Shown here: piece by piece, positions 1 through 64,000 of the stretch
How positions within the stretch are numbered: the stretch's first letter is position 1
How the letters are laid out: every line of letters begins with the position of its first letter
From: Rhizobium sp. Q54
GTDB taxonomy: Bacteria > Pseudomonadota > Alphaproteobacteria > CADEGL01
Assembly: GCA_945860095.1 (NCBI GenBank)
Contig: CAMAPP010000001.1
Coordinates: 3,741 to 67,740 of the forward strand
DNA: 64,000 bases
Direction of reading: 5' to 3'
The notes under the pieces: model-generated
The model's database searches: none
Seen by the model: only the letters and a program-made list of their open reading frames with translations
What the model was told of the DNA's origin: nothing
Position numbers and translations under genes: made by a program

Positions 1-2
1 AT

Positions 3-962
3 GCGAATCTTCACAATTGGGCATGGAACGAGTTTTACGAGAATCCGGAGTTCGAGTGGGCCTATCTCGACCGCGCGGGCAGCGGTGAAAATACGCTCGA
101 CCGGCCCTACCATAGCCACTTGGTAAATCGTTCGCGTTACCTGCACGATGCCTCGCTGCTTCGTCTGTGCCATCGCGGCGCCAGGGAAGTCGCCAAATTC
201 GCATGGTGGCGCCTGCGTGGCTACGAGAAGGGGCGGGGATACTTCCTCGGGGACAATCTTAAAATGATGGCGCGAATCTGGATGGATTCGCGACGTCTAG
301 GCCGGATCGCCACGACACGGCTCGATGATCTGCGGGGAACGCCCTTCGTGTACTACCCTCTCCACCAGGAGCCCGAGATGGCGCTCCAGGGTTTGTCACC
401 GGAGTATTTTTACCAGCTTTCGCTCATCGCCGCGGTGGCGCGCGACTTGCCTGCCGGCGTCCGACTTGCGGTCAAGGAAACCTTTGGCGCCATTGGGCGC
501 CGGCCGCGTGACTTCTATGGACAAATCGCCGAGTTCAAAAACGTCGTGCTTCTCGAGCCCATGGAACTCGGGCTCGAATGTGTGCGGCGGGCCGAGGCCG
601 TGGTGACGATCTGCGGCACGGCGGGGTTCGAGAGTGCGGTTTTGGGGCGGCCAGTCATCGCCTTCGGCGCCCACAACAATTATAATTTTCTACCCCAAGT
701 GCGCATCGTGCATGCCGAGCACGAGCTCGGTGGACATTTGCGCTGGGCGCTCGATCCGCGATTCGCGCGCGAGACGGCGAAAGCGGAGGGCGGACGCTTT
801 CTCCGCGCCGTTGTTGCGCGATCCTTCGACATGCGGTCCTATAATTTCATCGATGTCGCGGAGTTCGAACACGCTTCGGTGGACGATGCGACGAGCGCCT
901 TGTCGCGTTCACTCGATGTGGCCGCCCAGGACGCCCGTGGCGCGGCCTGGAGGGCCGCGTGA
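3..962 (+). CDS. KpsS/KpsC-like capsule polysaccharide biosynthesis protein (Capsule_synth family); 5' end lies outside the window
   Basis: The frame is open from nt 3 with no upstream stop. It carries the motifs GTPFVYYPLHQEPE, LAVKETFGAIGRRPRDFY and VVTICGTAGFESAVLGRPVIAFG, which are characteristic of KpsS/LipB-type beta-Kdo transferases. Its stop overlaps the next start (GTGA). Confidence 0.6.
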   Translation, partial: ANLHNWAWNEFYENPEFEWAYLDRAGSGENTLDRPYHSHLVNRSRYLHDASLLRLCHRGAREVAKFAWWRLRGYEKGRGYFLGDNLKMMARIWMDSRRLGRIATTRLDDLRGTPFVYYPLHQEPEMALQGLSPEYFYQLSLIAAVARDLPAGVRLAVKETFGAIGRRPRDFYGQIAEFKNVVLLEPMELGLECVRRAEAVVTICGTAGFESAVLGRPVIAFGAHNNYNFLPQVRIVHAEHELGGHLRWALDPRFARETAKAEGGRFLRAVVARSFDMRSYNFIDVAEFEHASVDDATSALSRSLDVAAQDARGAAWRAA

Positions 963-1786
963 CGCGCGGCCATAAGAGCGGATCCCGCGCGCATCACCTG
1001 CGCGTCGGTATTGCCGATGTGCGGCGCTCGCAGAATCTCGCCAAGACATCGATCCCGCTTGTGATGCGTCATGTCTTCGTTCCCATCGCCTGGCCGCTGA
1101 CCGCGGCGGCGGCCCGGTTCGGCCTTTCGCCCAATGGTGCCACCGTCGTGCGTGGTAATTTTTCCGCGCTTGGTCTCATCCTCGTTTCCTGCCCGTCGGA
1201 GACCGTGTTCGGCCTGGGTCTTGGCCTGGTGATTCTGGCCAAGATCGCGGACAGCGTGGATGGAAATCTCGCGCGACTTCAGGACCGCGCATCGTATTTC
1301 GGGAAATATCTCGACGGCCTCATCGACATGGTTGAGGATTTGGCGTTTCCCTTGGCGCTTGGCGCGCATTTGTGGCTGGCGGGCGCTGCGGGACCGGAGG
1401 TGCTTTTGCACGGCGCCATCGCCGTACTCTCGCTCGCTGTCGTTTTCATCGCGATCTACCGGCTGCCACTCTTCGAACTGAGCTTGAAGACTGAGCGCGG
1501 AGAGGGCGCGCTTGCCGAAGGCCGCGCGGCCCATCCCAGATTAAACGCCTTCTTCGCCTCGTCGCCGGGTCGCGCGGTCCTGTGGTGCGACGCCCACGGC
1601 GTAAACGCCGCCTACGACGCGCGCTTCATATTTCTTGCCCTTGCCTTGGTGTCGGATGCGCTCGGAAGCTATCTCGCCTTCTTGGCCGCGCTTTACGCCA
1701 CGGGCGCCGCGTTCTTCTGCGCCGCCCGAGTGGCGCGCGGCTACGCCCAACTTGACGTGCCCCGACGTAGCCGTTCGGCGACATGA
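959..1786 (+). CDS. CDP-alcohol phosphatidyltransferase family protein (membrane)
   Basis: Shows the D-G-x2-A-R ... G-x3-D-x3-D signature (DSVDGNLARL ... GKYLDGLIDMVED) and several hydrophobic segments. A GTG start overlaps the upstream stop. Confidence 0.55.
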   Translation: MTRGHKSGSRAHHLRVGIADVRRSQNLAKTSIPLVMRHVFVPIAWPLTAAAARFGLSPNGATVVRGNFSALGLILVSCPSETVFGLGLGLVILAKIADSVDGNLARLQDRASYFGKYLDGLIDMVEDLAFPLALGAHLWLAGAAGPEVLLHGAIAVLSLAVVFIAIYRLPLFELSLKTERGEGALAEGRAAHPRLNAFFASSPGRAVLWCDAHGVNAAYDARFIFLALALVSDALGSYLAFLAALYATGAAFFCAARVARGYAQLDVPRRSRSAT

Positions 1787-2583
1787 GCACCGCCGCGCCT
1801 CCGCCGCCCGTTCGGCTCATCCCGCGCCTCGACATCAAGGGTGACAACGTCGTGAAAGGTGTTCGGCTCGAGGGGCTTCGCGTGGTGGGCACGCCCGACG
1901 AGCTCGCCAAGCGCTATTATGCGCAAGGCGCAGACGAAATCCTTTTCGTCGATATCGTGGCCTCGCTCTACGGCCGGAACAGCATCCTGGACGTGGTCGA
2001 GCGTGCGGCGCGCGAGATCTTCGTTCCACTGACCGTCGGAGGTGGACTCCGCACGCTTGAGGATATTGCGGGTGCGCTTGGCGCCGGTGCGGACAAAGTC
2101 GCCATCAACACGGGCGGCATCAGGCGTCCCGCCTTCCTAGCCGAGGCCGCGAGACGGTTCGGCAGCCAATGCATCGTTCTGAACCTCGAAGCCAAACGTC
2201 GCGGCCCCGGGCAATGGGAAGCACTCACCGACAATGGGCGCGAGACGACCGGCCGCGACGCATTTTCTTGGGTCGAGGAAGCCTTGTCCCTGGGTGTCGG
2301 CGAGATTCTCGTCACGTCGGTCGATCAAGAAGGAACGCGAAAGGGCTTCGACATCGAGCTCGTCGCCGAGGTGCGCAAGCGCGCCAAAGTGCCGGTGATT
2401 GCCTGCGGCGGCGCGGGAACCGCAGCGCATATCGCCGAGTGCCTCGCGCGGTCCGATGCCGACGCGGCCGCCTGCGCCGCCATACTTCACTATGGCGTGA
2501 CGACACTGCCTGCGCTCAAGGCCGAGTTGGCTCGCGCCGGCATCGCGGTGCGCGAGGCGCCCCCGCTCGAGGCGGCAGCATGA
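1783..2583 (+). CDS. HisF-like imidazole glycerol phosphate synthase cyclase subunit paralogue (WbuZ-type, glycan locus)
   Basis: TIM-barrel HisF motifs are present (LDIKGDNVVKGV, VDIVASLYG, PLTVGGGL, VAINTGG, ACGGAG). It sits in a sugar-modification context rather than a histidine operon. Confidence 0.8.
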   Translation: MSTAAPPPPVRLIPRLDIKGDNVVKGVRLEGLRVVGTPDELAKRYYAQGADEILFVDIVASLYGRNSILDVVERAAREIFVPLTVGGGLRTLEDIAGALGAGADKVAINTGGIRRPAFLAEAARRFGSQCIVLNLEAKRRGPGQWEALTDNGRETTGRDAFSWVEEALSLGVGEILVTSVDQEGTRKGFDIELVAEVRKRAKVPVIACGGAGTAAHIAECLARSDADAAACAAILHYGVTTLPALKAELARAGIAVREAPPLEAAA

Positions 2584-3218
2584 CCGCCATCATCGTCGAT
2601 CATGGCCGCGCCAACCTGTTCAGCCTGCGCCACGCACTGCGCCACCTCGGGATCGCGCACGAAGCGTCGGCGGATCCGGGCAGCATAGCGGGCGCGGCAC
2701 GACTATTCCTGCCGGGCGTCGGCGCGTTCGGCGAGGTGATGAAGGCGCTTCGGGAGCGCGGCTTGGTGGCGCCCTTGCGCGACGCCATTTCGCGGCGGAT
2801 TCCTCTGCTGGGCATTTGCGTCGGGATGCAGATTTTGGCCGAGTACGGCGAGGAGTTCGGACGGCATGAAGGGCTGGGTGTGTTCGGCGGCGCGGTGCAC
2901 CGTTTGCCCGATCCTCCGTCTGGGTCGCGCGGCACACGGGTCCCGAATGTCGGTTGGCGTTCGCTCCGCGCGAGCAAGCCCACATCGCTCTTTGCCGATA
3001 TGGCGCCCGGCACCATGGCCTACTTCGTCCATTCCTATGCCCTCATAGCCGCGGAGGAATCGGACGTCGAAGCCACAATCGACTTCAATGGTCGTCCACT
3101 GACCGCCGCGATTCGTCGTGGCAGCGTCATGGGATACCAATTTCACCCCGAGAAAAGCGGCCCAGCCGGCCTGTCGCTCATCCAGCGATTCATGGCACTG
3201 GCGCCAGGCGCCAACTGA
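2580..3218 (+). CDS. HisH-like class I glutamine amidotransferase (WbuY-type)
   Basis: The catalytic GICVGMQIL motif and C-terminal HSY and FHPEKS motifs are present. The ATG overlaps the hisF-like stop. The ORF track entry 2169..3218 is over-extended upstream. Confidence 0.8.
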   Translation: MTAIIVDHGRANLFSLRHALRHLGIAHEASADPGSIAGAARLFLPGVGAFGEVMKALRERGLVAPLRDAISRRIPLLGICVGMQILAEYGEEFGRHEGLGVFGGAVHRLPDPPSGSRGTRVPNVGWRSLRASKPTSLFADMAPGTMAYFVHSYALIAAEESDVEATIDFNGRPLTAAIRRGSVMGYQFHPEKSGPAGLSLIQRFMALAPGAN

Positions 3219-3226
3219 GCATCGAC

Positions 3227-4483
3227 ATGCAGACGATAGAGAAAAACGACAAGACCTTCGCGGTCCATCCCGAGGAAGGCCATCTTGAAGTGAAATACGG
3301 CCTTCCAGCCGAGGTGCAATTTTGCGCGCGGTGCGTCATTTCAAATCAGCGCCCCTCCTCCGCCGTGGAGTTCGTGCACAAATCAGACTCGAAAAAGCAC
3401 ACCATAGAGTTCGACGCGGAAGGCGTCTGCGCGGCCTGTCGTTACTCCGAACGGAAGGCGAGAGAGATCGACTGGGCCGAGCGCGAACGCCAGCTCCGGG
3501 CGCTGTGCGAGCGTTACCAGTCGCGCAATGGGTCGTACGATTGCCTGGTCCCTGGTTCGGGCGGCAAGGATTCCGTGTACGCCTCCCACATCCTCAAGAC
3601 GAAATTCGGCATGCATCCCCTCACGGTGACCTGGGCGCCGCATCTCTACACCGATGTGGGCTGGCGTAATTTCACGAACTGGCTGCATGTCGGCGGCTTC
3701 GACAACTACCTCTTTACCCCGGATGGCCGCGTACACCGCAAGCTAACCGAGTTGGCCTACCGGAACCTTCTGCATCCGTTCCAGCCGTTCATCCTCGGCC
3801 AAAAAAACTATGCACCCAGGATGGCGGCGCGATTCGGGATTCCTCTCGTTTTTTACGGCGAATCCGAGGCCGAATATGGCAATCCCGTGGGCGAGACCAG
3901 CAAGGCCGCGCGCGATGAGAAATATTTCGCATCGCGCACGGTGTTCGCCGAAATGTATTTCGGCGGCCTGCCGGCAACCGAGCTTCCCGCGCACGGCATC
4001 GATCTTCGCGCGCTCGAGCCGTACATGCCCGCCGGCATCGACGAGCTTCGAGGAGCGGAGATCGCGGTTCACTATCTCGGCTATTACCTCAAATGGACGC
4101 CGCAGGAATGTTACTACTACGCGACCGAACACACGGCGTTCGAAGCCAATACCGAGCGCACCGAGGGCACGTATTCCAAGTACAACTCCATCGACGACAA
4201 GACCGACCCTTATCATTACTGGACGACGTACGTGAAATTCGGCATCGGGCGCGCGACCTACGACGCGGCACAGGAAATCCGGAACGGGCACATCACGCGT
4301 GAAGAGGGCGTTTCTCTCGTGCGACGCTACGATCATGAAGTGCCCCGAAAATACCTGAGCGAATTTCTTGCTTATCTGTCGATGGAAGAAGCGGAGTTTT
4401 TCACCATCGCGGACGCGTTCCGCTCGCCCCATCTCTGGAAGCGGGATGGCCAGGATTGGGTTCGACGTCATGTCGTTGCATAA
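3227..4483 (+). CDS. N-acetyl sugar amidotransferase (WbpG/WbuX/PseA/PtmG family, PP-loop ATP pyrophosphatase)
   Basis: Carries the SGGKDS PP-loop motif and lies immediately downstream of the HisF/HisH-like pair, as in known acetamidino-sugar loci. Confidence 0.8.
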   Translation: MQTIEKNDKTFAVHPEEGHLEVKYGLPAEVQFCARCVISNQRPSSAVEFVHKSDSKKHTIEFDAEGVCAACRYSERKAREIDWAERERQLRALCERYQSRNGSYDCLVPGSGGKDSVYASHILKTKFGMHPLTVTWAPHLYTDVGWRNFTNWLHVGGFDNYLFTPDGRVHRKLTELAYRNLLHPFQPFILGQKNYAPRMAARFGIPLVFYGESEAEYGNPVGETSKAARDEKYFASRTVFAEMYFGGLPATELPAHGIDLRALEPYMPAGIDELRGAEIAVHYLGYYLKWTPQECYYYATEHTAFEANTERTEGTYSKYNSIDDKTDPYHYWTTYVKFGIGRATYDAAQEIRNGHITREEGVSLVRRYDHEVPRKYLSEFLAYLSMEEAEFFTIADAFRSPHLWKRDGQDWVRRHVVA

Positions 4484-4508
4484 AACAGCGCAAGTCCGGC
4501 AATAAACA

Positions 4509-5237
4509 ATGCGATCCGTTGGCGTCATCGTGGCCCGAGGTGGATCCAAGCGGATCCCGCGCAAGGTTTTGCGCCCGCTCGGCGGCATTCCCCTACTTGC
4601 CTGGATGTCAAAGGCCGCGCTTGCAAGCCGGCTTGACGCCGTCGTGCTATCGACCGACGACGCCGAGATCGCCGCGCTCGGCCGCGAACTCGGGCTGTCG
4701 GTGCCGTTTCTGCGCCCCGCGGAATTGGCGCAGGATTTCGTCCGCAATGACGACGTCGTTCTGCACGCCATAGACATGCTCGGTTCTTCCGATTCGCCCG
4801 GCGCCGATATCGCGGTTCTTTTGCAACCGACCGCGCCTTTCACGCTGCCCGGCGATATCGATGCCTGCCTCGATGCGATGGAGGAAGCCGAGATTGCTTG
4901 CTGTTTTACCGCGCGCAAGGCGACCGAGAGACCGGAATGGATGTTCGTGCCGGGCGATAAGGGCACGGTAAAATTGCTGTTGGGTGGCGAGCTGGTCGGC
5001 GACCGGCAGCACAGCCAGAAATTGACGACGTACTATGTGCCTTCGGGCGCGGTGTGGGCGACGCGCGCCGATACGCTTCGCCGCACGCGGAGCTTCTACG
5101 CGCCGCCTTTGCGTATCGTCGAAGTCGAAGAGCACCGCACCGCCGACATCGATGTGGAGGACGATCTGATCGTTGCCGAGGCCCTGCTTCGAGCCCACGC
5201 GCTGGCGCCGGTCGGCGCGGAGCGCGGTCGCCGATGA
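4509..5237 (+). CDS. Acylneuraminate cytidylyltransferase family (CMP-nonulosonic acid synthetase), copy 1
   Basis: The N-terminus reads VGVIVARGGSKRIPRKVL... and the size is about 240 aa, typical of NeuA/LegF/PseF. Confidence 0.75.
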   Translation: MRSVGVIVARGGSKRIPRKVLRPLGGIPLLAWMSKAALASRLDAVVLSTDDAEIAALGRELGLSVPFLRPAELAQDFVRNDDVVLHAIDMLGSSDSPGADIAVLLQPTAPFTLPGDIDACLDAMEEAEIACCFTARKATERPEWMFVPGDKGTVKLLLGGELVGDRQHSQKLTTYYVPSGAVWATRADTLRRTRSFYAPPLRIVEVEEHRTADIDVEDDLIVAEALLRAHALAPVGAERGRR

Positions 5238-6271
5238 CGCGCGTCAAAAATATGACGCCGTTGGTTTGCGGACCGCGCGCGACCATGCGCGAAGCCATCG
5301 AGCGCATCAATGCCAGCCCGTATCTGTTTCAGGTCGTCGTCGATTCCGCCGGCTTCGTCCAGGGTACGGTAACCGATGGCGATATCCGGCGCGCCATGCT
5401 GCGCGGTGTTTCGCTCGACGATGCGGTCGAGGAAGGCATGCATCGCAATCCCATCGTCGGTTCCACGTCGAATACCGAGGACAATCTTCGGTTGCTGCGC
5501 AGGACAAAATTTCTGCCCGTCGTCGACGATGCGGGACGACTGGATCATGTTCTGGTGGAGCGCACTCCCGCCGGGGGCATCGGCGCGGCGCTCGTGATGG
5601 CCGGCGGCTTCGGCACGCGCCTGGGTGACGCCACGCGCGGCACGCCCAAGCCCCTGCTCGATATCGGCGGCCGGCCGATGATCGACCGTGTGCTCGCCGG
5701 ACTCGAGGACGCGGGCGTGTCGCGCATCACGGTCGCGGTGCATTACCTCGCCGAACAGATCGAGGCTTTCCTCGACGCGCGCGGCGGACGGCCGCGAGTC
5801 TCCGTGATCCGCGAGAGCGAGCCCCTGGGCACGGCGGGCGCGCTCGGGCTCATCGACCTTCCGCCCGATCGACCGGTCTTCGTCGTCAACGGCGATCTGG
5901 TGACCGGGGTGGATTATGCCGCCATGCACGAGTTTCACGTGCGCCACGGCTTCGACGGCTCGGTCGCCGCCGCGCGTCACGAATTGACCATCCCGTACGG
6001 CGTACTGCGCTACGACGAGGACGGCCTCATCTCCGGCATCGACGAGAAGCCGACGCTGCACCACTTCGTCGCGGCGGGCATCTATTATCTCTCGCCCGAG
6101 ATCGTCGCGCTGGTCGCGCGCGGACGCCCCATCGACATGCCGGAACTTTTGGAAAGCGCACGGAAAATCGGCTTGCGTATCGGCGTCTTTCCGGTTCACG
6201 AGCATTGGCGCGATGTCGGAAGGCCGGGCGATCTGTCGGCCGCGCGTTCGGAATTCGACGGCGCGAAATAG
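5234..6271 (+). CDS. CBS-domain sugar-phosphate nucleotidyltransferase (PtmE-like)
   Basis: An N-terminal CBS pair is followed by a nucleotidyltransferase motif (LVMAGGFGTRLG...KPLL). The ATG overlaps the upstream stop (ATGA). Confidence 0.7.
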   Translation: MTRVKNMTPLVCGPRATMREAIERINASPYLFQVVVDSAGFVQGTVTDGDIRRAMLRGVSLDDAVEEGMHRNPIVGSTSNTEDNLRLLRRTKFLPVVDDAGRLDHVLVERTPAGGIGAALVMAGGFGTRLGDATRGTPKPLLDIGGRPMIDRVLAGLEDAGVSRITVAVHYLAEQIEAFLDARGGRPRVSVIRESEPLGTAGALGLIDLPPDRPVFVVNGDLVTGVDYAAMHEFHVRHGFDGSVAAARHELTIPYGVLRYDEDGLISGIDEKPTLHHFVAAGIYYLSPEIVALVARGRPIDMPELLESARKIGLRIGVFPVHEHWRDVGRPGDLSAARSEFDGAK

Positions 6272-6274
6272 CCC

Positions 6275-8053
6275 ATGGGGCAATTGTTCCACATGTTGAC
6301 GGCGGCGGAACGGACGCGGGGTCTCGTCGTGCTCGTCGTCCTCATCGCCATGGCCGCGGTCGAGGTCGTCGGCGTGGCGGCGATCGCGGCCTTCATCGCC
6401 CTTCTGACCAACCCCGGCGCGGCTTCGGGCAATCGCTGGCTACTGGAAATCGGCCGGCAGCTCGGATCCCAGGACGGCGCGGATCTATTGCTGCCCGCCG
6501 GTCTCGCACTATTCGCCGTGATCGTTTTCCGCAATTTTTATTCGGCCTTCGCCTCCTGGTCGCGGCTGTCCTATCTCCATCACTTGCGCAAGAGGTTGGC
6601 CACGCGCCTGCTCGCGAGTTATCTAGCCCAGCCCTACGCCTTCTTTCTGCGCGCCAATAGCGCGACCCTGGTCAAGAACCTGACCTTCGAGGTCAACCAG
6701 CTGGTCACGGCCTATCTTTATTCCTGGCTGGTGATCGCGGCCGACGCGCTGACGACCTTGGCCATCCTGGGGCTTCTGCTGTACCGCGACCCCGTCATCA
6801 CCGCGATCGCGGTCGGGGTCCTCGGCACCGTCGCCTTGGCGGTTCTTCTGGGTTCGCGGAGCCTCGTGCGCGCGCTCGGCACCCGGCACCGCGCGCTGAA
6901 CGACCGCCTGCACCGCACGGCCACCGAAGCCGTCTCGGGCATAAAGGAACTCAAGGTCCTGGGCCGCGAGCGGCATTTTCTTGACCGCTTCGCCTCGATT
7001 TCCGACCGCTTCGCCGGCACGACGGTGTCCTTCCAATTGTTCAACGAATTGCCGCGCTACGGGCTCGAGATCGTCGTCTTCGGCGGCATGTTGCTGATGG
7101 CCTGGCTGGTGGTCGAGCGCGCGGGCTCGGTGCTGCCCGTCGCCGAAACGCTGGCGCTGTTCGTCGTGGCCTTCTACCGGCTTTTGCCCATCACCCACCG
7201 CATTTTGTCGAGCGCCTCGGGGCTGTCGTTCAATCACGCTATCCTGGCCGATCTTTCGGGAAGCCTTCGCGCGGGTCACGGCGCCGCAGAGGCATTGGCG
7301 CCGATGTCGCAAGCCCTGCCGTTCGCGCGCGATATCGAGTTTCGGGGCGTGCACTTTCGCTACGACGGCGCGGTCGCGGATGCGCTCGGCGGCGTCGATC
7401 TCTTGGTTCCGAAGAACGCGACGATCGCCTTCGTCGGCCCCACGGGCGTGGGCAAGACGACCATCGTCGATCTGATGCTGGGCCTGCACCGGCCGACGGG
7501 CGGCGCCATTCTCGTGGACGGGGTCGAGATAGCGCCCAATCGCGTGCGCGCCTGGCAAGCCAATGTGGGTTACGTGCCGCAAGCGATCTATCTCGCCGAC
7601 GACACCATCCGGCGCAACATCGCCCTCGGCGTGCCGGACGCGGACATCGACGAGGCGCGCATCGCCGCGGCCGCGCGCATGGCCCAGCTCGATCGCTTCG
7701 TCGAGACCTTGCCGGACAAGTACGACGCCATGGTCGGCGAGCGCGGCGTGCGGCTTTCGGGCGGACAGCGCCAACGCATCGGCATCGCCCGGGCGCTTTA
7801 CGGCCAGGCCAATGTCCTAATCTTGGACGAAGCCACCAGCGCGCTCGACGGCATCACCGAGGCCGTGATCGAGGAATCCATCGCCGGCCTGCGCGGCCAA
7901 GCAACCGTGGTGATCATCGCGCACCGTTTGTCCACGGTTCGGCATTGCGACCGGATCTACCTGCTCGAGGCCGGGCGCGTGGTGGCAGCGGGCGGGTACG
8001 ACGAATTGATGCGCGACAATCAGACCTTCCGCGCCATGGCGCGCGCCGTTTGA
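6275..8053 (+). CDS. ABC transporter, fused permease/ATPase (MsbA/PglK-type exporter)
   Basis: An N-terminal multi-TM domain is followed by Walker A (GPTGVGKTT), the signature LSGGQRQRIGIARAL and Walker B (ILILDEATSALD). Confidence 0.85.
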   Translation: MGQLFHMLTAAERTRGLVVLVVLIAMAAVEVVGVAAIAAFIALLTNPGAASGNRWLLEIGRQLGSQDGADLLLPAGLALFAVIVFRNFYSAFASWSRLSYLHHLRKRLATRLLASYLAQPYAFFLRANSATLVKNLTFEVNQLVTAYLYSWLVIAADALTTLAILGLLLYRDPVITAIAVGVLGTVALAVLLGSRSLVRALGTRHRALNDRLHRTATEAVSGIKELKVLGRERHFLDRFASISDRFAGTTVSFQLFNELPRYGLEIVVFGGMLLMAWLVVERAGSVLPVAETLALFVVAFYRLLPITHRILSSASGLSFNHAILADLSGSLRAGHGAAEALAPMSQALPFARDIEFRGVHFRYDGAVADALGGVDLLVPKNATIAFVGPTGVGKTTIVDLMLGLHRPTGGAILVDGVEIAPNRVRAWQANVGYVPQAIYLADDTIRRNIALGVPDADIDEARIAAAARMAQLDRFVETLPDKYDAMVGERGVRLSGGQRQRIGIARALYGQANVLILDEATSALDGITEAVIEESIAGLRGQATVVIIAHRLSTVRHCDRIYLLEAGRVVAAGGYDELMRDNQTFRAMARAV

Positions 8054-9864
8054 TGGCCGAGCTCGTCCTATACACGCGCGCCGACGCCGCCCGGGCCGCG
8101 GCCAGGAAACCGCCGGAGGTCTCGGCCGTGCTCGGCCTGACGCCGAATGCGCGCGCGGCGGCGGCGGGGCTTGGATTGCCCATGATCGATCCGATGACGC
8201 GCTACGGCGATGTGCGCCAGGCGCGCGACGTGGCGCGCGTCGTGCGCGTCCGGCGCCGGATGCTGAAGGCGCTCGGTCCCATAAGCGCCGTGGAGCGCGA
8301 ACTTCTCATCGACCAGTTCAACCGCGTCGCCTATTCGGCGCTGCGGCTTTGGCACACATTGGGCGAAACAGGCCCGTGGCTGGTACCCGCAGAGAGCGGC
8401 TCGTTCGCCCTAATTTCCGCGCGCGAGGCGGCGCATGGCTGCCTGCTGGCCCACATCCTCGACCCCAAGGTCGCCGCCGAGACCGAAGCGGCGGCGATCC
8501 GCACCCCGCCCTTGCCCGCGCTCTACCGCGCGCTTCGCCGCCTCGCGCTTTGGCGCCATCCATCGAGCGATGTCCGTCTGGCGCTCGGCATGGCCAAGGA
8601 GCAGTTCGGTCTGTTCGAGGCCTTCGCGCGCCAGGGCAAGGCCGCGCGCACCCTGTTCGTCGGCCTGCCGCAGCGCGGCGCGTGGGAGTACGTGAAGCTC
8701 GCGCGCGAGGCTTTGCGCAATCTCCGCGCGAAGGGCCTCGTGCAAGTGAGCTTGGCGCCGTCGCGCGCCGGCACGGATGGCGGTCTTGCGGCGCGTGCCG
8801 CGGACGCGGTGGCGGACCGGGCGATTTCACCGGCCTTCGCGCGTTACGTGCCGCTCGTCGCGGCGAAACTCGGATACTTGGCATCGGCGCGCCTGGATGC
8901 ACGACGCGTGTTCGCCCAGGCCCGGCCCCACGCCTTCACCGCGGCCGAGATTTCCACCTTCGGCAATTGGATCGTGGCCGAGGCGGCCGGCGAGGCCGGC
9001 GTGCCGCGCATGGTCATGAGCCGCAACGCCCACACCGCGCCCGACCGTCCGCTCGCACGCGATTCGGCCATCGGATACTTGCGCGCGCGCTATCCACGGG
9101 ACCTGGTGGACCAACCCCTGTTCTGGTCGCCGGCCGGCGCGCGGGCGGGGGAATGCGCCCGGCGCCCCGGCGAATGGCCACGCATTCGCCCGCTCGTCGC
9201 GCGGCGCCCGGCACAGGGCTCCCGGCCTCCGCGCGCGGCGCCGTCCGTGGAACGCGTCGTCCTGTTGGCCGACACCTATGCCGCCTGGTGGTTTCCGCAT
9301 TCCTGGATTTTCCTGACGGGCGACGAATTCGTGGCCGCGGCGCGGGAACTAGCCGCCGCGATCGCACCGCTGGCGCACACGCGCCTCGTCATTCGCGCCA
9401 AGAAAAAGCCCAAATGCGATTTGGCGGCATTGACCGCGCTCGTCGATCCCAAGGGCAATTGCGCGATCAATACGCGCGAAGTGCCGTTCGAGGAAGATTT
9501 GGCGCGGGCGGACCTGCTGGTCGCCTTTCATTCGACCACCATCGAGGAAACCCTGATCGCGCGAAAGCCGGTCCTGCTGTGGGGCGGAACGGCGCGCCAC
9601 GAATATCTTGCCGCGCGCGAGGTTCGGCCCACGGCGCAGGACCGCGGCGCCGTCTATGGCGTGCGCCGGCCAGGGGCGCTTGGCCCCATGATCGCGGCCG
9701 TGCTCGACGCCCACCACGGCCGCCCGCTGTCGGACGACGAAGCCGCCCCTTACGCCTGGCCGCGCGACACCATGAATGTCGGCGATCTGGCCGTGGAGAT
9801 CGTGAACCGGGCAAGCGCGGGCGTTCCCCCGCGAGAAAAGGAGGCCTCCCTTGCCGCACGGTGA
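8053..9864 (+). CDS. Hypothetical protein with a Capsule_synth-like (KpsS/KpsC-type) C-terminal domain; putative glycosyl/ulosonic-acid transferase
   Basis: WWFPHS and LLVAFHSTTIEETLIARKPVLLWGG resemble the YYPLHQEPE and VVTICGTAGFESAVLGRPVIAFG motifs of the KpsS-like gene at the window start. The start overlaps the ABC gene stop (TGATG). Confidence 0.45.
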   Translation: MAELVLYTRADAARAAARKPPEVSAVLGLTPNARAAAAGLGLPMIDPMTRYGDVRQARDVARVVRVRRRMLKALGPISAVERELLIDQFNRVAYSALRLWHTLGETGPWLVPAESGSFALISAREAAHGCLLAHILDPKVAAETEAAAIRTPPLPALYRALRRLALWRHPSSDVRLALGMAKEQFGLFEAFARQGKAARTLFVGLPQRGAWEYVKLAREALRNLRAKGLVQVSLAPSRAGTDGGLAARAADAVADRAISPAFARYVPLVAAKLGYLASARLDARRVFAQARPHAFTAAEISTFGNWIVAEAAGEAGVPRMVMSRNAHTAPDRPLARDSAIGYLRARYPRDLVDQPLFWSPAGARAGECARRPGEWPRIRPLVARRPAQGSRPPRAAPSVERVVLLADTYAAWWFPHSWIFLTGDEFVAAARELAAAIAPLAHTRLVIRAKKKPKCDLAALTALVDPKGNCAINTREVPFEEDLARADLLVAFHSTTIEETLIARKPVLLWGGTARHEYLAAREVRPTAQDRGAVYGVRRPGALGPMIAAVLDAHHGRPLSDDEAAPYAWPRDTMNVGDLAVEIVNRASAGVPPREKEASLAAR

Positions 9865-10858
9865 TAATTCCGCCCCACGCAAGCGCGTCGGCCTTCTCGG
9901 AATCGGCCAAGCGGGCCTGCAACATGCCCGCGCCGTAGCCGCATGCGGGCATTTGGTCGCAAGCGCCGCCGCGAGCGGAACCACCTCCCCGCGCCTCGAA
10001 GCCTTCCGCCGCGCGGCACCGGACGCAAAGATCGTCATCGGCATCGATGCCTTGCTGGCCGATGACAGCCTGGACGCGATCATCGCGGCATTGCCTTGGG
10101 ACGTGGGCCCGCGCCATCTCGACGATCTTTTGCGCCACCCCAAGCCCGTCTTGCTGGAAAAGCCGATCGCACTCGACGCCGCATCGATCGCACGTGCCCT
10201 TTGCGCGCCCGGCGCCAAGTCCAAGAACAAGATGGTCGGCTTCAACCGGCGGTTCTACGGCACGTCGGCGCGCATGCGGGCGCGCTTGGCCGAGGGCGGC
10301 CTCAAGGCCGTGCGTGTGACGATTTCCGAGGACTTAACCAGGCAGGAACGCGCGCATGGCGCGGCGGTTCTCGGCCATCTGATGGCGTTTTCCTCATCCC
10401 ACGCCCTCGACCTCGTCCGCCATCTGCTGGGCGAGCTCAAGATCGTCCGGCTTTACGGCCATGCCGAGCGCGACGTGCCGTTTCTATCCATCAACGGCTT
10501 GCTGGAGACGCGCGACGGCGTACCGGTGCTGTTGACCCTCAATGCCAGCGATCCGAGCCCGGCCGGCATTTCCTTCGTCTTCGCCGACCGCACGACCTGG
10601 AATCTGTCGCCCCTCGAAATGCTGGCGGTCTTCGACCGCTACGAGGTGGTCGAGCTGCGGCCCGGCTCGCAAATCCGGCGCTACATGCCGCATCTGCGGG
10701 ACATGCACGACGAAACGGCCGATTTCAAACCGGGCTTCGTCCAACAGATGGCGGCCTTTCTGGCGGGCGATTTCGGACCTGGCGCCACACCGGAGGATGC
10801 CTTGGCCGTGCAGACCATGATCGAAGCGATGGCGCGCGCGGCGCACCCCGGCGCATGA
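9851..10858 (+). CDS. Gfo/Idh/MocA family oxidoreductase
   Basis: The N-terminal Rossmann segment (VGLLGIGQAG...) and the EKP motif are present. Confidence 0.65.
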   Translation: MPHGDNSAPRKRVGLLGIGQAGLQHARAVAACGHLVASAAASGTTSPRLEAFRRAAPDAKIVIGIDALLADDSLDAIIAALPWDVGPRHLDDLLRHPKPVLLEKPIALDAASIARALCAPGAKSKNKMVGFNRRFYGTSARMRARLAEGGLKAVRVTISEDLTRQERAHGAAVLGHLMAFSSSHALDLVRHLLGELKIVRLYGHAERDVPFLSINGLLETRDGVPVLLTLNASDPSPAGISFVFADRTTWNLSPLEMLAVFDRYEVVELRPGSQIRRYMPHLRDMHDETADFKPGFVQQMAAFLAGDFGPGATPEDALAVQTMIEAMARAAHPGA

Positions 10859-10886
10859 TCCAGCCCCAGCGGAGAAGGAAACCCTC

Positions 10887-11864
10887 ATGACGGAACCGAC
10901 CGCCGTGCGCGGGCCCTCGGATTATCGCGATCCGCATCTCGAGCATCGCAAGGCGCAAGAGCGCGCGCATTTCGCCGCCGGCGATGCGAATACCGATCCC
11001 ATGTCCAGCTTGATCACCATCGAGCTGAACGTCACGGAATTGTGCAATCGCAAATGCGTGTTCTGTCCGCGGGTCGATCCGGCGATCTATCCAAATCAGA
11101 ATTTGAACATGGACCGCGCGATGGTCGACCGCGTGGCCGACGAAATGGTCCGCCTCGGCCTGCGCTCGCGCCTGTCCTTTTCGGGCTTCGGCGAGCCCCT
11201 GCTGCACAAGTCCTTCCCGGAGATCGTGCGCACCCTGCGCGCGCGCCTGCCCGAGAACACCATCGAGGTGAACACCAATGGCGACCGCCTGACAGCCGCG
11301 CGCATTCGCGAACTGTTCGCTGCGGGCCTCACCTATTTGTACATCAATCTTTACGATGGGCCCGAGCAAGCGGCGCATTTCGAGGCCATGGTGGCCGATG
11401 CCGGCGCGCCCGAGGGGCGCTGGAAATTGCGGCCGCACTGGGTTGGCGCCGAGAAGGATTTCGGCCTCACGCTCAACAACCGCTCCGGCATGGTGAATGC
11501 GCCCGAGGCGGGAATCGGCCCGCTGGCGACGGCGCTGTCGACGCGCTGCCACTACCCCTTCTACAAGATGCTCATCGATTGGAACGGCGACGTGATGTTC
11601 TGCTCCAACGACTGGGGCCGCGAGATCAAGATCGGCAATCTTGGCAGCCAAGGCCTCGACGAATTGTGGCTGGCGCAAAAGATGTTCGAGGTCCGCCGCC
11701 GCCTGATGACGGGCGATCGCGGTTTTTCGCCGTGCGCGAAATGCAGCGTGCACGGCACATTGTCGGGTGGGCCGAGCTTCCGCACCCTCGTGAGGCACTA
11801 TCTCGATCGGGGCGCGCTACCGGCCGCGGAACTGCCCGCGGATTTGGCCGATTTGAAGCGCTGA
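10887..11864 (+). CDS. Radical SAM protein with C-terminal SPASM/twitch-like Cys-rich domain
   Basis: Has the CNRKCVFC (CxxxCxxC) cluster, GFGEPLL and a C-terminal Cys cluster (CHYPFYKMLIDWNGDVMFCSNDW ... CAKCSVHG). The true start may instead be the internal Met (MSSLITIELNV...). Confidence 0.75.
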   Translation: MTEPTAVRGPSDYRDPHLEHRKAQERAHFAAGDANTDPMSSLITIELNVTELCNRKCVFCPRVDPAIYPNQNLNMDRAMVDRVADEMVRLGLRSRLSFSGFGEPLLHKSFPEIVRTLRARLPENTIEVNTNGDRLTAARIRELFAAGLTYLYINLYDGPEQAAHFEAMVADAGAPEGRWKLRPHWVGAEKDFGLTLNNRSGMVNAPEAGIGPLATALSTRCHYPFYKMLIDWNGDVMFCSNDWGREIKIGNLGSQGLDELWLAQKMFEVRRRLMTGDRGFSPCAKCSVHGTLSGGPSFRTLVRHYLDRGALPAAELPADLADLKR

Positions 11865-11914
11865 TCCCGCGCCGACGCGACGCAGCGAAGTCCGGCAAGG
11901 ATGCTCGATTCCTA

Positions 11915-12190
11915 ATGGCAATGACGGCGCCAACCTTACCCAGCACCGGCCCGATCGCCCCCCGCCTCGGCGGCGAGTTGCCGGCGGGCGCGGACGGCGC
12001 GCCCACTGCGCCGTGGGCGCTGCCGGCGGACGTGCTTGCCTTCAGCCATGACCGCGCGGCCCTGTCATGGCTTCATGCGGCGCGCGGTCCGTTCCGGAGC
12101 GCGCTGCATGAAGCCTATACCTGTCCGAGCGTGCCGGAGAATATTATCGAAATTAATACCCATGGTGATGTCGGATTAATCCATGACTGA
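11915..12190 (+). pseudogene. Truncated 5' remnant of a DegT-like aminotransferase gene (paralogue of 12998..14077)
   Basis: The product ...LAFSHDRAALSWLHAARGPFRSALHEAYTCPSVPE... aligns with ...LYFSHGRAALRWIVGARGPFAGALVCAYTWPTVPD... of the intact gene. The remnant has high GC and ends exactly at the start of the low-GC acetyltransferase gene. Confidence 0.45.
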
Positions 12191-12893
12191 CTATTTTGTT
12201 GTCGATAAAGACGTTGAAAATCTTCTGCCTCAAGATACGCTGGCCTTCGATGGGCGCGTGCGGATTGGCAGCCGCGCCAAAATATCGGTGGGCACTCGGA
12301 TCGAGCCTCCAGTCTTAGTCGCATCGGGCGCGCGCATTTTAGACGGAGTTTCGATCGGCAAGTATTCTTACGTCGGTCGCAATACCATCGTGACCCGCGC
12401 TGACATTGGGTGCTTCTGCAGCATCGCACATGATTGCCAAATTAATTATTTCCGCGGACACCCGATGGATTGGTTAAGTACTCATACATTTCAGTATGAT
12501 CGCGATAATTTTGCTTTTTGGAGCGGTTATTCCGGTTTTACAAAGCAGCATTTTGATGGCGATACCACTCAAGCAAAGGTTGTGATTGGCGCGGATGTTT
12601 GGCTCGGAGCTGGCGTGTATATATTCGGAGGCGTCACGATTGGTTCGGGTGCGATCATTGGTGCGCGCGCAATGGTTCAGCGCGACATACCTGCCTATGG
12701 CGTCGCGGTCGGGGCACCCGCCAAGGTCAAGAACTACAGGTTCGATCAAAAATTAATCGAAAAATTGCTCGCCATCGAATGGTGGACGCTTGATGAGTCA
12801 TTGCTGCGCGACTTGCCGTTTTACGACGTAAATCGCTGTCTGGAGTTGCTGGACGAGCGGACGTTAAATTCCAAGTCATCCCCTGGAATTTAG
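12183..12893 (+). CDS. Hexapeptide-repeat (left-handed beta-helix) acetyltransferase, Vat/CatB-like
   Basis: Imperfect hexapeptide repeats are present (IGADVWLGAGVYIFGGVTIGSGAIIGARAMV). The N-terminal 60 bp sampled is about 40% GC. Confidence 0.8.
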   Translation: MTDYFVVDKDVENLLPQDTLAFDGRVRIGSRAKISVGTRIEPPVLVASGARILDGVSIGKYSYVGRNTIVTRADIGCFCSIAHDCQINYFRGHPMDWLSTHTFQYDRDNFAFWSGYSGFTKQHFDGDTTQAKVVIGADVWLGAGVYIFGGVTIGSGAIIGARAMVQRDIPAYGVAVGAPAKVKNYRFDQKLIEKLLAIEWWTLDESLLRDLPFYDVNRCLELLDERTLNSKSSPGI

Positions 12894-12997
12894 TAGGAAG
12901 CACGTACCGGCGATGTTTAGAGACATGCCCCGCTCGGATCTCTGCGTGACGGAGGATATTTTCCGCCGCCCAATCCGTCTCCCGAACAGCGCGGCGC

Positions 12998-14077
12998 TTG
13001 ATGGCTGATTCTATGGATCGGACTGGCATCGAGGTCTCCTCCGCACCAGTTGGCGGGCATCGCCGCTTTGGCGGGACGATCCCTGTTGGCGCCGATGCCC
13101 TTCTCGCGACAGCCGCGCGGCTTGATCCGACATTACTCTATTTTTCGCATGGGCGTGCCGCGCTCCGTTGGATCGTCGGAGCGCGAGGACCATTCGCCGG
13201 TGCCTTGGTTTGCGCCTACACATGGCCGACAGTGCCCGATTTGCTCACTTCGCTTGGCCTCGAAGTGCGGACGTTTGACGTCGGTGATCCCGATCCGACA
13301 CGCCTCATTCCAGCCGGCAATACCCGTTGGCTGGTACTGGTGCCTGCGCTGTTCGGCGTCGAACCGTGGCTCGACTTGGGAGCATTGGCCCGCGCGCTGG
13401 GTTCTCGCGCCATGGTGGTGCTCGACGCCGCGCAGACGGCATTTGCGGCGATCGATCATGCCCCGCCTCCAGGCGGTGGCGTGTTTTCGTGCCTGCACAA
13501 ATGCACGGCGTTGGGTGATGGAGCCTTGTTAGCACTCGATCCGCCCCCGCGTTCAGATGAGCGACAGGCTCTCGAGCAAAGTCCGATGGCCATCGAATCG
13601 AGCAAAACAAGGCTTAAGGCGCGTATAGCCTTTGCGCGAGGTAACGAAGAGGGCGAGATTCAAGCGCTTGAACTGATAAGAGAAGCCGAGGCACTTTGGC
13701 CGTTAAACTTTTGCCGGATGACGGATGAATCCAAAAGCCTTTTGGCTTACCTTGATCGATCCGCGCACGGTACACGACGCCGCGCCAATGGTGCGCGGCT
13801 AACGAAGGCGCTTAACGGTCGCCTGCCATTTGCTTGGACGGGCGAGGGCGTGCCTTTCTGTCAGACAATACTCGTTGCCGCGCGTGCAACCCTGCTTCCA
13901 CGGTTACACGCGCGTCGAGTCTTTGCCTCCCCATTGTGGCCTGATGCCCACTGCGATGCCGGTCGTCACCCTCGGGCTGCGCGTTTTGCGCGCGAACTTA
14001 TAGCGCTGCCGTTAGACCAACGTTATGAGCCCGCCGACATGGACGCTCTTGCCGATCTCGTGCTCGATGCGTTGTGA
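12998..14077 (+). CDS. DegT/DnrJ/EryC1/StrS-family (sugar aminotransferase-like) protein, divergent
   Basis: The order of conserved blocks matches the DegT fold: FSHGRAAL, TWPTVPD, VVLDAAQT and GVFSCLHKCTALGDGA (candidate PLP lysine). Confidence 0.55.
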   Translation: MMADSMDRTGIEVSSAPVGGHRRFGGTIPVGADALLATAARLDPTLLYFSHGRAALRWIVGARGPFAGALVCAYTWPTVPDLLTSLGLEVRTFDVGDPDPTRLIPAGNTRWLVLVPALFGVEPWLDLGALARALGSRAMVVLDAAQTAFAAIDHAPPPGGGVFSCLHKCTALGDGALLALDPPPRSDERQALEQSPMAIESSKTRLKARIAFARGNEEGEIQALELIREAEALWPLNFCRMTDESKSLLAYLDRSAHGTRRRANGARLTKALNGRLPFAWTGEGVPFCQTILVAARATLLPRLHARRVFASPLWPDAHCDAGRHPRAARFARELIALPLDQRYEPADMDALADLVLDAL

Positions 14078-14088
14078 GTGGTGATGCG

Positions 14089-15030
14089 TCAATCTGGCGT
14101 GTGGCGGCGTCGCAGCATCAACTTAAGTCCTTGCTCAATTTCTATGGAAGCCTGGAAATCGAGCGCGCGCCGAGCATATTCGGTGTTGAGTGCAAAACGC
14201 AGCTGGGGTGGCCGATCCGTGGTGGTTTCACGCACAATGACGCGGCCGCGACCGGCAACGCAAACGCAGGCTTGCGCGATTTCCATTAAAGTTTGCGGTG
14301 CGCCGCTTGCCACATTGAAAGTCGCCCAGGCGCGTCGGTCGAGTGTCAATTTAACGGCGCGGGCTACGTCCGCGGCGTGCACAAGGTCGATGCAATCTTT
14401 GGCTGGTGGATCGATTAGAATTGTTTCGTCTTTAGCTGCTATTTCGAGCCATGTTGGTATGAGTTTTCCGGAAGCCATACCGGTTCCGTAGATCGATGAT
14501 GGCCGCAGTACGGCTAGATTCAAACCTTCCTGTCGCAGAGGCCACAAAGCGGCTTCCGCAAGTAGTTTGCTATGGCCGTATGCGCCGCCGGTTGCACCTT
14601 GCCAGGCCAGTTCGTCGTTCTCTGCTGGCCGACCACCCTCAGCAGCGGCATACACCGTTGCCCCGGATATAAAAATCATTGGTATGCCTCGAGCCAGCGC
14701 CCAGCCTCCGAGCGCCCAGGTGGCACGAATATTGGCATCGAACAGTGTTCGACAATCCATCGTCACGCCTGGCGCCCGGACCAAGGCCCCTGCATGGACC
14801 ACGGCTGTGGCGGCGGGGAACAACTCATCGAGCGCATCCGGCTCGCGCCATTCCTGGAGATCCCATATCTCCCAACTTGAGGCTTCACCTTGATCTGCCG
14901 GAACCTTGCGAGAAGCAGCCAGAACTTCCACGCGATCGCGTGCAAGCAAGGCCAGGATATGGCGCCCGAGAACGCCGGAGGCGCCGGTAAGGGCGATGCG
15001 GTGGGGCGGGCTGAGCGTGCCATGAGACAT
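14089..15030 (-). CDS. NAD-dependent epimerase/dehydratase family protein
   Basis: Has the N-terminal Rossmann motif IALTGASGVLG. It is the only reverse-strand gene in the glycan locus. Confidence 0.7.
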   Translation of the reverse strand: MSHGTLSPPHRIALTGASGVLGRHILALLARDRVEVLAASRKVPADQGEASSWEIWDLQEWREPDALDELFPAATAVVHAGALVRAPGVTMDCRTLFDANIRATWALGGWALARGIPMIFISGATVYAAAEGGRPAENDELAWQGATGGAYGHSKLLAEAALWPLRQEGLNLAVLRPSSIYGTGMASGKLIPTWLEIAAKDETILIDPPAKDCIDLVHAADVARAVKLTLDRRAWATFNVASGAPQTLMEIAQACVCVAGRGRVIVRETTTDRPPQLRFALNTEYARRALDFQASIEIEQGLKLMLRRRHTPD

Positions 15031-15080
15031 GGCATGATGGTGACGTGTGCGGCTGCTGTTATCAACGGATATTGGCTCTG
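15031..15080. promoter_or_regulatory. Short divergent intergenic region between the epimerase (-) and NeuC copy 1 (+); likely divergent promoters
   Basis: Inferred only from the divergent gene arrangement. Confidence 0.2.
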
Positions 15081-16244
15081 ATGCTTCGGGTATGCCTTGT
15101 CACTGGTTCGCGCGCCGAATATGGCCTGTTGCGCCCCGTTATTGCGGCCTTGAAGGCCGAGCAAGGTATGATCGTAAGTCTGGTCGTAACGGCGATGCAC
15201 TTGTCGCCCGAGTTTGGACTTAGCATTGGCGAGATCGAAGCGGACGGTCACCGCATCGATGCACGCGTCGAGATGCTGCTTTCCTCGGATTCCGGCGTTG
15301 GCGTCGCCAAGTCGATGGGGCTTGGCACGATCGGCCTTGCCGACGTTTTTGCCCGGATTGCACCGGACATCATCATTTTATTCGGCGACCGTTTTGAGAC
15401 GCTCGCAGCGGCACAGTCCGCGCTCGTCATGCGGATTCCGGTTGCGCACGTGTCCGGAGGCCATGTCACACATGGCGCATTCGACGATGCGATTCGACAT
15501 AGCATCACGAAAATGTCGCATATCCATTTCGCGACCACTGAAGAGGCGGGTTTGCGCATCCGGCAACTTGGTGAAGACACAGCCAACATTCATGTTGTCG
15601 GTGACCCGGGCATCGATGCAATTCGACTCACCAAGCGCCTGGCAAAGCCTGCCGTTGAGGAGCGGCTTGGCTTTCGTCTGCTTAGCCGAAATGTCCTCGT
15701 GACGTTCCATCCTGTCACGCTCGATCCGATTCCTTCAGTGCAGCAATTTGAAAATCTTCTAACTGCGCTGGATTCACTTGGGCCGAATATGGGCATCATT
15801 CTCACCAAGCCAAATGCCGATGTCGAAGGCCGCTCGCTCGGGGCCTTGGCGGAGGATTTTGCGGCCGGGCGCCCCAATGCCATCTGTCGCAGTTCACTCG
15901 GACACCTTCTTTATCTCAGCACCATGGCCGAGGTGGATGTCGTCATTGGGAATTCTTCAAGCGGTCTGCTGGAGGCTCCGTCGCTTGAAAAGCCGGCGGT
16001 CAATATCGGCATGCGGCAATCGGGCCGACCTAGGGCCGCTTCGGTAATCGACTGTCCAGCGGATGCGCGAGCCATCGGGGACGCAATACAGCGCGCCTTT
16101 AGGCTCGACTGCCGTGGCGTGGTAAATCCTTACGGTGACGGCCATGCGGCAGAGCGCATCCTAGCGGTATTGAAGATGACGCGCGATCCGCAGGCGCTGC
16201 TCTACAAACGCTTCCGCGACCTTCCTCCTACAAACTCCAGGTGA
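15081..16244 (+). CDS. UDP/GDP-N-acetylglucosamine 2-epimerase (hydrolysing), NeuC/LegG family, copy 1
   Basis: VTGSRAEYGLLRPV, HVSGGHVTHGAFDDAIRHSITKMSHIHF and GNSSSGLLEAPS are typical of NeuC. An alternative GTG start lies at 15045. Confidence 0.8.
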   Translation: MLRVCLVTGSRAEYGLLRPVIAALKAEQGMIVSLVVTAMHLSPEFGLSIGEIEADGHRIDARVEMLLSSDSGVGVAKSMGLGTIGLADVFARIAPDIIILFGDRFETLAAAQSALVMRIPVAHVSGGHVTHGAFDDAIRHSITKMSHIHFATTEEAGLRIRQLGEDTANIHVVGDPGIDAIRLTKRLAKPAVEERLGFRLLSRNVLVTFHPVTLDPIPSVQQFENLLTALDSLGPNMGIILTKPNADVEGRSLGALAEDFAAGRPNAICRSSLGHLLYLSTMAEVDVVIGNSSSGLLEAPSLEKPAVNIGMRQSGRPRAASVIDCPADARAIGDAIQRAFRLDCRGVVNPYGDGHAAERILAVLKMTRDPQALLYKRFRDLPPTNSR

Positions 16245-17080
16245 CGGTTGTGAGTAAAAACGCCGTCTACGCTCCATTGTTTGACCTGGCTGGCCGCCGC
16301 GCCATCATCACGGGTGCCTGTGGGACGCTCGGGCCTGCGTTCGCGGCGGCGCTTGCCGAAATGGGCGCCTCGGTCGTGGTTTCCGACATTGATGCGTCCA
16401 ATGCCGAGGCGCTGGCCGCCGAACTCGCACAGGCCCACGGTCGCCGCACGCTTGGGCTGTCCTGTGACGTTAGCAACGCGACCGCCGTCGATGAAATGAT
16501 CGAACGCGCAGTTCAAGCTTTCGGCGGCATCGACATCCTGGTCAACAATGCCCAAGCGGCCAACCCTAATCCCAGCCGCTATTTCGATCCGCTGGAACAT
16601 TATTCGTTCGAGGAGTGGCGGCGTCGGATGTCTGTCGACCTCGACGGCATGTTCCTGGTGGCTCAAGGCACTGCTCGGCGCATGGCGAAGCAAGATACCG
16701 GTGGCGCGATCGTGCAAATCGCTTCGATTTATGGCGCGCTCGGTCCCGACCAACGTATCTACGAGGGGGCGGGGTTTCGCGGCGCTCCGATCAATCTGCC
16801 GCCGGTCTATTCGGCCGCCAAGGGTGGAGTCATTGGGCTGACGCGTTGGCTTGCGACGTGGGGGGCCGACAAAGGCATCCGTGTTAATGCGCTGGTGCCT
16901 GGCGGCGTCGAAAGCGGTCAGAATGACGAGTTCGTGAAAAAATATAGCCAGCGTGTTCCGCTTGGCCGCATGGCGCGCCGCGAAGAGGTAGCGTCCTCGT
17001 TGTTGTGGCTTGTTTCGGATGCCGCAAGCTATGTTACAGGGCAGACGATCTTCGTCGATGGCGGATTGAGCGCGTGGTGA
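16241..17080 (+). CDS. SDR family oxidoreductase (PtmA-like)
   Basis: ITGACGTLG glycine-rich motif, NNAQ and the YSAAK catalytic motif are present. The GTG start overlaps the upstream stop. Confidence 0.8.
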   Translation: MTVVSKNAVYAPLFDLAGRRAIITGACGTLGPAFAAALAEMGASVVVSDIDASNAEALAAELAQAHGRRTLGLSCDVSNATAVDEMIERAVQAFGGIDILVNNAQAANPNPSRYFDPLEHYSFEEWRRRMSVDLDGMFLVAQGTARRMAKQDTGGAIVQIASIYGALGPDQRIYEGAGFRGAPINLPPVYSAAKGGVIGLTRWLATWGADKGIRVNALVPGGVESGQNDEFVKKYSQRVPLGRMARREEVASSLLWLVSDAASYVTGQTIFVDGGLSAW

Positions 17081-18558
17081 CTCTGGCAGAGGCTAACGGC
17101 GGTATTCCGCTCACGTTGTACGGCGTGAGTCCGGAGGAGCTCGCCGAGGACGTCTATTACCGTCGAGACTTCTTCGAATTACATCGTGGCTCCGGTTTCA
17201 TCGATTGCATCGAGGGGCCCTCGTTTCATGCCGGCGCGGTCGTGCGCGCCATCGAGGGGACCGATCTGGAAGACCTAGAAACACCATGGGGCTATGGCGG
17301 TCCGATCGCGACCAGCCATGAACAGATGCGACAAGGCATGTGGCTGTGGCGTCAGCGCCAGCGTGAGGCCGGCCGAGTGGCTGAATTCGTGCGCCTGCAC
17401 CCATTCCTCAATCCACTGGCCGTCCACGATTACTATGCTGACATCAAGTTTGATCGTGTAACGATTGCCGTCGATCTATCGCTGCCACGCGAACAACGCC
17501 GTCGCGTCTATTCCGAAGGCACCAAGAACCGACTTCGCCGCGCGGCACGAAGCATGACAGTTGTGAGACTCGGAATCGAACACGCCGAAGATTTTCGGCG
17601 CTGCTACGAAACCGGACTAGACCGCAATAACGCGCTCTCTGCCTATTATTTTGGCGATGACTATTATGAGAAAATTCTCGCGTCGCCTTGGGCGACGTGC
17701 CTTGGCGGGCAATTGGATGGCGAGATTGTATCGATTGCGTGTTTCCTCCATACGGGAATATTTTGCCACTACCATCTGTCCGGTTCGACGTCGGACGGAC
17801 GCGCTAAGTTTGCACACTATCTTCTACTTGATCATGCATTTGATTATTTTTCGGAAAAAGGCGCGCGCCTCATGCATCTCGGCGGCGGCCGGACGGAACG
17901 GCCAGACGATGCGCTGCTGGAGTTCAAGAAGAAGTTTTCCCGTTGGCGCCTAGCGTTCTACACGGCCGGTGCCATCTATGACCCCGAAGCCTATGCCCAG
18001 CTTTCGACTGGGGACACGCGGCGCTTCTTGAACTATCGGTTTAGCCTCACCCCTCGTGATGAGGTCGGCGATGTGGTCTTGCGCAAAGCAACGATTCAAG
18101 ACCTCACCTCCTATTTTCAATTGAAATGCGATGTCTCAAATATTTTTTGGTCTGGACATGTGTCACCGCCGGACTGGCGTCATTTAAGTGCCTGGTATAC
18201 CGCTTTATTCAACGAAAATATGAAGCGCGAAGTCTTTATCGCTGAGATGCATTCACGGGTCATCGGCTACGCGTATCTCGACGACAAGAATGATCATCTC
18301 GAGTCGACATTGGGGGTCGCGGCATCGGAGTCAAACCGCGCACGCGGCCGCCATCTACTTATGGAGATGGTCAAGATATTGCGAGAGCGAAACGAAACAC
18401 GTTCGGTGGAAGCGTGGATTTTTAAGGAGAACATCGCGTCCGTGAAGGCACACGAGGCAGCGGGTTTTGTTTTGGATTCGAGCCGACCGACAAGATCGTC
18501 CAATATGCCTTTCGTTAAAAACGGTAATATTCAAAGTTGCTGGGTGTGGAGGGTTTAG
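17074..18558 (+). CDS. FemAB-like (Acetyltransf_6/aminoacyl-transferase fold) domain fused to a C-terminal GNAT acetyltransferase domain
   Basis: The N-terminal roughly 340 aa resemble FemAB/peptidoglycan-bridge-type transferases. The C-terminal part is a classic GNAT (VIGYAYLD ... RARGRHLLMEMV ... AAGF). The start is taken as a GTG overlapping the SDR stop; track entry 17005 is probably over-extended. Confidence 0.55.
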   Translation: MVTLAEANGGIPLTLYGVSPEELAEDVYYRRDFFELHRGSGFIDCIEGPSFHAGAVVRAIEGTDLEDLETPWGYGGPIATSHEQMRQGMWLWRQRQREAGRVAEFVRLHPFLNPLAVHDYYADIKFDRVTIAVDLSLPREQRRRVYSEGTKNRLRRAARSMTVVRLGIEHAEDFRRCYETGLDRNNALSAYYFGDDYYEKILASPWATCLGGQLDGEIVSIACFLHTGIFCHYHLSGSTSDGRAKFAHYLLLDHAFDYFSEKGARLMHLGGGRTERPDDALLEFKKKFSRWRLAFYTAGAIYDPEAYAQLSTGDTRRFLNYRFSLTPRDEVGDVVLRKATIQDLTSYFQLKCDVSNIFWSGHVSPPDWRHLSAWYTALFNENMKREVFIAEMHSRVIGYAYLDDKNDHLESTLGVAASESNRARGRHLLMEMVKILRERNETRSVEAWIFKENIASVKAHEAAGFVLDSSRPTRSSNMPFVKNGNIQSCWVWRV

Positions 18559-18559
18559 C

Positions 18560-19732
18560 GTGGGATTGTCTCGCAAGAAAGTATGCGTAGTCACCGGCAC
18601 ACGCGCCGAGTTTGGTCTGCTTCGTCCGGTCATGGCGCTTCTCAAGAAGGATTCGGCTTTTGACCTTCAGGTCATCGCCTCGGCCATGCATCTGGTGCCG
18701 GAATTCGGATTGACGTACCGCGAAATCGAAGCGGCGGGATTTGATATCGATGCAAAGGTAGAGATGCTGATCGCCGGCGACACGCCTGCGGCCGCGGCAA
18801 AGTCGATGGGAATCGGCACCATGGGCTTCGCTGATGCATTTTCTCGACTTGAACCCGATATGATCATGCTATTGGGCGATCGATTCGAGGCGCTCGCCGC
18901 CGCTTCGACCGCGACGGTCATGGGCATTCCCATCATCCATTTGGTGGGGGGCGACGTTACCGAAGGCGCCTTCGACGATGCCATTCGGCACGCGATTACA
19001 AAGATGTCCCATCTGCACTTTGTGGCCTCGAAGGAATCAGGTGGCCGAGTCCGGCAAATGGGTGAGGAGCCGTTTCGTGTGCATGTCGTGGGCGATCCTG
19101 GACTCGATGGTCTGCGGCAGATGACATTGATTGGTCGGAAAGCCCTGGAACGAGATATCGGATTTCGGTTTCGTCACAAGAATCTCGTTGTCACCTTTCA
19201 CCCAGCGACGCTCGATCGTATTCCGTCGACCAAGCAGTTCGCCACCGTGTTGGATGCGCTCGACAGCCTTGGTCCGGATTTTGGCCTTATCTTCACTAAA
19301 CCGAACGCCGATCCGCAAGGGCGGGCGCTCATCGTCATGCTCGATGCGTTTGTTCGGGATCACCCGAATTCGGCTGCTTTCGTGTCTTTAGGGCAGCGCC
19401 GCTATCTAAGCGTCATGGCGCAATGTGACGCAGTCGTCGGCAATTCGTCGTCAGGGCTCTTAGAGGCGCCGTCGTTGGGCATACCCACGATCAACATAGG
19501 AAGCCGCCAGAATGGCCGTCTGAAGGCGAAGACGGTTTATGATTGTTCTGTGGACAAGGCGGGGATAGTTAGGGCGCTTCGCAAAGCCCTGAGCGGGCGT
19601 ATTGGAAAGGTGGATAATCCACATGGAGATGGCCATACGGCGCCTCGAATCATACGCATACTGAAAAAGGTACGCGATCCAAAGAGCCTATTGCGCAAAT
19701 CCTTCCATAACCTCAATCGATCCCTTGTCTGA
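18560..19732 (+). CDS. UDP/GDP-N-acetylglucosamine 2-epimerase (hydrolysing), NeuC/LegG family, copy 2
   Basis: Shares roughly 50-55% identity with copy 1 (VTGTRAEFGLLRPV, HLVGGDVTEGAFDDAIRHAITKMSHLHF, GNSSSGLLEAPS). GTG start. Confidence 0.8.
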   Translation: MGLSRKKVCVVTGTRAEFGLLRPVMALLKKDSAFDLQVIASAMHLVPEFGLTYREIEAAGFDIDAKVEMLIAGDTPAAAAKSMGIGTMGFADAFSRLEPDMIMLLGDRFEALAAASTATVMGIPIIHLVGGDVTEGAFDDAIRHAITKMSHLHFVASKESGGRVRQMGEEPFRVHVVGDPGLDGLRQMTLIGRKALERDIGFRFRHKNLVVTFHPATLDRIPSTKQFATVLDALDSLGPDFGLIFTKPNADPQGRALIVMLDAFVRDHPNSAAFVSLGQRRYLSVMAQCDAVVGNSSSGLLEAPSLGIPTINIGSRQNGRLKAKTVYDCSVDKAGIVRALRKALSGRIGKVDNPHGDGHTAPRIIRILKKVRDPKSLLRKSFHNLNRSLV

Positions 19733-20804
19733 CCGGGTTTACATCATCGCGGAGGCGGGGGTGAACCATAACGGTTCGCTCGATATGGCGCTTCGGTTGA
19801 TAGATTGCGCCGCTGAGGCTGCCGCGGATGCGGTGAAATTTCAGACGTTCAAGGCCGAAAAGGTGGTGACCGCCGCCGCACCTAGGGCGGCGTATCAAAT
19901 TGCGAATGTGGGCGAGGATGGCTCGCAGATCGAATTGATTCGGAATTTGCAACTTGATGAATCGGATTTTTATAAACTCGCCGCTCATGCAGCCGCGTGC
20001 AATATCGAATTCATGTCCACGCCCTTCGACCTCGAATCATTGCAATTTCTCGTGCACGAAATTGGCATCCGCCGGCTTAAAATTCCCTCTGGCGAAATCA
20101 CCAACATCTTCTTATTGCTAGGTGCGGCGCGATCGAAGCTTCCACTAATTGTCTCGACGGGCATGTGCACGCTCGACGACATCGAAGCGGCCTTGGACGT
20201 GCTTGCCTTTGGCCTCGTCCAGCCCAATGTCGCGCCTTCCGCAAATCGTATTTGGGGCGCTTCCACCAGCGCGGCCGGCCGTGCCGCCTTGATGGAAAAG
20301 GTGACGTTGCTCCACTGCACTACGGAGTATCCAAGTCCGGTGGAAGATACAAATTTGCGCGCAATGCAGACCATGCGCGATAAATTCAACCTTCCGGTTG
20401 GTTATTCTGACCACACCAGTGGCATCGCAATTCCTGTTGCCGCGGCAGCTCTGGGCGCAACTGTGATCGAAAAGCATTTCACTCTTGATCGCTCACTGCC
20501 GGGCCCGGACCACCCCGCCTCTCTGGAACCTACTGAATTGAAGTCGATGGTTCAATTCGTGCGCAAATCGGCTGCGGCATTAGGGCGGTCTGAAAAATTA
20601 CCAGCGCCTTCCGAACTTAAAAACATTCCGATTGCACGGCGCAGCCTAGTCGCCGCGCGCTCGATTCGGCACGGGGAAACGCTTGACCTGTCGATGCTCG
20701 ACGCAAAGCGCCCTGGTACGGGCCTGTCGCCAATGCGCATATTTGACATCGTCGGGACCAAGGCTAAGCGTGATTACGCTCCAGATGAGGCGATTGAATC
20801 GTGA
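19725..20804 (+). CDS. N-acetylneuraminate synthase family (NeuB/LegI/PseI-type nonulosonic acid synthase)
   Basis: The N-terminus YIIAEAGVNHNGS, the conserved core and a C-terminal SAF-like domain are present. Confidence 0.85.
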   Translation: MSDRVYIIAEAGVNHNGSLDMALRLIDCAAEAAADAVKFQTFKAEKVVTAAAPRAAYQIANVGEDGSQIELIRNLQLDESDFYKLAAHAAACNIEFMSTPFDLESLQFLVHEIGIRRLKIPSGEITNIFLLLGAARSKLPLIVSTGMCTLDDIEAALDVLAFGLVQPNVAPSANRIWGASTSAAGRAALMEKVTLLHCTTEYPSPVEDTNLRAMQTMRDKFNLPVGYSDHTSGIAIPVAAAALGATVIEKHFTLDRSLPGPDHPASLEPTELKSMVQFVRKSAAALGRSEKLPAPSELKNIPIARRSLVAARSIRHGETLDLSMLDAKRPGTGLSPMRIFDIVGTKAKRDYAPDEAIES

Positions 20805-21451
20805 GCAGGCCGGTCATTATCGTCGGCGGCGGAGGCCACGCCCACGTGATTATCGACGCGCTTACCCGCGGTGGCATCTCAGTGATCGGAATTTGCGATC
20901 CGGCCCTGTCGAAGGGTTCGTTAGGGCCGCTAGGCGTTTTGGTTCTTGGCAACGATAGTGCCCTGTCCGGCTATCCACCATCGGATGTCGATCTTGTGAA
21001 TGGCGTGGGATCGACCTCTTCAACGGATTCCCATAGACAGGTGTTCGAAGTCTTCAGCCGACGCGGCTACCGCTTTGTGTCGGTCGTGCATCCGAGTGCG
21101 ATCATTGCACGTGACGTAAGAGTAGAAGAGGGCGGTCAATTGATGGCGGGGGTTGTGGTCCAGGCCGGGACGGTCATTGGCCGCAATACGATTGTCAATA
21201 CTGGCTCCTGCATCGACCACAATTGTCGGCTCGGTGACCATGTACACGTAGCGCCGGGCGTGACGCTGTCCGGGGGCGTGACTGTTGGGTCGAACACGCA
21301 CATAGGAGTTGGTGCTTCGATTATTCAATCGGTCATCATCGGTGAACACTGTCTAATTGGAGCGGGCACCGTCGTGCTAACTAATGTCGATGATGGCTGT
21401 CGTATCGTAACGCCCCCGAGTCGAACGCTCATCGAGCGACCGGCAAAGTAA
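20801..21451 (+). CDS. NeuD/PglD-family sugar N/O-acyltransferase (hexapeptide)
   Basis: A Rossmann-like N-terminus (IIVGGGGHA) precedes left-handed beta-helix repeats. It overlaps the upstream stop. Confidence 0.8.
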   Translation: MSRPVIIVGGGGHAHVIIDALTRGGISVIGICDPALSKGSLGPLGVLVLGNDSALSGYPPSDVDLVNGVGSTSSTDSHRQVFEVFSRRGYRFVSVVHPSAIIARDVRVEEGGQLMAGVVVQAGTVIGRNTIVNTGSCIDHNCRLGDHVHVAPGVTLSGGVTVGSNTHIGVGASIIQSVIIGEHCLIGAGTVVLTNVDDGCRIVTPPSRTLIERPAK

Positions 21452-21473
21452 CATAGGCCTGAATTCTCCTCAT

Positions 21474-22400
21474 ATGGCCCGTACACTTGTTGTCGGATAC
21501 GGCTCGATCGGCGAACGCCATGGTCGTCTCCTTGCGGAGCTTGGACACGAAGTGGCGGTAGTCAGCCGCCGCGCCATTTCGCATTCATCGAAGTTTAGCG
21601 CAGTGGCCGACGCAATGCGGGCAATCAAACCTGAATACGTCGTAATTGCGAACGAGACTTCCGCGCATCGCTCGACCGTTGCTGCCCTCGTAGCCTGCAA
21701 TTTTTCCGGAATAATCCTTATCGAAAAGCCGCTCTTCGAGTGCACTAGCAGTAGGGATGCAACCGACCGAGCAAACACTTATGTGGGTTATGCTCTTCGT
21801 TTTCACCCATTGATGGTTCAGTTGCGAGAATGGGTACGGACGAGAAGAGTAGTCTCGGCGTCAATTCATGTAGGGCAGAATTTGTCGAGGTGGCGCCCCG
21901 GCCGGGATCTCCGTGATTCCTATTCAGCGCAACCAGCGCTTGGGGGCGGCGTGTTGCGTGACCTAAGTCACGAGTTGGACTATGCGATCTGGTTGTTCGG
22001 CGCATGGCGACGCGTTGCAGCGATCGGCGGAGCAAGCGGTGTACTTGGTATCGAAGCGGATGATCATTGGAGCATCGTGGCGGAGTTCGATCGCTGTCCA
22101 CAGGTAAGCATGACGCTTAGCTATCTCGACGAGCCACCGCGGCGTCAGATCGTGGTCAATACGGACTCTGGGACAGCGTCCGTCGACTTGCTGCGTGGAT
22201 CATTCCAGACCAGTGAGCAACCGGAGCCTGATCGCATTCGCGTTGACCGTGACGAACTCTATCGCCAGCAGCACAAAGTGATCCTATCCGGCTGTCCCGG
22301 GCAGGCATGCACGTATGGCGAAGGCCTTGCTGTCGTCTTATTCATCGAAGCGATCGAAAGTGCTGCCCGAACAGGATTCTGGATCGCTGGTTATCGATAA
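21474..22400 (+). CDS. Gfo/Idh/MocA family oxidoreductase (PtmF-like)
   Basis: The N-terminal Rossmann segment (LVVGYGSIGERH) and the EKP motif are present. Confidence 0.7.
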   Translation: MARTLVVGYGSIGERHGRLLAELGHEVAVVSRRAISHSSKFSAVADAMRAIKPEYVVIANETSAHRSTVAALVACNFSGIILIEKPLFECTSSRDATDRANTYVGYALRFHPLMVQLREWVRTRRVVSASIHVGQNLSRWRPGRDLRDSYSAQPALGGGVLRDLSHELDYAIWLFGAWRRVAAIGGASGVLGIEADDHWSIVAEFDRCPQVSMTLSYLDEPPRRQIVVNTDSGTASVDLLRGSFQTSEQPEPDRIRVDRDELYRQQHKVILSGCPGQACTYGEGLAVVLFIEAIESAARTGFWIAGYR

Positions 22401-23117
22401 ATGAAGCGAATTTGCACAATCTGCGCGCGGGGGGGGTCCAAAGGTCTTCCCGGCAAGAACCTTCGGAAGCTTCTTGGAAAATCCCTCATCGCGCATTCCG
22501 TTGAGCACGCGCGCGCGACCGGCTTATTTGATGCCATCGCCGTGAGTAGCGACGACGACGACATTTTGCTGGCTGCGCGACAAGCAGACGTCGATCACCT
22601 GGTCAAACGCCCGTCCCATCTTGCCAACGATGTAGCTGCCAAGATGCCGACAATTCAGCACTGCGTGCGCGCAGTAGAAGAGAAATTAAATCAACAGTTC
22701 GATGTTATGGTCGATTTAGATGCCACTGCTCCATTGCGGCTTCCGGAGGATATCACGGGTGCCGTGGCGATGTTGGAGGCTGGCGGCTGCGACAATGTCA
22801 TTACCGGCAGTGAGGCGCACCGATCGCCGTATTTTAATCTTGTGGAGATGGGCAGAGATGGCTTCGTGAACCTGTCGAAGCCGGGTGGAGGGCTCGTTCG
22901 CCGGCAGGATTCACCCAAATGCTACGACTGCAATGCATCAATATACGTCTGGCCGCGCGCGACCTTTTTCGTGGCAGCGTTCGCCATTATGCCACGCACG
23001 AAGCTCTATGAAATGCCTCGCGGACGTTCACTCGATATCGACAACGAACTAGATTTTGAGATTGTCGAATTCCTCATGCGTCGCGCCGAGTTTGTGGACA
23101 GAGGATTGCGGAAATGA
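22401..23117 (+). CDS. Acylneuraminate cytidylyltransferase family (CMP-nonulosonic acid synthetase), copy 2
   Basis: The N-terminus reads ICTICARGGSKGLPGKNL... with the canonical length. Confidence 0.8.
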   Translation: MKRICTICARGGSKGLPGKNLRKLLGKSLIAHSVEHARATGLFDAIAVSSDDDDILLAARQADVDHLVKRPSHLANDVAAKMPTIQHCVRAVEEKLNQQFDVMVDLDATAPLRLPEDITGAVAMLEAGGCDNVITGSEAHRSPYFNLVEMGRDGFVNLSKPGGGLVRRQDSPKCYDCNASIYVWPRATFFVAAFAIMPRTKLYEMPRGRSLDIDNELDFEIVEFLMRRAEFVDRGLRK

Positions 23118-24694
23118 CGAATGCGGTTGCAGCGCCAACCAGTCGGAAGGGCCTAGCGGCATTTGTCTATGATGACATCGGCAAAATTACGGACTGGCGT
23201 GAGCGGCTCCACTGGCCGATCGCCCATGTTGATATCGCAAATATCGGACATCTCGTTCCCGCCGCGGTGATCTCGGCCGCGGCGTCTTTCTCCGATCTAT
23301 TCGAACGTCAGGTGGCGACCGTTGCCGGCCCGTTATTGGGCGGTGGGTTCATGTCGCTCTTGGAAGCGGCCTGGGTTAGCCAAGAAGCAAAACGCCTAGG
23401 CCTGGAGATCGTTGGTGGCCCCCCTGAAATGGCGTTGCTTGCACACGGCCGCGAAGACTTCGCCGTCCAGGAATATCGCGGCTTTCGGGTGATGCCAGTG
23501 CCACATTCGCGGCTTCGTCGCATGGTCCGAATGGCCATGTGGACGCCGGTTCACCGCCTCCCCCGCGCGCTGCTGACTCCGGAAGCAGTGGCGGTGACAT
23601 ACAATTCGCTGCTGGTGCAGGCAACGAAAGGCCATGCCGTCGGCTTCCATCACGCGCCAAACATGGTTGCACAATCCCGCGGTGGTCGTTCGCGGAAAAT
23701 GAATATTGATGTGGTGTCGATTGCGGACAAGGTGCTTGATCGCTTACTGCCACTCGCACCGATTCTCAACGCAATTCACCGCGACCGCCTGAGGAGGGTC
23801 TTCAATGCTCGTATCAAAACCGCATTGACACGGGTCGTAGAGGACATCGCCGCTTTGCGAGAATATAAACTTCCAAATGAAATCTGGAGCGGGACCAATG
23901 GATTTTATGCGACCCGCGTCCTTGCCAGCGAGGTTCGCCGTCGCGGCGGACGGGTTGAGGCATTCGATCACGGTGGCGTCACGGGCCTTACACAATTGGT
24001 GGGGTCAACGGCGCTGATCGAACTGTGCACCTCAAGTCGCTTTCATCTCGCCACACCGGAGTGGGCCGAGTTATTGGCGAAAACCGACGCGATCTCCATT
24101 GCCGCGCCGCTCAACAGCGTCACTCTGGCAGGTGGCGGCGGAGAGCCAACATTTCGCCAAGCGTTTCGCGACGGCACTGAACGCAAAGGTACACGACCGC
24201 GTGTCATCGTTATCGGCCATCCACATAAAGGCTTACGGCAATTTCCAATTGCGGCAATCAGCGACGCCACATATTGGGATTTCCAGATTGAACTCGTTGG
24301 CCAACTCAAACGCATGGACGTGGATTTTTTCTGCAAGCCGCATCCAGAAGGTGAGTTCCGAGGGCGTCGCAATCCACTGGAGGAACTCGCGCCGACATCT
24401 TATTCTCGCTTCGAAGAACATCTCGACGACGCCGATGTGTTTCTGTTCGATGCGCCGACATCCACCACATTTCTGGAGAGCCTCTGCACGCGGCGCCGAG
24501 TCGTGTTAATCGACCGGTTGTATGGTTTTAATCCTGTTGTGGAGCCTCACATACGCGAGCGTTGTCGAATTGTTAAAGGGCATTTCGATGCTCGAAATCG
24601 GTTCCGGGTCGATTTTAGCGAGCTGGAGGAGGCAATCTGCGGTACCGGATCGGAACCCGATCCTTCATATTTTCGACGTCTCACTTCCGGCTAA
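23114..24694 (+). CDS. Hypothetical protein with Capsule_synth-like (KpsS/KpsC-type) C-terminal domain; candidate CMP-nonulosonic acid transferase
   Basis: FFCKPHPEGE and DADVFLFDAPTSTTFLESL resemble the HP and TAGFES motifs of KpsS/KpsC. It is translationally coupled (ATGA) to the CMP-NulO synthetase. Confidence 0.5.
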   Translation: MTNAVAAPTSRKGLAAFVYDDIGKITDWRERLHWPIAHVDIANIGHLVPAAVISAAASFSDLFERQVATVAGPLLGGGFMSLLEAAWVSQEAKRLGLEIVGGPPEMALLAHGREDFAVQEYRGFRVMPVPHSRLRRMVRMAMWTPVHRLPRALLTPEAVAVTYNSLLVQATKGHAVGFHHAPNMVAQSRGGRSRKMNIDVVSIADKVLDRLLPLAPILNAIHRDRLRRVFNARIKTALTRVVEDIAALREYKLPNEIWSGTNGFYATRVLASEVRRRGGRVEAFDHGGVTGLTQLVGSTALIELCTSSRFHLATPEWAELLAKTDAISIAAPLNSVTLAGGGGEPTFRQAFRDGTERKGTRPRVIVIGHPHKGLRQFPIAAISDATYWDFQIELVGQLKRMDVDFFCKPHPEGEFRGRRNPLEELAPTSYSRFEEHLDDADVFLFDAPTSTTFLESLCTRRRVVLIDRLYGFNPVVEPHIRERCRIVKGHFDARNRFRVDFSELEEAICGTGSEPDPSYFRRLTSG

Positions 24695-24716
24695 GATTGA
24701 TCTGAAACTTACGGTC

Positions 24717-24857
24717 ATGAGTAGGGGGGTGCCGAGTCGGGTGGACGAGCGCGGGCGGATCTGGCCGGATGCGGCCGCGCTCGAGGACGCCGTCTTGGCC
24801 GGCGCCGCCACGGCCGACCCCGGCTATTTCCGCCGTCTTTTGGCGGGCGATTCGTGA
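24717..24857 (+). pseudogene. 3' remnant of a resident homologue of the 526-aa Capsule_synth-like gene
   Basis: It encodes ...RIWPDAAALEDAVLAGAATADPGYFRRLLAGDS*, which parallels the C-terminus ...RFRVDFSELEEAICGTGSEPDPSYFRRLTSG* of 23114..24694. It is high-GC and keeps a GTGA overlap with the next gene. Confidence 0.4.
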
Positions 24858-25720
24858 CCACGCGTTATATTTTCACCGCGACCGCCGGCCGCAGCGGACA
24901 AAACTCGCTCGCCGATATCGCGCGCCGATATATTCCCGGTTGCCTCGTCCAGTTCGAGGAGCCGCAAATCCGGCCGCTCACGCCAAAACCCTTCGCCTAT
25001 TACGAGCGCCTGGTGCGGCGGCGCTTCGTCGAAACCCACGAATTGCTCGGCCGGGGGCGCGTGATCGAGGCATTCGTCGCCCGGGATGACGCGGCACTCG
25101 CGCGCTTTGCGCAAAGGCGCCTGGATTGGATCGGGCGCAAGATTGAAGGCGCCGGCGCGCACATCTATTTCGATGTCAGCAAATACTTCATTCGCGGCCT
25201 GCACCGGCCGATCGCGCGCGCGCGGCCGGGCATGACGCTGGTGCGCTTGGTGCGCGACCCGATCGTGAATATGCGCAGCTTTCTCAATCGCGATAAGAAT
25301 TTTTACCTGGATAACAATCGCCCCGACTCGGATGCGAACCAGTTGCGGCTCGACCCCGCGAATCTCGAGAAGGGCGAATTGTTCCTGTGGGCTTGGTGCG
25401 AATGCTATCTGCGCGCGGGCGCGCTCGCCGACGAGTTCGGCCTGAACCCGATCGTCGACATCGCAACTGCCGATCTCAACGATGGACCCGCCATGACCCG
25501 CGCCTTCGCCCGTCTCGGCTTCGACATTCCCGCCATCGATCCGGGCAAACCCCTGAACCGCAATGTCGCGAACGGCTACGGTGCAACACAAGTCTCGGCG
25601 AAGGACGTGGAATTGTTCGAGCGCTTTCGCGCCCGATTGCCCGCGGCCTCGCTCGAGCGCCTGAAAACCCTGCACGGCTACGACGCCCGCGAGGCATTGC
25701 GCCGTGCGATGCCGACATAG
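24854..25720 (+). CDS. Hypothetical protein with weak sulfotransferase-like motifs
   Basis: The N-terminal TATAGRSGQNS resembles a PAPS 5'-phosphosulfate loop, and LVRLVRDPIVNMRSF resembles the RDP...S 3'-phosphate motif. The GTG start overlaps the remnant stop. Confidence 0.4.
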   Translation: MTTRYIFTATAGRSGQNSLADIARRYIPGCLVQFEEPQIRPLTPKPFAYYERLVRRRFVETHELLGRGRVIEAFVARDDAALARFAQRRLDWIGRKIEGAGAHIYFDVSKYFIRGLHRPIARARPGMTLVRLVRDPIVNMRSFLNRDKNFYLDNNRPDSDANQLRLDPANLEKGELFLWAWCECYLRAGALADEFGLNPIVDIATADLNDGPAMTRAFARLGFDIPAIDPGKPLNRNVANGYGATQVSAKDVELFERFRARLPAASLERLKTLHGYDAREALRRAMPT

Positions 25721-25744
25721 ACCGGATAACATGATCCCAACCCG

Positions 25745-26728
25745 ATGAAATTGCCGATTCGTCTGAAGGCCCTGTTTCCCGGCTACCGGACCGGCTGGCG
25801 CGCGCGCTACGGCGCGATGCTCGCGGAATTGTCGGCGCTCGACCGCCGCGCAAGCTACGGCATGGATGGCGGCGCACCGTGGATCGAGCTCGCGGACGGG
25901 CCGCGCCTCCACGGCTTTGCGACCGAACCGGACAACGCCGACATTTTTTGGCTGCTGCGCGCGGCCATGCCGGCGCGCCTGCCAATGTCGCATTTCCGCC
26001 TGGCGAAGGACGTGATCACGCGCTTCGTCTATCCCCATATGCGTCCCGATTTGAAGCCCCAAGGCCATGCACCCGAGGCCTTGTTCGGCTTTCACGGCCA
26101 GCACAAGGACGCCATCGCCGATCTTGACGACGCGGCCGCGCGCGCGGTTCTGATGGCCGCGTTCGCACCGAAGCCGGGCGAATGCGTCGTCGATTGCGGC
26201 GCCTTTCTCGGCTTCGGCGATTTGCGCCTGGCGCCGGATATCGTCCCCGGACGCATCGTCGCGATCGAAGCCAATCGCGCTTGCCACGAATTTCTGGCGC
26301 GCAATATCGCCCACAACCGCGCGGCGAATGTGACGGCATTGCACCATGCGACCTGGGACCGGGAAATGGAGATCGAACTCGAATCGACCTTTGCCCAGGG
26401 AAACTCGCTGATCGAGGAAGTGCAGAAGGGCACGCGGAAGGAGAAGGTCAAGACCATCACGGTCGATCTCGCGGTCGAGCGCCAGGGCTTGGCGCGCGTC
26501 GATCTGTTGAGCCTGACCCTGAACGGTGCCGAGCCCGAAACCCTGGACGGCGCCGCGCGGACCTTGCGCGAATTTCGCCCGCGCATCCGTCTTGCCGGCT
26601 GGTACGTGCGCGAGGGCCGCAAGATCTGGGAACACGTGAAGCCGAGACTCGAGGCGCACAACTACCGAGTGTTCATCGGCCGGCGCGGCAATGTGATGGC
26701 CCTGCCCGCGGAGCGCTTTGACGCATGA
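25745..26728 (+). CDS. FkbM-family methyltransferase
   Basis: VVDCGAFLGFGDL ... IVAIEANRACHEFLARN are typical of Methyltransf_21/FkbM. Confidence 0.7.
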   Translation: MKLPIRLKALFPGYRTGWRARYGAMLAELSALDRRASYGMDGGAPWIELADGPRLHGFATEPDNADIFWLLRAAMPARLPMSHFRLAKDVITRFVYPHMRPDLKPQGHAPEALFGFHGQHKDAIADLDDAAARAVLMAAFAPKPGECVVDCGAFLGFGDLRLAPDIVPGRIVAIEANRACHEFLARNIAHNRAANVTALHHATWDREMEIELESTFAQGNSLIEEVQKGTRKEKVKTITVDLAVERQGLARVDLLSLTLNGAEPETLDGAARTLREFRPRIRLAGWYVREGRKIWEHVKPRLEAHNYRVFIGRRGNVMALPAERFDA

Positions 26729-28566
26729 TCGGCTTGTTCGGCATCTTTCGCGCCGATCCGCGCCTGCCCGCGAATCTTTCTCCGCTCGCGGCCACCTTGC
26801 CCGAGGGTTACGCGATCGGCTGTCACGACCGGCCGGGCGCGGCACTCGGCCGCGTGGCCCACCATCACGATTTTGCGGACGGTTACGCCGAAAGCGCCGA
26901 TGGCCGATTCGCCGCCACCGCGATCGGCGAGGTGTTCGATGCGGCGCAAGCCGGCATGACGGGATCGCTTGCGGCCTTCGCCGCGCGCCTGGTCGCGAAC
27001 AACCACCTGGAGCGCCTAGCGGAACTGAACGGCCTGTTCGCGATCGCGATTCACGACCGCGTCGCGCACCGCCTGATTCTCGCGACCGACCGGCACGCGA
27101 GCTTTCCCATCCATGTTTGGCGCGCAGGCAATGAACTGGTCTATGCCGGTCAAATCAAGACTTTGCTCGGCGACCCAAGGATTGCGCGCAAGGTTGACCC
27201 GCGCGCGCTCGCGCAATTGTTCACAACCCAACGCACCTTCGGGCGCACGACCCCTATCGCGGGCGTCGAAGCCTTGCCCGCCGCATGCCTGTTCGAGTTC
27301 GACGCGACGGGCGGGCGCGAGCGGCGCTATTGGGCGCTCGATTGGCGCCGCCCGGATTTCGACGAGCAAACCGGAGCGCGCCTTTTGGCCGAGGCCTTGC
27401 GCAAGGCCGTCGCGCGCCAGAGCGCCGCACCAAATACGGCTTTGCTGCTGTCGGGGGGCATCGACAGCCGGCTTGTCCTCGCCGCGGCGCCGCGAGGCGC
27501 GCTCGAATGTTGGACCACGGCCGGTTATGCCGGAAATCCGGAACTCGCCGTGGCGCGCGAAATCGCCGCCTTGTTCGGCGCCAAACACCACGCGCTGATC
27601 GTGGCACCCGAAGACACCTTGCCCGGGCTTGAGCGCACGGTCGTCGATTCGAATGGGCTATATCCCGCCTCGACGCCGATGTCGGCCTTCCTGCCCCAGG
27701 TCGGCGTCCATTGTCCTGCGATCCTGACCGGGCACGGACTCGATTACACCTTGCGCGGCTATTATCTGCCCGCGCGCTTCGCCGAGATCGCGGGATCGCG
27801 CACGCGCCTGCCCATTCTCCGGCCCATCCCGCGCCATCCGACCGGCGCGGACGTCCTGCGCTCGCTGCGCCAAGGCCCGCCACGCGCCACCATCGCGCGC
27901 ATCGTGGCGCCCGCTTGGCGGGCGGAATGGTGGCACAGCCAGGAGACGGCGCTCGATGGAACCCTGCGACCGTGGCTGCAATCCGCCGAGCCCTACAATG
28001 CCTGGGACGCCTTCATCCTGCATGCCGTATCCAAGCACTACGCCTTCACCGGCATGATGGCGACGCGCGCGGTCGGCAATCTACGCCTGCCCGCCTTCGA
28101 TGCCGAGGTATTCGACATTTATTTGCGCATGAAGCCCGCCTGGCGGTGCAGCGGCGCCATGGTCAAGCGCGCGCTCGGCGAGCTATCGCCCGAAGCCGCG
28201 CGGCTCGCACAGGCCAATACCGGATTTCGTGCCGGACTTGGGCCTTGGCGCGAGATTGGCGCGCTCATGGCGCGCGCGGGTTTGCGCCGCCTGGGCCTTG
28301 CCTCCCGGCCCGAACCGCCGACCGAATACCATTCGACGGGGTCGTGGCAGGACATTCCCAATCTGTACCGCTTGGAGCCGGGCCATCGGCGGCGCTTCGG
28401 CGAGATTCGCGCGCGCTTGGATGCGCTGACGCTCGGCGTTCTCGACGCCGATGGTTTGCGGTCGTGCATCGACGAACATCTCGACGGCCGCGCCAAGCAC
28501 ACCAAGCTTCTGCGCCAGCTGCTGACCCACGACGCCTTCGTGCGCGAATTCGGGGCAACCGCGTGA
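26725..28566 (+). CDS. Asparagine synthase (AsnB)-like amidotransferase lacking the N-terminal Cys nucleophile
   Basis: The N-terminus is MIGLFGIF instead of MCGI. The PP-loop LLSGGIDSR and the overall AsnB domain order are conserved. Confidence 0.7.
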   Translation: MIGLFGIFRADPRLPANLSPLAATLPEGYAIGCHDRPGAALGRVAHHHDFADGYAESADGRFAATAIGEVFDAAQAGMTGSLAAFAARLVANNHLERLAELNGLFAIAIHDRVAHRLILATDRHASFPIHVWRAGNELVYAGQIKTLLGDPRIARKVDPRALAQLFTTQRTFGRTTPIAGVEALPAACLFEFDATGGRERRYWALDWRRPDFDEQTGARLLAEALRKAVARQSAAPNTALLLSGGIDSRLVLAAAPRGALECWTTAGYAGNPELAVAREIAALFGAKHHALIVAPEDTLPGLERTVVDSNGLYPASTPMSAFLPQVGVHCPAILTGHGLDYTLRGYYLPARFAEIAGSRTRLPILRPIPRHPTGADVLRSLRQGPPRATIARIVAPAWRAEWWHSQETALDGTLRPWLQSAEPYNAWDAFILHAVSKHYAFTGMMATRAVGNLRLPAFDAEVFDIYLRMKPAWRCSGAMVKRALGELSPEAARLAQANTGFRAGLGPWREIGALMARAGLRRLGLASRPEPPTEYHSTGSWQDIPNLYRLEPGHRRRFGEIRARLDALTLGVLDADGLRSCIDEHLDGRAKHTKLLRQLLTHDAFVREFGATA

Positions 28567-29864
28567 GCGCTCTCGCCTTTCGCTTGTCCATCGCGCCCGC
28601 GCTCGAGAAATTCCGTCCCGAGATCGTCCATGCCTGCGATTTTCTCGCGCGCTGCCATGGGCTTATCCGGGACGAGACGGCCCCGCGCATCCTGCACTAC
28701 GGCCCCGCGCCACCAGAGGGGGCGGTGCATGTCCCGGCGGCGCTGTTTCCCTCGGGCGCGCGGCTCGACGGCGAGGGCATCCATCCCGTCGCGTCGGCGC
28801 TCGACGACATGTTGGCGGGAAAGCGCGAAACGGCGCTTTTCCCGAAGACAACAGGGCGCCTCGATTACGATGCGCTGGGATTGATTTTTCTGCTCCTGTC
28901 GCGCATCGAGGAACGCGGCCACCAAGCGCGCGACCGCTACGGCCGGTTCCCCTACGCCGCGTCCTTGGCGGTGCGCAAAACCGGCAAGGCGGCAAATCTG
29001 GCCGACGATGCGGCGCGCGATATCGCCGCCGCGCTGTACGGCACCGACACCCCGCCCATCGCCACGTGCCACCAAATTCTCGTGACCCACGATGTCGATC
29101 GGCTCAAGGGTTATCACCGCGCTCACGAACCCTTGCGCCACGCGCTCGGCGATCTTGCGAAGCGGGGCGCGCCGGGCAAGGCATGGCACCGCCTCGTGGA
29201 CGGGTATTTTTCGCGCGAGCCGTGGCGGTCGGCGCGCGCCCTGATGGCGGCGTCCGAGGCGCGCGGCCTTGCGAGTCGGTTTTATTTCATGGGTCCGAGC
29301 GCCCACCCCATGGACAGTCCCTATACCGCCAGAATGCCGAAGCTTCTGGGCGTGCTGGGGCGCGAGATCGCGGGGCGCGGCCATGTCGTCGGCTTCCACC
29401 CCGGTTTCGAAACCGCGAGCGATCCCGCGCTATGGCAAGCGCAGCGCGCGGGGCTTGAGAACGCACTCGGATTTCGGGTCACGGAAGGCCGCCAGCACGT
29501 TCTGCGTTATATCGCCGAGGACACGCCCGATATCTGGAACGACGCGGGCATGGCGCTCGACGCCACGCTTGCCTGGCCCGATGCGAGCGGGTTTCGCAGC
29601 GGCACCTGCCGACGCCATGCCGCCTATAGCTTGCGCCGGCGGCGCACCCTCGCGCTCGATCAGGTCTCGACCGCGATCATGGATTTCAGCTTCTTCGGCG
29701 GGAAGTATCGCGCCATGGCGATCGACGACGCGCTCGACGAAGCGAGAAAGGTCGCGAAGATCTGCAAGCATCACGGCGGCGCATTGGTCATCCTTCAACA
29801 TACCGGCCAGAACCGTCCGCCCCAGAGCGCGTTCTTCGAGCGCCTATTGGATTTGGCTTCATGA
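28563..29864 (+). CDS. Hypothetical protein, polysaccharide deacetylase-like domain
   Basis: ILVTHDVDRL and RFYFMG blocks are paralogous to those of the next gene. The GTG start overlaps the upstream stop. Track entry 27711 is over-extended. Confidence 0.45.
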   Translation: MSALAFRLSIAPALEKFRPEIVHACDFLARCHGLIRDETAPRILHYGPAPPEGAVHVPAALFPSGARLDGEGIHPVASALDDMLAGKRETALFPKTTGRLDYDALGLIFLLLSRIEERGHQARDRYGRFPYAASLAVRKTGKAANLADDAARDIAAALYGTDTPPIATCHQILVTHDVDRLKGYHRAHEPLRHALGDLAKRGAPGKAWHRLVDGYFSREPWRSARALMAASEARGLASRFYFMGPSAHPMDSPYTARMPKLLGVLGREIAGRGHVVGFHPGFETASDPALWQAQRAGLENALGFRVTEGRQHVLRYIAEDTPDIWNDAGMALDATLAWPDASGFRSGTCRRHAAYSLRRRRTLALDQVSTAIMDFSFFGGKYRAMAIDDALDEARKVAKICKHHGGALVILQHTGQNRPPQSAFFERLLDLAS

Positions 29865-30586
29865 GCGCGGATTTCTCTTTCTCTTCCTATCGCGCGCTTC
29901 TTCAGGCGTTCGCGGATCGGGACTACAAGGCAATGTCCTATGCCGACGCCGATCCGGCCCGGCGCCATCTCATCCTGCGCCACGACATCGACATCTCGCT
30001 CGGAGCCGCGCTGCCGATCGCGGAGATCGAGCGCGAAGCCGGCATGGCCGCCACGTATTTTGTCATGACGCGCAGCGAAATCTACAACCCCTTCGCGCCC
30101 GACGGCGCGCGCGCGCTGGCGCACATCGTGGATCTGGGCCACCGCATCGGCCTGCACTTCGACGCGGCGTTATACGGCCCGGGGCAACAACTCGACGACG
30201 CGGCGGCGCGGGAATGCGCGGTCCTCGGGAAAATCGTGGGCCAAGACGTGCACGTCATCAGCTTTCACCGCCCCGCCCCGGCCCTGATCGGGCGCGCGGG
30301 CACGATCGCCGGACGGCGCCACGCCTACGAGCCGCGCTTTTTTGCCGAAATGGGCTATTGCTCGGATTCGCGCGGCGGTTGGCATCGGGGCGCGCCGCTG
30401 AATCACCCGGCGGTGCGCGCCGGCACGGCGCTCCAATTGCTGACCCATCCGATCTGGTGGCTCGACCCGGCGGCGGAACCCGCCGCGCGCTTGGACCGCT
30501 TTCTCGACACGAAGTTCGCGGCGCTCGACCGGGAATTGGCGGAACATTGTGAGGTCCATGTGGCGGGACGGAGAGTGGTTCGATGA
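29861..30586 (+). CDS. Polysaccharide deacetylase-like protein
   Basis: Contains LILRHDIDISL ... ATYFVMTRSEIYNPF ... GLHFD. It overlaps the upstream stop (ATGA). Confidence 0.45.
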   Translation: MSADFSFSSYRALLQAFADRDYKAMSYADADPARRHLILRHDIDISLGAALPIAEIEREAGMAATYFVMTRSEIYNPFAPDGARALAHIVDLGHRIGLHFDAALYGPGQQLDDAAARECAVLGKIVGQDVHVISFHRPAPALIGRAGTIAGRRHAYEPRFFAEMGYCSDSRGGWHRGAPLNHPAVRAGTALQLLTHPIWWLDPAAEPAARLDRFLDTKFAALDRELAEHCEVHVAGRRVVR

Positions 30587-31572
30587 GTCGCGTGGGCGTT
30601 GTCGGCCTCGGCCATTGGGGGCCCAATCTTGCGCGAAACTTCCATCTTCTGGGCGCGCTCGGCGCGGTGTGCGACACCCGCGAGGAATCGCGAACGGCCG
30701 TTCTTAAAACTCTTCCGGGCGTGGCGGGGCACGCGGATTTTTCCGCCATGCTGGCCTCGCCGACCATCGACGCGGTCGCGATCGCGACGCCGGCGGCAAC
30801 CCACGGCGCGCTCGCGGCCCGCGCGCTGGAAGCGGGCAAGCACGTCTTCGTCGAGAAGCCCTTGTGTCTCGACTTGGCGCAGGCGCGCGCGCTCGGCGAG
30901 GACGCGGCGCGGCGCGGTCTGGTTCTTATGGTCGGACATCTGCTCCTTTATCACCCGGCCTTCAATGCGCTCGAGCGCCTGGTCGCCGACGGCAAGCTCG
31001 GGGAATTACGCTACGCCTATTCGAACCGGCTGAGCTTGGGCAAAATTCGGCGCGAGGAGAACGCCCTGTGGTCGTTCGCGCCGCATGACATCTCGATGAT
31101 CCTGGCGCTGGTGGGTCGGGTTCCCGTGCGCGCCATGACGAGCGGCGGCAGCTATCTGTTGCCGGGCATCGCCGACACCACACTTTCGCATCTCGATTTC
31201 GGCCAAGGCGTGCAAGGCCATGTCTTTGTGTCGTGGCTTCACCCGTACAAGGATCATCGTTTGGTGATCGTCGGCAGCAAGGGCATGGCCAGTTTCCACG
31301 ACAGCCAGACGGGGGCGGAAAAACTCATGTTCTATCCCCACGGCGTCGGCTGGAATGAAGATCTGCCCACGGTCGCAAAGGCCACGGCGGAGCCCGTGCC
31401 CTACGAGGCCGACGAGCCCTTGAAGCGCGAATGCCGCCATTTTCTCGATTGCGTCGCCGGACGCGCAAGGCCACGTTCGGATGCTGCGGAGAGCCTGCGC
31501 GTTCTTGCCGTGCTCGATTCCTGCCAACGCTCCCTGACGCTGGGCAGCCCCGTGGAGATCGCGGCGCCATGA
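30583..31572 (+). CDS. Gfo/Idh/MocA oxidoreductase, WbpB/GnnA-like sugar 3-dehydrogenase
   Basis: [15 protein letters not shown] and EKP are present. It is followed by acetyltransferase and aminotransferase genes, as in diacetamido-sugar modules. Confidence 0.75.
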
Positions 31573-32141
31573 GCGATTATTACATTCACCCGAGCGCGAT
31601 CGTGGACGACGGAGTCCACATCGGCGCCGGCACGAAAATCTGGCATTTCGCCCATATCCTGCGCGGCGTGCGGCTCGGCGAGCGCTGCGTCGTCGGCCAG
31701 AACGTGATGATCGGGCCGAACGTCGCGATCGGCCAAGGGGTCAAGATTCAGAACAATGTCTCGATCTACGAAGGCGTCGTGCTCGAGGATGACGTGTTCT
31801 GCGGCCCCTCCTGCGTGTTCACCAATGTTCTGACGCCGCGCGCCTTCATCGAGCGGAAATCGGAATTCGCGCCCACTCGCGTGCGCCGGGGTGCTTCCAT
31901 CGGCGCCAACGCCACCATCGTTTGCGGCGTGACCGTCGGGCGCTATGCCATGGTGGGCGCGGGCGCGGTCGTGACCCACGACGTCCGCGATCACGAACTC
32001 GTTCACGGCAATCCCGCGCGCCCGCGCGGCTGGGTGAGCCGTACGGGCGAGGTTCTTGGCGCTAACCTCGTGTGCCCGCGGACGGGCGAGCGTTATCGCC
32101 GCGAATCGGACGGCCTCGTCGCCGTCGAGGAGAAGACATGA
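31569..32141 (+). CDS. Hexapeptide N-acetyltransferase, WbpD-like
   Basis: Left-handed beta-helix repeats run through most of the 190 aa. The ATG overlaps the upstream stop. Confidence 0.8.
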
Positions 32142-33289
32142 GCCGCACCGTCCCCGTCACCGATTCCATCCCGTTCATGGATTTGAAGGCGCAGTACGCG
32201 CGCCTCAAACCCGAAATCGATGCCGCCATTGCGCGTGTTCTGGCCCACGGCCAGTTCATCCTGGGGCCCGAGGTCAAGGAATTGGAGAGCAAGCTCGCCG
32301 AACGCGCGGGCGCCGCGCATTGCATCGGCGTGGCAAACGGCACGGACGCACTGACCATCGCGCTCATGGCCGAGGGCGTGGGGTCGGGGGATGCGGTCTT
32401 TGTGCCGTCCTTCACGTTCACGGCGACGGCGGAGGCGGTGTTGATCCTCGGCGCGGCGCCGGTGTTTTGCGATGTCGATCCGAAGACGTGCAATCTCGAT
32501 CCGGTGGATCTAGCGCGCCGCATCGAGGCGGTGCGCGCCGCGGGCAGGTTGCGCCCGCGCGCGATCATCGCCGTCGATCTGTTCGGCTTTCCGGCGGATT
32601 ACGCCGCGCTGGAGGCGCTGGCCGGCAAGCACGCATTGTTCGTGCTGGCCGATGCCGCGCAGAGCTTCGGCGCGCGCAGCGGCAATAAGCGCGCGGGCGC
32701 GCTAGCCCCCGTCACGACGACGAGCTTCTTTCCAGCAAAGCCGCTCGGCTGCTACGGCGATGGCGGCGCCTTGCTGACCGACGACCCGGCGCGCGCGGCG
32801 TTGTATCGTTCGATGCGCGCCCACGGCACGGGCGGCGCCAAGTACGACATCGTGCGATTGGGCTTCAACAGCCGGCTGGATACCTTGCAGGCCGCGATCC
32901 TGCTCGCGAAGCTGCCCGCACTCGACGGCGAAATCGCCGCGCGCGCGCGCTTGGCCGATCGGTACGATCGCCTGCTCGCCGGCGCGGTCGAAACCCCGCC
33001 CCGTCAACCCGACACGGCGAGCGCCTGGGCGCAGTACACGATCCAAACCAAGCGGCGCGATCACGTAGCCGCGACGCTGAAGGCCCAGGGCATTCCGACC
33101 GCGATCTATTACCCCAAGCCCATGCATCTGCAACCTGCCTACGAGAGTTACGGCGAGGGGCCGGGATCGCTCGCCATATCCGAAGCGCTTGCATGCCGGG
33201 TGTTGAGCCTGCCCTTCCATGCCGATATGGACGAAGCGACGGCGCTGCGCGTCGCCGGCGCCGTCAGGGCCGCCGTGGCAGATGGCTGA
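32138..33289 (+). CDS. DegT/DnrJ/EryC1/StrS aminotransferase, WbpE-like
   Basis: Canonical [13 protein letters not shown] and PSFTF motifs are present. Confidence 0.85.
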
Positions 33290-34415
33290 ACTGCGGACGC
33301 TCGACGCGCTCAGCATCGCGAGCCGGGCTGATTCGTTCGTCGCCATCGCGGCCGACATCCCCGGCGAGTATTGGACCAAGGAACATTTCCTGGTCGAGCG
33401 GCCGGGGAAATGGCGCCTGTCCTTCGCGGCCTGGGACGGCGATACGCCCATTGCCTATGCGGTGCTATCGCAACCCGACGCCGGGCGCGTCCATCTTCAT
33501 CATTTCATGGTCGCGCGAGCGCATCGCGCCAGGGGGCTGGGGCGGCGCATGCTCGCGGAAATGCTGGCGCGCGCCCGCGCTTCGGGCGCCGCGCGCTTGA
33601 CTCTCAAGGTGCTATCGGGCAATGAGCGGGCCATCGCCTTTTACCGCGCGAACGGATTTAACCCCGTCGGCCGGGAAGGCGAATACGCGGTGCTGGAGCG
33701 CGCGCTCGGCGCAGCGGTCGCGCGCGCCGCCGTCGCCATCCACCAGCCGAATTACCTGCCTTGGCTCGGCTATTTTTGGAAGATGGCCCAGGCCGACATC
33801 TTCGTCTTTCTCGACAATGTCCAATTCACCAAGGGCGGATACACCAACCGGATGCAGATCGATGCCGGCGGCGTTGCGCGCTGGCTGAGCGTGCCAGTAA
33901 TGGTGCGCCTCGGCATGCGCATCGATCAGATCCGCCCCAGCAGGCCGGATTGGCGCGCCGCCCATCTCGACACGCTCGCGACCTATTACGCAAAGGCGCC
34001 GGCGTACCGCGAGGTGCGCGACTGGCTGGCCGAGGAATACGAACGCGCGCCCGCCACGGATTTGGCGGCGATCAATCGAAGCCTCGTCGAAGCGATCGCC
34101 GCGTCGCTTGGCCTCAAGACCCGCTTCGTCGCCTCGTCCGAAATTCCGACCGGCGACGCGGACGGCGATATGCGTCTTGTGCGCATCGTCGAACACTTGG
34201 CGCCCGGCGGGGTCTATCTGTCGGGCAAGGGCGGCGACAATTATCAGAACGCCGAGCGCTTCGTCGAAGCGGGGCTTGAGTTGCGCCACACCGACTATCC
34301 GATGCCGCGTTACGATCAGGGCAGGCATGATTTTCTCGGCGGGCTATCGGTGATCGATGCCGCTTTCCGTCTCGGCTGGGCGGGTGTGGCCGAATTGCTG
34401 CGCGTTTCCGCGTGA
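33282..34415 (+). CDS. GNAT acetyltransferase domain fused to a WbqC-family domain
   Basis: GNAT core (ARAHRARGLGRRMLAEM ... AFYRANGF) followed by AIHQPNYLPWLGYFWKMAQADIFVFLDNVQF (WbqC signature). Confidence 0.65.
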   Translation: MAELRTLDALSIASRADSFVAIAADIPGEYWTKEHFLVERPGKWRLSFAAWDGDTPIAYAVLSQPDAGRVHLHHFMVARAHRARGLGRRMLAEMLARARASGAARLTLKVLSGNERAIAFYRANGFNPVGREGEYAVLERALGAAVARAAVAIHQPNYLPWLGYFWKMAQADIFVFLDNVQFTKGGYTNRMQIDAGGVARWLSVPVMVRLGMRIDQIRPSRPDWRAAHLDTLATYYAKAPAYREVRDWLAEEYERAPATDLAAINRSLVEAIAASLGLKTRFVASSEIPTGDADGDMRLVRIVEHLAPGGVYLSGKGGDNYQNAERFVEAGLELRHTDYPMPRYDQGRHDFLGGLSVIDAAFRLGWAGVAELLRVSA

Positions 34416-35644
34416 GCACGGTGTTGCGCGTGCTGTGTCTCGATATCGAGGGCGGCTTCGGCGGCTCCTCGCGCAGCCTGTTCGAGTCGATCCGGCACAT
34501 GGACCGTTCGGCCGTATCGGTCGAGATTTGGTGCCGGCGCGACGGCCCGGTCGTGCCGCGTTACCGCGCCCTCGGTGTCGCCTGCCGTGTCGTGCCGGCC
34601 ATGGCGCATTACAGCGCCCTGCCGCGATTCTCGCGCAATCTCGTCGCGCTTGCCGGCTTCGTTCGGCGGTTTGCAGCATCGCGCGCATTTCGTCGCGAGC
34701 TCGCAGCCGAAACGAATGCGCGCTTCGACCGCGTGCATTTCAATCACGAGGCGCTGTTCCTTCTCGCGCGTTGGCTTCGCCCCCGGACGCGCGCGCCCTT
34801 CATCGCCCATGTGCGGACCAATCTCCTGCCCGGCCCCTTCGCCCGTTGGCAGGCGCGAACCCTGGCGCGCGCGACGGACGCCCTGGCGTTCATCACGCGC
34901 AACGAGGTGGCGACGTTCCGCGCCCATGGCGGCAGGCCGCGCCTGGCTCGCATCATTCACAATATCGCCACCGCGCCCGATGCCGGTGCGGCCGGGCAGG
35001 CCGGAAAATCGGACGCCGGAAAATCGGACGCCGGGAAATCGGACGATTGGGAAAATGACGCACGGCTGCGTATCGCGTGTCTTAGCAATTATTCCTACGC
35101 GCGCGGCCTCGACCGGTTGCTCGATATCGCCGAGGAATTGCGTGCCCAAGGCCAGGCCGATGCCCTGTTCGTCGTCGCAGGGCGCATGGCGCTGACGCGC
35201 TCGCTGCCGGGGCTCTTGGGCGAGATCGGACGGCGCGGCGGCACGTTGGCGGATGCGGCCGAGGCGCGGGGGTTAGGCGGTTATTTTCGCTTCCTCGGTC
35301 ACGTCGAGAATCCCGATCGCGTCCTGGCCCAGTGCGCCGCGTTGATCAAGCCCACGCGCGAAGCCAATCCCTGGGGCCGCGATGTAATCGAGGCCTTGGC
35401 GGCGGGCCGCGCCGTGCTTTCATGCGGCACCGATGCGACCTTCGTGGAAAGTGGCGTCACGGGTTATTTGCAGGATGAATTTGACGCAGCCGCCATGGCC
35501 CGCGAGGTCGCGCGTCTTGCCGGCGACCGCGAAGCCCTGCGGCGCATGGGCGAGACGGGCAGGGCGCGGGTGGCACGGTTGTGCGATGGCCCGTCCCGCG
35601 CGCGGGACTTGCTTGATCTTTGGCGCGAGGCGGTCCGGCCATGA
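34412..35644 (+). CDS. Glycosyltransferase family 4
   Basis: GT-B fold with a C-terminal E-x7-E-like region. It carries an internal AGKSD x3 repeat insertion. Confidence 0.75.
   Translation: MSTVLRVLCLDIEGGFGGSSRSLFESIRHMDRSAVSVEIWCRRDGPVVPRYRALGVACRVVPAMAHYSALPRFSRNLVALAGFVRRFAASRAFRRELAAETNARFDRVHFNHEALFLLARWLRPRTRAPFIAHVRTNLLPGPFARWQARTLARATDALAFITRNEVATFRAHGGRPRLARIIHNIATAPDAGAAGQAGKSDAGKSDAGKSDDWENDARLRIACLSNYSYARGLDRLLDIAEELRAQGQADALFVVAGRMALTRSLPGLLGEIGRRGGTLADAAEARGLGGYFRFLGHVENPDRVLAQCAALIKPTREANPWGRDVIEALAAGRAVLSCGTDATFVESGVTGYLQDEFDAAAMAREVARLAGDREALRRMGETGRARVARLCDGPSRARDLLDLWREAVRP
35000..35044 (+). repeat. 15-bp x3 in-frame tandem repeat (GCCGGAAAATCGGAC) inside the GT4 gene
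   Basis: Direct reading gives gccggaaaatcggac gccggaaaatcggac gccgggaaatcggac, encoding AGKSDAGKSDAGKSD. Confidence 0.8.
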
Positions 35645-37080
35645 CGCGCGCCATTCGGTTATTGGGCGATTTGCCGCCGCGTGCGGTTCTGGCCGTATTT
35701 CTTGGCGCCCTGGTGGTGCGCCTCGCCAATGCCTACGGCCTTGCCGGCAATGCGGCGAATTTCTTTCGCGAGGACGCCGTGCTGTATTGGTCGGCGGCGC
35801 AATTCGTGCTCGACCACGGCGGCTTCGATCCGCCGCCCGAGGGGGCCGGTGCATCCGGGCGCGAACGCGTGCCGCTGTACATCCTGTTCGTCGCGGGAAT
35901 GCGCGCGCTATTTGGCGATTCCCCTATCGCGGTCGTTCTCGCCCAATGCGCGATCGATGCCGGGAGCTGCGTCCTGATCATGCGTCTGGGCGCCTTTCTC
36001 GGCCCGCGTATCGGCGTTCTCTCGGGCGCGCTGGCCGCGATTTGGTCCAATCTCGTCGTCCATTCGGCGGCCTTGTTGTCGGATACATTGTTCGTGTTCG
36101 TCTTTTGCCTCGCCCTTCTCGGCGGCGCGCGCTATCTCGAAGACGCGCGGCCCGCGCGCGCCCTCGTGGCCGGACTGTTGTGCGGCGCGGCGATCATGGT
36201 GCGCACGGTCGCACAATTCCTGCCGCTCGCCATGGCCGCCGCCGCGCCTGTCGTGGCTCTCGTCGCACGGCGCGGGCTGCGAAGCGGCTTGGCCGCCTCC
36301 GTCCTCGCCCTCGTCGGCGCGGCGCTGACGATTTCACCCTGGGTATATGCGAATTTGCGCGATCACGGTGTCGTGGCCTTGACCACCCAAGAGGGCGTGC
36401 ACCTTGCGGCCTGGATTTTACCGCTGGTGCGCCAATCGGTGGATGGCACGCCCCACGCAGAGGGCGCCAAGCTCTACCGCGACCGCTATGTCGAGGAATT
36501 GCGCGCCGAGGGGCTTGATCCCGAGCGCATGGCGCCGTTCGAGCTTTCGCGCCGTTTAAGCGGCAAGGCCATGGCCGATTTGACCGCCATGCCCACCTCG
36601 GCCGTGGCTTTGGCCTGGGCAAAAGGCGCCGCGATCAATCTCGCGGCGCCCGGCATTGCACTCGATCCGCGCATCCGGCGCGCACGCGAAGGCAGTCTTT
36701 ACAACGACACGAAAGCCAGCCTGTTCGGCCGCCTCGGCGGCTATTTCGCCAGCACCTCGCCCGCATTGCGCCCCCTGATCGTTCTCGGCGCGGTCTTAAG
36801 CGCGCTGACCCTTGTGCTGCAAGTCGTGGGTTTCGCGCGCTTGGTTCGCCACCGGCCTTGGGCGGGCGCCGCGGTCTTCGGACTTATTCTCTATGTACTG
36901 CTCGTGACGGGACCCATCTATTCGCCCAAATATCGCCTGCCGCTGGAGCCCATCCTGATCGTCTTGACGGCCCTCGGCGCGAGCGGACTGCGCCGCCGCC
37001 CGCATGAGCTTGCCCTGCCCCCTCCAAGCACCTATGTAGGTCGCGCCGCAGCGCGACCGGAACAAGCCCCCCGCACATGA
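35641..37080 (+). CDS. Polytopic membrane glycosyltransferase, ArnT/PMT-like (GT39/GT83-type)
   Basis: At least ten predicted TM segments; the N-terminal region resembles undecaprenyl-phosphate-sugar-dependent transferases. Confidence 0.55.
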   Translation: MTRAIRLLGDLPPRAVLAVFLGALVVRLANAYGLAGNAANFFREDAVLYWSAAQFVLDHGGFDPPPEGAGASGRERVPLYILFVAGMRALFGDSPIAVVLAQCAIDAGSCVLIMRLGAFLGPRIGVLSGALAAIWSNLVVHSAALLSDTLFVFVFCLALLGGARYLEDARPARALVAGLLCGAAIMVRTVAQFLPLAMAAAAPVVALVARRGLRSGLAASVLALVGAALTISPWVYANLRDHGVVALTTQEGVHLAAWILPLVRQSVDGTPHAEGAKLYRDRYVEELRAEGLDPERMAPFELSRRLSGKAMADLTAMPTSAVALAWAKGAAINLAAPGIALDPRIRRAREGSLYNDTKASLFGRLGGYFASTSPALRPLIVLGAVLSALTLVLQVVGFARLVRHRPWAGAAVFGLILYVLLVTGPIYSPKYRLPLEPILIVLTALGASGLRRRPHELALPPPSTYVGRAAARPEQAPRT

Positions 37081-38033
37081 TCGGAATCGCAGAAATCGCC
37101 AGCTATATCCCGGCGGACCGGGAGTCGAATCTCGACAAGCTGGATAAATTCGGCATCAATCTCGCGTTCATCGACGACAAAATCGGCGTTCACGAAGTGT
37201 CGCGCCGCGCGCCGGGCGAGGGCACGACCGAGTTGTGCCTGGCGGCCTATGCCAAGTTGCGCGCCAAGCACGACTTCGATCCGGTGAGCGTGGATTGCAT
37301 CGCGGTGTGCACACAGAACCCGGATGGACACGGCCTGCCGCACGTCTCGGCGGTGCTGCACGGCAGGCTTGGTCTTGGGCGGCGTTGCGCCAGCTTCGAT
37401 ATCGGCCTCGGCTGTTCGGGCTTCGTTTACAGCCTATCGATCGTCAAGTCCTTCATGGAGGCGCACGGCTTTCGTCGCGGCCTGTTGTTCACGGCCGATC
37501 CTTATTCCAAGATCGTCGATCCCGACGACAAGAACACGGCGCTGCTGTTCGGCGACGGCGCGACGGCCAGCCTTCTAGAACACGCCGATGCCGCGCACCC
37601 CATCCTTGTGCCCGTGCGCTTCGAGGTCGACACCAATGGCGCGTTGTCGAACGCCTTGTGCATCGTCGACGGCAAGCTGCGAATGAACGGCCGCCGAGTG
37701 TTCGAGTATTCGGCGACGGCCGTGCCGGAATCGGTGCGGAGCTTGATGGCCGCGGCAAATCTGTCGGTCGGAGATATCGACGCCTTTCTGTTTCACCAGG
37801 GCAGCAAATACATCGTCGACGCGCTGATCAAGCGCCTGGATTTGCCGCCCGAGAAGGTGCCGAACAATTTGCGCGACCAGGGCAATACCGTGTCGTCGAC
37901 CATTCCGCTTCTGCTCGAGCCGATGGTGCACGATCCGCGCGTTCGGCGCGTCCTGGCCTGCGGCTTCGGCGTCGGCCTTTCGACCGCCACCTGTGTGCTC
38001 GAGCGCCTGCCCGCTTCGGGTCCTAGAACCTAG
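37077..38033 (+). CDS. 3-oxoacyl-ACP synthase III (FabH/KAS III)-like protein
   Basis: The Cys-containing block FDIGLGCSGFVYSL is present, and the length matches KAS III. Confidence 0.8.
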   Translation: MIGIAEIASYIPADRESNLDKLDKFGINLAFIDDKIGVHEVSRRAPGEGTTELCLAAYAKLRAKHDFDPVSVDCIAVCTQNPDGHGLPHVSAVLHGRLGLGRRCASFDIGLGCSGFVYSLSIVKSFMEAHGFRRGLLFTADPYSKIVDPDDKNTALLFGDGATASLLEHADAAHPILVPVRFEVDTNGALSNALCIVDGKLRMNGRRVFEYSATAVPESVRSLMAAANLSVGDIDAFLFHQGSKYIVDALIKRLDLPPEKVPNNLRDQGNTVSSTIPLLLEPMVHDPRVRRVLACGFGVGLSTATCVLERLPASGPRT

Positions 38034-38063
38034 CGGGCCGGTGCCGCGCGCCGCCACATCATC

Positions 38064-39140
38064 GTGCATCGCATCGTTTTCGTATTGCCGTCTTTCGCCG
38101 GCGGCGGCGCCGAACGGGTCATGCTGACCCTCGCGGGCGCCCTCGATGCCGCGCGTTTTGCGCCGTGCCTGATCGTTCTCGACGGGCGGGGACCGCTCGC
38201 CGCCCTCGTGCCGCGTGGCATGGCAGTGCGCGATCTCGGGCGCGCGCGCCTGCGGTCGGCGGTGGGGCCGCTTCTTGGCGCCGTGCGCGCGGAGAAACCC
38301 GATATCGTCGTCGCCACGCTCGGCTATCTCAATCTCGCGATCCTTGCCTTGCGTCCGGCCTTCCCAGGGCGGCCGCGAATATTCGTCCGCGAAGCCAATA
38401 TGCCGGAGCGGAGCGTGGCGGCGTTCGCCCTGCCGGCGCTGGGGCGCCTTGCCTACCGGATGCTCTATCCGCGCGCGGACGGCGTGCTGTGCAATGCGCG
38501 CGCGGTGGCCGATGCCTTGGAGCGCGGCTTCTTCGTGCCGCGCCGGCTCATCCACCTTCTCGACAATCCGATCGACGAGGATGGGCTGCGCGGCCACGCC
38601 GCGCCGGCCGTGCGCGTTCCCGGCCCCGGCGCGCGCTTCGTCGCCGCCGGAAGGCTGACGCATCAAAAGGGTTTCGACCGTCTGATCGATGTCATGGCCA
38701 CGATGCCCGAGGAATGCCATTTGACCATCTTGGGCGATGGTCCCGAACGCGGCGCGCTCGAAGCGCAAATCGCGCGCCTGAATCTGGCGTCGCGCGTGCG
38801 CCTCGCCGGGTTCGTATCGGAGCCTTGGGCGCATTTTGCGGGGGCCGACGCTTTTCTCTTGCCGTCGCGCTGGGAAGGGATGGCAAATGCGGCGCTGGAA
38901 GCCTTGGCCTGCGGCACGCGGGTGATCGCGGCTCCGGAGGCGGGCGGCATCGCGGAAATCTTCGTCGCCGATGGCATCGCATCGTCGGCCACGATCGTCG
39001 TGCCATGGGGCGCGGAGTTCGCGGCCGCCATGCGCGCGGTCGCGCCGGAGCCGTGCACGACGCCGCGCGCGAGTCTCTTGCCGGCGAGGTTTTCTCTCGG
39101 CCAGGTCGTTCGCCGATTCGAGTCCGTGTTGGATGGCTGA
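38064..39140 (+). CDS. Glycosyltransferase family 4
   Basis: GT-B architecture with an N-terminus FVLPSFAGGGAERV. Confidence 0.75.
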   Translation: MHRIVFVLPSFAGGGAERVMLTLAGALDAARFAPCLIVLDGRGPLAALVPRGMAVRDLGRARLRSAVGPLLGAVRAEKPDIVVATLGYLNLAILALRPAFPGRPRIFVREANMPERSVAAFALPALGRLAYRMLYPRADGVLCNARAVADALERGFFVPRRLIHLLDNPIDEDGLRGHAAPAVRVPGPGARFVAAGRLTHQKGFDRLIDVMATMPEECHLTILGDGPERGALEAQIARLNLASRVRLAGFVSEPWAHFAGADAFLLPSRWEGMANAALEALACGTRVIAAPEAGGIAEIFVADGIASSATIVVPWGAEFAAAMRAVAPEPCTTPRASLLPARFSLGQVVRRFESVLDG

Positions 39141-40233
39141 CGCGCTTCGCGTTCTGCATGTCATCACGGGGCTCGGCTCCGGCGGCGCCGAGGGGCAACT
39201 GAGCGCGCTTTTGATCCAGGCGCCAAGGGCGGACATGGCGGTGCGCGTGATCGGCCTGTTGGCGGGCGGCGAACACGCGGCACGGCTGGCGGCGGCGGGC
39301 ATCGCCGTCGGCGATCTCGGCATGAAGCGCGGCATGCCCGATCCCTTCGCGGTGCCGCGTCTTGCGCGCGCGATCCGCGACTACCGGCCGGATGTCGTGC
39401 AAAGCTGGATGTACCACGCCGATCTCCTGTCCCTGGCGGCGCTAGCGCTGATCGCACGCCGCGACCGGCCGCGTCTGGTTTGGGGCGTGCGCTGCTCGGA
39501 CATGGACGTCTCGCGTTACGGCCGCACGTTGCGCTGGACCATCGCCCTATGCGCGCGTCTTGCCGCGCGGCCGGACGCGGTCGTGGTGAATTCCCGTGCC
39601 GGACAAAAAGTGCATGAGGCTCTCGGCTACCGGCCGCGTCGCTTCGCGTTCATTCCAAACGGCATCGACACGGTGCGGTTCCAGCCCAATGAGCGCGCGC
39701 GGCTGGAGATACGGCGCATGCTCGGCTTCGGCGAGAACGATATCCTGGTCATGCACGTGGCGCGCCGCGATCCGATGAAGGATCACGAGAGCTTTCTCGC
39801 AAGCCTTGACGCCGTGCCGGGCGTCACCGGAATCGCGATCGGCCTTGGCACCGAATCCCTGCCGGACAAGCCCAATCTGCGTCGGCTTGGCGCCAGAGAC
39901 GATGTCGCGCGTTTGCTGGCGGCGGGCGATCTGTTCGTTTCGAGTTCCGCCTTCGGCGAAGGATTTTCCAACGCGGTCGCCGAGGCGATGGCGACGGGCC
40001 TTCCCGCCATCGCGACCGATGTGGGCGATGCGCGCGCGATACTCGGCGATACGGGCATCGTCGTGCCCGCGCGCGACCGCGAGGCGCTTACCCAGGCCAT
40101 CGGCCGCTTCGCCGCCTTGCCGCACGCCGAGCGCCGAGCGCTTGGCCTGGCGGCGCGCCGGCGCATCGCGGACGAATTCCCGCTTGCCCGCGCCGCCGAG
40201 CGCTTCGCCGCGCTTTACCGGGAGATCGTCTAG
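39133..40233 (+). CDS. Glycosyltransferase family 4
   Basis: N-terminus VLHVITGLGSGGAEGQL with a GT4 C-terminal domain. The start overlaps the upstream stop. Confidence 0.75.
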   Translation: MADALRVLHVITGLGSGGAEGQLSALLIQAPRADMAVRVIGLLAGGEHAARLAAAGIAVGDLGMKRGMPDPFAVPRLARAIRDYRPDVVQSWMYHADLLSLAALALIARRDRPRLVWGVRCSDMDVSRYGRTLRWTIALCARLAARPDAVVVNSRAGQKVHEALGYRPRRFAFIPNGIDTVRFQPNERARLEIRRMLGFGENDILVMHVARRDPMKDHESFLASLDAVPGVTGIAIGLGTESLPDKPNLRRLGARDDVARLLAAGDLFVSSSAFGEGFSNAVAEAMATGLPAIATDVGDARAILGDTGIVVPARDREALTQAIGRFAALPHAERRALGLAARRRIADEFPLARAAERFAALYREIV

Positions 40234-40235
40234 CG

Positions 40236-42131
40236 ATGTGCGGGATCGCGGGAATCGTCAATCTCGACGGGCTGGGCCCCGAGATCACGGCCGCGCGCAT
40301 GGACCGCGCACTCGACTGGATGCGTCTGCGCGGCCCCGATGGCCGCGCGCGCTGGTCGGACGCGCGTTGCGCGCTCGGCCATACGCGCCTCGCGGTCATC
40401 GACCTGTCCGCCGCCGCCGCCCAACCCATGGTCCGCGACGGCCTGGTCGCGACCTTCAACGGCGAGATCTACAATTTTCGCGAGGTACGGGCGGACTTGG
40501 AACGCCTTGGCCATCGCTTTACCACCCAATCGGACACCGAAGTCCTTTTGGTCGGATGGCGCGCTTGGGGCGTCGCGCTATTGCCCAGGCTGGTCGGCAT
40601 GTTCGCGCTCGCGCTATGGGACGCGCGCGAAGGTGCGCTGTTTCTTGCGCGCGACCGCTTCGGCAAGAAACCTTTGCTCTATGCTCAGGATGGCCGGAGC
40701 CTGACCTTCGGTTCGGATTTGCGCGCGTTGGAAGCGCTCGAGGGCACGCAGCGCGAGGTCGATCCGGGTGCGCTACGCCTGCTGTTCGCGCTCCGCTACA
40801 TTCCCGATCCATTCTCTATCGCGCACGGCGTGCACCGCTTGCCCGCCGGACACTGGGCGCGGTTCGACGCCCGAGGATTGTCGATCGCCCGCTGGTATGA
40901 CCCCATGGCCGCTCGCCCGCCGCGCTACGCCGACGAGGACGAGGCCGCGCGGGATCTGGCCCTACGCTTCGATGAGGCCATCGCCGCGCGCACGGTCGCG
41001 GACGTGCCGATCGGCGCCTTCCTTTCCGGCGGCATCGATTCGGCGATCGTCACCGCATCCTTGGCGCGCCAAACCGCCCGCGTGCGCACTTTTACCGTCG
41101 GCTTTCCCGGCGCCTCGGCATATTACGAGGAACGCCCGGCCGCACGCGCCGTGGCCCGGCACCTGGGCACCGATCACACCGAAATCGAGATCACCGCGCG
41201 CGAGGCGCAGGACGCGCTCGAAGGCGTATTCGACGGCCTCGACGAGCCGTTCGCCGACAGCTCGGCCTTACCGACCTATCTTTTGAGCCGCGCCACGCGC
41301 CGCCACGTGACCGTCGCATTGTCGGGCGACGGCGCGGACGAGGTCTTCGGCGGCTACCGGAAATATCAGGGCGAATTGCTGGCCGAAACCTATCGCCGCA
41401 TCCCGTCTTGGTTGCGCACGTTCGCCCTGGAGCCGCTCCTTGGAACCTTACCCGAAGCCAAGGACAGTGCGTTGCTCGAAACTTTCCGCCGCGCGCGCCG
41501 TTTCGCCGCCCACGCCGGCAAGGTGCCCGCGGACCGGCAGGCGGGCTGGTCGCGCCTTCTTGCCGAGGACGAACTCGACGCCGTGTTGGTCGAACGCGGC
41601 ACCGCGCCGACGATCGAGGCCCTGTTCTCCGGCGCGCGCGCGCACGCGCCATCGGACGACCCGATCAACACCATGCTGGCCGCCGAGATGGCGATCGGCC
41701 TTGTCGGCGACATGCTGGTCAAGGTCGACCGCATGAGCATGGCCAATAGCCTCGAGGTGCGTTGCCCCTTTCTCGACCAACGCGTGGTCGAATGCGCTTT
41801 TGCCATGCCGGGCGGATTCAAGCTGCGCCGAGGCCAGGGCAAGCGCGTGCTGCGTCGCGCCTTCGCGGACCGCTTGCCGGCCGAAGTATTCGATCTGCCG
41901 AAGAAGGGCTTCGAGATGCCCATCGCGGACTGGCTGCGCGGCGAATTGGCGCCGTTGGCGCGCGCGGCGATCGATCCCGCACATCTTAGGCGCCAAGGCT
42001 TGTTCGATCCCGACCTGCCCGCGCGCTGGTTTGCGGATCTCGCGGCCGGACGGCGCGATACGTCGTGGCAATTGTGGACCATGATCGCGTTCCAGCAATG
42101 GTACGCCCGACGCGGACAGCCGGCACCATGA
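40236..42131 (+). CDS. asnB: Asparagine synthase (glutamine-hydrolysing), WbpS-like amidotransferase
   Basis: N-terminal MCGIAG nucleophile and the PP-loop FLSGGIDSA are present; about 630 aa. Confidence 0.85.
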   Translation: MCGIAGIVNLDGLGPEITAARMDRALDWMRLRGPDGRARWSDARCALGHTRLAVIDLSAAAAQPMVRDGLVATFNGEIYNFREVRADLERLGHRFTTQSDTEVLLVGWRAWGVALLPRLVGMFALALWDAREGALFLARDRFGKKPLLYAQDGRSLTFGSDLRALEALEGTQREVDPGALRLLFALRYIPDPFSIAHGVHRLPAGHWARFDARGLSIARWYDPMAARPPRYADEDEAARDLALRFDEAIAARTVADVPIGAFLSGGIDSAIVTASLARQTARVRTFTVGFPGASAYYEERPAARAVARHLGTDHTEIEITAREAQDALEGVFDGLDEPFADSSALPTYLLSRATRRHVTVALSGDGADEVFGGYRKYQGELLAETYRRIPSWLRTFALEPLLGTLPEAKDSALLETFRRARRFAAHAGKVPADRQAGWSRLLAEDELDAVLVERGTAPTIEALFSGARAHAPSDDPINTMLAAEMAIGLVGDMLVKVDRMSMANSLEVRCPFLDQRVVECAFAMPGGFKLRRGQGKRVLRRAFADRLPAEVFDLPKKGFEMPIADWLRGELAPLARAAIDPAHLRRQGLFDPDLPARWFADLAAGRRDTSWQLWTMIAFQQWYARRGQPAP

Positions 42132-43258
42132 AGATCTGCCAGCTTTGCGCCGTCGATTTCACGCTCCATCATTTTCTGTTGCCGTTGATGGCCGGAATGA
42201 AGGCGGCGGGCCACGAAGTGATCGGGGTGTGTTCCGACGGCGCGCTTGTTCCCGCGGCGCGCGCGGCGGGCTTTCGCATCGAATGCGTACCCATTGCGCG
42301 CAGCCACGATGTGCGCCGCCACTTCGGAACCTATCGCCGACTGGTCGAATTGTTTCGCCGCGAGCGCTTCGACATCGTCCACGTTCACACGCCCGTCGCC
42401 GCGCTGATCGGGCGCCTGGCCGCCTGGCGCGCCCGCGTGCCGGTCGTGGTTTACACCGCGCACGGATTCTATTTTCACGAACGCATGCCGCCGCCGCGAC
42501 GCGCGATGCACATCGCGCTCGAATGGCTGGGCGGCCGGCTGACCGATGTCCTTTTCACCCAGGCCGAGGAGGACGCCGCCGCCGCGCGCCGGCTTGGCCT
42601 CTGCCGCTCGGGGCGCATCCAGGCCATCGGCAACGGGGTCGATCCGGCCCGCTTCATGCCGCGCGACGGCGCGTACCGCGCGCGGGTGCGCGCGGCCCTG
42701 GACACGCGCGAGGGCGATGCCGTCATCCTGATGGTCGGTCGTCTGGTCGCGGAAAAGGGTTATGTCGAATTGCTGCGCGCCATGCGCGGTGTCCCGGCGA
42801 TTCTTTGGGTCGTGGGGGAGCGCCTTGGAAGCGATCACGCGACGAGCATCGACGGCGCGCTGGCTGAACTCGAACGCACACCTGATCTTAAATCGCGTAT
42901 CCGGCTTCTCGGTTACCGCGCGGATGTCGCCGACCTGATGGCCGCGGCCGATATTTTCACCCTGCCGTCTCACCGCGAGGGCATGCCGCGTTCAATCATC
43001 GAAGCCATGATGTGCGGGCTGCCCGTCGTGGCCACCGATATTCGCGGCTCGCGCGAGGAGGTCGTGGAAGGCGAAACCGGTTTGATGGTGCCGGTCGGCG
43101 ATGAATCGGCCTTGACGCACGCCTTGGCGCGTCTTGTGCGCGAGCCGGATTTGCGCGCGCGCTTGGGGGCAAAGGGCCGCGCGCGAGCGCTCGGCCTCTA
43201 CGACGAAGCCAAGATCGTCGCCCGGCAAATCGACGCCCTTGGCCTCGCGCGGCGATGA
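42128..43258 (+). CDS. Glycosyltransferase family 4
   Basis: GT-B fold with a C-terminal EGMPRSIIEAMMCGLPVVATD block. Confidence 0.75.
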   Translation: MKICQLCAVDFTLHHFLLPLMAGMKAAGHEVIGVCSDGALVPAARAAGFRIECVPIARSHDVRRHFGTYRRLVELFRRERFDIVHVHTPVAALIGRLAAWRARVPVVVYTAHGFYFHERMPPPRRAMHIALEWLGGRLTDVLFTQAEEDAAAARRLGLCRSGRIQAIGNGVDPARFMPRDGAYRARVRAALDTREGDAVILMVGRLVAEKGYVELLRAMRGVPAILWVVGERLGSDHATSIDGALAELERTPDLKSRIRLLGYRADVADLMAAADIFTLPSHREGMPRSIIEAMMCGLPVVATDIRGSREEVVEGETGLMVPVGDESALTHALARLVREPDLRARLGAKGRARALGLYDEAKIVARQIDALGLARR

Positions 43259-43268
43259 TGATCGCCCC

Positions 43269-44144
43269 ATGAAGATTGCCGTCGCCGGCGCCACGGGCAA
43301 AACCGGGCGGCATCTGGTGGCGCGATTGTGCTCGGACGGCCATAGGGTCGTCGCCCTTGGCCGCGATCCCGCCCGTTTCGCCGCCGTGGATTCGCGCGCG
43401 GACCGGCGGCTGGCGGATTTCACCGACGCGCGCGCCCACGCGGCCGCGCTGGAGGGCGCCGAGGCCGTCGTCAATTGCGCGGAAGCCCGCTTCACCGAAG
43501 CCGTGCTGGCGGCCTTGCCGCCCGACTGCCGACGCCTCGTGCTCACGGGCACCATGCGGCGTTTCCTCGCCGAGCCCGACGAGCCCGGCCGCCATGCCGC
43601 CCACGCCGAGACGGCGCTCGACCGGCATCTTCGCGCGCACCCCGGGCGCACGGGAATCATCGTCCATTTCGGCATGATCTACGGCCCGCCGGACGACGCA
43701 AATGTCGAACGGCTTTTGGCGGTCGTTCGGCGCTGGCCTTCCTGGCTGCCGCTGATAGCGCCCCTGCCCGGCGGCGGCCGGGCCACCGTGCAGCCCATAT
43801 ACATGGACGACGCGGTGGAGACCTTGCAGCGCGCACTCGACCGGGACGATTCGGGCCCGCCGATTACCGCCGCCGGACCGCCCATCACCTATGCCGAGAT
43901 GGTCAGGCATTGCGCGCGCGCGCTCGGCCGGTGCTCGGTCGTCCTGGCGATGCCCGCCGCGCTGCCGGCGCTGGCGATCAGTCTGGGCATGCGCCTGCCC
44001 TTCGATCCCAAGGAATGGCGGCGCACGGCCGAAAGCAAGCGCCAAAGCCTCGATCCCCTCCACGCCCGGCTGGGCATTGCGCCGCGGAGTTTTGCCGAGG
44101 GCCTCGCGGCCAAGCTCGCGCGCCTTGATCGCGCCGACATCTAA
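43269..44144 (+). CDS. NAD(P)-binding NmrA/epimerase-like protein
   Basis: N-terminal Rossmann motif IAVAGATGKTGRHLV is present. Confidence 0.6.
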   Translation: MKIAVAGATGKTGRHLVARLCSDGHRVVALGRDPARFAAVDSRADRRLADFTDARAHAAALEGAEAVVNCAEARFTEAVLAALPPDCRRLVLTGTMRRFLAEPDEPGRHAAHAETALDRHLRAHPGRTGIIVHFGMIYGPPDDANVERLLAVVRRWPSWLPLIAPLPGGGRATVQPIYMDDAVETLQRALDRDDSGPPITAAGPPITYAEMVRHCARALGRCSVVLAMPAALPALAISLGMRLPFDPKEWRRTAESKRQSLDPLHARLGIAPRSFAEGLAAKLARLDRADI

Positions 44145-44292
44145 TCCCACCCAGCGCCCGATCCCGCCCATGCCCGATCTCGGCCAGTCCCGTCCCACCC
44201 ATGTCCGATCTCGGCCACGCGCCCATCGCCGCTGGCGCACCACTCTCGGGCCGCGATTGATTCCTCGCGCGCCTTCGAGGATACAGGCGGGT

Positions 44293-45555
44293 ATGGCGCC
44301 GTCGCCCCCCCACGATTCGCCGAGCGGACTCGACCCAAGCCGGGTGCTTTCGGGCGCGGCCTTGGTCGTCTTTCCCATCGCCATCTTGGCGCCGATGCAG
44401 CTCTCGAGCCTGCTCGCGCTGACCGCGATCCTATTGTTGTGTGCGTCATGGCGCGCCAAGAACTGGCCGGTGGCGCCTTGGGCCATGCTGGCGCCAGCCA
44501 TGGCCCTTGGCGCTTGGGCCGCGCTTTCCCTGCTATGGGCGATTGACCGGCAACTCGCAGCCGAGGAAACCTCGCGCTTCGCCCTCGCGCTTGCCGGCAT
44601 CGCGGTTCTTGCGGCCACCGCGAACGGACTCGACGGCGCCGCGCGCCAACGCGTATCGCGCCACTTCGTGCGCGGCGCGCTTGCAGGCGCCATGCTTCTC
44701 ACCTTCGAAATATTGACGCGCGGCCTTGTGCTCAAGACCTTGCGCGGATTCATCCATCCCGACGCGCCGTTTCTATTCTCGACGGCCTTCAATCGCGCCA
44801 CCGCCGCGATCGCGATTCTGGTTTGGCCGTTGGCGCTCGTGCTGTTGCGCCGCCGCGCGTGGAGGCGGACGGCATTATTGCCCTTCCTGTGGGGACTTTG
44901 GGCGATCGCGGGCCTCGACAAGCATGCCTCGGCCATCGCCATGCTGACGGGCATCGCCGTGTTCGCTTTTTCGTGGTTCTCCGGCCGTGCGGCCGCGGCA
45001 ATGTTTTCCATCGCCGCTATTCTGACGATCGCCCTTGCCCCCATCGTGCCGCGTTTTGTTCTCGAGCCAAAAAGCGTGGCCAGCATCTTTCCCGATATTT
45101 CCTTCAGCGAATATCACCGGCTGATCATTTGGCGTTTCACGGCCGAGCGCATCGCCGATCGGCCGCTGCTCGGTTGGGGAATGAACAGCTCGCGCGCGAT
45201 TCCGGGCGGCAAGGATTTGGAGGAAACCGCGATTCCCGAGCGCGCGCCGCGCGGCGCCCGCGACAATCCGGGCGAGCGCCTGCCGCTCCATCCGCACAGC
45301 GCGCCCTTGCAGCTCTGGCTCGAACTTGGACTGCCGGGAGCGGCGCTGGGCGCGGCGTTTGCCGCGGGCCTGGCCTGTCGTTTGCGCCGGACCGCCATCG
45401 ACCGCGAGGGCCGCGCGGCGGCGCTCGGTGCCATGGCATCCGCCGGCGTCGTCTTCGCCATGAGTTTCAGCCTCTGGCAAAGCTGGTGGTTGGCGACCTT
45501 GGGGCTGGGTGCGGCGTTCCTGATCGCGGCCCCGCGCGGCGAGAGCGAGCGATGA
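44293..45555 (+). CDS. O-antigen ligase family (Wzy_C) membrane protein
   Basis: Multi-TM protein with a periplasmic-loop motif (HPHSAPLQLWLELGLPG). Confidence 0.65.
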   Translation: MAPSPPHDSPSGLDPSRVLSGAALVVFPIAILAPMQLSSLLALTAILLLCASWRAKNWPVAPWAMLAPAMALGAWAALSLLWAIDRQLAAEETSRFALALAGIAVLAATANGLDGAARQRVSRHFVRGALAGAMLLTFEILTRGLVLKTLRGFIHPDAPFLFSTAFNRATAAIAILVWPLALVLLRRRAWRRTALLPFLWGLWAIAGLDKHASAIAMLTGIAVFAFSWFSGRAAAAMFSIAAILTIALAPIVPRFVLEPKSVASIFPDISFSEYHRLIIWRFTAERIADRPLLGWGMNSSRAIPGGKDLEETAIPERAPRGARDNPGERLPLHPHSAPLQLWLELGLPGAALGAAFAAGLACRLRRTAIDREGRAAALGAMASAGVVFAMSFSLWQSWWLATLGLGAAFLIAAPRGESER

Positions 45556-46541
45556 CGGCGATTTGGCCGATCGCCGCCTTGATGGCCGTGGCGGCCGCTT
45601 GCGCGACGTGGTTCGCGACGCGCCAGGTGCTGGGCTATCTCGAGCGCCGAGGAATTTTCGATCGCCCGAACGAGCGCAGCAGCCACAACGCCCCCGTGCC
45701 GCGAGGCGGAGGGTTGGCGGTCATCGGCGTTCTCGTTCCCGCCTTCGTCCTTGCCGGCGTGTTGCTGGGCGCGCCGGAGACATGGTACGTCGTGGCGGCG
45801 CTCGCGGGATTGGCCGGCATATCCTGGATCGACGATATCAAAGGGCTGCCGGCGGGCACGCGCTTGATCGCGCAGGCCGCCGCCGTGGCGCTGGGACTTC
45901 TGGCCCTGCCGGGTCCCATCGCCCAGGGCTTGCTGGCGCCGTGGCTCGACACCGCGCTCGCGGCGCTAGCCTGGTTGTGGTTCGTCAATCTGTTCAATTT
46001 CATGGACGGGATCGACGGCATTGCCGGCGCCGAGGCGACGGCACTTACCATCGGGATCGTCCTCGTCGCCGCCCTGCCCCGTGGCCCGGACGATCTTGTC
46101 CTATATGCCGCCGCGGTGGGCGGCACGGCGCTCGGCTTCCTGCCGTGGAACTGGCATCGCGCGAAGATTTTTCTCGGCGACGTGGGCAGCGTGCCGCTCG
46201 GCTTTGCCCTCGGATGGCTGCTCCTGAGCCTTGCCGCGTCGGGCGCATGGATCGCGGCCTTGGTTTTGCCGCTTTACTACCTCGCCGATTCGACGCTCAC
46301 GCTTGCGCGCCGTGCGGCGCGCGGCGAGCCCGTCTGGCGTGCCCATCGCGAGCATTTCTACCAGCGCGCGGTGCGCGGCGGCCTGTCGCACGACCGGGTA
46401 GTGCACGCGATCGGCGCGGGCAATCTCGCGCTCGTGGGGCTCGCGGTCGCCGGCGAGGCAAGCCTTGGCTGGAGCGTTCTGCCGATGGCCGTGGGGGTGG
46501 TGGCGGTCGTGCTGTGGCGCCTGAGCTTGGGGCGGCCCTAG
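45552..46541 (+). CDS. Undecaprenyl-phosphate N-acetylhexosamine-1-phosphate transferase (WecA/WbpL, MraY family)
   Basis: NLFNFMDGIDGIAG and DVGS motifs and multiple TM segments are present. Confidence 0.8.
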   Translation: MTAIWPIAALMAVAAACATWFATRQVLGYLERRGIFDRPNERSSHNAPVPRGGGLAVIGVLVPAFVLAGVLLGAPETWYVVAALAGLAGISWIDDIKGLPAGTRLIAQAAAVALGLLALPGPIAQGLLAPWLDTALAALAWLWFVNLFNFMDGIDGIAGAEATALTIGIVLVAALPRGPDDLVLYAAAVGGTALGFLPWNWHRAKIFLGDVGSVPLGFALGWLLLSLAASGAWIAALVLPLYYLADSTLTLARRAARGEPVWRAHREHFYQRAVRGGLSHDRVVHAIGAGNLALVGLAVAGEASLGWSVLPMAVGVVAVVLWRLSLGRP

Positions 46542-46569
46542 ACGCTCTTGCCCGACTGGGGCCTGTGCT

Positions 46570-48534
46570 ATGGTCGTGTCGGCGGTTCGTCTCGAACGGC
46601 CGCCACGACGGAGAGACGGGTTGGCCTTCATTCGCCTAAGCCGCGCGCGCATCGCCTTCCTCCACGACCTGATCATGACCGGGGTGGCATTCGTTGCCTC
46701 GCTGTATCTGCGCATGGGCGATTCGTTCTTCGACCTGCCGCGCGAATCGATCGCGATTTGGACGACGATTTTCGTCTCGGTGGCGGCCGCCGTGTTCGCA
46801 TCCATGCGGCTCTATCGCGGGGTTTGGCGCTACGCCTCGCTCGACGACACGATCGCCATCGCCAAGGCCGTCGGCCTTGCGAGCCTCGTCTATTTGCCCT
46901 TGGTCTTCTTCCTCACGCGGCTCGACCAATTGCCGCGCTCGCACATCGTCATCAACGCCTTCGTGCTGATGGCCTTGCTGAGCGGTCCGCGCATCCTGTA
47001 TCGGGTCTTGAAGGATCGGAGCGTTGAGGCGGTCTTGGCGCTAGACGGTTACCGGCGCGTACCCGTCCTTCTGGTGGGTGCCAGCGACGCGGCCGAGCTT
47101 TTCATCCAGGCGACGCGCCAGCGTCCGGCGGCCGGATACCGCGTGGTCGGCATCCTCGACGAGAAGGGCACGCGGGTCGACCGCGCGATTCGCGGCGTTC
47201 GCGTGCTCGGCACCCTCGATCAGGCGCGCGAGGTCATCGACCGGCTGTCGCGCGACGGCATGGCGCCGCGCCGACTGATCCTGGCGGGCGACGGCATCGA
47301 CGGCGCACAAGTGCGCCAATTGCTCGAACTGGCCGAAGCCAGCGGTATGTCGCTCGCGCGTCTGCCGAATCTCACGGACTTCAAGAGCGAGCTCGGCGAC
47401 GAGATCGCCATGCGCCCGATCGCGATCGAGGATTTGCTCGGCCGGCCGCAGACCGTGCTCGACCGCGTGGGCATGCGGGCCCTGATCGCGGGAAGGCGGA
47501 TCATGGTGACCGGCGCGGGCGGGACCATCGGCTCGGAGCTTGCCCGGCAGATCGCCGATTTCGCGCCCTCGCATCTGACTCTGCTCGATTACGGCGAGTT
47601 CAATCTTTACACGATCGATCTCGAAATCGGCGAGCGGCAGCCAAATCTGCCGCGCTCGGTTGTGTTGTGCGACGTGCGCGACAAGGACAGGCTCGCGCGC
47701 GCCGTCGCCGCCCAGACGCCGCAACTCATCTTCCATGCGGCGGCGTTGAAGCACGTACCGATGGTCGAGGCCCACCCCGTCGAGGGCGTCCTGACCAATG
47801 TCATGGGCACGCGCAATTTAGCCGATGCCTGCCGGGCAACGGGCGTCGAGGCCATGGTGCTGATCTCGACCGACAAGGCGGTCAACCCGACGAACGTCAT
47901 GGGCGCGACCAAGCGGGTCGCGGAAGCTTATTGCCAGGCCTTGGATCTCTCGGCGCAGGGCCGGGGCGCGCGTTTCGTGACCGTGAGATTCGGTAACGTC
48001 CTGGGCTCCACCGGCTCGGTCGTACCCCTGTTTCAGCGCCAAATCGCCTCGCGCGGGCCCGTCACCGTCACCCATCCCGACGTCACGCGCTACTTCATGA
48101 CCACCCGCGAGGCCGTCGAGCTCGTCCTGCAGGCAACCGTCCTTGGCACGCGCAGCGGCGCCGAAAGCGGCAAAATCTTCGTCCTCGACATGGGCGAGCC
48201 CGTGCGCATCGCCGATCTTGCCAAGCAAATGATCCGCCTGTCGGGTCTGCAGCCGGGGACCGACATCGAAATCCGCTATACCGGCCTGAGACCCGGTGAA
48301 AAACTGCACGAGGAACTTTTTCATGCGGCCGAGCACGCCGTGCCGACCGAACTCGGCGGTATATTTCTGGCGGCACCCCGAGCCGCCGATGTCGCGATTC
48401 TCGCCCGCGCGCTCGACGAGCTCGGCGAGGCGGCTTCCGCCGGCCACGCCGAGCGCGCGGTCGCGGTTCTGGCCCGCCTGGTGCCCGAGGCGCGGCTCGA
48501 CGGCGCGGCCGCCCGACCGGCCGCCGCGCGCTGA
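46570..48534 (+). CDS. Membrane-bound UDP-sugar 4,6-dehydratase, CapD/WbpM/PglF family
   Basis: N-terminal TM helices are followed by two Rossmann-like regions (VTGAGGTIGSEL). Confidence 0.85.
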   Translation: MVVSAVRLERPPRRRDGLAFIRLSRARIAFLHDLIMTGVAFVASLYLRMGDSFFDLPRESIAIWTTIFVSVAAAVFASMRLYRGVWRYASLDDTIAIAKAVGLASLVYLPLVFFLTRLDQLPRSHIVINAFVLMALLSGPRILYRVLKDRSVEAVLALDGYRRVPVLLVGASDAAELFIQATRQRPAAGYRVVGILDEKGTRVDRAIRGVRVLGTLDQAREVIDRLSRDGMAPRRLILAGDGIDGAQVRQLLELAEASGMSLARLPNLTDFKSELGDEIAMRPIAIEDLLGRPQTVLDRVGMRALIAGRRIMVTGAGGTIGSELARQIADFAPSHLTLLDYGEFNLYTIDLEIGERQPNLPRSVVLCDVRDKDRLARAVAAQTPQLIFHAAALKHVPMVEAHPVEGVLTNVMGTRNLADACRATGVEAMVLISTDKAVNPTNVMGATKRVAEAYCQALDLSAQGRGARFVTVRFGNVLGSTGSVVPLFQRQIASRGPVTVTHPDVTRYFMTTREAVELVLQATVLGTRSGAESGKIFVLDMGEPVRIADLAKQMIRLSGLQPGTDIEIRYTGLRPGEKLHEELFHAAEHAVPTELGGIFLAAPRAADVAILARALDELGEAASAGHAERAVAVLARLVPEARLDGAAARPAAAR

Positions 48535-48561
48535 ATTGGCGCACTGTCCCGCGAGTTTTCC

Positions 48562-50148
48562 ATGACCGATGACCGATTGGTTTCTGTTCGCCGCGCCTTG
48601 CTGTCGGTTTCGGACAAGGCTGGGCTCGTCGAACTCGGCCGTTTCCTTGCCGGGCGCGAAATCGAGATTCTCTCGACCGGCGGCACCGCCCGCGCCCTGG
48701 TCGCGGAGGGAATTGCGGTCACCGAGGTGTCGGCGCACACGGGGTTTCCCGAGATTCTCGACGGCCGGGTGAAAACGCTGCACCCCGCGATTCACGGCGG
48801 CATACTCGCGCGCCGCGAGCTGGCCGAACATCGCGCCGCGATGGCGGAGCACAAGATCGCGGCCATCGATCTGGTGATCGTAAACCTGTATCCCTTCGAG
48901 GCGACCCTCGCCTCGGGCGCCGGCTTCGACGACTGCATCGAGAACATCGATATCGGCGGCCCGGCCTTGATTCGCGCCGCGGCCAAGAACCACGTCCATG
49001 TGGCGGTCGCGACCGATCCGGCCGATTACGAGGCGATCATGGCCGAAATGGCCGCGACCGGCGGCGCGACGACCATGGCCTTGCGCCGCAACCTCGCGGC
49101 CCGCGCCTATTCGCGCACGGCCGCCTACGACGCGGCGATCGGCGATTGGTTCGCGCGTTGCGAGGGCGAGGAATTTCCCCAACGCCTGGTGATCGCGGGC
49201 AAGCGCGCGCAGATGATGCGTTACGGCGAAAATCCGCACCAAGCGGCCGCCTTCTATCTCGGCGGCGATTGGCGCCCGGGCGTGGGCTCGGCCCGCCAGC
49301 TTCACGGCAAGGAGCTGAGTTACAACAATCTCGTCGATGCCGACGCGGCAATCGAGCTGGTCGCGGAGTTCGAACGCCCGGCGGTCGCCATCGTCAAGCA
49401 CGCCAACCCGTGCGGCGTGGCGACGGCCGACGCGTTGACCGAAGCGTATGGCTTGGCCCTTGCCTGCGATCCGGTCAGCGCCTTCGGCGGCATCGTCGCG
49501 GTCAATCGTCCACTCGACGCCGAGACGGCGAGGGTCATCGCCAAATTGTTCGCCGAGGTGGTCATCGCTCCTGGATATATGGCGGACGCGCTTTCGGCCC
49601 TCGCCGGCAAAAAAAATCTTCGGTTGCTCGATATCGGGCACATGCCGTCGCCCGGGGATTCCGCGCGCACATTCCGTTCGTTGGCCGGCGGATTTCTGGT
49701 GCAGACGCGCGACAATCGCCGCGTCGGCCGGGCGGATCTGACGTGCGTGACCAAACGGGCGCCGAGCGCGGCGGAAATCGACGACTTGCTGTTCGCCTTC
49801 GCCGTGTGCAAGCACGTGAAGTCGAATGCCATCGTCTACGCCCGCGACGGCGCGACGGTCGGGATCGGCGCCGGACAAATGAGCCGGATCGATTCGACCC
49901 GCACGGCCGCGCTTAAGGCCGAGGATGCCGCCCGGCTATCGGGTGGGGGCGAGCCGCGCACCCGGCGTTCCGTGGTCGCCTCGGACGCGTTCTTCCCGTT
50001 CCCCGACGGCTTGATCGCCGCCGCACAAGCGGGTGTCACGGCCGTCATTCAGCCCGGCGGCTCGGTCCGCGATGCCGAGGTGATCGCCGCCGCCGACGAC
50101 CGGGGCTTGGCCATGGTGTTCACGGGCGTGCGGCATTTTCGCCACTAA
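48562..50148 (+). CDS. purH: Bifunctional AICAR transformylase / IMP cyclohydrolase
   Basis: [22 protein letters not shown] and [15 protein letters not shown] are present. Confidence 0.9.
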
Positions 50149-51460
50149 GTTTGGCGCCACTAAGTTTGGTGCCGCCGCTACCCTCGCCGCCCGGCAAGCG
50201 CACCGACAACAACAGCACAAGGCCCACGACGAGAAAGACGAGAGTCGTCGCCATGCCCGCGCGCTGGCTGCCGGTTTCGACCGTGACCCAGGCGAGGATC
50301 AGGGGGCCGAGAAACGCGGTCGCCTTGCCGGTGAAGGCGTAGAGTCCGAAATATTCGCCGGCTTGGTCGCGCGGCACCAGGCGCGCCATGAGGGATCGGC
50401 TGGCGGCCTGGGCGGGGCCAAAAAACGTTCCGAGCCCAAGGCCAAGCGTCCAGAACATGGTTTTCGATTCGACGACCAGAAGCCCCGCGCCGATGGCCGT
50501 GAGCGCCACGAGCGCCATGATGATCGTCGGCTTCGGCCCGACCCAGTCGTCGATCCACGCAAAGCCCGCAGCACCCAGACCGGCCGTGACGTTGAGCGCG
50601 ATGCCGAACAGGATGATTTCGTCGAAGGCCATTCCGAAGGTGCCGGCCGCATAAATGCCGCCGAAGGCAAAGATGGTGTTGAGGCCGTCGGTATAAATCA
50701 TCCGGGCCAGCAGGAAACGACCGATGCGTGCCTCGCGCGGCAAGCGCTTCAACGTGCGCCAGAGATCGGCCAAGCCCTCGCAAACGGCGCGCCGGAGGCC
50801 GATACCCGTCGGGCCACGATCGGGTGTCCACAAAAGAATCGGCAGGGAAAACACCGCGAGCCACAACGCCACCAGAAGGGTTGTAGCGCGCACGGGCTCC
50901 TGCGCGGCCGGATCGAGCCCGAAGGGCGGCGGCGACGCCTGGATGAAACCCCAAAGCGAAATCGCAAGGCAGCACAAGCCGCCCGCATAGCCAAGACCCC
51001 AAGCCCAACCCGAGAGCCGGCCAAGCCTTCCGGGCGGAGCCAAATCGACGAGCATCGCGTTGTAAAACACCTGGCCGAGCTCGAAGGCGAGCGTGCCGAG
51101 CGCAAACCAGACGAGTGCCCATGCGGTATCCGAGGGCGTGGGCTCGGTGAACCAGAGCATCGCCGCGGACGCGGCGCAGAGCCAGGTGAAGACCGCAAGC
51201 CACGGCTTGCGCGCACCCGCCCGGTCGGCGACCGCGCCCAGGACCGGCGAAAGCACCGCGACCGCCGCCCCCGCGCCACCAACCGCCAAACCCCATTGCG
51301 CGGTTCCGGTTTCGACGTCCGCGGCGACCGCGCGCGCAAAGAACGCCGCGAACACGAAGGTCTCGATGACGGTCGGGAACGCGGAATTCGCCCAATCGTA
51401 AAGGCACCAAGACACGAGGCCACGGCGGGACGCACCCGCCACGGGCACCGTCCGCGTCAT
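50120..51460 (-). CDS. MFS transporter
   Basis: About 12 hydrophobic segments. Its start ATG overlaps the stop of the upstream gdh gene (ATGA on the minus strand). Confidence 0.7.
50140..50169. repeat. Perfect 15-bp x2 tandem duplication (CGCCACTAAGTTTGG) at the purH/MFS convergent overlap
   Basis: Read directly from the sequence. It duplicates the purH stop codon and a [10 protein letters not shown] unit at the C-terminus of the minus-strand MFS protein. Confidence 0.8.
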
Positions 51461-54400
51461 CAGACGATCAAGGTCCGAAGCTGGCGATTTGCGACGGCCA
51501 ACATGGCGATATCCACGCCGGCGCTTGCCTTGAGATCGGCCAGCAAGGCGTCCGTCCGGCCGATCGCCGCCGTGCGCGCACCGACCCAGGCATCGAGCGC
51601 GCCTTCGGCGCCAGCGCCGTTTCGGTCATCGAGCACGCGCGCGGTCAAATCCGATTGATGGCCGAACAGATCGTCGACGACGGCCTCGACCGCGGTGCGC
51701 TGCCACGGCGTATCGGTTTTGATCGCCGCCGCCGAAGCGTGCAACCAGTCGAGCCCCAAGCGTGCGCCCAGGGTAAAATATACCTGGGCGACGCGCTCGA
51801 TCGGGACATTTCGCGACCGCGCGATCCGCACGATATCGCACGCCGAACCCAGATCCTCGAAGCCAGCGATCCGGCGCGCGAGTTCCTCGGGCGCGCCCTT
51901 GCGCTCGAGAGCCGCCGCATGGCCACGAAAACGCGCCTCGCGATCGGCCGATAGCAAGCCGTTGAGCCCGGCGGCGAGCGCCGCGATGCCCGGGCGGAAT
52001 TGGGCCGCGGTGCCGGCGACGTCGAGCGGATTCCCACCATTGCGCAGAAACCAGAACACGGCACGCTCCACCAACCGGCCCGCCTCCAGCATCATCGCGG
52101 TCTGCAACTCGGCCGGCGCCTTGCCATCCAGCGCCTCGATCGCCCGCCACACGCCACGCAAATCGAAGGCATCGCGCGAGATCGCATAAGCGCGCGCCAC
52201 GTCGGCGGCGCCGTACCCGGTTTTCTCGCGCATGTCGTGCACGAAGGACGCGCCGACCCGATTGACCATCGAGTTGGTCACAACTTTGGCGATGATCTCC
52301 CGCCGCAGGCGATGGCGCAGGAGCGCGTCCTTGTGTCCAGACTTGAGCGCCTTGGGGAAGTAGCGCCCTAGGTCCTCGACCAGGAGCGGATCGTCCGGCA
52401 GGTCCGAGGCGAGCAATTCGTCGTAGAGCGCGATTTTTCCGTAGGCGAGCAGGACCGCGAGTTCGGGACGCGTAAGGCCGATTCCGGCCGTCCGGCGTTC
52501 GGCGATGGTTTCGTCGTCGGGCAAATATTCGATCGCGCGGTCGAGTCGGCCCGCGCGCTCCATCGCGCGCATCATGCGCGTCTGCTGCTCCAGGAGCTCC
52601 GGCGCGCGCGCGGACATGACGGAGAGTGCCTGGGTTTGCTGATAATTGTTCTTCAGCACCAACTCGGCCACCTCATCGGACATGGCCTCGAGAAGCTTGT
52701 CGCGCTGCTTCAGGGTCATTTCGCCGCTCTCGACGACATCGCCAAGTAGAATCTTGATATTGACCTCATGGTCCGAGCAATCGACGCCGCCCGAGTTGTC
52801 GATGGCGTCGGTGTTGATCCGACCGCCCTTGAGCGCGTACTCGATGCGTCCACGCTGGGTGAGGCCGAGATTGGCGCCCTCGCCCACGATACGCGCGCCG
52901 ATCTCGTGGCCATCGATGCGGATGGCGTCGTTCGCCCGGTCGCCCGCATCGGCATGGGATTCGTCGGCCGCCTTGACGAAAGCGCCGATGCCGCCGAACC
53001 ACAGCAAATCGACTTCAAGCATCAGGAGCGCGCGCATGATCTCGGTCGGCGTTGCGCTGTCGCGGTCGAGCTTCAGCAGGGCGCGCGCTTCGGCCGAAAG
53101 CTTTATCGATTTGAGATCGCGCGCGAACACCCCGCCGCCCTTGGAGATGAGCGAGGCGTCGTAATCGGCCCAGGTCGAACGCGGCAGGGCAAATAGGCGC
53201 TGGCGTTCGGCGAAGCTTTTCGCTGGGTCGGGATCGGGGTCGAGGAAAATGTGCAGGTGATTGAAGGCTCCGACCATTTTCGTTTGGTCGCTGCGCAACA
53301 TGGCGTTACCGAAAACATCGCCCGACATGTCGCCGACGCCGACGCAGCTGAAGGGGTGCGCCGCGATGTGGCGTCCAAGTTCGCGAAAATGCCGGTCGAC
53401 CGAAACCCAACCGCCACGTGCGGTGATGCCCATCTTCTTGTGGTCGTAGCCCGCCGAGCCGCCCGAGGCGAAGGCATCGCCGAGCCAGAAGGCGTAGTCG
53501 CGCGAGACGGCGTTCGCGATGTCGGAGAAGGTCGCCGTGCCCTTGTCGGCCGCGACCACCAGATAGGGGTCGTCACCGTCGAGGCGCACGACCGATGGGG
53601 GCGGCACCACCACCGCGCCCTTCAAATTGTCGGTGATGTCGAGCAGGCCGCGAATGAGGGTTTGATAGCAGGTGACGACCTCGGCCTGCATCGCCTCGCG
53701 CCCGCCGGTCTTGGGTGGCCGCTTGACGACGAAGCCGCCCTTCGAGCCGACCGGGACGATAACGGCGTTCTTGACCATTTGCGCCTTCATCAGGCCGAGA
53801 ACCTCCGTGCGGAAATCCTCGCGCCGGTCGGACCAGCGGATACCGCCACGCGCGACCTTGCCGCCGCGGAGATGGATGCCCTCCATGCGCGGCGAATAGA
53901 CGAAGATTTCGACCATGGGCCGCGGCAGGGGCAGGTCCGCGACCTTCCGGCTGTCGAGCTTGAACGACAGATAGGATTTGGACGCGCCGTGTTCGTCGGT
54001 CTGGAAGAAATTCGTGCGCAAGGTCGCGTACACGAGATTGAGCATGCGACGCAGGATGCGGTCTTCGTCGAGATTGGTGACGGCGTCCAGCGCGCGCTCG
54101 ACTTCGGCGCAAATCGCCGCCATGCGCATCGCGCCGTCCGTGGCGGCAGGATCGAAGCGGGCGTGGAATGCGGCGACCATCAAGCGCGCGATGGCGCCGT
54201 GGCGGGCGAGCGTATCTTCGACATAGGCGAGGCTGAACGGCGCGCGGGCCTGGCGGAGATAGCGCGTATAGGCCCGCAAGACCACGACATCGCGCCACGA
54301 GAACCCAGCGGTCACGACCAGGCGGTTGAGCGGGTCGCTGCCCATTTCGCCAGCCCAAATGCGCCCGAAGGCACCCTGGAATTTGGGCCCGATGGCGCCG

Positions 54401-56274
54401 AGGTCGAGTTCGAGCGCGCCGGCGTGCATTTCGAAATCGTGGATATAGACCGGGTTCTTGCCGCCATCCGTTGCGACCGCGAAGGGAATTTCGGCCACGA
54501 CGCGAAGGCCCATGTGTTCGAGCATGGGCAAGATGTCGGACAGGGGAACCGGCGTGCCGCCGTGGAACAACTTGAAATGCAGCACGCCGTCCGCCGCGTC
54601 AAGGCGGCGGTAGAGGCTCATGGCGATGGGCGCGCCGGTGCGCACCTCTTCCACGCGCTCGATATCGCCGCAAGTGTCACGCGCGCCGAATATCTCGCGG
54701 TAGCCGGCGGGAAAGGCATCGCGGTAGCGGCCGAACAGATCGTGCCCGCGCGCTTCGCCCAGTTTTTCGATGAGCGCGTCTTGCAGATCGTCCGCCCAGC
54801 TGCGGCTGGCGTCCGAGAGGGCGTGTTCGATGGCGGCGAGGTCGACTTCGCGCGCCTCGACCGCAGGCGCGCGGACGATGAAATGCACGCGCGCCATGGG
54901 CGCGTCCGAGATATGGGTGTTGAAATCGACGGTTTCGCCTTTGAACGCAGAAAGCAAGATCGCCTCGTGCCGAAGGCGAAGATCGGTGGTGTAGCGTTCG
55001 CGCGGCACGTACACGAGGCAAGAGAAAAACCGGGCGTAGCTGTCCTGGCGAACGAACAGGCGGACGCGCTGGCGTTCCTCGAGATGGAGGATGCCGCGCG
55101 CGGTCGCGTATAAAAGCTCGACATCGACTTGGAACAGCTCGTCGCGCGGATAGGTTTCGAGGATGTTGAGGAGAGCCTTGGAATTGTGGCTTTGGGGCTT
55201 GAACCCAGAGCGCGCGACGACTTGTTCGATTTTTTGGCGCAGCAGGGGAATATCGCGCGGATTGCGGTTGTAGGCGGTCGAGGTAAAAAGGCCGACGAAG
55301 CGCCGCTCGCCGATCACCGCGCCGTCCGCCGCAAATCGACGCACGCCGATGTAATCCATATATACCGAACGATGAACGCGCGAACGGCTATTGGCCTTGG
55401 TGATGATGAGCAAGTGCTTGTCGCGCGCGACCTTGGCTATATTCTCGGGCAACGGGGCGGCATGACGCGCGGTCGATTCGGCCGAAACCTCGCGCAATAC
55501 GCCCTTGCCCGAATCCTGCACGACCCGGAGATAGTTCTGACCGTCCTTGGTTTCGAGCGCGTAATCGCGCACGCCGAGGAAGGTGAAATTTTCGTCGCGC
55601 ATCCATTCGAGGAAAGCCTTGCCTTCCGAGAGTTCGGCGGCCGCGAGTTTCGGCGGGGCCTTCTCGATATCGGCAATGAGCGCCTCGAGCGCGCCGCGCA
55701 TGGGCCGCCAATCCTCGACCGCAAGGCGCACTTCGGCCAAGACCTGGGTCAGGGACGTGGCGATGGCTTCGAGCGCGGCGGGCGCGGAGCGTTGGCTGAT
55801 TTCGATGTGCAACACCGATTCGTCGGCGCCGTCCTTGGCGCCGGCCGCCAGGACATCGGTCAACTTGCCGTCCTTGTCGCGCGCGATTCTAACGACCGGG
55901 TGGATGAGAAGATGGACGATGAGGTTTTGCCGATTGAGCGCGGAGACGATCGAATCGACGATGAACGGCATGTCGTCGTTGACGATCTCGATGACCGTAT
56001 GGGTCGAGAGCCAGCCGTGCTCTTCCTGGCACGGGTTGTAAGCGCGGATCTTGGGCGCGCCGGGCGTGCGCTTGGCCGCAAAGCGCCAGAGCGCGAGGGC
56101 TGCGCCAAAGAGCGTTGCGGCGTCGCCCTCGAGCAGGAGCTCCGGCGCGACGCCTTCGTAATAGCGACGCACGAAGCGCTCGATGGCCTCGCCGCGGCCC
56201 TTCGCCGTCGCGTGCACGCGGCGCACGATCTCGTCGATCAACTGCGCCTTGAGCTGCTCGGCTTGCCCGGGCAT
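51460..56274 (-). CDS. NAD-specific glutamate dehydrogenase, large (about 1600 aa) type
   Basis: A 1604-aa ORF with the architecture and conserved catalytic core (GGIRW, NAVIVPVGSKGGFV) of large bacterial NAD-GDH. Confidence 0.9.
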   Translation of the reverse strand: MPGQAEQLKAQLIDEIVRRVHATAKGRGEAIERFVRRYYEGVAPELLLEGDAATLFGAALALWRFAAKRTPGAPKIRAYNPCQEEHGWLSTHTVIEIVNDDMPFIVDSIVSALNRQNLIVHLLIHPVVRIARDKDGKLTDVLAAGAKDGADESVLHIEISQRSAPAALEAIATSLTQVLAEVRLAVEDWRPMRGALEALIADIEKAPPKLAAAELSEGKAFLEWMRDENFTFLGVRDYALETKDGQNYLRVVQDSGKGVLREVSAESTARHAAPLPENIAKVARDKHLLIITKANSRSRVHRSVYMDYIGVRRFAADGAVIGERRFVGLFTSTAYNRNPRDIPLLRQKIEQVVARSGFKPQSHNSKALLNILETYPRDELFQVDVELLYATARGILHLEERQRVRLFVRQDSYARFFSCLVYVPRERYTTDLRLRHEAILLSAFKGETVDFNTHISDAPMARVHFIVRAPAVEAREVDLAAIEHALSDASRSWADDLQDALIEKLGEARGHDLFGRYRDAFPAGYREIFGARDTCGDIERVEEVRTGAPIAMSLYRRLDAADGVLHFKLFHGGTPVPLSDILPMLEHMGLRVVAEIPFAVATDGGKNPVYIHDFEMHAGALELDLGAIGPKFQGAFGRIWAGEMGSDPLNRLVVTAGFSWRDVVVLRAYTRYLRQARAPFSLAYVEDTLARHGAIARLMVAAFHARFDPAATDGAMRMAAICAEVERALDAVTNLDEDRILRRMLNLVYATLRTNFFQTDEHGASKSYLSFKLDSRKVADLPLPRPMVEIFVYSPRMEGIHLRGGKVARGGIRWSDRREDFRTEVLGLMKAQMVKNAVIVPVGSKGGFVVKRPPKTGGREAMQAEVVTCYQTLIRGLLDITDNLKGAVVVPPPSVVRLDGDDPYLVVAADKGTATFSDIANAVSRDYAFWLGDAFASGGSAGYDHKKMGITARGGWVSVDRHFRELGRHIAAHPFSCVGVGDMSGDVFGNAMLRSDQTKMVGAFNHLHIFLDPDPDPAKSFAERQRLFALPRSTWADYDASLISKGGGVFARDLKSIKLSAEARALLKLDRDSATPTEIMRALLMLEVDLLWFGGIGAFVKAADESHADAGDRANDAIRIDGHEIGARIVGEGANLGLTQRGRIEYALKGGRINTDAIDNSGGVDCSDHEVNIKILLGDVVESGEMTLKQRDKLLEAMSDEVAELVLKNNYQQTQALSVMSARAPELLEQQTRMMRAMERAGRLDRAIEYLPDDETIAERRTAGIGLTRPELAVLLAYGKIALYDELLASDLPDDPLLVEDLGRYFPKALKSGHKDALLRHRLRREIIAKVVTNSMVNRVGASFVHDMREKTGYGAADVARAYAISRDAFDLRGVWRAIEALDGKAPAELQTAMMLEAGRLVERAVFWFLRNGGNPLDVAGTAAQFRPGIAALAAGLNGLLSADREARFRGHAAALERKGAPEELARRIAGFEDLGSACDIVRIARSRNVPIERVAQVYFTLGARLGLDWLHASAAAIKTDTPWQRTAVEAVVDDLFGHQSDLTARVLDDRNGAGAEGALDAWVGARTAAIGRTDALLADLKASAGVDIAMLAVANRQLRTLIV

Positions 56275-56470
56275 GTCTTGCTCCTGAATTTTCTGTCGTC
56301 GCGAATAAGTAAGCGATGTTACGGCGCACCAATTAGCGCAAGGCTAACTCGCAGCGCCCTCCTCCACCACGCCGCCCACCGACACGCCGTCATGACGCGA
56401 CATCGCCAACCGGTACGTTTCGCGATGGTCGTGGCATGGCGCCCTAGCTATTGTGGTTTGAAATCATTGT

Positions 56471-56758
56471 ATGCCAATATCTAGGGGTCGGGGATGTCGG
56501 GGAGACGACATGAGCGATCGTGAAGAGCAGGCTCGCGTCACGGCGTTGTGGATTCTGCATAGCGCCGCGTGCGCGAAATTACTGCGTTCCAAGGGGCGCA
56601 ATTGGCAGGCCGACGCCTTCGAGGCGGCGCTGTCGGAGTTGACGGAGATCGTCGCCGGCGAGCTGGGCCGCAAGCGTTTGGAAGCGGCGATGGATTGGGC
56701 CGCCGGACAAGCCTCGCGCAGCGGCGCGGAATACGACCCCATTCCCTCGCGCCATTGA
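56471..56758 (+). CDS. Small hypothetical protein
   Basis: ORF of 95 aa, or 82 aa from the alternative ATG at 56510. No recognisable motif. Confidence 0.3.
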   Translation: MPISRGRGCRGDDMSDREEQARVTALWILHSAACAKLLRSKGRNWQADAFEAALSELTEIVAGELGRKRLEAAMDWAAGQASRSGAEYDPIPSRH

Positions 56759-57019
56759 TCCCCTTCGGCGCGCCGCTCAATCCGCGGCGAAGCGCAAAGG
56801 CGAGAGATCGCACCGGTGCTCGGTGACGGCGAAATGGCGATCGAGCGGCGGAGAAGCGCGCTGGCCGCAGTCCTCGCGCGGACATAGCCGGCAATTGATC
56901 CCGATGAGCGTGCGATTGACGGAATTGTCGAGATCGAGGTCATCGGCATAGACGATACGCGCGGTGGAATGACCGCGAAGGCGCAACAACAGCGAGAGTG
57001 AAAGGTGGATTGACGTCAA

Positions 57020-57229
57020 ATGAATCCAACCGAATCGCGCTATTGGATCATCGGCGGCGAATACGAATCCGCCGCCTTCGAGCGCCTGGTGCCGGGCACA
57101 AGGACATTAGTCGGGCCGTTCGAGCGCAAGGAATTGGCCGAAGCCGCATGGCGCGATAGGACACAGGCCACGCGCCCCAGTTGCCAGACCCGCCACACCA
57201 TCGCCGAGGAACGCGCCAATCACATCTGA
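57020..57229 (+). CDS. Small hypothetical protein, possibly DUF4170-like
   Basis: A 69-aa ORF (YWIIGGEYE ... AEAAWRDRTQATR) vaguely resembling the alphaproteobacterial DUF4170 pattern. Confidence 0.4.
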   Translation: MNPTESRYWIIGGEYESAAFERLVPGTRTLVGPFERKELAEAAWRDRTQATRPSCQTRHTIAEERANHI

Positions 57230-57262
57230 CGCGCGGCGGCGGAGCAACGGGTTTCCGGAAAC

Positions 57263-57337
57263 TGGAGCGGGAGAAGGGATTCGAACCCTCGACCCTCACG
57301 TTGGCAACGTGATGCTCTACCCCTGAGCTACTCCCGC
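57263..57337 (-). tRNA. tRNA-Gly(GCC): tRNA-Gly (anticodon GCC), with encoded CCA
   Basis: The reverse complement reads GCGGGAGTAGCTCAGGGGTAGAGCATCACGTTGCCAACGTGAGGGTCGAGGGTTCGAATCCCTTCTCCCGCTCCA, which folds into a cloverleaf with anticodon loop TTGCCAA. Confidence 0.85.
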
Positions 57338-57370
57338 TTTCGGGCGGGATATTACGTCCTCGGAGCGTCA

Positions 57371-57483
57371 TTGCAAGTCATAGCGCAAGTCATGGCGGCA
57401 AGTCGTGGGCGCAAGTCAGGGCCGCAAGTCATAGCCACAAGTCATGGCCGCAAGTCGTGGGGGCAAGCCTTGCGGGCAAGTTC
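57371..57483. repeat. About 9 copies of a degenerate 13-bp direct repeat (consensus GC-CAAGTC-RTGG) between tRNA-Gly and the proX-like gene
   Basis: CAAGTC cores occur at 57374, 57386, 57399, 57412, 57425, 57438 and 57451, with degenerate CAAGCC/CAAGTT at 57464 and 57477. Spacing is 12-13 bp. Confidence 0.7.
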
Positions 57484-57564
57484 GGGACGCCGCTCCGGCC
57501 GAGGGTGTCAACGCGCCCCACACCCGCCTTCCAGACCAAGCCCGATCCGTTTTATCGTGCCGCC

Positions 57565-58095
57565 ATGGCATACACACCCGATCGATTGCTCGCGCGCTTG
57601 GGCGAGCTCGGCATCCCCTACACCAATCACCGGCACCCGCCACTGTTCACCGTGGCCGACAGCAAGGCCCTGCGCGGCACGCTTCCGGGCGGGCATTGCA
57701 AAAGCCTGTTCCTCAAGGGCAAGCGCGGCGAGCTCTACCTCGTGGTTGCGCTCGAGGATCGGGCGATCGACCTGAAGCGCCTGCGCAAGACGCTCGGAAC
57801 CGGCAGCCTGTCCTTCGGCGGCCCGGAGCTGTTATTCGAAATCCTGGGCGTGCGCCCAGGTGCCGTGACCCCGTTCGGCCTCGTCAACGACACCGAACGC
57901 AAGGTCGCGGTCGTCCTTGATTCGGCGATGCTCGCGCGCGACCCGCTCAACTATCACCCCCTGACCAACGACATGACGACGGCGGTGCCGTCCCAGGGAT
58001 TGCTCGCCTTTATCGCCGCATGCGGCCATGTGCCGCGCGTTCTCGATTTCGATGCGCCGGACGACGCCGCGTCCGAGCCCAAACCGGCCGGATAA
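57565..58095 (+). CDS. YbaK/ProX-like aminoacyl-tRNA deacylase domain protein
   Basis: LPGGHCKSLFLKGK ... GAVTPFGL are typical of prolyl-tRNA editing domain proteins. Track entry 57457 is over-extended across the repeat array. Confidence 0.7.
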   Translation: MAYTPDRLLARLGELGIPYTNHRHPPLFTVADSKALRGTLPGGHCKSLFLKGKRGELYLVVALEDRAIDLKRLRKTLGTGSLSFGGPELLFEILGVRPGAVTPFGLVNDTERKVAVVLDSAMLARDPLNYHPLTNDMTTAVPSQGLLAFIAACGHVPRVLDFDAPDDAASEPKPAG

Positions 58096-58176
58096 GCCCG
58101 GCTGAATGAGCCCGGCTGGGTAAGCCCGGCCAGATAAACCCCGCCGGATAAGCCCGGCTGGATGAGCCATGACCAC
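58081..58176. repeat. About 6 copies of a 14-bp direct repeat (TRAGCCCGGCYRGR) starting at the proX-like stop codon
   Basis: Units are taagcccggctgaa, tgagcccggctggg, taagcccggccaga, taaaccccgccgga, taagcccggctgga and tgagccatgacca. Each unit begins with TAA or TGA. Confidence 0.7.
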
Positions 58177-58270
58177 GCCGGGCGCGCCGGGGCCGTGAGC
58201 GCCGGGGTTGCAAGCGGAGATGCGCGCGGCCAAATATGGGTGAACGGACAACCCTCGGAAAGCGAGCCCC

Positions 58271-59185
58271 ATGGAAGCCCTTATCGGCGCCGCCGCGGCG
58301 CCCCAAGACTTGATCAAAGACAGCGACAATCAGCGATTCATGGCCGATGTCATCGAAGTGTCGAAGACGACGCCCGTGCTCGTCGATTTCTGGGCGCCGT
58401 GGTGCGGGCCATGCAAGCAGCTGACGCCCACGCTCGAAAAGGTCGTCAAGGCGGCCGCGGGCAAGGTCAAGCTAGTCAAGATCAATATCGACGAAAACCA
58501 GGAACTGGCGCAGCAGTTGCGCATCCAGTCGATTCCGGTCGTCTATGGCTTCAAGGACGGCCGGCCGGTCGACGGCTTCGTCGGCCTGCAAACCGAAACC
58601 CAAATCCGCCAGTTCGTCGAGCGCCTGATGGGCGGCGGCGAACATGTCGGCCCCGATCCCATCGACGCGGCGCTGGCCGAGGCCAAGGCCGCGCTCGAAG
58701 CCAAGGACGCAGGCACCGCCACGGCCATCTACGGCCAGATCCTGGCCCACGATCCCAAGAACGTAAAAGCGATCGCGGGTCTTGCGCGCGCGCGCGTGCT
58801 CGCGGGCGACCCCGCCCAGGCGCGGCAATATCTCGACGCCGTGCCGAAGGAAAACGCCGGCGACGCCGATGTCGCGGCGGCGCGCTCGACCATCGAGTTG
58901 GCCGAGAAGGCGCAACAGTCGTCGGGCAAACTCGGCGAGTATGAAGCCCGCCTGGCACAAGACCCGAACGACCATCAGGCGCGGTTCGATTGGGCGCTGG
59001 CGCAATACGCGGCCGAGAACACCGAAGGGTCGATCGACGCATTGCTCGAAATTATCCGCCGCAAGCGCGATTGGAACGAAGACGCCGCGCGCAAGCAATT
59101 GGTGCAGATTTTCGACGCGCTCGGCTTCGGCCACCCGCTCGTGTCCGCCGGCCGGCGCAAATTATCCGCGATTCTGTTCAAGTGA
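58271..59185 (+). CDS. Thioredoxin-domain plus TPR co-chaperone (YbbN/CnoX-like)
   Basis: WAPWCGPCK thioredoxin motif followed by a TPR-like C-terminal half. Confidence 0.8.
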   Translation: MEALIGAAAAPQDLIKDSDNQRFMADVIEVSKTTPVLVDFWAPWCGPCKQLTPTLEKVVKAAAGKVKLVKINIDENQELAQQLRIQSIPVVYGFKDGRPVDGFVGLQTETQIRQFVERLMGGGEHVGPDPIDAALAEAKAALEAKDAGTATAIYGQILAHDPKNVKAIAGLARARVLAGDPAQARQYLDAVPKENAGDADVAAARSTIELAEKAQQSSGKLGEYEARLAQDPNDHQARFDWALAQYAAENTEGSIDALLEIIRRKRDWNEDAARKQLVQIFDALGFGHPLVSAGRRKLSAILFK

Positions 59186-59205
59186 GGCGCGAGAGCGCCG
59201 ATACC

Positions 59206-59865
59206 ATGGGCGAGAACGCGCGCGACGGCGAAGTTCTACCGGAAATATTGCCGATCTTTCCCCTGAGCGGCGTTCTGCTGCTGCCGGGCGCGGAGCTTCC
59301 TCTGCACATTTTCGAGCCGCGCTACCGCGCGATGACGCGCGACGCGCTGGCGGGGCCGGGCTTGATCGGCTTGATCCAACCGCGCGCGGACGCCGCGCCC
59401 GACCACCCGCAACCCGAAATCTATCCCACCGGCTGCATGGGACGGATAACAGAATGCCGCCAGACCGGAGACGGGCGCTATCACATGACACTCATCGGCA
59501 TCTGCCGCTTCCGCATCCACGACGAATTGCCCCTGCTCGATGGCTATCGCCGGGTGACGCCGAATTACGCCCCCTTCATGGGCGATCTGGCGCTGGGTCG
59601 CGACGCGCGCGTCGACCGCGACCGGCTTTCGGGCGCACTGGCGGCCTATTGCGCCAAGCGCAATTTCACGGCCAATTGGGACGCGATCAAGCAGATCTCC
59701 GACGAGCGGCTGATCTCGAGCCTTGCCATGCTGTGCCCGTTCGCGGCGAGCGAGAAACAGGCGCTGCTTGAAGCCGCCGATTTGACGGAGCGCGGCCGAG
59801 TCGTGATCGCGCTGCTGGAAATGGCCTTGCTCGAGGGTGGCGAAAGCCGTCCCGTCAAGCACTGA
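59206..59865 (+). CDS. LON substrate-binding (Lon N-terminal) domain protein
   Basis: [26 protein letters not shown] is typical of the Lon N-domain. Track entry 58990 is over-extended. Confidence 0.7.
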
Positions 59866-59936
59866 CGGAACGATCGTTTCGGGCGCTCGCCGGCCAAACC
59901 GGCGGGCGGGCGAACGGAAAAAAAGGAGCCATTCTC

Positions 59937-60134
59937 ATGGCAAACGGCACGACCGGCGTCGATCCGAAATTGCTCGAAATCCTGGTCTGTCCGCTGACCA
60001 AAGGTCCGCTGCGCTACGATGCGGCGGCGCAGGAATTGGTCAGCGAACAGGCGGGCCTCGCCTATCCGATTCGGGACGGCATTCCGATCATGCTGGTGGA
60101 CGAAGCGCGCAAGTTGGACGACCGGGCGCGTTGA
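59937..60134 (+). CDS. Trm112 family protein
   Basis: A 65-aa protein with [14 protein letters not shown] ... IRDGIPIML. Confidence 0.75.
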
Positions 60135-60165
60135 ACGAAAACACCGCGCGCGCGAGACGGCGGAA

Positions 60166-60540
60166 ATGGACGAAGAATACGGTACGCGGCATTGGCCGGT
60201 GGAGATTCGCGTGAAATCGGCCGAGCGCGCGCTCGAGATCGTTTTCGACGACGACAAATCCTTTCGGCTGCCGGCGGAATTGCTGCGCGTGGAAAGCCCG
60301 TCGGCCGAGGTGCGCGGCCACGGCGCAGGCCAGAAGACCATTATCGGCGGCAAGCGCCTGGTCGGGATCAAGCGGCTCGAGCCGGTCGGCAATTACGCGG
60401 TGCGCATCCATTTCGACGACGGACATGACACTGGCATTTTCTCCTGGTCTTATTTGCGCGAACTCGGCGAAACCCAGGATGTGGTATGGCGCGCCTATCT
60501 CTCGGCGCTCGCCGAACGCAGGCTCGCGCGCGAGCCCTAG
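60166..60540 (+). CDS. DUF971 (gamma-butyrobetaine hydroxylase-like N-terminal domain) protein
   Basis: Carries the typical ...F.LPAELLRVESPSAEV... block. Confidence 0.6.
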   Translation: MDEEYGTRHWPVEIRVKSAERALEIVFDDDKSFRLPAELLRVESPSAEVRGHGAGQKTIIGGKRLVGIKRLEPVGNYAVRIHFDDGHDTGIFSWSYLRELGETQDVVWRAYLSALAERRLAREP

Positions 60541-60550
60541 ATTTTCCGAA

Positions 60551-61822
60551 TCACAACGCCTCGCCGCGCGCAAGACGCGGCAAATCCCCGACCACGCCCA
60601 TGGCGTCGCGCATGAAAAACCGCTTCAGTGGCGGCAAACGATCGACCATCGCCAGGCCCAGCGTGCGCGCCAGGCGCAGCGGAGGAAACCCGGCCGAGAA
60701 CAGGCGGTTTAGCGCATCGGTCGCGGCGACGAGCGCCATCGAATCGAAGCTCCGCCAGCGTTCGTAACGCGCCAGCGCCTGCGCGTCGCCCGGATCGAGG
60801 CCGAGCCGGATCGCATCCACCACGACCTCGGCGAGGACGGCGACGTCGCGCAGGCCGAGATTGAATCCCTGGCCGGCGATCGGATGGATCGCGTGCGCGG
60901 CATCGCCAAGCAGCGCCAAGCGATCCGCCACGTACCGCTCGGCATGGGCAAGAGCCAACGGGTAGCGCCAGCGGCCGCCGACGAGAATCATGGAACCGAG
61001 CCATGGTCCAAAACGCCGTTCGATTTCCGCCGTAAAGGCTCGGTCGTCGAGCGCGAAAGCCGCCGCCGCCACGTCGTCGTGCTCGGACCACACGATGGAC
61101 GAGCGTTGGCCGCGCATCGGCAAGACGGCTAGTGGACCCGCCGGCAGAAAGCGTTCGTGCGCGACGCCGCGATGGGGCGTTTCGTGCGCGACCGTGCACA
61201 CCAGGCTGGTTTGCCCGTAGCGCCATTGGGTGACCGCGATGCCCGCGGCGCGCCGCGTGGGAGAGCTTCGCCCGTCGGCGGCAACCGCAAGAGCGGCGGA
61301 AATCGTACGGCCGTCCTCAAGCGTCGCGCGGGCGAAATTTCTCGATCGATCGAGCGCCGTCACGCGAGCGGGCGCGAGCACGCGCACCGAGGGCAAGCCC
61401 GCGAGATGGGCGTGCAGCGCGCGCCGGATCGCCGTGTTTTCTACGATGTAGCCGAGCGGATCGTTGCCGATGTCGCGGTGGTCGTAGTGCAGGAACAAAC
61501 GCGAACCGCCGTCCGACACTCGGATATCGAGAATCGGTTCGGCCTCGCCGGCCAAACGCTGCCATAGCCCGATACCCTTGAGCACCCGCATCGAACCATG
61601 CGCGATGGCCGATGTGCGGCCGTCATAGGGCGCCGCGGTCTTGACTTCCTCGGCTTGGGTATCGACCACGACGACGCCAAGGCCGACGCCCCCAAGGGCC
61701 GCGGCGAGGGTAAGTCCGGCCATGCCGCCGCCAACGATCACCACATCGGATTTCAAAGGCGCTGGGGCTTTCCATTGTTTGGCCGCATCCGGTCGATCTT
61801 GTTCGGGCCGGTACAGCGTCAT
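60551..61822 (-). CDS. UbiH/UbiF/VisC/Coq6-family FAD-dependent hydroxylase
   Basis: VVIVGGGMAGL FAD motif and the C-terminal GDAAH motif are present. Confidence 0.8.
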   Translation of the reverse strand: MTLYRPEQDRPDAAKQWKAPAPLKSDVVIVGGGMAGLTLAAALGGVGLGVVVVDTQAEEVKTAAPYDGRTSAIAHGSMRVLKGIGLWQRLAGEAEPILDIRVSDGGSRLFLHYDHRDIGNDPLGYIVENTAIRRALHAHLAGLPSVRVLAPARVTALDRSRNFARATLEDGRTISAALAVAADGRSSPTRRAAGIAVTQWRYGQTSLVCTVAHETPHRGVAHERFLPAGPLAVLPMRGQRSSIVWSEHDDVAAAAFALDDRAFTAEIERRFGPWLGSMILVGGRWRYPLALAHAERYVADRLALLGDAAHAIHPIAGQGFNLGLRDVAVLAEVVVDAIRLGLDPGDAQALARYERWRSFDSMALVAATDALNRLFSAGFPPLRLARTLGLAMVDRLPPLKRFFMRDAMGVVGDLPRLARGEAL

Positions 61823-62030
61823 GTGTTCCGCTCCGTTTCAAGGCCAGGGCCTCGGGCCAGGCCGCCGCAAGCATAGGGCGCCGGCGGAACTCCGCCATCC
61901 CCCGTCAAGGCTTGCGGCAATTCCATTGTCATTCAAGATGTTATGATCTATTATTCAGATGGGAGGTGGCCGACCCGAACGCGTTGCGTGCGGGCGTGGA
62001 CGTTTGGCTTGGTCCACGAAAGGGCACCTG
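61823..62030. promoter_or_regulatory. Divergent intergenic region between the ubiH-like gene (-) and ftsK (+)
   Basis: Inferred only from gene arrangement; an AT-richer stretch lies around 61921-61960. Confidence 0.2.
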
Positions 62031-64000
62031 ATGGTGAACGTGGCACGTACCGCCGGCCGGCGCCCGGCAGCCTTGCAAGGCTTCAATGAATTCCTGCGCC
62101 GGAGGATGACGGAGCTGCGCGGTCTCGCTTGGATCGCGGCGGCGCTGGCGCTCGCCTTGTCCTTGGCGAGCTATCATCGGACTGATCCATCGTTCAATCG
62201 CGCCACCGGCGAAACCGTCCATAACCTTTTGGGCCGACCAGGCGCTCATTTCGCCGACTTGGCGCTGCAAAGCTTCGGATTGGCGAGCCTGCTCGTGGTC
62301 GGCGCCTTCGCTCTCTGGGGTCTGAGGGTCGCACTTCACCGCGAGCCCGCGATACTGTGGCTGCGGCTTACTTTGCTGCCGATCGGCATCGCGCTGTCGG
62401 CCGGAGCATTCGCCGTTCTGCCCAGGCCGGAGATCTGGCCGATAACGGGCGGCTTTGGCGGCGCGGTCGGCCGCTTGGCGCTCGACTATCTGGTTCGTTT
62501 GGCGACCATGGCCGACCTATCCTGGGGTTCGGTGCCGGTCGCGCTCGCGCTCGCGGCGCTTGCCGGGCTCGCCCTCGCGCAACCGTTCTCCATCCGCCGC
62601 GAACATGTGCGCGCGGCGGGCCTGGGATTGCTCGCCGCCGCCAGGGCGCTCGCGCGCTTGCCTGGCGTGTTGTTTCGCGGCCGCGCGCGCGCGGCCAACA
62701 GCGCGTCCGATTTGTCGCTCGCCATCAGGCGGGCCGACCGACGCCTGGAAGCCCGCACCCCGCTCGCCGAACCCGAGATGACGGCCAATGACGAGGACGA
62801 CGAGGCCGCGTCCGTGCCGATGGATCGCGCTGGACCCGTGGTCGAACGGCGCGCCGCCGCACCCAAGAAGCGCCCGCCCAAACAGATCTCGCTCGACCTG
62901 TCGCCGGCCGAGCGCGAATTGCCAGGCGCCGAATTGCTGCAAGCCCAGCCCGAAGCGCATAAAAGCACGGCGGTCGATCGCGAAGCGCTCGCCCAGAACG
63001 CCAAATTGCTCGAAAGCGTGCTGCGGGATTTCGGCATCAACGGCGAGGTGACCAAGGTTTGTCCTGGCCCCGTGGTGACACTGTATGAGCTCGAACCCGC
63101 GCCCGGCACAAAAACCTCGCGCGTGATCAGTCTATCGGACGACATCGCGCGCTCGATGAGCGCCGTGTCCGCGCGCGTGGCCGTGGTGCCGGGACGCAAC
63201 GTCATCGGCATCGAATTGCCAAACGCGCACCGCGAACGGGTCTATCTGTCCGAGCTCGTCTCCGCCGAGGGCTTCGAGAAGAGCGGCGATCTTTCGCTCG
63301 CGCTTGGCAAGGATATCGGCGGCAATCCGATACTCGCCGATCTGTCGCGCATGCCCCATCTTCTGATTGCCGGCACGACCGGGTCGGGTAAGTCGGTGGC
63401 TATCAATACGATGATCCTGTCGCTTCTGTACCGCCTCACGCCCGAGAAGTGTCGGTTGATCCTGATTGATCCCAAGATGCTGGAGCTGTCGGTGTACGAC
63501 GGCATTCCGCATCTCTTGACGCCGGTGGTGACGGACCCGCGCAAGGCGGTGGTTGCGCTCAAATGGGCCGTGCGCGAGATGGAGGAGCGTTACCGCGCGA
63601 TGTCGCAATTGGGCGTGCGCAATATCGCCAGCTACAACACGCGCCTGGCCGAGGCCCGGCGCAAGGGCGAAGTGCTGATGCGCAAGGTGCAGACCGGTTT
63701 CGACAGCGAGACCGGCAAACCCGTGTTCGAGGATCAGCCGCTCGATCTGCGTCCCCTGCCGTTCGTGGTCATTGTGGTCGACGAAATGGCCGATTTGATG
63801 CTCGTTGCGGGCAAGGATATCGAGGTCGTGGTGCAGCGCTTGGCGCAGATGGCGCGCGCGGGGGGCATCCACTTGTTGATGGCGACCCAGCGCCCCTCGG
63901 TCGATGTCATCACCGGAACGATCAAGGCGAACTTCCCCACGCGCATTAGCTTTCAGGTGACGTCCAAGATCGACAGCCGCACGATCCTCGGCGAACAAGG
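62031..64000 (+). CDS. ftsK: DNA translocase FtsK; 3' end lies outside the window
   Basis: N-terminal TM helices, a Pro/Ala-rich linker and the motor domain (IAGTTGSGKSVAINT, VVIVDEMADLM, LLMATQRPSVDVITG). No stop occurs before the window end. Confidence 0.85.
   Translation, partial: MVNVARTAGRRPAALQGFNEFLRRRMTELRGLAWIAAALALALSLASYHRTDPSFNRATGETVHNLLGRPGAHFADLALQSFGLASLLVVGAFALWGLRVALHREPAILWLRLTLLPIGIALSAGAFAVLPRPEIWPITGGFGGAVGRLALDYLVRLATMADLSWGSVPVALALAALAGLALAQPFSIRREHVRAAGLGLLAAARALARLPGVLFRGRARAANSASDLSLAIRRADRRLEARTPLAEPEMTANDEDDEAASVPMDRAGPVVERRAAAPKKRPPKQISLDLSPAERELPGAELLQAQPEAHKSTAVDREALAQNAKLLESVLRDFGINGEVTKVCPGPVVTLYELEPAPGTKTSRVISLSDDIARSMSAVSARVAVVPGRNVIGIELPNAHRERVYLSELVSAEGFEKSGDLSLALGKDIGGNPILADLSRMPHLLIAGTTGSGKSVAINTMILSLLYRLTPEKCRLILIDPKMLELSVYDGIPHLLTPVVTDPRKAVVALKWAVREMEERYRAMSQLGVRNIASYNTRLAEARRKGEVLMRKVQTGFDSETGKPVFEDQPLDLRPLPFVVIVVDEMADLMLVAGKDIEVVVQRLAQMARAGGIHLLMATQRPSVDVITGTIKANFPTRISFQVTSKIDSRTILGEQ

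What the first reader, a model, noticed from the sequence alone, without database searches (positions are those of the whole stretch)
4509..23117. Legionaminic-acid-type (GDP-dependent) nonulosonic acid pathway in a high-GC alphaproteobacterial-like glycan locus
The window encodes a NeuB-family synthase, two NeuC-family hydrolysing 2-epimerases, two CMP-NulO synthetases, a CBS-domain nucleotidyltransferase, an SDR, a Gfo/Idh/MocA oxidoreductase, a NeuD/PglD-like acetyltransferase, a DegT-like aminotransferase and an epimerase/dehydratase. NeuC-type enzymes and a PtmE-like CBS-nucleotidyltransferase characterise the Campylobacter GDP-linked legionaminic acid route (PtmE, LegG, LegI, LegF, LegH, LegB, LegC, PtmA, PtmF). 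The pseudaminic acid route uses PseG instead, so this is more likely a Leg-type sugar.
Basis: partly seen in the sequence, partly recalled or inferred. Interest (0 to 1): 0.55.

Follow-up and report, generated by a model that had tools for sequence, protein, structure and literature searches.

The report
Legionaminic-acid sugar pathway, mosaic gene cluster
This stretch encodes a fairly ordinary bacterial pathway for a legionaminic-acid-type (sialic-acid-like) surface sugar, patched together by gene transfer in an uncultured alphaproteobacterium, with two key early enzymes encoded just outside the window.

Summary
The gene inventory is real. Window 4509-23117 holds one NeuB-family synthase, two NeuC-type hydrolysing 2-epimerases, two CMP-sugar synthetases, a CBS+nucleotidyltransferase (PtmE/LegX-like), a NeuD/PglD-type acetyltransferase, two Gfo/Idh/MocA oxidoreductases and an SDR.

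The Leg-type reading holds:
- The synthase, epimerases, acetyltransferase and synthetases are 39-59% identical to enzymes in clusters that carry curated LegB and LegC equivalogs. They are only 25-42% identical to the E. coli K1 Neu5Ac enzymes.
- No Pse equivalog reaches its cut-off.

Corrections:
- The in-span "DegT-like" gene (13001-14077) is a divergent DegT-fold protein, not LegC.
- The in-span epimerase/dehydratase (14089-15030, minus strand) is not LegB.
- The cassette's own LegC has been deleted. Only its last 35 codons remain (12901-13005), identically in five independent assemblies.
- A LegB-family dehydratase and a LegC-like aminotransferase lie about 6-8 kb upstream of the window on the same contig.
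- The core NulO genes sit in a lower-GC island (~12.1-24.7 kb) that replaced part of a native high-GC locus.

GDP-dependence is inferred from PtmE plus LegB and was not shown. Leg cannot be told apart from 8-epi-Leg. This is a new member of a known kind, of low to moderate interest.

The parts
1..962 (+). 3' part of a 501-aa unknown protein whose start lies upstream of the window. It gives a weak Capsule_synth-like match and is a possible glycosyltransferase.
   Evidence: Homologues sit next to CMP-synthetase/PtmE genes in L012 and L013.
1783..2583 (+). HisF/WbuZ-like cyclase subunit, part of the acetamidino (amidotransferase) trio.
   Evidence: HisF 278 bits, WbuZ 258 bits.
2580..3218 (+). 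HisH/WbuY-like glutaminase subunit.
   Evidence: TIGR01855 183 bits against a cut-off of 105.
3227..4483 (+). WbuX-family N-acetyl sugar amidotransferase. It probably converts an N-acetyl group to an acetamidino group.
   Evidence: TIGR03573 357 bits against a cut-off of 203.
4509..5237 (+). CMP-nonulosonate synthetase, type 1, in the native high-GC part.
   Evidence: It is 39% identical to the LegF-position gene of the Desulfuromonas LegB/LegC cluster and 26% identical to E. coli K1 NeuA.
5234..6271 (+). PtmE/LegX-like CBS + nucleotidyltransferase, the presumed GlcN-1-P guanylyltransferase.
   Evidence: It is 34-39% identical to the PtmE-position genes of L009 and L010 and 86% identical to an Alphaproteobacteria MAG.
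6275..8053 (+). PglK/MsbA-type ABC exporter (fused permease and ATPase).
   Evidence: It is syntenic in L006, L008 and L011.
8053..9864 (+). 603-aa protein of unknown family, conserved next to the exporter.
   Evidence: no family match. Homologues occur in L006, L008 and L011.
9851..10858 (+). Gfo/Idh/MocA oxidoreductase 1.
10887..11864 (+). Radical SAM / SPASM-twitch protein. Its role as a tailoring enzyme is unknown.
   Evidence: It is 65% identical to the gene at the same position in L006.
11915..12190 (+). Truncated high-GC copy of the N-terminus of the DegT-fold gene. It marks the left junction of the low-GC island.
   Evidence: 47% identity over 75 aa. GC drops at about 12.1 kb. The sequence is identical in five assemblies.
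12183..12893 (+). Hexapeptide-repeat acyl/acetyltransferase.
12901..13005 (+). Remnant of a deleted LegC aminotransferase gene: the last 35 codons, with no start codon.
   Evidence: 60% identity to the C-terminus of L006 LegC. Relatives carry a full LegC here. The sequence is identical in five assemblies.
13001..14077 (+). Divergent DegT-fold, PLP-type protein ('DegT2') with an invariant Lys168. It is not LegC.
14089..15030 (-). Extended-SDR epimerase/reductase. It is not a LegB equivalog.
   Evidence: Pfam Epimerase 99 bits; TIGR04180 23 bits against a cut-off of 475.
15081..16244 (+). Hydrolysing NDP-sugar 2-epimerase, copy 1 (LegG/NeuC type).
16250..17080 (+). Classical SDR, PtmA/ElaC-like.
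   Evidence: It is 53-59% identical to the SDR that follows the CMP-synthetase in L010 and L008.
17080..18558 (+). FemAB-like (Acetyltransf_6) + GNAT fusion, a presumed N-acyl/aminoacyl tailoring enzyme.
   Evidence: It is conserved in L006 and L008.
18560..19732 (+). Hydrolysing NDP-sugar 2-epimerase, copy 2 (LegG/NeuC type).
   Evidence: (PDB 5zlr, 312 bits).
19725..20804 (+). Nonulosonate synthase (LegI/NeuB family).
20801..21451 (+). NeuD/PglD-family N-acetyltransferase (LegH-like).
21474..22400 (+). Gfo/Idh/MocA oxidoreductase 2, PtmF/ElaA-like.
   Evidence: It is 47% identical to the L010 gene between PtmE and LegF.
22401..23117 (+). CMP-nonulosonate synthetase, type 2 (LegF/ElaB-like).
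23114..24694 (+). 526-aa GT-B-fold protein of an unannotated family, always found downstream of the CMP-synthetase. It is the candidate nonulosonate transferase and the last gene of the low-GC island.
   Evidence: GC rises at about 24.7 kb.

Best explanation
The region is the core of a CMP-legionaminic-acid-family biosynthesis and transfer module. It lies inside a surface-polysaccharide locus that runs from at least 8 kb upstream of the window to about 48.5 kb, in an uncultured high-GC alphaproteobacterium.

Proposed route (every step is inferred from homology; none was assayed):
1. The PtmE/LegX-like enzyme (5234-6271) makes GDP-GlcN from GlcN-1-P and GTP. This is then N-acetylated.
2. A LegB-family 4,6-dehydratase and a LegC-like aminotransferase, both encoded about 6-8 kb upstream of window position 1, give GDP-4-amino-4,6-dideoxy-GlcNAc.
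3. The PglD/LegH-like acetyltransferase (20801-21451) acetylates N4.
4. A NeuC/LegG-type hydrolysing 2-epimerase (15081-16244 and/or 18560-19732) releases 2,4-diacetamido-2,4,6-trideoxymannose.
5. The NeuB/LegI-type synthase (19725-20804) condenses this with PEP.
6. A CMP-synthetase (22401-23117 and/or 4509-5237) activates the product.

Tailoring genes probably decorate or epimerise it: the Gfo2 + SDR pair, WbuX/HisH/HisF, FemAB-like/GNAT, DegT2, and the radical SAM + Gfo1 pair. The GT-B protein (23114-24694) is the likely transferase and the ABC protein (6275-8053) the likely exporter.

The module is a mosaic. A lower-GC cassette (~12.1-24.7 kb) replaced the native right-hand half. It left a truncated native gene at its left junction and then lost its own LegC by deletion.
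For: Family calls are all well above cut-offs.

Orthology by context:
- Window NeuB is 59% identical (400-405 bits) to the synthases of the Desulfuromonas carbonis and Rubricoccus marinus clusters.
- Those clusters carry curated LegB (535 and 534 bits against 475) and LegC (552 and 544 bits against 420) equivalogs, plus NeuC, PglD-like, CBS-NTP-transferase, Gfo, CMP-synthetase and SDR genes.
- E. coli K1 Neu5Ac enzymes are far more distant: NeuB 42%, NeuC 32%, NeuD 25%, NeuA 26-27%.
- NeuC2's best solved relative is the GDP/UDP-diNAcBac hydrolysing 2-epimerase (312 bits), against 207 bits for GNE and 29 bits for N. meningitidis SiaA.

Synteny: the loci of Rhodospirillaceae KN72, L006 and the contig carrying P0002 (86% identical NeuB) carry a true LegC (520 and 506 bits in KN72 and L006) exactly where the window has a 35-codon LegC stub.

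Upstream of the window, on the same contig:
- The N-terminal 218 aa of a dehydratase score 328.6 bits on TIGR04180 over model positions 1-195 of 297, and are 60-62% identical to LegBs.
- A 373-aa DegT has LegC as its best family (354 bits).

Literature: PtmE is GTP-specific, and LegB of C. jejuni and T. forsythia accepts only GDP-GlcNAc (PMC5378307). LegX/PtmE is required for Leg in an alphaproteobacterium (preprint). The same gene set makes Leg in Plesiomonas (PMC4481668).

Mosaic structure: GC steps at 12.1 and 24.7 kb, the truncated paralogue, and a junction that is 100% identical in five assemblies.
Against: - No LegB or LegC equivalog lies inside the finding's span or anywhere in the 64-kb window.
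- The upstream aminotransferase is below the LegC cut-off (354 against 420 bits), and the upstream LegB is seen only in part.
- No characterised LegI, LegG, LegF or PtmE sequence could be fetched. 'Leg cluster' labels for the comparison loci rest on curated HMMs and gene content, not on chemistry.
- A PglF-type UDP-GlcNAc dehydratase (46570-48534) in the same locus could feed a UDP-linked route.
- The Gfo/CMP-synthetase/SDR trio is the same family set as ElaABC, which makes 8-epi-Leg (PMC13656337).
- Loss of the cassette's LegC shows some decay.
Confidence: 0.75

Rival explanations
1. The product is an epimer or heavily tailored relative of Leg, such as 8-epi-legionaminic acid, rather than Leg itself. 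After CMP activation, the Gfo/Idh/MocA enzyme (21474-22400) would oxidise C8 and the SDR (16250-17080) would reduce it from the other face, as proposed for ElaA/ElaC in A. baumannii KL49.
For: The same three families are adjacent or nearby here. In the relatives L008 and L010 they are arranged Gfo - CMP-synthetase - SDR. PMC13656337 assigns that trio to CMP-Leg5,7Ac2 synthesis and C8 epimerisation.
Against: C. jejuni and Plesiomonas carry the same trio (PtmF/LegF/PtmA) and make Leg itself (PMC4481668). Orthology to ElaA/ElaC could not be tested: the structures are not in the PDB copy and the supplement is not held.
Confidence: 0.3
2. The pathway is UDP-linked, as in Legionella pneumophila. The membrane-bound PglF-type dehydratase (46570-48534), a DegT aminotransferase and a PglD-type acetyltransferase would make UDP-diNAcBac, which the NeuC-type enzymes hydrolyse. 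The PtmE-like gene would serve another sugar.
For: A PglF/CapD-type dehydratase is present in the window. PglD_N-type and other acetyltransferases and a DegT at 32072-33289 are present. The closest solved epimerase is annotated as accepting both GDP- and UDP-diNAcBac.
Against: A LegB-family dehydratase lies on the same contig, and characterised LegBs take only GDP-GlcNAc (PMC5378307). PtmE-type genes co-occur with LegB/LegC in the comparison clusters. The DegT at 32072-33289 belongs to a conserved Gfo-acetyltransferase-DegT trio of the WbpB/D/E type.
Confidence: 0.15
3. It is a classical sialic acid (Neu5Ac) pathway, using NeuC, NeuB, NeuA and NeuD only. This would explain why no LegB or LegC is needed inside the window.
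For: NCBIfam names the synthase 'N-acetylneuraminate synthase' (TIGR03569), and public annotations do the same. No LegB or LegC is present in the window.
Against: All four enzymes are far closer to those of LegB/LegC clusters than to the E. coli K1 NeuB/C/A/D or to N. meningitidis NeuB (131 bits) and SiaA (29 bits). A LegC stub remains inside the cassette. PtmE-, PtmF- and PtmA-type genes are present. LegB and a LegC-like gene lie upstream.
Confidence: 0.05
4. The cassette is a decaying, non-functional remnant. Loss of LegC broke the pathway and the remaining genes are drifting.
For: LegC is deleted to 35 codons, and a second truncated gene sits at the junction.
Against: All other genes are full-length, with full-model HMM coverage. 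The arrangement is identical in five independent assemblies from different samples, which indicates a successful population. A LegC-like gene and a LegB gene lie nearby on the same contig.
Confidence: 0.07

Closest known systems
Campylobacter jejuni CMP-legionaminic acid pathway (PtmE, PtmF, PtmA, LegB, LegC, LegH, LegG, LegI, LegF; Schoenhofen et al. 2009, as summarised in PMC5378307 and PMC4481668)
   Same: The same enzyme families are all present: CBS-NTP-transferase, Gfo/Idh/MocA, SDR, NeuD/PglD acetyltransferase, NeuC-type hydrolysing epimerase, NeuB-type synthase and CMP-synthetase. LegB-family and LegC-like genes lie on the same contig.
   Different: - LegB and the LegC-like gene lie outside the core cluster, and the cassette's own LegC is deleted.
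- The epimerase, the CMP-synthetase and the Gfo gene are each duplicated.
- There are extra genes: DegT2, FemAB-like/GNAT, radical SAM, WbuX/HisH/HisF and an ABC exporter.
- The setting is a polysaccharide locus rather than a flagellin glycosylation island.
Brevundimonas subvibrioides Leg pathway with LegX (PtmE orthologue) (bioRxiv 10.1101/2022.03.25.485807)
   Same: It is alphaproteobacterial, its Leg genes are scattered over several loci, and a CBS+NTP-transferase serves as a marker of, and is required for, Leg synthesis.
   Different: There the target is flagellin, through FlmG. Here the neighbours are polysaccharide genes (WecA-like, GT4s, ABC exporter). No sequence comparison was possible.
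Acinetobacter baumannii KL49 / Vibrio vulnificus lga + elaABC module for 8-epi-legionaminic acid (PMC13656337)
   Same: Both combine a Gfo/Idh/MocA enzyme, a CMP-synthetase and an SDR with Leg core genes in a capsule/O-antigen locus acquired by horizontal transfer. The A. baumannii LegG-type epimerase (PDB 5zlr) is the best solved match of NeuC2 (312 bits).
   Different: In the window the SDR is separated from the Gfo/CMP-synthetase pair. Orthology to ElaA/ElaC is untested.
LegB-LegC-LegG-LegI-LegH-PtmE-LegF clusters of Desulfuromonas carbonis (L009) and Rubricoccus marinus (L010)
   Same: These are the closest comparable clusters with curated LegB/LegC equivalogs. Identities to the window genes: synthase 59%, epimerase 46-50%, LegH 46%, PtmE 34-39%, CMP-synthetase 39-54%, Gfo 47%, SDR 53%.
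   Different: They are compact and contiguous. They lack DegT2, the FemAB-like/GNAT fusion, the radical SAM gene and the 526-aa GT-B protein. Their products are also uncharacterised.

Membership tests
Legionaminic acid pathway (GDP-linked, C. jejuni type) | NeuB-family synthase grouping with synthases of Leg clusters rather than with Neu5Ac or Pse synthases | tested here: met
   59% identity (400-405 bits) to the synthases of clusters with curated LegB/LegC, against 42% (288 bits) to E. coli K1 NeuB. N. meningitidis NeuB scores 131 bits and C. jejuni PseI 159 bits. PseI model: 251 bits against a cut-off of 340. No characterised LegI was available for comparison.
Legionaminic acid pathway (GDP-linked, C. 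jejuni type) | Hydrolysing NDP-sugar 2-epimerase (LegG/NeuC type) instead of PseG | tested here: met
   TIGR03568 scores 421 and 447 bits against 236. The non-hydrolysing WecB model scores only 95 and 80 bits. Best PDB match is the GDP/UDP-diNAcBac 2-epimerase. No scanned protein matched PseG.
Legionaminic acid pathway (GDP-linked, C. jejuni type) | LegB-family NAD-dependent 4,6-dehydratase (TIGR04180, cut-off 475) within the window | tested here: not met
   The minus-strand gene at 14089-15030 scores 23 bits, and the PglF-like gene at 46570-48534 scores 51 bits. tblastn with two LegBs finds only these weak matches.
Legionaminic acid pathway (GDP-linked, C. jejuni type) | LegB-family dehydratase elsewhere on the source contig | tested here: inconclusive
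   Only the N-terminal 218 aa of a 344-aa protein could be read, 7.6-8.2 kb upstream of the window. They score 328.6 bits over model positions 1-195 of 297 and are 60-62% identical to LegB equivalogs. A full-length score could not be obtained.
Legionaminic acid pathway (GDP-linked, C. jejuni type) | LegC-family aminotransferase (TIGR04181, cut-off 420) | tested here: inconclusive
   In the window only a 35-codon stub remains (12901-13005). The DegT at 32072-33289 scores 178 bits. The upstream 373-aa DegT has LegC as its best family, but at 354 bits, below the cut-off. Syntenic relatives have true LegC at 506-520 bits.
Legionaminic acid pathway (GDP-linked, C. jejuni type) | N4-acetyltransferase of the NeuD/PglD family (LegH) | tested here: met
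   TIGR03570 scores 205 bits against 161, with a PglD_N domain. It is 46% identical to the LegH-position gene of L009 and 25% identical to E. coli NeuD.
Legionaminic acid pathway (GDP-linked, C. jejuni type) | PtmE/LegX: CBS pair + nucleotidyltransferase | tested here: met
   CBS (33 bits) and NTP_transferase (97 bits) are found in one 345-aa protein. It is 34-39% identical to the genes at the PtmE position in the LegB/LegC clusters.
Legionaminic acid pathway (GDP-linked, C. jejuni type) | GTP specificity of PtmE and GDP-linked intermediates | not testable with these tools
   Enzyme assays are needed. The claim is inferred from characterised PtmE and LegB (PMC5378307).
Legionaminic acid pathway (GDP-linked, C. 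jejuni type) | Product is 5,7-diamino-3,5,7,9-tetradeoxy-D-glycero-D-galacto-nonulosonic acid | not testable with these tools
   Chemistry is required. 8-epi-Leg cannot be excluded.
Sialic acid (Neu5Ac) pathway NeuC/NeuB/NeuA | Synthase, epimerase and synthetase nearest to those of Neu5Ac producers | tested here: not met
   Identity to E. coli K1 NeuB, NeuC, NeuA and NeuD is 42%, 32%, 26-27% and 25%. In every case this is far below the identity to the Leg-cluster enzymes.
Pseudaminic acid pathway PseB/C/H/G/I/F | Curated equivalogs PseB, PseC, PseH, PseG, PseI, PseF at or above cut-off | tested here: not met
   PseI scores 251 against 340. PseF scores 133 and 110 against 206. PseC scores 224 against 424. 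PseB scores 188 against 408. PseH scores 30 against 93. PseG gave no match.
8-epi-legionaminic acid module (ElaA/ElaB/ElaC) | Gfo/Idh/MocA + CMP-synthetase + SDR acting on CMP-Leg | tested here: inconclusive
   All three families are present. Orthology to ElaA/ElaC could not be tested because no sequences or structures were reachable.

The most novel reading that the evidence does not exclude
The conserved accessory set seen here and in a few other alphaproteobacterial genomes encodes a previously undescribed, N-acylated or otherwise modified legionaminic-acid derivative and its dedicated transferase. The set comprises a rare divergent DegT-fold protein that is always next to LegC, a FemAB-like/GNAT fusion, a radical-SAM/SPASM enzyme with a Gfo partner, WbuX/HisH/HisF, and an unannotated 526-aa GT-B protein. 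The GT-B protein would found a new family of nonulosonate glycosyltransferases.
Probability: 0.3. Interest if true: 0.45.

Novelty: new member of a known kind. Interest (0 to 1): 0.25.

Why it matters
Legionaminic acids are bacterial sialic-acid mimics on capsules, LPS and flagella. Their clusters are already known from Campylobacter, Legionella, Acinetobacter, Vibrio, Tannerella and Brevundimonas, among others. This locus adds an environmental alphaproteobacterial example.

Its main practical lesson concerns annotation. The curated name 'N-acetylneuraminate synthase' hides a Leg-type enzyme. The obvious in-cluster 'aminotransferase' and 'dehydratase' are not the pathway's LegC and LegB.

The mosaic structure (cassette replacement followed by deletion of the redundant LegC) is a tidy example of how glycan loci diversify. 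The accessory genes of unknown function, especially the GT-B protein and the DegT-fold protein, are reasonable targets for finding Leg transferases and new Leg modifications, about which little is known.

Tried and rejected
- PDB sequence search with NeuB did not discriminate: the matches scored only 71-173 bits and there is no LegI structure.
- PDB searches for the Gfo2 and SDR proteins did not reach the ElaA/ElaC structures. The FEBS Letters supplement with Ela alignments is not held.
- The V. vulnificus Leg5Ac7AcAla paper (PMC6295735) is not held. The idea that the FemAB-like/GNAT fusion makes an N-acetyl-aminoacyl Leg is therefore untested.
- The closest relative, the contig carrying P0002 (86% identical NeuB), has gene calls but no DNA. 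The full LegC at that position could only be inferred from its Pfam label and from L006 and L008.
- Direct sequence searches of DegT2 against Pfam, NCBIfam, PDB and the window's own DegT gave nothing. A family alignment plus AlphaFold and Foldseek was needed to place it.
- I considered a pathway without a dehydratase, in which the Gfo or radical-SAM enzyme plus an aminotransferase would replace LegB. I dropped it once a LegB-family gene was found upstream.
- I considered an assembly artefact as the cause of the LegC stub. I rejected it because five independent assemblies are identical across the junction.
- The 603-aa and 526-aa unknown proteins share only a short C-terminal motif. No relationship is claimed.
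- The genome-contig scan with PtmE returned mostly distant nucleotidyltransferases. Only L011, L012 and L013 were informative.

Full report
**Observation.**
Six-frame ORFs with codon-position GC and HMM scans give a co-directional gene row across the finding's span:
- 4509-5237: CMP-sugar synthetase (CTP_transf_3).
- 5234-6271: CBS + NTP_transferase.
- 6275-8053: PglK/MsbA-type ABC exporter.
- 8053-9864: 603-aa protein with no family match.
- 9851-10858: Gfo/Idh/MocA oxidoreductase.
- 10887-11864: radical SAM/SPASM protein.
- 12183-12893: hexapeptide acetyltransferase.
- 13001-14077: protein with no direct family match.
- 14089-15030 (minus strand): extended-SDR epimerase.
- 15081-16244: NeuC (TIGR03568, 421 bits).
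- 16250-17080: classical SDR.
- 17080-18558: FemAB-like + GNAT fusion.
- 18560-19732: second NeuC (447 bits).
- 19725-20804: NeuB (TIGR03569, 454 bits against a cut-off of 400).
- 20801-21451: NeuD/PglD-family acetyltransferase.
- 21474-22400: Gfo/Idh/MocA oxidoreductase.
- 22401-23117: second CMP-sugar synthetase.

The two NeuC copies are 55% identical and the two synthetases 30% identical. It omitted one Gfo gene and several other genes.

**The 'DegT-like' and 'epimerase/dehydratase' genes are not LegC and LegB.**
- The 13001-14077 protein matches nothing in Pfam, NCBIfam, the PDB or the window's own DegT.
- An exhaustive search found a small family: 321 representatives at E<=0.001 among 1.84 billion proteins. 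In an alignment of 70 members, Lys168 is invariant and 19 members match PF01041.
- An AlphaFold model (pLDDT 94) matches only DegT-type sugar aminotransferases in the PDB.
- So the protein has a DegT fold. In every related locus, however, it sits next to a genuine LegC rather than replacing it.
- The minus-strand SDR scores 23 bits on the LegB model against a cut-off of 475.

**Which nonulosonic acid.**
The HMM libraries do not separate LegI from NeuB, so I labelled homologues by their gene context.
- NeuB homologues that are 58-59% identical to the window's NeuB, in Desulfuromonas carbonis (L009) and Rubricoccus marinus (L010), sit in compact clusters.
- In those clusters the first two genes pass the curated LegB (535 and 534 bits against 475) and LegC (552 and 544 bits against 420) models.
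- Those genes are followed by NeuC, NeuB, a PglD-like gene, a CBS-NTP-transferase, a Gfo gene, a CMP-synthetase and an SDR.
- As a Neu5Ac control I fetched the E. coli K1 (UTI89) neuDBAC genes.

BLASTP results:

| Window protein | Leg-cluster enzyme | E. coli K1 enzyme |
|---|---|---|
| NeuB | 59% (400-405 bits) | 42% (288 bits) |
| NeuC1 / NeuC2 | 46-50% | 32% |
| PglD-like acetyltransferase | 46% | 25% |
| CMP-synthetases | 54% and 39% | 26-27% |

- NeuC2's best solved relative is the A. baumannii GDP/UDP-N,N'-diacetylbacillosamine hydrolysing 2-epimerase (312 bits). Human GNE scores 207 bits and N. meningitidis SiaA 29 bits.
- No Pse equivalog reaches its cut-off, and no PseG was found.
The Leg-family reading stands.

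**The missing early steps, and a deletion.**
- Syntenic relatives share the following order: PtmE - ABC - ~600-aa unknown - (methyltransferase, or Gfo + radical SAM) - LegC - DegT-fold protein - FemAB/GNAT - NeuC - NeuB - acetyltransferase (a formyltransferase-family gene in L006) - Gfo - CMP-synthetase - (SDR) - ~530-aa unknown. These relatives are Rhodospirillaceae bacterium KN72 (L008), L006, and the contig carrying P0002, whose NeuB is 86% identical.
- Their DegT gene is a true LegC (520 and 506 bits in L008 and L006).
- In the window, tblastn with these LegCs finds only residues 361-395 of L006 LegC, at 12901-13005. This is 60% identical, lies directly after the stop codon of the hexapeptide acetyltransferase, and has no start codon. 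The cassette's LegC has been deleted.
- Just upstream, 11915-12190 encodes a truncated, high-GC copy of the N-terminus of the DegT-fold protein (47% identity).
- GC content falls from about 65-70% to about 48-58% at ~12.1 kb and rises again at ~24.7 kb. A lower-GC cassette therefore replaced the right half of a native module by recombination inside that gene.
- The 1.3-kb junction region is 100% identical in five independent assemblies from other samples. This is biology, not misassembly.

**Outside the window.**
- The source contig (ENA ERZ27280287, 109 kb) could be read 8.2 kb further left. Window position 1 corresponds to L060 position 8219.
- This stretch holds the N-terminal 218 residues of a 344-aa dehydratase. 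They score 328.6 bits on the LegB model over positions 1-195 of 297 and are 60-62% identical to the LegBs of L009 and L010.
- It also holds a 373-aa DegT whose best family is LegC, at 354 bits, below the cut-off of 420.
- Both genes are high-GC, that is, native. They plausibly supply the two steps that the cassette lacks, which would explain why the cassette's LegC was dispensable.
- The same stretch encodes APS kinase, ATP sulfurylase and a pyruvate kinase.

**GDP or UDP.**
- For GDP: the window has a PtmE/LegX-type gene and the contig has a LegB-family dehydratase.
- Characterised PtmE is GTP-specific, and characterised LegBs (C. jejuni, T. forsythia) accept only GDP-GlcNAc (PMC5378307).
- LegX is genetically required for Leg in the alphaproteobacterium Brevundimonas subvibrioides and is proposed as a bioinformatic marker (preprint 10.1101/2022.03.25.485807).
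- For UDP: the locus also has a PglF-type UDP-GlcNAc dehydratase at 46570-48534, and the closest solved epimerase is annotated as taking either nucleotide.
- I rate the GDP route at about 0.65-0.7. It is inferred, not shown.

**Leg or an epimer.**
- The Gfo (21474-22400), CMP-synthetase (22401-23117) and SDR (16250-17080) belong to the same families as C. jejuni PtmF/LegF/PtmA. Plesiomonas carries them in a proven Leg cluster (PMC4481668).
- They also belong to the same families as A. baumannii ElaA/ElaB/ElaC, which are assigned to C8 epimerisation of CMP-Leg5,7Ac2 (PMC13656337).
- I could not obtain Ela sequences, so Leg and 8-epi-Leg remain unresolved.

**Tailoring, transfer and export (all inferred).**
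- WbuX/HisH/HisF at 1783-4483 are the usual acetamidino-forming trio.
- The FemAB-like/GNAT fusion, the DegT-fold protein and the radical SAM + Gfo pair are conserved accessories of unknown role.
- The ABC protein resembles PglK/MsbA-type lipid-linked glycan exporters.
- Further downstream, up to about 48.5 kb, the locus continues with a methyltransferase, AsnB-like amidotransferases, a WbpB/D/E-like trio, GT4 glycosyltransferases, a FabH-like enzyme, a WecA-like initiating transferase and the PglF-like dehydratase. Housekeeping genes follow from purH.

**Host.**
The high-GC backbone genes (PtmE, ABC, 603-aa protein) are 86-95% identical to a contig of an Alphaproteobacteria MAG (L011). Locus architecture is shared with Rhodospirillaceae bacterium KN72.

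**Verdict.**
- This is a Leg-family pathway of a known type, a new member rather than a new kind.
- Points of note: a mosaic origin, a deleted LegC, LegB and a LegC-like gene encoded outside the core cluster, and a set of conserved accessory genes whose functions are unknown.
- Interest is low to moderate.

Noticed in passing
window ~12100-24700: A lower-GC island (about 48-60% GC against 62-70% in the flanks) carries the NeuC/NeuB/acetyltransferase/Gfo/CMP-synthetase core. Its left junction cuts a native paralogue of the DegT-fold gene. This looks like an allelic cassette replacement within a conserved glycan locus.
   Followed up: yes
window 12901-13005: A 35-codon remnant of a LegC aminotransferase gene lies between the hexapeptide acetyltransferase and the DegT-fold gene. 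The sequence is identical in five independent metagenome assemblies.
   Followed up: yes
window 13001-14077: A member of a rare, unannotated family of DegT-fold proteins (321 representatives among 1.84 billion) with an invariant lysine. It is always adjacent to LegC in related loci. Its function is unknown.
   Followed up: partly
window 23114-24694: A 526-aa protein with no Pfam match but a confident GT-B-fold model. Some relatives carry a Pfam match to PF27859 (LIC12162), faint in the one case where a mark was given. It is conserved directly downstream of the CMP-synthetase and is the candidate nonulosonate transferase.
   Followed up: partly
window 8053-9864, and 1-962: Two further conserved proteins of unknown family accompany the PtmE/CMP-synthetase/ABC genes in several alphaproteobacterial loci: a 603-aa protein, and the C-terminal part of a 501-aa protein with a weak Capsule_synth match. 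They may be additional transferases or polymerases.
   Followed up: no
L060 4642-7687 (about 0.5-3.6 kb upstream of window position 1): APS kinase, ATP sulfurylase and a pyruvate kinase are embedded in the glycan locus. This suggests local PAPS supply (a sulfated glycan) and perhaps PEP supply. The KN72 relative has sulfotransferase-like genes in its locus.
   Followed up: no
window 30583-33289: A Gfo/Idh/MocA - hexapeptide acetyltransferase - DegT trio of the WbpB/WbpD/WbpE type, with a VimE-like protein at 28563-29864. This points to a 2,3-diacetamido-2,3-dideoxy sugar in the same glycan. The DegT is 68% identical to the KN72 gene at the same position.
   Followed up: partly
window 37077-38033: A FabH-like beta-ketoacyl-ACP synthase III lies among glycosyltransferases, which may indicate acylation of the glycan.
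   Followed up: no
window 26725-28566 and 40236-42131: Two asparagine-synthase-type amidotransferases lie in the locus. The second is close to the XrtA/PEP-CTERM-associated type (494 bits, below its cut-off).
   Followed up: no
window 51460-56274 (minus strand) and 57263-57337 (minus strand): A 1604-aa NAD-specific glutamate dehydrogenase and a tRNA-Gly(GCC) lie in the housekeeping region to the right of the glycan locus.
   Followed up: no

Follow-up and report, generated by a model that had tools for sequence, protein, structure and literature searches.

The genome of an uncultured alphaproteobacterium carries a glycan locus of ~62 kb, the major part of which lies in the window (the whole stretch of DNA analyzed here, 64,000 nucleotides). 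We give about an even chance to the reading that this locus encodes a pathway of the Wzk/PglK type in which the glycan is ligated en bloc, lipid A-core being the most likely acceptor. Flipping by PglK/Wzk combined with WaaL-like ligation is uncommon but has precedent, the best-described case being Helicobacter pylori. Our reading is supported by the PglK-type features of the ABC exporter, the lack of Wzx and Wzz in the window and ~14 kb upstream, synteny that speaks for one system, the WaaL fold of the Wzy_C-family protein and the H. pylori precedent.

A first-pass annotation had described an ABC-transporter-dependent en bloc pathway at positions 6275-46541. The gene content that it named was borne out by Pfam, each gene lying at or close to the place assigned to it, and the interpretation as a whole is partly supported. 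The span was too small: the locus extends 14 kb or more to the left of window position 1 (L001, L031) and ends with the WbpM gene at 48534, just beyond the span (Table 1). The window is 100% identical to a section of a 109-kb ENA metagenome contig. Most genes form a single plus-strand array with frequent 4-nt start/stop overlaps, and from 959 to 48534 this same-strand array is unbroken. Downstream of WbpM are the housekeeping genes purH, an MFS gene and GDH. The upstream walk terminates at RfaH-like and MarR_EPS-like regulators; the RfaH-like one, a NusG paralog, scores 112.7 bits with the RfaH model, below the cutoff of 144.5. A single ops-like leader element, GCGGTAGCTTG, is paired with this regulator and lies 68 nt 5' of the first gene. 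It matches 11 of the 12 positions of the ops consensus; the expected count of such matches is 0.08, and at least one is found in 8 of 100 shuffles. PAPS genes are among the locus content, and a 501-aa KpsC/S-like protein has a weak Capsule_synth match.

Table 1. Features of the glycan locus within the window
Feature	Position	Strand	Evidence
CDP-alcohol phosphatidyltransferase, membrane; possible phospho-substituent transfer	959..1786	+	Pfam CDP-OH_P_transf E 6e-10; hydrophobic segments
Acetamidino-forming trio	1783..4483	+	HisF-like, HisH-like, WbuX
HisF-like; HisH-like	1783-2583; 2580-3218	+	Pfam His_biosynth; GATase annotated in L001
WbuX N-acetyl sugar amidotransferase	3227-4483	+	NCBIfam WbuX 356.7 bits (cutoff 203.2)
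Cytidylyltransferase	4509-5237	+	Pfam CTP_transf_3; NCBIfam PseF-like, below cutoff
CBS + sugar-1-P nucleotidyltransferase, PtmE-like	5234-6271	+	Pfam CBS, NTP_transferase
Fused TMD-NBD ABC exporter, candidate PglK/Wzk-like flippase for lipid-linked glycan	6275..8053	+	Pfam ABC_membrane + ABC_tran
603-aa soluble protein, uncharacterized family, candidate GT-B nonulosonic-acid transferase	8053..9864	+	Directly downstream of ABC gene
GFO/IDH/MocA oxidoreductase	9851-10858	+	Pfam
Radical SAM/SPASM enzyme	10887-11864	+	Pfam
Lower-GC nonulosonic-acid cassette	12183..24694	+	GC 0.54-0.59 vs flanks 0.65-0.70
Also in cassette: hexapeptide acyltransferase, SDR, GNAT/FemAB-like, GFO	within 12183..24694	+	Pfam
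Two NeuC-type hydrolyzing 2-epimerases	15045-16244, 18560-19732	+	NCBIfam NeuC_NnaA 420.6, 446.7 (cutoff 235.9)
NeuB synthase	19725-20804	+	NCBIfam NeuB_NnaB 453.8 (cutoff 399.65)
NeuD-family acetyltransferase	20801-21451	+	NCBIfam NeuD 204.8 (cutoff 160.8)
Second cytidylyltransferase	22401-23117	+	Pfam CTP_transf_3; NCBIfam below cutoff
Uncharacterized 526-aa protein	23114-24694	+	
Sugar-modification genes: FkbM methyltransferase, AsnB-like amidotransferase, VimE-like deacetylase (DUF7033), uncharacterized 241-aa protein	within 25745..34415	+	Pfam
WbpB/WbpD/WbpE-like trio	30583-33289	+	Pfam
GNAT+WbqC fusion	33282-34415	+	Pfam
GT4 a	34412..35644	+	Pfam; orthologs 89, 65, 55% identical in L005, L006, L008
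PMT_2 (ArnT-like GT-C) periplasmic glycosyltransferase	35641..37080, start approximate	+	Pfam PMT_2 E 2e-10
FabH-like ketosynthase III, probable unusual N-acyl group	37077..38033	+	Pfam ACP_syn_III; NCBIfam below cutoff
GT4 b	38064-39140	+	Pfam; orthologs conserved
GT4 c	39133-40233	+	Pfam; orthologs conserved
Asparagine-synthase-type amidotransferase (WbpS / XrtA-associated type)	40236..42131	+	Pfam Asn_synthase 1e-101; NCBIfam asn_synth_AEB above cutoff
GT4 d	42128..43258	+	Pfam; orthologs 91, 74, 70% identical
NAD-binding epimerase-like ORF	43269..44144	+	Partial Pfam NAD_binding_10 / Epimerase match
Wzy_C-family membrane enzyme, WaaL fold, candidate en bloc ligase	44293..45555	+	
WbpL/WecA-family polyprenyl-phosphate HexNAc-1-P transferase, initiating	45552..46541	+	Pfam Glycos_transf_4 8.6e-31; NCBIfam WecA-like below cutoff
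WbpM-type membrane-anchored UDP-HexNAc 4,6-dehydratase, last locus gene	46570..48534	+	Pfam Polysacc_synt_2 1.3e-111; NCBIfam PseB/FnlA-like

The predicted exporter is a single polypeptide with an N-terminal six-helix domain (ABC_membrane, residues 71-282) and a C-terminal NBD (ABC_tran, residues 373-522). Its residues 3-569 align with residues 4-560 of PglK, i.e., over the full length including the TM1-TM2 region, and PglK (5c73) is the top bacterial half-transporter match of the whole protein (E 1.8e-74). When the transmembrane domain alone was compared with the PDB by phmmer, PglK was matched at E 1.2e-17 (67.9 bits) and the best MsbA at 3.3e-6 (30.3 bits). All four cavity arginines are kept: R86, R261, R302 and R309 correspond to R86, R260, R302 and R309 of PglK, which matter for PglK function and are proposed ligands of the substrate's pyrophosphate (PMC5395944). 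Among 120 homologs, R261 and R302 are near-invariant; R86 and R309 are present in only about one third of the wider family. Several homologs carry the JGI label PglK. The best NCBIfam matches are HepA (303.7 bits, cutoff 725), PglK (294.3, cutoff 1000) and MsbA (283.2, cutoff 602), and the protein ranks as a relative and not as an equivalog. The domain scores and the arginines support a PglK-like exporter rather than an MsbA-like or Wzm/Wzt-like one; the distance to the equivalog cutoffs and the restricted occurrence of R86 and R309 weaken our reading. There is no ABC2_membrane match (separate permease and NBD) in the window, where the fused exporter is the only ABC protein. The label "ABC-transporter-dependent" is misleading in its classical sense, since the locus has no Wzm/Wzt; the system to compare it with is the Wzk pathway of H. 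pylori.

Neither Wzx nor Wzz families have any Pfam match in the window and ~14 kb upstream. A six-frame hydrophobicity scan of the window revealed as polytopic membrane ORFs the ABC exporter, PMT_2 (9-11 hydrophobic segments), Wzy_C, WbpL, WbpM, the MFS protein beyond purH and FtsK, and no others; a looser per-gene scan adds the CDP-alcohol phosphatidyltransferase. For Wzx (MOP family, about 12 TM), the window, L001 and L031 contain no Polysacc_synt/MATE-type Pfam match, and all polytopic ORFs in the six frames are otherwise assigned. For Wzz/PCP there is likewise no Pfam match and no bitopic ORF without assignment, and neither Wzz/PCP nor OPX genes occur in ~62 kb. Hence the absence of a Wzx flippase and of a chain-length regulator, claimed in the first-pass annotation, holds for the window and ~14 kb upstream; on the other side the housekeeping genes follow WbpM. 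The accompanying claim that Wzy is absent cannot be upheld, since polymerase activity is conceivable for the Wzy_C protein. Wzx, Wzz or a second WaaL may sit beyond the window and the ~14 kb upstream, which weakens our reading.

The product of 44293-45555 combines a Wzy_C domain with the WaaL membrane fold. It is WaaL-sized (420 aa), and its top structural match is WaaL, in a library without a Wzy structure. Forty homologs share H275, R276, H333, H335, Q340, E344 and G346 without exception. In an alignment that is not significant overall, R276 and the HPH motif fall opposite the R and HSH of an O-OTase Wzy_C motif; the conserved periplasmic Arg/His of Wzy_C proteins are R288 and H338 in E. coli (PMC3643930). 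The gene is translationally coupled to WbpL. In every relative examined it lies between AsnB/GT4 genes and WbpL, inside the glycan locus; the AsnB-type amidotransferase is found shortly 5' of it in all relatives and directly adjoins it in L032. Fold and Pfam family do not tell WaaL from Wzy or from non-PglL O-oligosaccharyltransferases, which weakens our reading.

A ligase is favored over a polymerase by the WaaL fold, by the position kept between AsnB and WbpL despite changes of glycosyltransferases, and by the lack of a chain-length regulator. We regard it as unlikely that the Wzy_C protein acts as a polymerase of the Wzy type, with the ABC exporter replacing Wzx for single repeat units that are polymerized in the periplasm and with WaaL, perhaps also Wzz, encoded elsewhere in the genome. 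PglK can substitute for Wzx in E. coli, and Wzz and WaaL genes are frequently located outside O-antigen loci. Moreover, PF04932 takes in both Wzy and ExoQ-type polymerases, several homologs are named "ExoQ" by JGI, and within the conserved block Wzy_C evolves fastest (about 54-56 and 45% identity vs 58-80 and 55-73% for its neighbors). However, a polymerase would be encoded here with no Wzz/PCP or OPX gene across ~62 kb, the nearest solved structure is a ligase (with the above composition of the library), and L032 keeps the ortholog and its position although its glycosyltransferase set differs, which is unexpected for a repeat-unit-specific enzyme.

It also seems improbable that the glycan is assembled and flipped as above, with a PglK-type exporter, but transferred by a Wzy_C protein that acts as a protein O-oligosaccharyltransferase, serving a lineage-conserved general O-glycosylation of periplasmic or surface proteins with a nonulosonic-acid oligosaccharide. 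The suggestion of protein O-glycosylation in the first-pass annotation found no direct support: none of the 40 family members examined showed PglL_A (PF15864) or Wzy_C_2 even with the threshold relaxed to E <= 1, the protein has the size and the best structural match of WaaL, and the neighborhood of its gene lacks a pilin or other acceptor gene such as often accompanies PglL genes. PglL is defined by the PglL_A motif and its genes are typically outside LPS loci, whereas an in-locus gene such as this WbpL-coupled one is in a WaaL-like context (PMC3643930). At the same time, O-OTases belong to the Wzy_C family (PMC3643930), and additional protein glycosylation was claimed for H. pylori WaaL (PMC9553153). 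The only PDB match of the Wzy_C family profile is an "oligosaccharyltransferase" (9rmk), at a non-significant E of 0.68. The glycosyltransferase set is conserved though purH is only 73-76% identical across the lineages sharing the four GT4s, i.e., at genus- or family-level divergence. O-glycans of Burkholderia and Bacteroidota are conserved at the genus level, while O antigens are hypervariable. The conservation observed here is closer to the former; being atypical for an O antigen, it weakens our reading of ligation to lipid A-core.

Related MAGs preserve the gene order of the block GT4, PMT_2, Wzy_C, WbpL-WbpM-purH, at Wzy_C identities of 87, about 54-56 and 45%. PMT_2 has syntenic orthologs in L005, L006 and L008, and a PMT_2 gene is near Wzy_C also in L032 and L033. 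The slot 43269..44144 is variable: relatives have an FkbM gene there, or small ORFs of no relation. A distant MAG, whose glycosyltransferases differ, again has ABC, PMT_2, Wzy_C, WbpL and WbpM together at the purH site. In MAG GCA_016202695.1, the ABC gene (44-46% identity) and nonulosonic-acid genes are ~9 kb from PMT_2, and ABC is ~17 kb from AsnB-Wzy_C(35%)-WbpL-GT4-WbpM-purH; Wzx is absent from this locus and its glycosyltransferase set is different. This arrangement argues for one system rather than two.

Two adjoining systems would mean that the left part exports a separate nonulosonic-acid glycoconjugate, e.g., a lipid-anchored capsule-like polymer, and that the right block uses a flippase encoded elsewhere. 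The split would place ABC, the 603-aa protein, the nonulosonic-acid genes, the CDP-alcohol phosphatidyltransferase and the KpsC/S-like protein on the left, and the GT4s, PMT_2, Wzy_C, WbpL and WbpM on the right. We assign this arrangement a low probability. ABC orthologs are linked most tightly to nonulosonic-acid genes and not to WbpL or Wzy_C, always with the 603-aa protein downstream; L029 and L030 have no initiating enzyme, WbpL or Wzy_C within 10 kb, and these two facts weaken our one-pathway reading. A Phaeospirillum Wzy_C/PMT_2 locus has no ABC within 10 kb. The left part is lower in GC and varies among close relatives (L010 has a 92% identical ABC but a cytidylyltransferase of only 53% identity), and the Capsule_synth match of the 501-aa protein, although weak, fits a capsule-like product. 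Against a split, the genes form one unbroken overlapping array, there is one ops-like leader only, two lineages with protein identities of 35-46% have both parts beside purH, and the left part lacks its own initiating enzyme, KpsM/T/E/D and outer-membrane export genes.

For the preferred Wzk/PglK-type pathway, we infer substrates, order of steps, glycan length, acceptor and en bloc transfer, as opposed to a polymer, as follows. WbpM and WbpL would start the glycan by placing a 6-deoxy-HexNAc-type sugar on undecaprenyl phosphate. The four conserved GT4s would lengthen the glycan in the cytoplasm, with 2,3-diamino and amidated sugars supplied by the WbpB/D/E-like and AsnB-like genes. One or more uncharacterized soluble proteins, the 603-aa protein being the main candidate, may attach an acetamidino-bearing legionaminic-acid-type nonulosonic acid. 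The completed Und-PP-glycan would be flipped by the ABC half-transporter in place of Wzx and transferred en bloc in the periplasm by the WaaL-fold Wzy_C enzyme, most probably onto lipid A-core. PMT_2 may attach a further sugar in the periplasm from a polyprenyl-phosphate donor; the methyltransferase-GT2 fusion encoded upstream would synthesize this donor, and the TIGR00374 flippase-like protein, likewise upstream, would flip it.

The legionaminic-acid-type pathway, likewise anticipated, is supported at the family level, with NeuC-, NeuB- and NeuD-type genes each exceeding the respective NCBIfam cutoff. For the upstream genes in L001 the best-scoring models are LegB (411 bits, cutoff 475) and LegC (354, cutoff 420; PseC 235), neither of which reaches its cutoff. 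The predicted activation genes, two CTP_transf_3 and one CBS+NTP_transferase in Pfam, are below NCBIfam cutoffs, and so is the VimE-like deacetylase (93 bits). The 603-aa protein has no match in Pfam, NCBIfam or the PDB; its family comprises 453 representative clusters. A homolog directly follows the ABC ortholog in L010, L029, L030, L034/35 and L036 and is in the same operon in L028, and distant members adjoin cytidylyltransferase genes. The "putative glycosyltransferase" DUF6716 is weakly matched by 6 of 66 family members, and a few match GT-B families.

The closest precedent is the WecA/Wzk/WaaL O-antigen pathway of H. pylori (Hug et al. 2010, PMC2841628). Both have, here by prediction, a WecA-family enzyme acting on Und-P, a whole glycan built by cytoplasmic glycosyltransferases, a one-polypeptide PglK-homologous ABC flippase instead of Wzx and Wzm/Wzt, WaaL-family transfer and no Wzy or Wzz, with the reservation that the Wzy_C protein could be a polymerase. 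In contrast to the scattered genes of this epsilonproteobacterium, those of our alphaproteobacterium are in one ~62 kb locus beside purH; instead of Lewis antigens they predict legionaminic-acid-type, acetamidino, amidated and possibly sulfated sugars, and they include an extra GT-C (PMT_2) decoration module. With C. jejuni PglK (5c73; PMC5395944) the exporter shares the full-length alignment, the four arginines and a location inside a glycan locus, and its predicted substrate is likewise an Und-PP-linked oligosaccharide; however, it misses the PglK equivalog cutoff (294 against 1000 bits), and the C. jejuni pgl system has a PglB/STT3 oligosaccharyltransferase and PglC-type priming where we find Wzy_C/WaaL and WbpL/WecA types.

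Loci for the O-specific antigen of P. aeruginosa similarly have WbpM and WbpL in a distal position, WbpB/D/E-like genes for 2,3-diacetamido sugars and a WbpS-like amidotransferase. Wzx, Wzy and Wzz are encoded in the P. aeruginosa O-antigen locus and WaaL elsewhere, whereas none of the three is recognizable here and an ABC exporter and a Wzy_C protein are found instead. Classical Wzm/Wzt and KpsM/T pathways, e.g., that for the poly-legionaminic acid O antigen of Legionella pneumophila, resemble the present one in cytoplasmic completion and ATP-driven export, both presumed here, and in legionaminic-acid-type and acetamidino biosynthesis genes. They differ in that the exporter here is of the fused type IV (PglK/MsbA), not an ABC-2 permease with a separate NBD, and in that KpsE/D and KpsC/S orthologs are lacking here, apart from the one weak Capsule_synth match. 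Compared with Gtr/Arn three-component modification, the components are spread over two divergent operons, and the flippase-like protein belongs with MprF/LPG_synthase_TM rather than with GtrA or ArnE/F. The three counterparts are the PMT_2 GT-C in the window and, upstream, an AglJ/ArnC-like GT2 fused to a methyltransferase, below family cutoffs, and the TIGR00374 protein (56 bits, above the cutoff of 43.2).

Within the window the glycan locus is a single gene array on the + strand, from 959 to 48534, according to GC3 analysis and Pfam and NCBIfam scans. Many neighbouring genes of the array share 4-nt stop/start overlaps. It is followed by purH, an MFS gene, the gene of a 1604-aa NAD-glutamate dehydrogenase, and tRNA-Gly. 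All components named in the first-pass annotation, i.e., the ABC exporter, four GT4s, PMT_2, Wzy_C, WbpL/WecA, and WbpM, are present. The source names of the closest homologs, “MAG: Alphaproteobacteria bacterium”, Stellaceae, and Phaeospirillum, indicate an uncultured alphaproteobacterial host. Long antisense ORFs of 586-696 aa at 24824-26845, 37575-39335, 42996-45086, and 47818-49878 (all on the - strand) were rejected as high-GC artefacts, because the GC3 signal and the Pfam matches belong to the overlapping + strand frames. The sole RNA gene detected in the window is tRNA-Gly(GCC) at 57263-57337 (-). No mobile-element signature was seen at the locus boundary near purH, and scanning for consensus terminators and promoters near WbpM and purH gave nothing useful.

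Components of the glycan locus and genes upstream of the window (L001, recovered locus overlapping the window start and covering 8.2 kb upstream of it; L031, sibling contig adding 6 kb further upstream; the kb values in the table are the lengths of these stretches)
Feature	Position	Strand
Fused ABC exporter	6275-8053	+
GT4 (four genes)	starts 34412, 38064, 39133, 42128	+
PMT_2 GT-C	about 35641-37080	+
Wzy_C protein	44293-45555	+
WbpL/WecA-family enzyme	45552-46541	+
WbpM	46570-48534	+
LegB-like dehydratase	L001, 8.2 kb upstream of window	divergent
LegC-like aminotransferase	L001, 8.2 kb upstream	
349-aa protein, no assigned function	L001, 8.2 kb upstream	
Na_H_Exchanger-family membrane protein	L001, 8.2 kb upstream	
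APS kinase and ATP sulfurylase	L001, 8.2 kb upstream	
Pyruvate-kinase-like protein	L001, 8.2 kb upstream	
501-aa protein, weak Capsule_synth match	L001, 8.2 kb upstream	
391-aa protein, no assigned function	L031, further 6 kb	
TIGR00374 flippase-like (LPG_synthase_TM) protein	L031, further 6 kb	
Methyltransferase-GT2 fusion resembling AglJ, dolichyl-P-hexose, and ArnC-type enzymes	L031, further 6 kb	
Methyltransferase	L031, further 6 kb	
RfaH-like NusG paralog	L031, further 6 kb	
MarR_EPS-like regulator	L031, further 6 kb	

In Helicobacter pylori, priming by a WecA-family enzyme and cytoplasmic assembly are followed by flipping by a PglK homolog and en bloc transfer by a WaaL-family enzyme (PMC2841628). 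A pathway of this type with GT-C decoration is the best-supported model for the locus, and we see a roughly even chance that it is correct. The WecA-family enzyme would prime the carrier, the glycan would be built in the cytoplasm, the single-polypeptide PglK homolog would flip it, and the WaaL-family enzyme would transfer the flipped glycan en bloc. Unlike the H. pylori pathway, the window locus would include an extra GT-C decoration step, for which the likely donor synthase and a flippase-like protein are encoded upstream.

The NCBIfam models scoring highest against the ABC exporter are HepA, PglK, and MsbA, each far under its equivalog cutoff. In a PDB sequence search, no bacterial half-transporter scores better than PglK, and the two proteins align over their whole length. 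A search limited to the membrane domain matches PglK at E 1.2e-17 and the best MsbA at only 3.3e-6. Residues R86, R261, R302, and R309 align with R86, R260, R302, and R309 of PglK; these arginines of the outward-open cavity are functionally relevant and are likely to bind the lipid-linked oligosaccharide through its pyrophosphate (PMC5395944). Among 120 homologs of the exporter, R261 and R302 are nearly invariant, whereas about a third retain R86 and R309. Judged by the membrane-domain scores and these aligned and conserved arginines, the exporter is a PglK-type relative and neither an MsbA ortholog nor a Wzm/Wzt system. Its identification as MsbA was rejected, because its membrane domain resembles MsbA far less than it does PglK and its score falls well short of the cutoff for MsbA.

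A search of genomes with the ABC protein returned one true ortholog (in locus L010); the other 17 matches were to unrelated ABC proteins and covered only the nucleotide-binding domain. The subfamily as a whole is large (3,995 scored homologs at E <= 1e-30, including those of Geomonas, Longimicrobium, and Gemmatimonadales). Orthologs of the exporter, with 44-92% identity, always lie among nonulosonic-acid genes.

A six-frame scan of the window for reading frames that contain four or more hydrophobic segments between stop codons revealed only ABC, PMT_2, Wzy_C, WbpL, WbpM, and the unrelated MFS and FtsK proteins. A looser per-gene hydrophobicity scan added one membrane candidate, a CDP-alcohol phosphatidyltransferase (959-1786). 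The ORFs that lack annotation (8053-9864, 12998-14077, 14078-14491, 23114-24694, 24854-25720, and 29861-30586) are soluble, and none of the six has a Pfam match even at E 10. The first-pass annotation had proposed that Wzx or Wzy genes located just outside the window would speak against an ABC-dependent pathway. L001 belongs to the 109-kb ENA metagenome contig ERZ27280287:k141_3427097 and is 100% identical to the first 12.6 kb of the window. Neither Wzx, nor Wzz, nor an extra Wzy_C was found in the 8.2 kb of L001 and the further 6 kb of L031; upstream of this stretch the contig continues for about 18 kb.

Orthologs of the Wzy_C protein with 87, 56, and 45% identity occur in three related loci (L005, L006/L007, and L008, respectively), which share a common block order: WbqC(-GNAT) - GT4 - PMT_2 - FabH-like - GT4 - GT4 - AsnB - GT4 - variable slot - Wzy_C - WbpL - WbpM - purH - MFS - GDH. 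The block genes are orthologous in all three, with reported identities of 55-99% (down to 45% for Wzy_C). Because the whole block is orthologous while purH is 73-92% identical, this part is, on this comparison, conserved to about the depth of a genus or family and is not strain-variable. At 43269-44144, the variable slot that separates the last GT4 gene from the Wzy_C gene holds a NAD-binding epimerase-like ORF whose domain match is only partial; in the relatives the slot is occupied by unrelated ORFs of 85-137 aa or by an antisense FkbM methyltransferase gene.

A more distant arrangement is found in MAG GCA_016202695.1, where one 79-kb contig (L028 and L032) carries AsnB - Wzy_C (35%) - WbpL - GT4 - WbpM before purH. 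Upstream of these are genes for PMT_2, GT4, GT2s, methyltransferases, and a sulfotransferase, and a divergent operon encodes an ABC ortholog (44-46%), HisF/HisH, a PtmE-like protein, a cytidylyltransferase, and a 600-aa protein. No Wzx was found in this locus. Thus ABC, PMT_2, Wzy_C, WbpL, WbpM, and AsnB are kept at one chromosomal site while the glycosyltransferase set differs, which argues that the exporter is part of the same system as the Wzy_C/WbpL block. We find it improbable that the exporter and the nonulosonic-acid module form a separate system and that the right-hand block relies on a flippase located far away. The same pattern argues that the Wzy_C enzyme may tolerate varied donors, as ligases and oligosaccharyltransferases do, as opposed to a polymerase specific for its repeat unit; that it is a polymerase, with the ligase encoded elsewhere, appears unlikely. 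In a Phaeospirillum MAG a Wzy_C homolog is again paired with a PMT_2 gene.

The Wzy_C protein has invariant H275, R276, H333, H335, Q340, E344, and G346, in keeping with a Wzy_C catalytic loop. The PglL_A motif (PF15864) separates PglL O-oligosaccharyltransferases from WaaL, and pglL genes lie mostly outside LPS loci (PMC3643930). None of 40 members of the Wzy_C family matches PglL_A or Wzy_C_2 even at E <= 1, and therefore the PglL-type identity that had been considered for this protein was not borne out. Its sequence and fold would nevertheless be compatible with a polymerase or with an O-OTase outside the PglL type. We hold it unlikely that the acceptor is a protein. A PDB sequence search gave no match to PMT_2 or to the Wzy_C protein alone, and a profile of 40 Wzy_C sequences found only an O-OTase at a non-significant E of 0.68.

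Two NeuC-type epimerases, a NeuB-type synthase, and a NeuD-type acetyltransferase score above their NCBIfam cutoffs. For the upstream dehydratase and aminotransferase the best models are LegB and LegC, both below cutoff. The earlier suggestion of a Leg-containing glycan is thus reasonable at the family level only. The WbuX protein is above its cutoff, and its gene adjoins HisH/HisF-like genes, which indicates a probable acetamidino group on the glycan. Genes for WbpB/D/E-like enzymes, a VimE-like deacetylase, two AsnB-type amidotransferases, FkbM, radical SAM and FabH-like proteins, and PAPS synthesis suggest that the glycan may be heavily modified and possibly sulfated. The PAPS-synthesis genes, those of APS kinase and ATP sulfurylase, lie inside the glycan operon together with the genes of the Na_H_Exchanger-family and pyruvate-kinase-like proteins (L001 3402-7687). 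In the relatives L028 and L029, Sulfotransfer_3 genes adjoin the ABC or 600-aa gene, and this too points to sulfation, although none of the window genes could be recognised as encoding a sulfotransferase.

GC content is 0.54-0.59 over about 12000-24700, exactly the NeuC/NeuB/NeuD/cytidylyltransferase cassette, and 0.65-0.70 in the flanks; this drop suggests that the cassette was horizontally acquired. NeuC is present in the cassette as two paralogs; across the locus there are two cytidylyltransferases but only one NeuB. A radical SAM/SPASM enzyme is encoded at 10887-11864, with similar genes near ABC or 600-aa genes in L029, L033, L042, L043, and L045. The DUF7033 protein (28563-29864), whose gene adjoins WbpB/D/E-like genes, scores 93 bits, below cutoff, with the NCBIfam model of VimE, a UDP-2,3-diacetamido-2,3-dideoxy-glucuronate deacetylase. 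No gene for a WbpA-like UDP-GlcNAc 6-dehydrogenase was seen in the locus.

A gene for a protein of about 600 aa directly follows the ABC ortholog in L010, L029, L030, L034/35, and L036 and shares an operon with it in L028. In the window the corresponding product (603 aa, 8053-9864) is soluble and belongs to a family of 453 representative clusters. The family has no relatives in Pfam, NCBIfam, or PDB, and profiles of 5 and 66 sequences gave no meaningful PDB match. The 66-sequence alignment was too divergent for a metagenome scan, and an 11-sequence alignment was used instead. A single-sequence AlphaFold model was unusable (pLDDT 35). A few members have weak matches to GT-B or to DUF6716 (“putative glycosyltransferase”), and distant members adjoin cytidylyltransferase genes where ABC is missing. 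We infer that the protein is a candidate CMP-nonulosonate-dependent glycosyltransferase, possibly of a new family, and its relatives are testable candidates for nonulosonic-acid transfer.

The kind of pathway is known, and the locus is a new uncharacterised example in a new lineage. In the literature searched, a Wzk/PglK-type surface-glycan route is essentially undocumented beyond H. pylori; the locus and its relatives suggest that environmental Alphaproteobacteria use it as well. Since the ABC subfamily is large, replacement of flippases by PglK-like proteins may be under-recognised when O-antigen loci are classed by Wzx/Wzy or Wzm/Wzt. The single compact locus possibly offers glycoengineers a promiscuous flippase-ligase pair. 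These points would be important only if the acceptor is a protein or the 603-aa family is a new glycosyltransferase class, and are otherwise ordinary in kind. The most far-reaching reading is that the PglK-type exporter, Wzy_C lacking PglL_A, PMT_2, WbpL, and WbpM constitute lineage-wide general protein O-glycosylation in uncultured Alphaproteobacteria, in which a new WaaL-sized class of O-OTase attaches a conserved, nonulosonic-acid-capped, possibly sulfated oligosaccharide and the 603-aa protein represents a new nonulosonic-acid glycosyltransferase family. We consider this quite improbable; if true, it would be, to our knowledge, the first case in which a flippase of the PglK type supplies O-linked glycosylation.

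An ops-like element, GCGGTAGCTTG, is located at L001 1101-1111 (+), about 7.1 kb before window position 1. It precedes the long operon's first gene by 68 nt and closely follows a stretch of conspicuously high AT content (L001 about 865-940). The element matches 11 of 12 positions of the E. coli ops consensus, GGCGGTAGnnTG. The motif occurs once in L001 (0.08 expected), is absent from the 64-kb window, and is also present in L030 upstream of an HTH_24 gene. The genes of the RfaH-like NusG paralog and the MarR_EPS-like regulator (L031 8775-9922) lie about 6 kb upstream of the element. Together, the element and the two regulators suggest that this operon of >55 kb in an alphaproteobacterium may be controlled by RfaH-type antitermination.

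What the first reader, a model, noticed from the sequence alone, without database searches (positions are those of the whole stretch)
10887..11864. Radical SAM/SPASM-type enzyme embedded in a sugar-nucleotide pathway
CxxxCxxC (CNRKCVFC) plus a C-terminal Cys cluster indicates a radical SAM enzyme with an auxiliary Fe-S domain. No obvious peptide substrate gene is adjacent; the next ORF is a gene remnant. In this context it may catalyse a radical C-methylation, epimerisation or dehydration on a sugar or NulO. No such step is known in Leg or Pse pathways.
Basis: partly seen in the sequence, partly recalled or inferred. Interest (0 to 1): 0.6.

Follow-up and report, generated by a model that had tools for sequence, protein, structure and literature searches.

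The report
BtrN-like radical SAM sugar oxidase
This intact gene encodes a small iron-sulfur "radical SAM" enzyme whose closest known relative oxidises a sugar-like alcohol in antibiotic synthesis; it belongs to a large uncharacterised family that travels with a partner reductase in sialic-acid-like surface-sugar gene clusters and in marine phages, so it probably makes a sugar modification nobody has described yet.

Summary
ORF 10887-11864(+) is an intact 325-aa radical SAM protein with CNRKCVFC and a C-terminal Cys cluster, and the downstream stretch is a gene remnant. The C-terminal domain is a Twitch, not a full SPASM. The protein has exactly seven Cys, all invariant in 148 relatives: three for the SAM cluster and four for one auxiliary cluster.

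BtrN, the radical SAM 2-deoxy-scyllo-inosamine dehydrogenase, is by far the closest solved protein (profile E 5e-33, Foldseek E 3e-18). All four auxiliary Cys and Arg152 are matched. Peptide maturases, anSME, B12 methylases and viperins do not fit.

The gene sits in an apparent operon: ABC exporter, GT-B glycosyltransferase, GFO/IDH/MocA oxidoreductase, rSAM. It lies beside a legionaminic-acid-type NulO cassette.

Across about 200 related loci the constant neighbour is an NAD(P) oxidoreductase: GFO in bacteria, a 193-aa SDR in 35/35 viral contigs. An aminotransferase sometimes takes that place. NeuB/NeuC, KdsB-like, KpsF, WaaA and GT29 sialyltransferase genes recur nearby.

Best reading: it abstracts a carbinol hydrogen from a sugar, probably an ulosonic acid or its precursor, and forms a carbonyl. 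The partner then reduces it, giving an epimer or deoxy sugar; in relatives it is transaminated. Substrate and exact chemistry are inferred. The family is uncharacterised.

The parts
10887..11864 (+). Twitch-domain radical SAM enzyme, 325 aa, BtrN-like; the finding itself
   Evidence: ORF and translation. Pfam Radical_SAM + SPASM. BtrN is the best PDB match by sequence (E 6.5e-21 for the single sequence; 5e-33 for the profile) and by fold (Foldseek E 3e-18, TM 0.79 on BtrN). AF2 model pLDDT 86.
11043..11066 (+). Codons for C53-x3-C57-x2-C60, ligands of the SAM-binding [4Fe-4S] cluster
   Evidence: CNRKCVFC. Invariant in 148 unique relatives. Aligns with BtrN C16/C20/C23.
11481..11483 (+). Codon for R199 in the invariant NNRSG motif, equivalent to BtrN Arg152
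   Evidence: The HMMER alignment places NNRSG on BtrN SNRGG; residue count from the printed alignment gives R152. R199 is 148/148 conserved.
11547..11744 (+). Twitch (truncated SPASM) domain with C221, C239, C283 and C286, predicted ligands of one auxiliary [4Fe-4S] cluster
   Evidence: Pfam SPASM covers residues 221-286. The four Cys align one-to-one with BtrN C169/C187/C232/C235. There are no other Cys in the protein.
10871..10879 (+). Shine-Dalgarno-like GGAGAAGGA, 7 nt upstream of the rSAM ATG
   Evidence: Read directly from the sequence.
9851..10858 (+). GFO/IDH/MocA NAD(P)-dependent sugar oxidoreductase, the conserved partner of the rSAM
   Evidence: Pfam GFO_IDH_MocA. The best NCBIfam and PDB matches are inositol 2-dehydrogenases, UDP-GlcNAc 3-dehydrogenase and a sugar 3-ketoreductase, all below the family cut-offs. 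EKP, GFNRRF and HxxD motifs are present. It lies directly next to the rSAM in 13 dereplicated cellular loci.
8053..9864 (+). 603-aa GT-B-fold protein, a putative glycosyltransferase with no Pfam family; co-conserved with the ABC exporter and the rSAM in NulO-type loci
   Evidence: A 100% identical 603-aa protein, P0121, fixes the start. AF2 pLDDT 78. Foldseek top hits are GT-B glycosyltransferases and UDP-GlcNAc 2-epimerases. Its start overlaps the ABC stop and its stop overlaps the GFO start.
6275..8053 (+). Fused TMD-NBD ABC exporter, first gene of the apparent operon
   Evidence: Pfam ABC_membrane + ABC_tran. Conserved in the same position in relatives L001, L003, L006 and L042.
11936..12175 (+). 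Remnant: only the N-terminal ~70-95 codons of a ~350-aa gene family of unknown function; marks a recombination joint
   Evidence: tblastn matches residues 1-71 of the L001 homologue (56% identity, E 6e-15) and residues 23-96 of the intact window copy (47%, E 3e-13). GC falls from 0.65-0.71 to 0.54-0.62 just downstream.
12183..12893 (+). Hexapeptide-repeat acyltransferase (CatB/Vat-like); occupies the position held by a DegT aminotransferase in most close relatives
   Evidence: Pfam Hexapep. NCBIfam best matches are the phosphonate-associated and xenobiotic acetyltransferase types. The closest relative, L005 (75% identical rSAM), has the same rSAM-hexapeptide order.
15045..23117 (+). Legionaminic-acid-type NulO cassette: NeuC-like, SDR, FemX/GNAT, NeuC-like, NeuB, PglD-like, GFO, CMP-NulO synthetase. 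It gives the biological context and is not shown to act with the rSAM.
   Evidence: Pfam and NCBIfam PseF-like cytidylyltransferase. The same genes follow the rSAM in L001, L006 and L027.

Best explanation
The gene encodes a Twitch-domain radical SAM enzyme that works like BtrN on a small carbohydrate, not on a peptide.

Proposed mechanism:
1. The CX3CX2C cluster reductively cleaves SAM.
2. The 5'-deoxyadenosyl radical removes the hydrogen from a hydroxyl-bearing carbon of the sugar.
3. The invariant Arg199 (BtrN Arg152) assists deprotonation.
4. The fully Cys-ligated auxiliary cluster takes the second electron, leaving a keto (or aldehyde) sugar.

In this window the carbonyl is most likely handled by the translationally coupled GFO/IDH/MocA oxidoreductase. 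Net result: inversion of a stereocentre or, if a neighbouring OH is lost, a deoxy centre. In relatives an adjacent aminotransferase converts the carbonyl to an amine, which is then N-acylated.

The likeliest substrate class is a legionaminic-acid-type nonulosonic acid, another ulosonic acid, or the nucleotide-hexosamine precursor. The product would be built into a surface glycan by the co-operonic GT-B transferase and ABC exporter.

Shown: gene integrity, cofactor motifs, BtrN-like fold, operon layout, conserved partners and contexts. Inferred: carbonyl-forming chemistry, substrate class, and the role of the partner.
For: Homology and cofactor sites:
- BtrN is the only strong PDB match: phmmer E 6.5e-21 over nearly the full length, and family profile E 5e-33 against 4e-06 for the next protein.
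- By fold, Foldseek gives E 3e-18 and TM 0.79 on BtrN. The next hits are BlsE, the Twitch dehydrogenase SpeY, anSME, PqqE and DesII.
- The AF2 core has five strands and four helices, the abridged fold I recall for BtrN.
- There are seven Cys only, all invariant. The four distal ones align with BtrN's auxiliary ligands, and R199 aligns with Arg152.

Locus layout:
- ABC exporter, GT-B, GFO and rSAM have overlapping or closely spaced genes, and the rSAM has its own SD.

Partner pattern, which points to a carbonyl product:
- GFO is adjacent in 13 dereplicated cellular loci.
- A 193-aa SDR with TGxxGxxG/S/YxxxK follows the rSAM in 35/35 viral loci and 22/25 metagenome loci.
- A HisC-like or DegT aminotransferase is adjacent in 7/19 well-flanked cellular loci, mostly those without GFO.
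- An Ldh_2 oxidoreductase is nearby in Bradyrhizobium.

Ulosonic-acid context:
- NeuB/NeuC/CMP-synthetase genes.
- A KdsB-like cytidylyltransferase directly downstream in Latescibacterota; KpsF; WaaA plus GT9.
- A GT29 sialyltransferase-family gene directly downstream in Bradyrhizobium nitroreducens and in L037.

Precedents:
- BtrN with a DegT-type aminotransferase (own knowledge).
- KdnB/KdnA, Kdo 8-oxidase plus transaminase (PMC5125639; PDB 5k8b name).
Against: - No member of this family has been assayed. At about 25-29% identity to BtrN, the chemistry can differ.
- The window itself lacks the adjacent aminotransferase seen in relatives; a hexapeptide acyltransferase sits there instead.
- In close relatives the adjacent DegT is perosamine-synthase-like and may simply be the pathway's LegC.
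- NeuB lies within 8 kb in only 4 of 19 well-flanked cellular loci and in none of 35 viral loci. The link to NulO is therefore recurrent but not universal, and the true substrate could be a commoner metabolite.
- The GFO partner's closest relatives are inositol dehydrogenases, so a cyclitol substrate is not excluded.
- The window also has a PglF-like 4,6-dehydratase, a DegT and a PglD-like enzyme. Canonical legionaminic acid synthesis therefore needs no radical step.
- The role of Arg152 and the beta5/alpha4 description of BtrN come from my memory of Goldman et al. 2013, which could not be opened.
Confidence: 0.55

Rival explanations
1. AprD4/AprD3-type deoxygenation. The rSAM is a radical 1,2-diol dehydratase: it abstracts H from a carbinol and expels the neighbouring OH, giving a deoxy-ketone. 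The adjacent NAD(P)H enzyme (GFO here, short SDR in phages) reduces the ketone. The net effect is removal of one hydroxyl from the sugar, for example on the glycerol-like side chain of an ulosonic acid.
For: [quoted passage not shown] The first step, H abstraction from a carbinol, is the same as in BtrN, so the homology evidence does not discriminate. In phages the two genes stand alone among replication genes, which fits a self-contained two-step conversion.
Against: AprD4 does not appear among the sequence or fold matches. The features conserved with BtrN, a four-Cys auxiliary cluster and the Arg152 equivalent, are those tied to two-electron oxidation (PMC9012708). Aminotransferase-linked subfamilies fit either chemistry.
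Confidence: 0.2
2. The substrate is a cyclitol such as an inositol or inosamine, not a NulO. GFO (inositol-dehydrogenase-like) and the rSAM carry out successive oxidations as in diaminocyclitol pathways, and the product decorates the glycan through CDP-alcohol chemistry.
For: The two closest characterised Twitch dehydrogenases, BtrN and SpeY, act on aminocyclitols. GFO_a's best matches are inositol 2-dehydrogenases. The window has a CDP-alcohol phosphatidyltransferase and extra cytidylyl/nucleotidyl transferases upstream. A true BtrN orthologue shows what such a locus looks like.
Against: No inositol-phosphate synthase or DOI synthase is seen in the window or in the related loci examined. The GFO matches are far below the family cut-offs (62.8 bits against 355). 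The CDP-alcohol transferase is absent from the syntenic relative L042. Recurrent neighbours are ulosonic-acid genes and a sialyltransferase-family gene.
Confidence: 0.1
3. A different radical outcome on the sugar: direct epimerisation by H-atom return (NeoN-like), C-methylation, decarboxylation (BlsE-like) or C-C bond formation.
For: The radical SAM scaffold is versatile. BlsE, a decarboxylase acting on a glucuronic-acid nucleoside, and DesII are among the fold matches.
Against: There is no B12-binding domain and no second SAM site. No conserved Cys is left over to return an H atom, since all seven are cluster ligands. The BlsE and DesII matches are eleven or more orders of magnitude weaker than BtrN. 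An obligate NAD(P) partner is not explained by these chemistries.
Confidence: 0.1
4. Maturase of a peptide or protein encoded elsewhere (RiPP enzyme or anSME-type sulfatase maturase), exported by the neighbouring ABC transporter.
For: The Pfam SPASM hit and the weak NCBIfam hits to maturases. An ABC exporter lies two genes upstream. One distant relative has a sulfatase gene 6 kb away.
Against: All maturase models score far below their cut-offs, for example 61 bits against 380. There is only one auxiliary cluster, whereas anSME and most RiPP SPASM enzymes have two (PMC9012708). No RRE or PqqD-like domain was found. There is no room for a precursor gene next to the rSAM: 28 nt upstream, and a gene remnant downstream. 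The protein between the exporter and GFO has a GT-B glycosyltransferase fold. anSME is twelve orders of magnitude weaker than BtrN by fold.
Confidence: 0.04

Closest known systems
BtrN, radical SAM 2-deoxy-scyllo-inosamine dehydrogenase of butirosin biosynthesis (PDB 4M7T/4M7S)
   Same: Both are small (about 250-325 aa). Shared features are the CX3CX2C motif, an abridged five-strand core, a Twitch domain whose four Cys align one-to-one, a conserved Arg152 equivalent and several other shared Arg. BtrN is the best sequence and fold match by a wide margin.
   Different: - Identity is only about 24-29%.
- This family has a conserved 40-residue N-terminal helix (R21, Q24) that BtrN lacks.
- It has family-specific invariant polar residues where BtrN has neutral ones: R62, R182, H184, N154, Y156, D157 and R/K245.
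- It has no DOI synthase or 2-deoxystreptamine genes nearby, unlike a true orthologue in Sodalis.
- It sits in glycan loci and phages rather than antibiotic clusters.
SpeY, Twitch radical SAM dehydrogenase of spectinomycin biosynthesis (PDB 7WZV)
   Same: Twitch domain; radical oxidation of a carbinol that is followed by transamination; a fold match.
   Different: The match is much weaker (Foldseek E 4e-07; phmmer E 5e-05 over the core only). The pathway context is different.
AprD4/AprD3, radical SAM diol dehydratase plus NADPH reductase (aminoglycoside C3' deoxygenation)
   Same: A two-gene logic: a radical SAM enzyme creates a keto-sugar and a dedicated NAD(P)H reductase finishes the step (PMC5461906). 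That matches the GFO or SDR partner seen here.
   Different: No detectable sequence or fold similarity in the searches run. The partner enzyme families differ. The chemistry is dehydration rather than dehydrogenation.
KdnB/KdnA, Kdo 8-oxidase and Kdo8N transaminase of Shewanella
   Same: A functional analogy: an ulosonic acid hydroxyl is oxidised and then transaminated (PMC5125639; PDB 5K8B name). Subfamilies here pair the rSAM with an aminotransferase and KdsB-like, WaaA or sialyltransferase-like genes.
   Different: KdnB is an iron-type alcohol dehydrogenase, not a radical SAM enzyme. The adjacent aminotransferases here are mostly HisC-like, not KdnA-like. No product is known.
anSME (AtsB/anSMEcpe), anaerobic sulfatase-maturing enzymes
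   Same: Radical SAM dehydrogenation of an alcohol or thiol to a carbonyl, with an auxiliary cluster as electron sink.
   Different: anSMEs have a full SPASM domain with two auxiliary clusters, are about 370 aa, and act on a protein. Here there are only four distal Cys, the fold match is weak, and there is no cognate sulfatase.

Membership tests
Radical SAM superfamily (PF04055) | CX3CX2C motif ligating the SAM-binding [4Fe-4S] cluster | tested here: met
   C53/C57/C60 in CNRKCVFC; 148/148 conserved; Pfam 55.7 bits against a cut-off of 29.5.
Radical SAM superfamily (PF04055) | Glycine-rich 'GGE' SAM-binding motif after the second core strand | tested here: met
   S99-G100-F-G102-E103-P is invariant in alignment A1 and aligns with BtrN YGEP.
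SPASM subfamily (two auxiliary clusters) | Seven- or eight-Cys C-terminal motif binding two auxiliary Fe-S clusters | tested here: not met
   Only four Cys follow the core, and the protein has seven Cys in total. The Pfam SPASM HMM still matches residues 221-286 because a Twitch is a truncated SPASM (PMC9012708).
Twitch subfamily (one auxiliary cluster) | Truncated SPASM domain with ligands for a single auxiliary [4Fe-4S] cluster | tested here: met
   C221, C239, C283 and C286 are invariant and align with BtrN C169/C187/C232/C235. The fold match covers the domain. Actual cluster binding cannot be tested here.
BtrN-type radical SAM dehydrogenase (EC 1.1.99.38) | Abridged core fold plus Twitch domain superposable on BtrN | tested here: met
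   Foldseek E 3e-18, TM 0.79 normalised on BtrN. The model has five core strands and four helices.
BtrN-type radical SAM dehydrogenase (EC 1.1.99.38) | Arg152 next to the substrate hydroxyl (role recalled from Goldman et al. 2013) | tested here: met
   NNR199SG aligns with SNR152GG; R199 is 148/148 conserved.
BtrN-type radical SAM dehydrogenase (EC 1.1.99.38) | 2-Deoxystreptamine pathway context (DOI synthase, DOI aminotransferase) and DOIA as substrate | tested here: not met
   No DOI synthase in the window or in related loci. Contrast the Sodalis orthologue, which sits beside a DOI synthase. This protein is therefore not an orthologue; only the mechanism is borrowed.
BtrN-type radical SAM dehydrogenase (EC 1.1.99.38) | Two-electron oxidation of a secondary alcohol with stoichiometric SAM cleavage | not testable with these tools
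   Needs anaerobic enzymology.
anSME / AtsB sulfatase maturases | Two auxiliary clusters and a cognate Cys/Ser-type sulfatase substrate | tested here: not met
   One auxiliary site only. No anSME model appears among the NCBIfam hits shown. Fold match E 2e-06 against 3e-18 for BtrN. No sulfatase was found among the window ORFs scanned.
RiPP radical SAM/SPASM maturases | Precursor peptide gene and an RRE/PqqD-like recognition domain | tested here: not met
   Only the Radical_SAM and SPASM domains are found. Maturase models fall far below their cut-offs. The flanks hold GFO (28 nt away) and a gene remnant.
Class B (cobalamin) radical SAM methylases | N-terminal B12-binding domain (PF02310) | tested here: not met
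   Absent. As a contrast, genuine B12-rSAM genes in locus L030 are detected by the same scan.
AprD4-type radical SAM diol dehydratase | Dedicated NAD(P)H reductase partner encoded alongside | tested here: met
   GFO is adjacent here and in 13 cellular loci; a short SDR is adjacent in 35/35 viral loci.
AprD4-type radical SAM diol dehydratase | Sequence or fold similarity to AprD4 | tested here: inconclusive
   AprD4 is not among the PDB matches listed. I did not confirm that an AprD4 chain is in the libraries.
Prokaryotic viperins (pVip) | Full-length match to pVip models, including the C-terminal nucleotide-binding region | tested here: not met
   Only the N-terminal core (residues 45-143) matches, at 32 bits.

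The most novel reading that the evidence does not exclude
The rSAM plus NAD(P)H-oxidoreductase pair is a self-contained, oxygen-independent two-enzyme module that edits one hydroxyl of an activated ulosonic acid (legionaminic-type NulO or Kdo). It would yield an epimeric or deoxy derivative, or an amino derivative when an aminotransferase replaces the reductase. None of these products has been described. Abundant marine T4-like phages (probably pelagimyophages) would carry the same module to remodel the host surface glycan during infection.
Probability: 0.3. Interest if true: 0.8.

Novelty: new variant of a known kind. Interest (0 to 1): 0.6.

Why it matters
Radical SAM chemistry has no assigned place in nonulosonic-acid or Kdo biosynthesis; a full-text search found no paper that combines the two.

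This family is large. There are 1696 close homologues, 424 clusters at 50% identity with E<=1e-30 in the BtrN-like neighbourhood, at least 518 metagenome stretches and at least 486 viral contigs.

The family repeatedly sits next to sialic-acid-like sugar genes in Alphaproteobacteria, Gammaproteobacteria, Latescibacterota, Bacteroidota and candidate-phylum bacteria. If it installs a new stereocentre, deoxy position or amino group on these sugars, three things follow:
- the known chemical space of bacterial sialic-acid mimics would grow;
- BtrN-type radical dehydrogenation would extend from antibiotic pathways to cell-surface glycans;
- a widespread phage auxiliary gene pair would gain a function.

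Cultured carriers exist (Bradyrhizobium nitroreducens TSA1, Mesorhizobium loti DSM 2626), so this is directly testable.

Tried and rejected
- Family assignment by NCBIfam gave 55 weak hits, none near its cut-off, so there is no equivalog.
- Cultured-phage genomes (INPHARED, tblastn) gave no match at 1e-10.
- PHROGs gave only generic radical SAM families at about 25 bits, and nothing for the SDR or GFO partner.
- PADLOC gave only a core match to pVip.
- Plasmids gave three distant hits, one of them a genuine BtrN orthologue.
- BFVD fold search returned only distant uncultured-phage SPASM proteins (E 1e-10, 14-17% identity).
- The AlphaFold DB fold library was not available.
- The BtrN structure paper, the SPASM/Twitch review and the Kdo8N paper could not be opened. 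Statements taken from them are marked as memory.
- Exact-sequence look-up of the GT-B protein for the source contig failed. Cluster look-up only says 'MAG: Alphaproteobacteria bacterium'.
- I considered that GFO plus rSAM might replace the missing LegB 4,6-dehydratase in relatives. I rejected this as unnecessary for this genome, because a PglF/WbpM-like dehydratase lies at 46570-48534.
- I considered that the HisC-like aminotransferases were KdnA-like. I rejected this because KdnA is a DegT-family enzyme and the HisC-like proteins match histidinol-phosphate aminotransferases.
- The family of the downstream remnant (intact copy at 12998-14077) has no Pfam, NCBIfam or PDB match.
Full report
**Observation**

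The ORF at 10887-11864 (+) is exactly as described. It runs from ATG to TGA, encodes 325 aa and contains ELCNRKCVFCPR. A Shine-Dalgarno-like GGAGAAGGA lies 7 nt upstream of the ATG.

Pfam finds Radical_SAM (residues 48-161, 55.7 bits) and SPASM (residues 221-286, 43.9 bits), both above their gathering cut-offs. A search of 5.8 billion proteins returns 1696 homologues at E<=1e-5. These include a 100% identical protein and many at 50-73% identity, all with generic names.

Two overlapping ORFs in other frames have no family hits and are typical of a 65% GC genome.

The downstream 'remnant' is real. Bases ~11936-12175 encode only the first 70-95 residues of a ~350-aa family that is intact at 12998-14077 and in relatives.

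**Anatomy**

The protein has exactly seven cysteines, and each is 100% conserved in 148 unique relatives from genomes, metagenomes and viral contigs.
- Three form the CX3CX2C site.
- The other four (C221, C239, C283, C286) are enough for one auxiliary cluster only.

This is therefore a Twitch domain rather than a two-cluster SPASM domain. PMC9012708 gives the definitions and states that the BtrN auxiliary cluster has four Cys ligands and is thought to be the electron acceptor.

The GGE-type motif SGFGEP and about 50 other positions are invariant. These include R55, R62, R182, R199, R270 and R278.

**Closest relatives**

By sequence, the only strong match in the PDB is BtrN.
- The single sequence gives E 6.5e-21 over residues 34-286.
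- The family profile gives E 5e-33, and the next protein is at 4e-06.

The printed alignment puts C221/C239/C283/C286 on BtrN C169/C187/C232/C235. It also puts the invariant NNR199SG on BtrN SNR152GG.

An AlphaFold model built on 34 sequences (pLDDT 86, pTM 0.87) has five core strands and four helices.
- Foldseek ranks BtrN first (E 3e-18, TM 0.79 on BtrN).
- It is followed at E>=2e-07 by BlsE, SpeY (a Twitch dehydrogenase), anSME, PqqE and DesII.

From memory of Goldman et al. 2013, BtrN has just such a beta5/alpha4 core, and Arg152 lies at the substrate hydroxyl. I could not open that paper.

A plasmid hit in Sodalis praecaptivus, next to a 2-deoxy-scyllo-inosose synthase, shows what a true BtrN orthologue looks like. 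It is 29% identical to the window protein.

No NCBIfam model comes near its cut-off. The family is BtrN-like in mechanism-bearing features, but it is not BtrN and has not been characterised.

**Local context**

The window from ~1 to 48.5 kb is one large surface-polysaccharide region.

Upstream of the rSAM:
- a Capsule_synth-like fragment
- a CDP-alcohol phosphatidyltransferase
- a HisF-like and a WbuX amidotransferase pair (acetamidino formation)
- a CMP-type cytidylyltransferase
- a CBS-nucleotidyltransferase
- an ABC exporter
- a 603-aa protein
- a GFO/IDH/MocA oxidoreductase

The 603-aa protein has no family match, but it folds as a GT-B glycosyltransferase. The exporter, GT-B, GFO and rSAM genes overlap or nearly abut, which suggests one operon.

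GFO_a carries the EKP, GFNRRF and HxxD motifs. It most resembles inositol 2-dehydrogenases, UDP-GlcNAc 3-dehydrogenase and a sugar 3-ketoreductase, all below the family cut-offs.

Downstream of the rSAM:
- the remnant
- a CatB/Vat-like hexapeptide acyltransferase
- the intact unknown gene
- an epimerase/reductase on the other strand
- a legionaminic-acid-type cassette: two NeuC-like genes, an SDR, a FemX/GNAT protein, NeuB, a PglD-like gene, a second GFO and a PseF-like cytidylyltransferase

GC drops from 0.65-0.71 to 0.54-0.62 right at the remnant. The rSAM therefore lies at a recombination joint.

Further on lie:
- a GFO/hexapeptide/DegT/GNAT-WbqC amino-sugar module
- glycosyltransferases
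- a Wzy_C protein
- a PglF/WbpM-like 4,6-dehydratase

The canonical legionaminic acid route is thus available without any radical step.

**Comparative context**

Close relatives (65-76% identity) keep the order ABC, GT-B, GFO, rSAM, followed by DegT aminotransferase, the unknown ~350-aa protein, FemX/GNAT, NeuC, NeuB, PglD, GFO, cytidylyltransferase and SDR. That DegT is perosamine-synthase-like, that is, a GDP-sugar 4-aminotransferase type, and it may be the pathway's LegC. The closest relative (75%) and the window have the hexapeptide acyltransferase in that place instead.

I fetched 39 genome loci, 80 metagenome loci and 80 viral loci. I then clustered the neighbours and counted partners in loci with at least 2.5 kb on both sides.

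| Neighbour of the rSAM | 19 cellular loci | 25 metagenome loci | 35 viral loci |
|---|---|---|---|
| GFO adjacent | 7 | 2 | 0 |
| 193-aa short-chain dehydrogenase adjacent | 2 | 22 | 35 |
| HisC-like aminotransferase adjacent | 5 | 1 | 0 |
| DegT aminotransferase adjacent | 2 | 0 | 0 |
| NeuB within 8 kb | 4 | 1 | 0 |
| Any ulosonic-acid gene within 8 kb | 10 | 2 | 0 |

The short-chain dehydrogenase carries the TGxxGxxG, Ser and YxxxK signatures.

Other recurrent neighbours:
- a KdsB/NeuA-like cytidylyltransferase directly downstream in three Latescibacterota loci
- KpsF-type isomerases
- a Kdo transferase plus heptosyltransferase in Bacteroidota
- GT8 transferases
- a GT29 sialyltransferase-family gene directly downstream in Bradyrhizobium nitroreducens TSA1 and another alphaproteobacterium, with an Ldh_2 oxidoreductase in the former

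In one alphaproteobacterial MAG the order is NeuB, ABC, HisC-like aminotransferase, GNAT, rSAM, NeuC, NeuB, WbqC, GT-B, cytidylyltransferase.

The link is real and recurs across phyla, but it is seen in a minority of loci. The constant feature is an enzyme that consumes a carbonyl.

**Viral copies**

At least 486 IMG/VR contigs encode a relative at 46-52% identity. Their neighbours include T4 RNase H, a RimK-type ATP-grasp, a SleB-like hydrolase, a PD-(D/E)XK nuclease and carbamoyltransferase. These are T4-like marine phages.

A paper on pelagimyophages notes radical SAM cassettes and GT8-rich LPS genes in such genomes (PMC7029224). Cultured-phage collections and PHROGs lack the family.

**Mechanism**

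Three lines of evidence converge on a small-molecule, carbonyl-forming reaction on a carbohydrate:
- the BtrN-like fold, cluster ligands and Arg;
- an alternation of partners, either an NAD(P) oxidoreductase (GFO, SDR, Ldh_2) or an aminotransferase, all of which use a ketone or aldehyde;
- glycan-locus context, with a glycosyltransferase and an exporter in the same operon.

I therefore propose the following steps:
1. H abstraction from a carbinol carbon.
2. Loss of a second electron to the auxiliary cluster.
3. Release of a keto-sugar.
4. In this window, reduction by GFO_a, giving net epimerisation or a deoxy centre if a vicinal OH leaves first.
5. In relatives, transamination in place of step 4.

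Family-specific invariant basic residues have neutral counterparts in BtrN: R62, R182, H184 and R/K245. This suggests an anionic substrate such as an ulosonic acid or a nucleotide sugar. That point is inference.

Precedents are BtrN with its aminotransferase (own knowledge), AprD4/AprD3 (PMC5461906) and KdnB/KdnA for Kdo8N (PMC5125639; PDB name).

**Rivals**

- *AprD4-like dehydration plus reduction.* This is the main alternative and cannot be separated from dehydrogenation by sequence.
- *A cyclitol substrate.* It is possible, but no cyclitol-forming enzyme was seen.
- *Methylation, direct epimerisation or decarboxylation.* These lack the required domains or residues.
- *Peptide or protein maturation.* This is contradicted by cluster count, size, scores, neighbours and the GT-B protein.
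- *Viperin-type function.* This is not supported.

**Novelty and verdict**

The kind, a Twitch radical SAM enzyme acting on a sugar-like alcohol, is known. This family, its obligate reductase or aminotransferase partner, its placement in ulosonic-acid glycan loci and its spread in marine phages are not described. The literature search for radical SAM with nonulosonic acids returned nothing. One paper only notes an unassigned radical SAM ORF in some Legionella LPS loci (PMC3766260).

I rate it a new variant of a known kind, with interest 0.6.

Noticed in passing
L128-L207 (IMG/VR viral contigs), e.g. L095 10001-10858 and the following ORF: At least 486 viral contigs encode this rSAM family at 46-52% identity. 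In every one checked it is followed by a ~193-aa short-chain dehydrogenase. The pair sits among T4 RNase H, RimK ATP-grasp, SleB hydrolase and PD-(D/E)XK nuclease genes. These are probably pelagimyophages. The family is absent from cultured-phage collections and from PHROGs.
   Followed up: partly
window 11936-12175 and 12000-25000: A 5' fragment of an unknown ~350-aa gene marks a joint where GC falls from 0.65-0.71 to 0.54-0.62. The whole NulO cassette downstream looks like a replaced or acquired block, with a second intact copy of the same gene family and two NeuC-like genes.
   Followed up: partly
window 8053-9864: A 603-aa protein with no Pfam, NCBIfam or PDB sequence match. Only 15 homologues were found, and it is predicted to have a GT-B glycosyltransferase fold. 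It is always paired with the ABC exporter in NulO-type loci, so it is a candidate new NulO/glycan transferase family.
   Followed up: partly
L032 10864-11550 (Bradyrhizobium nitroreducens TSA1); L037 10852-11532: A GT29 (eukaryote-type sialyltransferase family) gene lies directly downstream of the rSAM, with a HisC-like aminotransferase upstream and an Ldh_2 oxidoreductase after it. This gives a compact candidate cassette in a cultured organism.
   Followed up: partly
window 1783-4483: A HisF-like cyclase subunit plus a WbuX N-acetyl-sugar amidotransferase, which implies an acetamidino-substituted sugar. No HisH-like gene was identified in the part of the window examined.
   Followed up: no
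window 959-1786: A CDP-alcohol phosphatidyltransferase is inserted between the Capsule_synth-like ORF and the HisF-like gene. It is absent from the syntenic relative L042, so it may add a phospho-alcohol substituent specific to this strain.
   Followed up: no
window 30583-34415: A second amino-sugar module: GFO oxidoreductase, hexapeptide acetyltransferase, DegT aminotransferase and a GNAT-WbqC fusion. It resembles WbpB/WbpD/WbpE-type 3-amination logic.
   Followed up: no
window 46570-48534 and 48562-50148: A PglF/WbpM-like membrane 4,6-dehydratase closes the glycan region, and purH follows. This probably marks the end of the polysaccharide locus.
   Followed up: no
L029 10001-10828 and 12772-13617 (Litoricola MAG): Two paralogous copies of the rSAM family (the second is 26% identical to the query) lie 2 kb apart, beside two NeuB genes.
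   Followed up: no
L030 12850-16153 (Latescibacterota): Two tandem B12-binding radical SAM genes lie three and four genes downstream of the Twitch rSAM, in a cluster with a KdsB-like cytidylyltransferase and HisC-like and DegT aminotransferases. This locus may carry several radical sugar modifications.
   Followed up: no
window 51460-56274 (-): A 1604-aa ORF on the minus strand outside the glycan locus; not examined.
   Followed up: no
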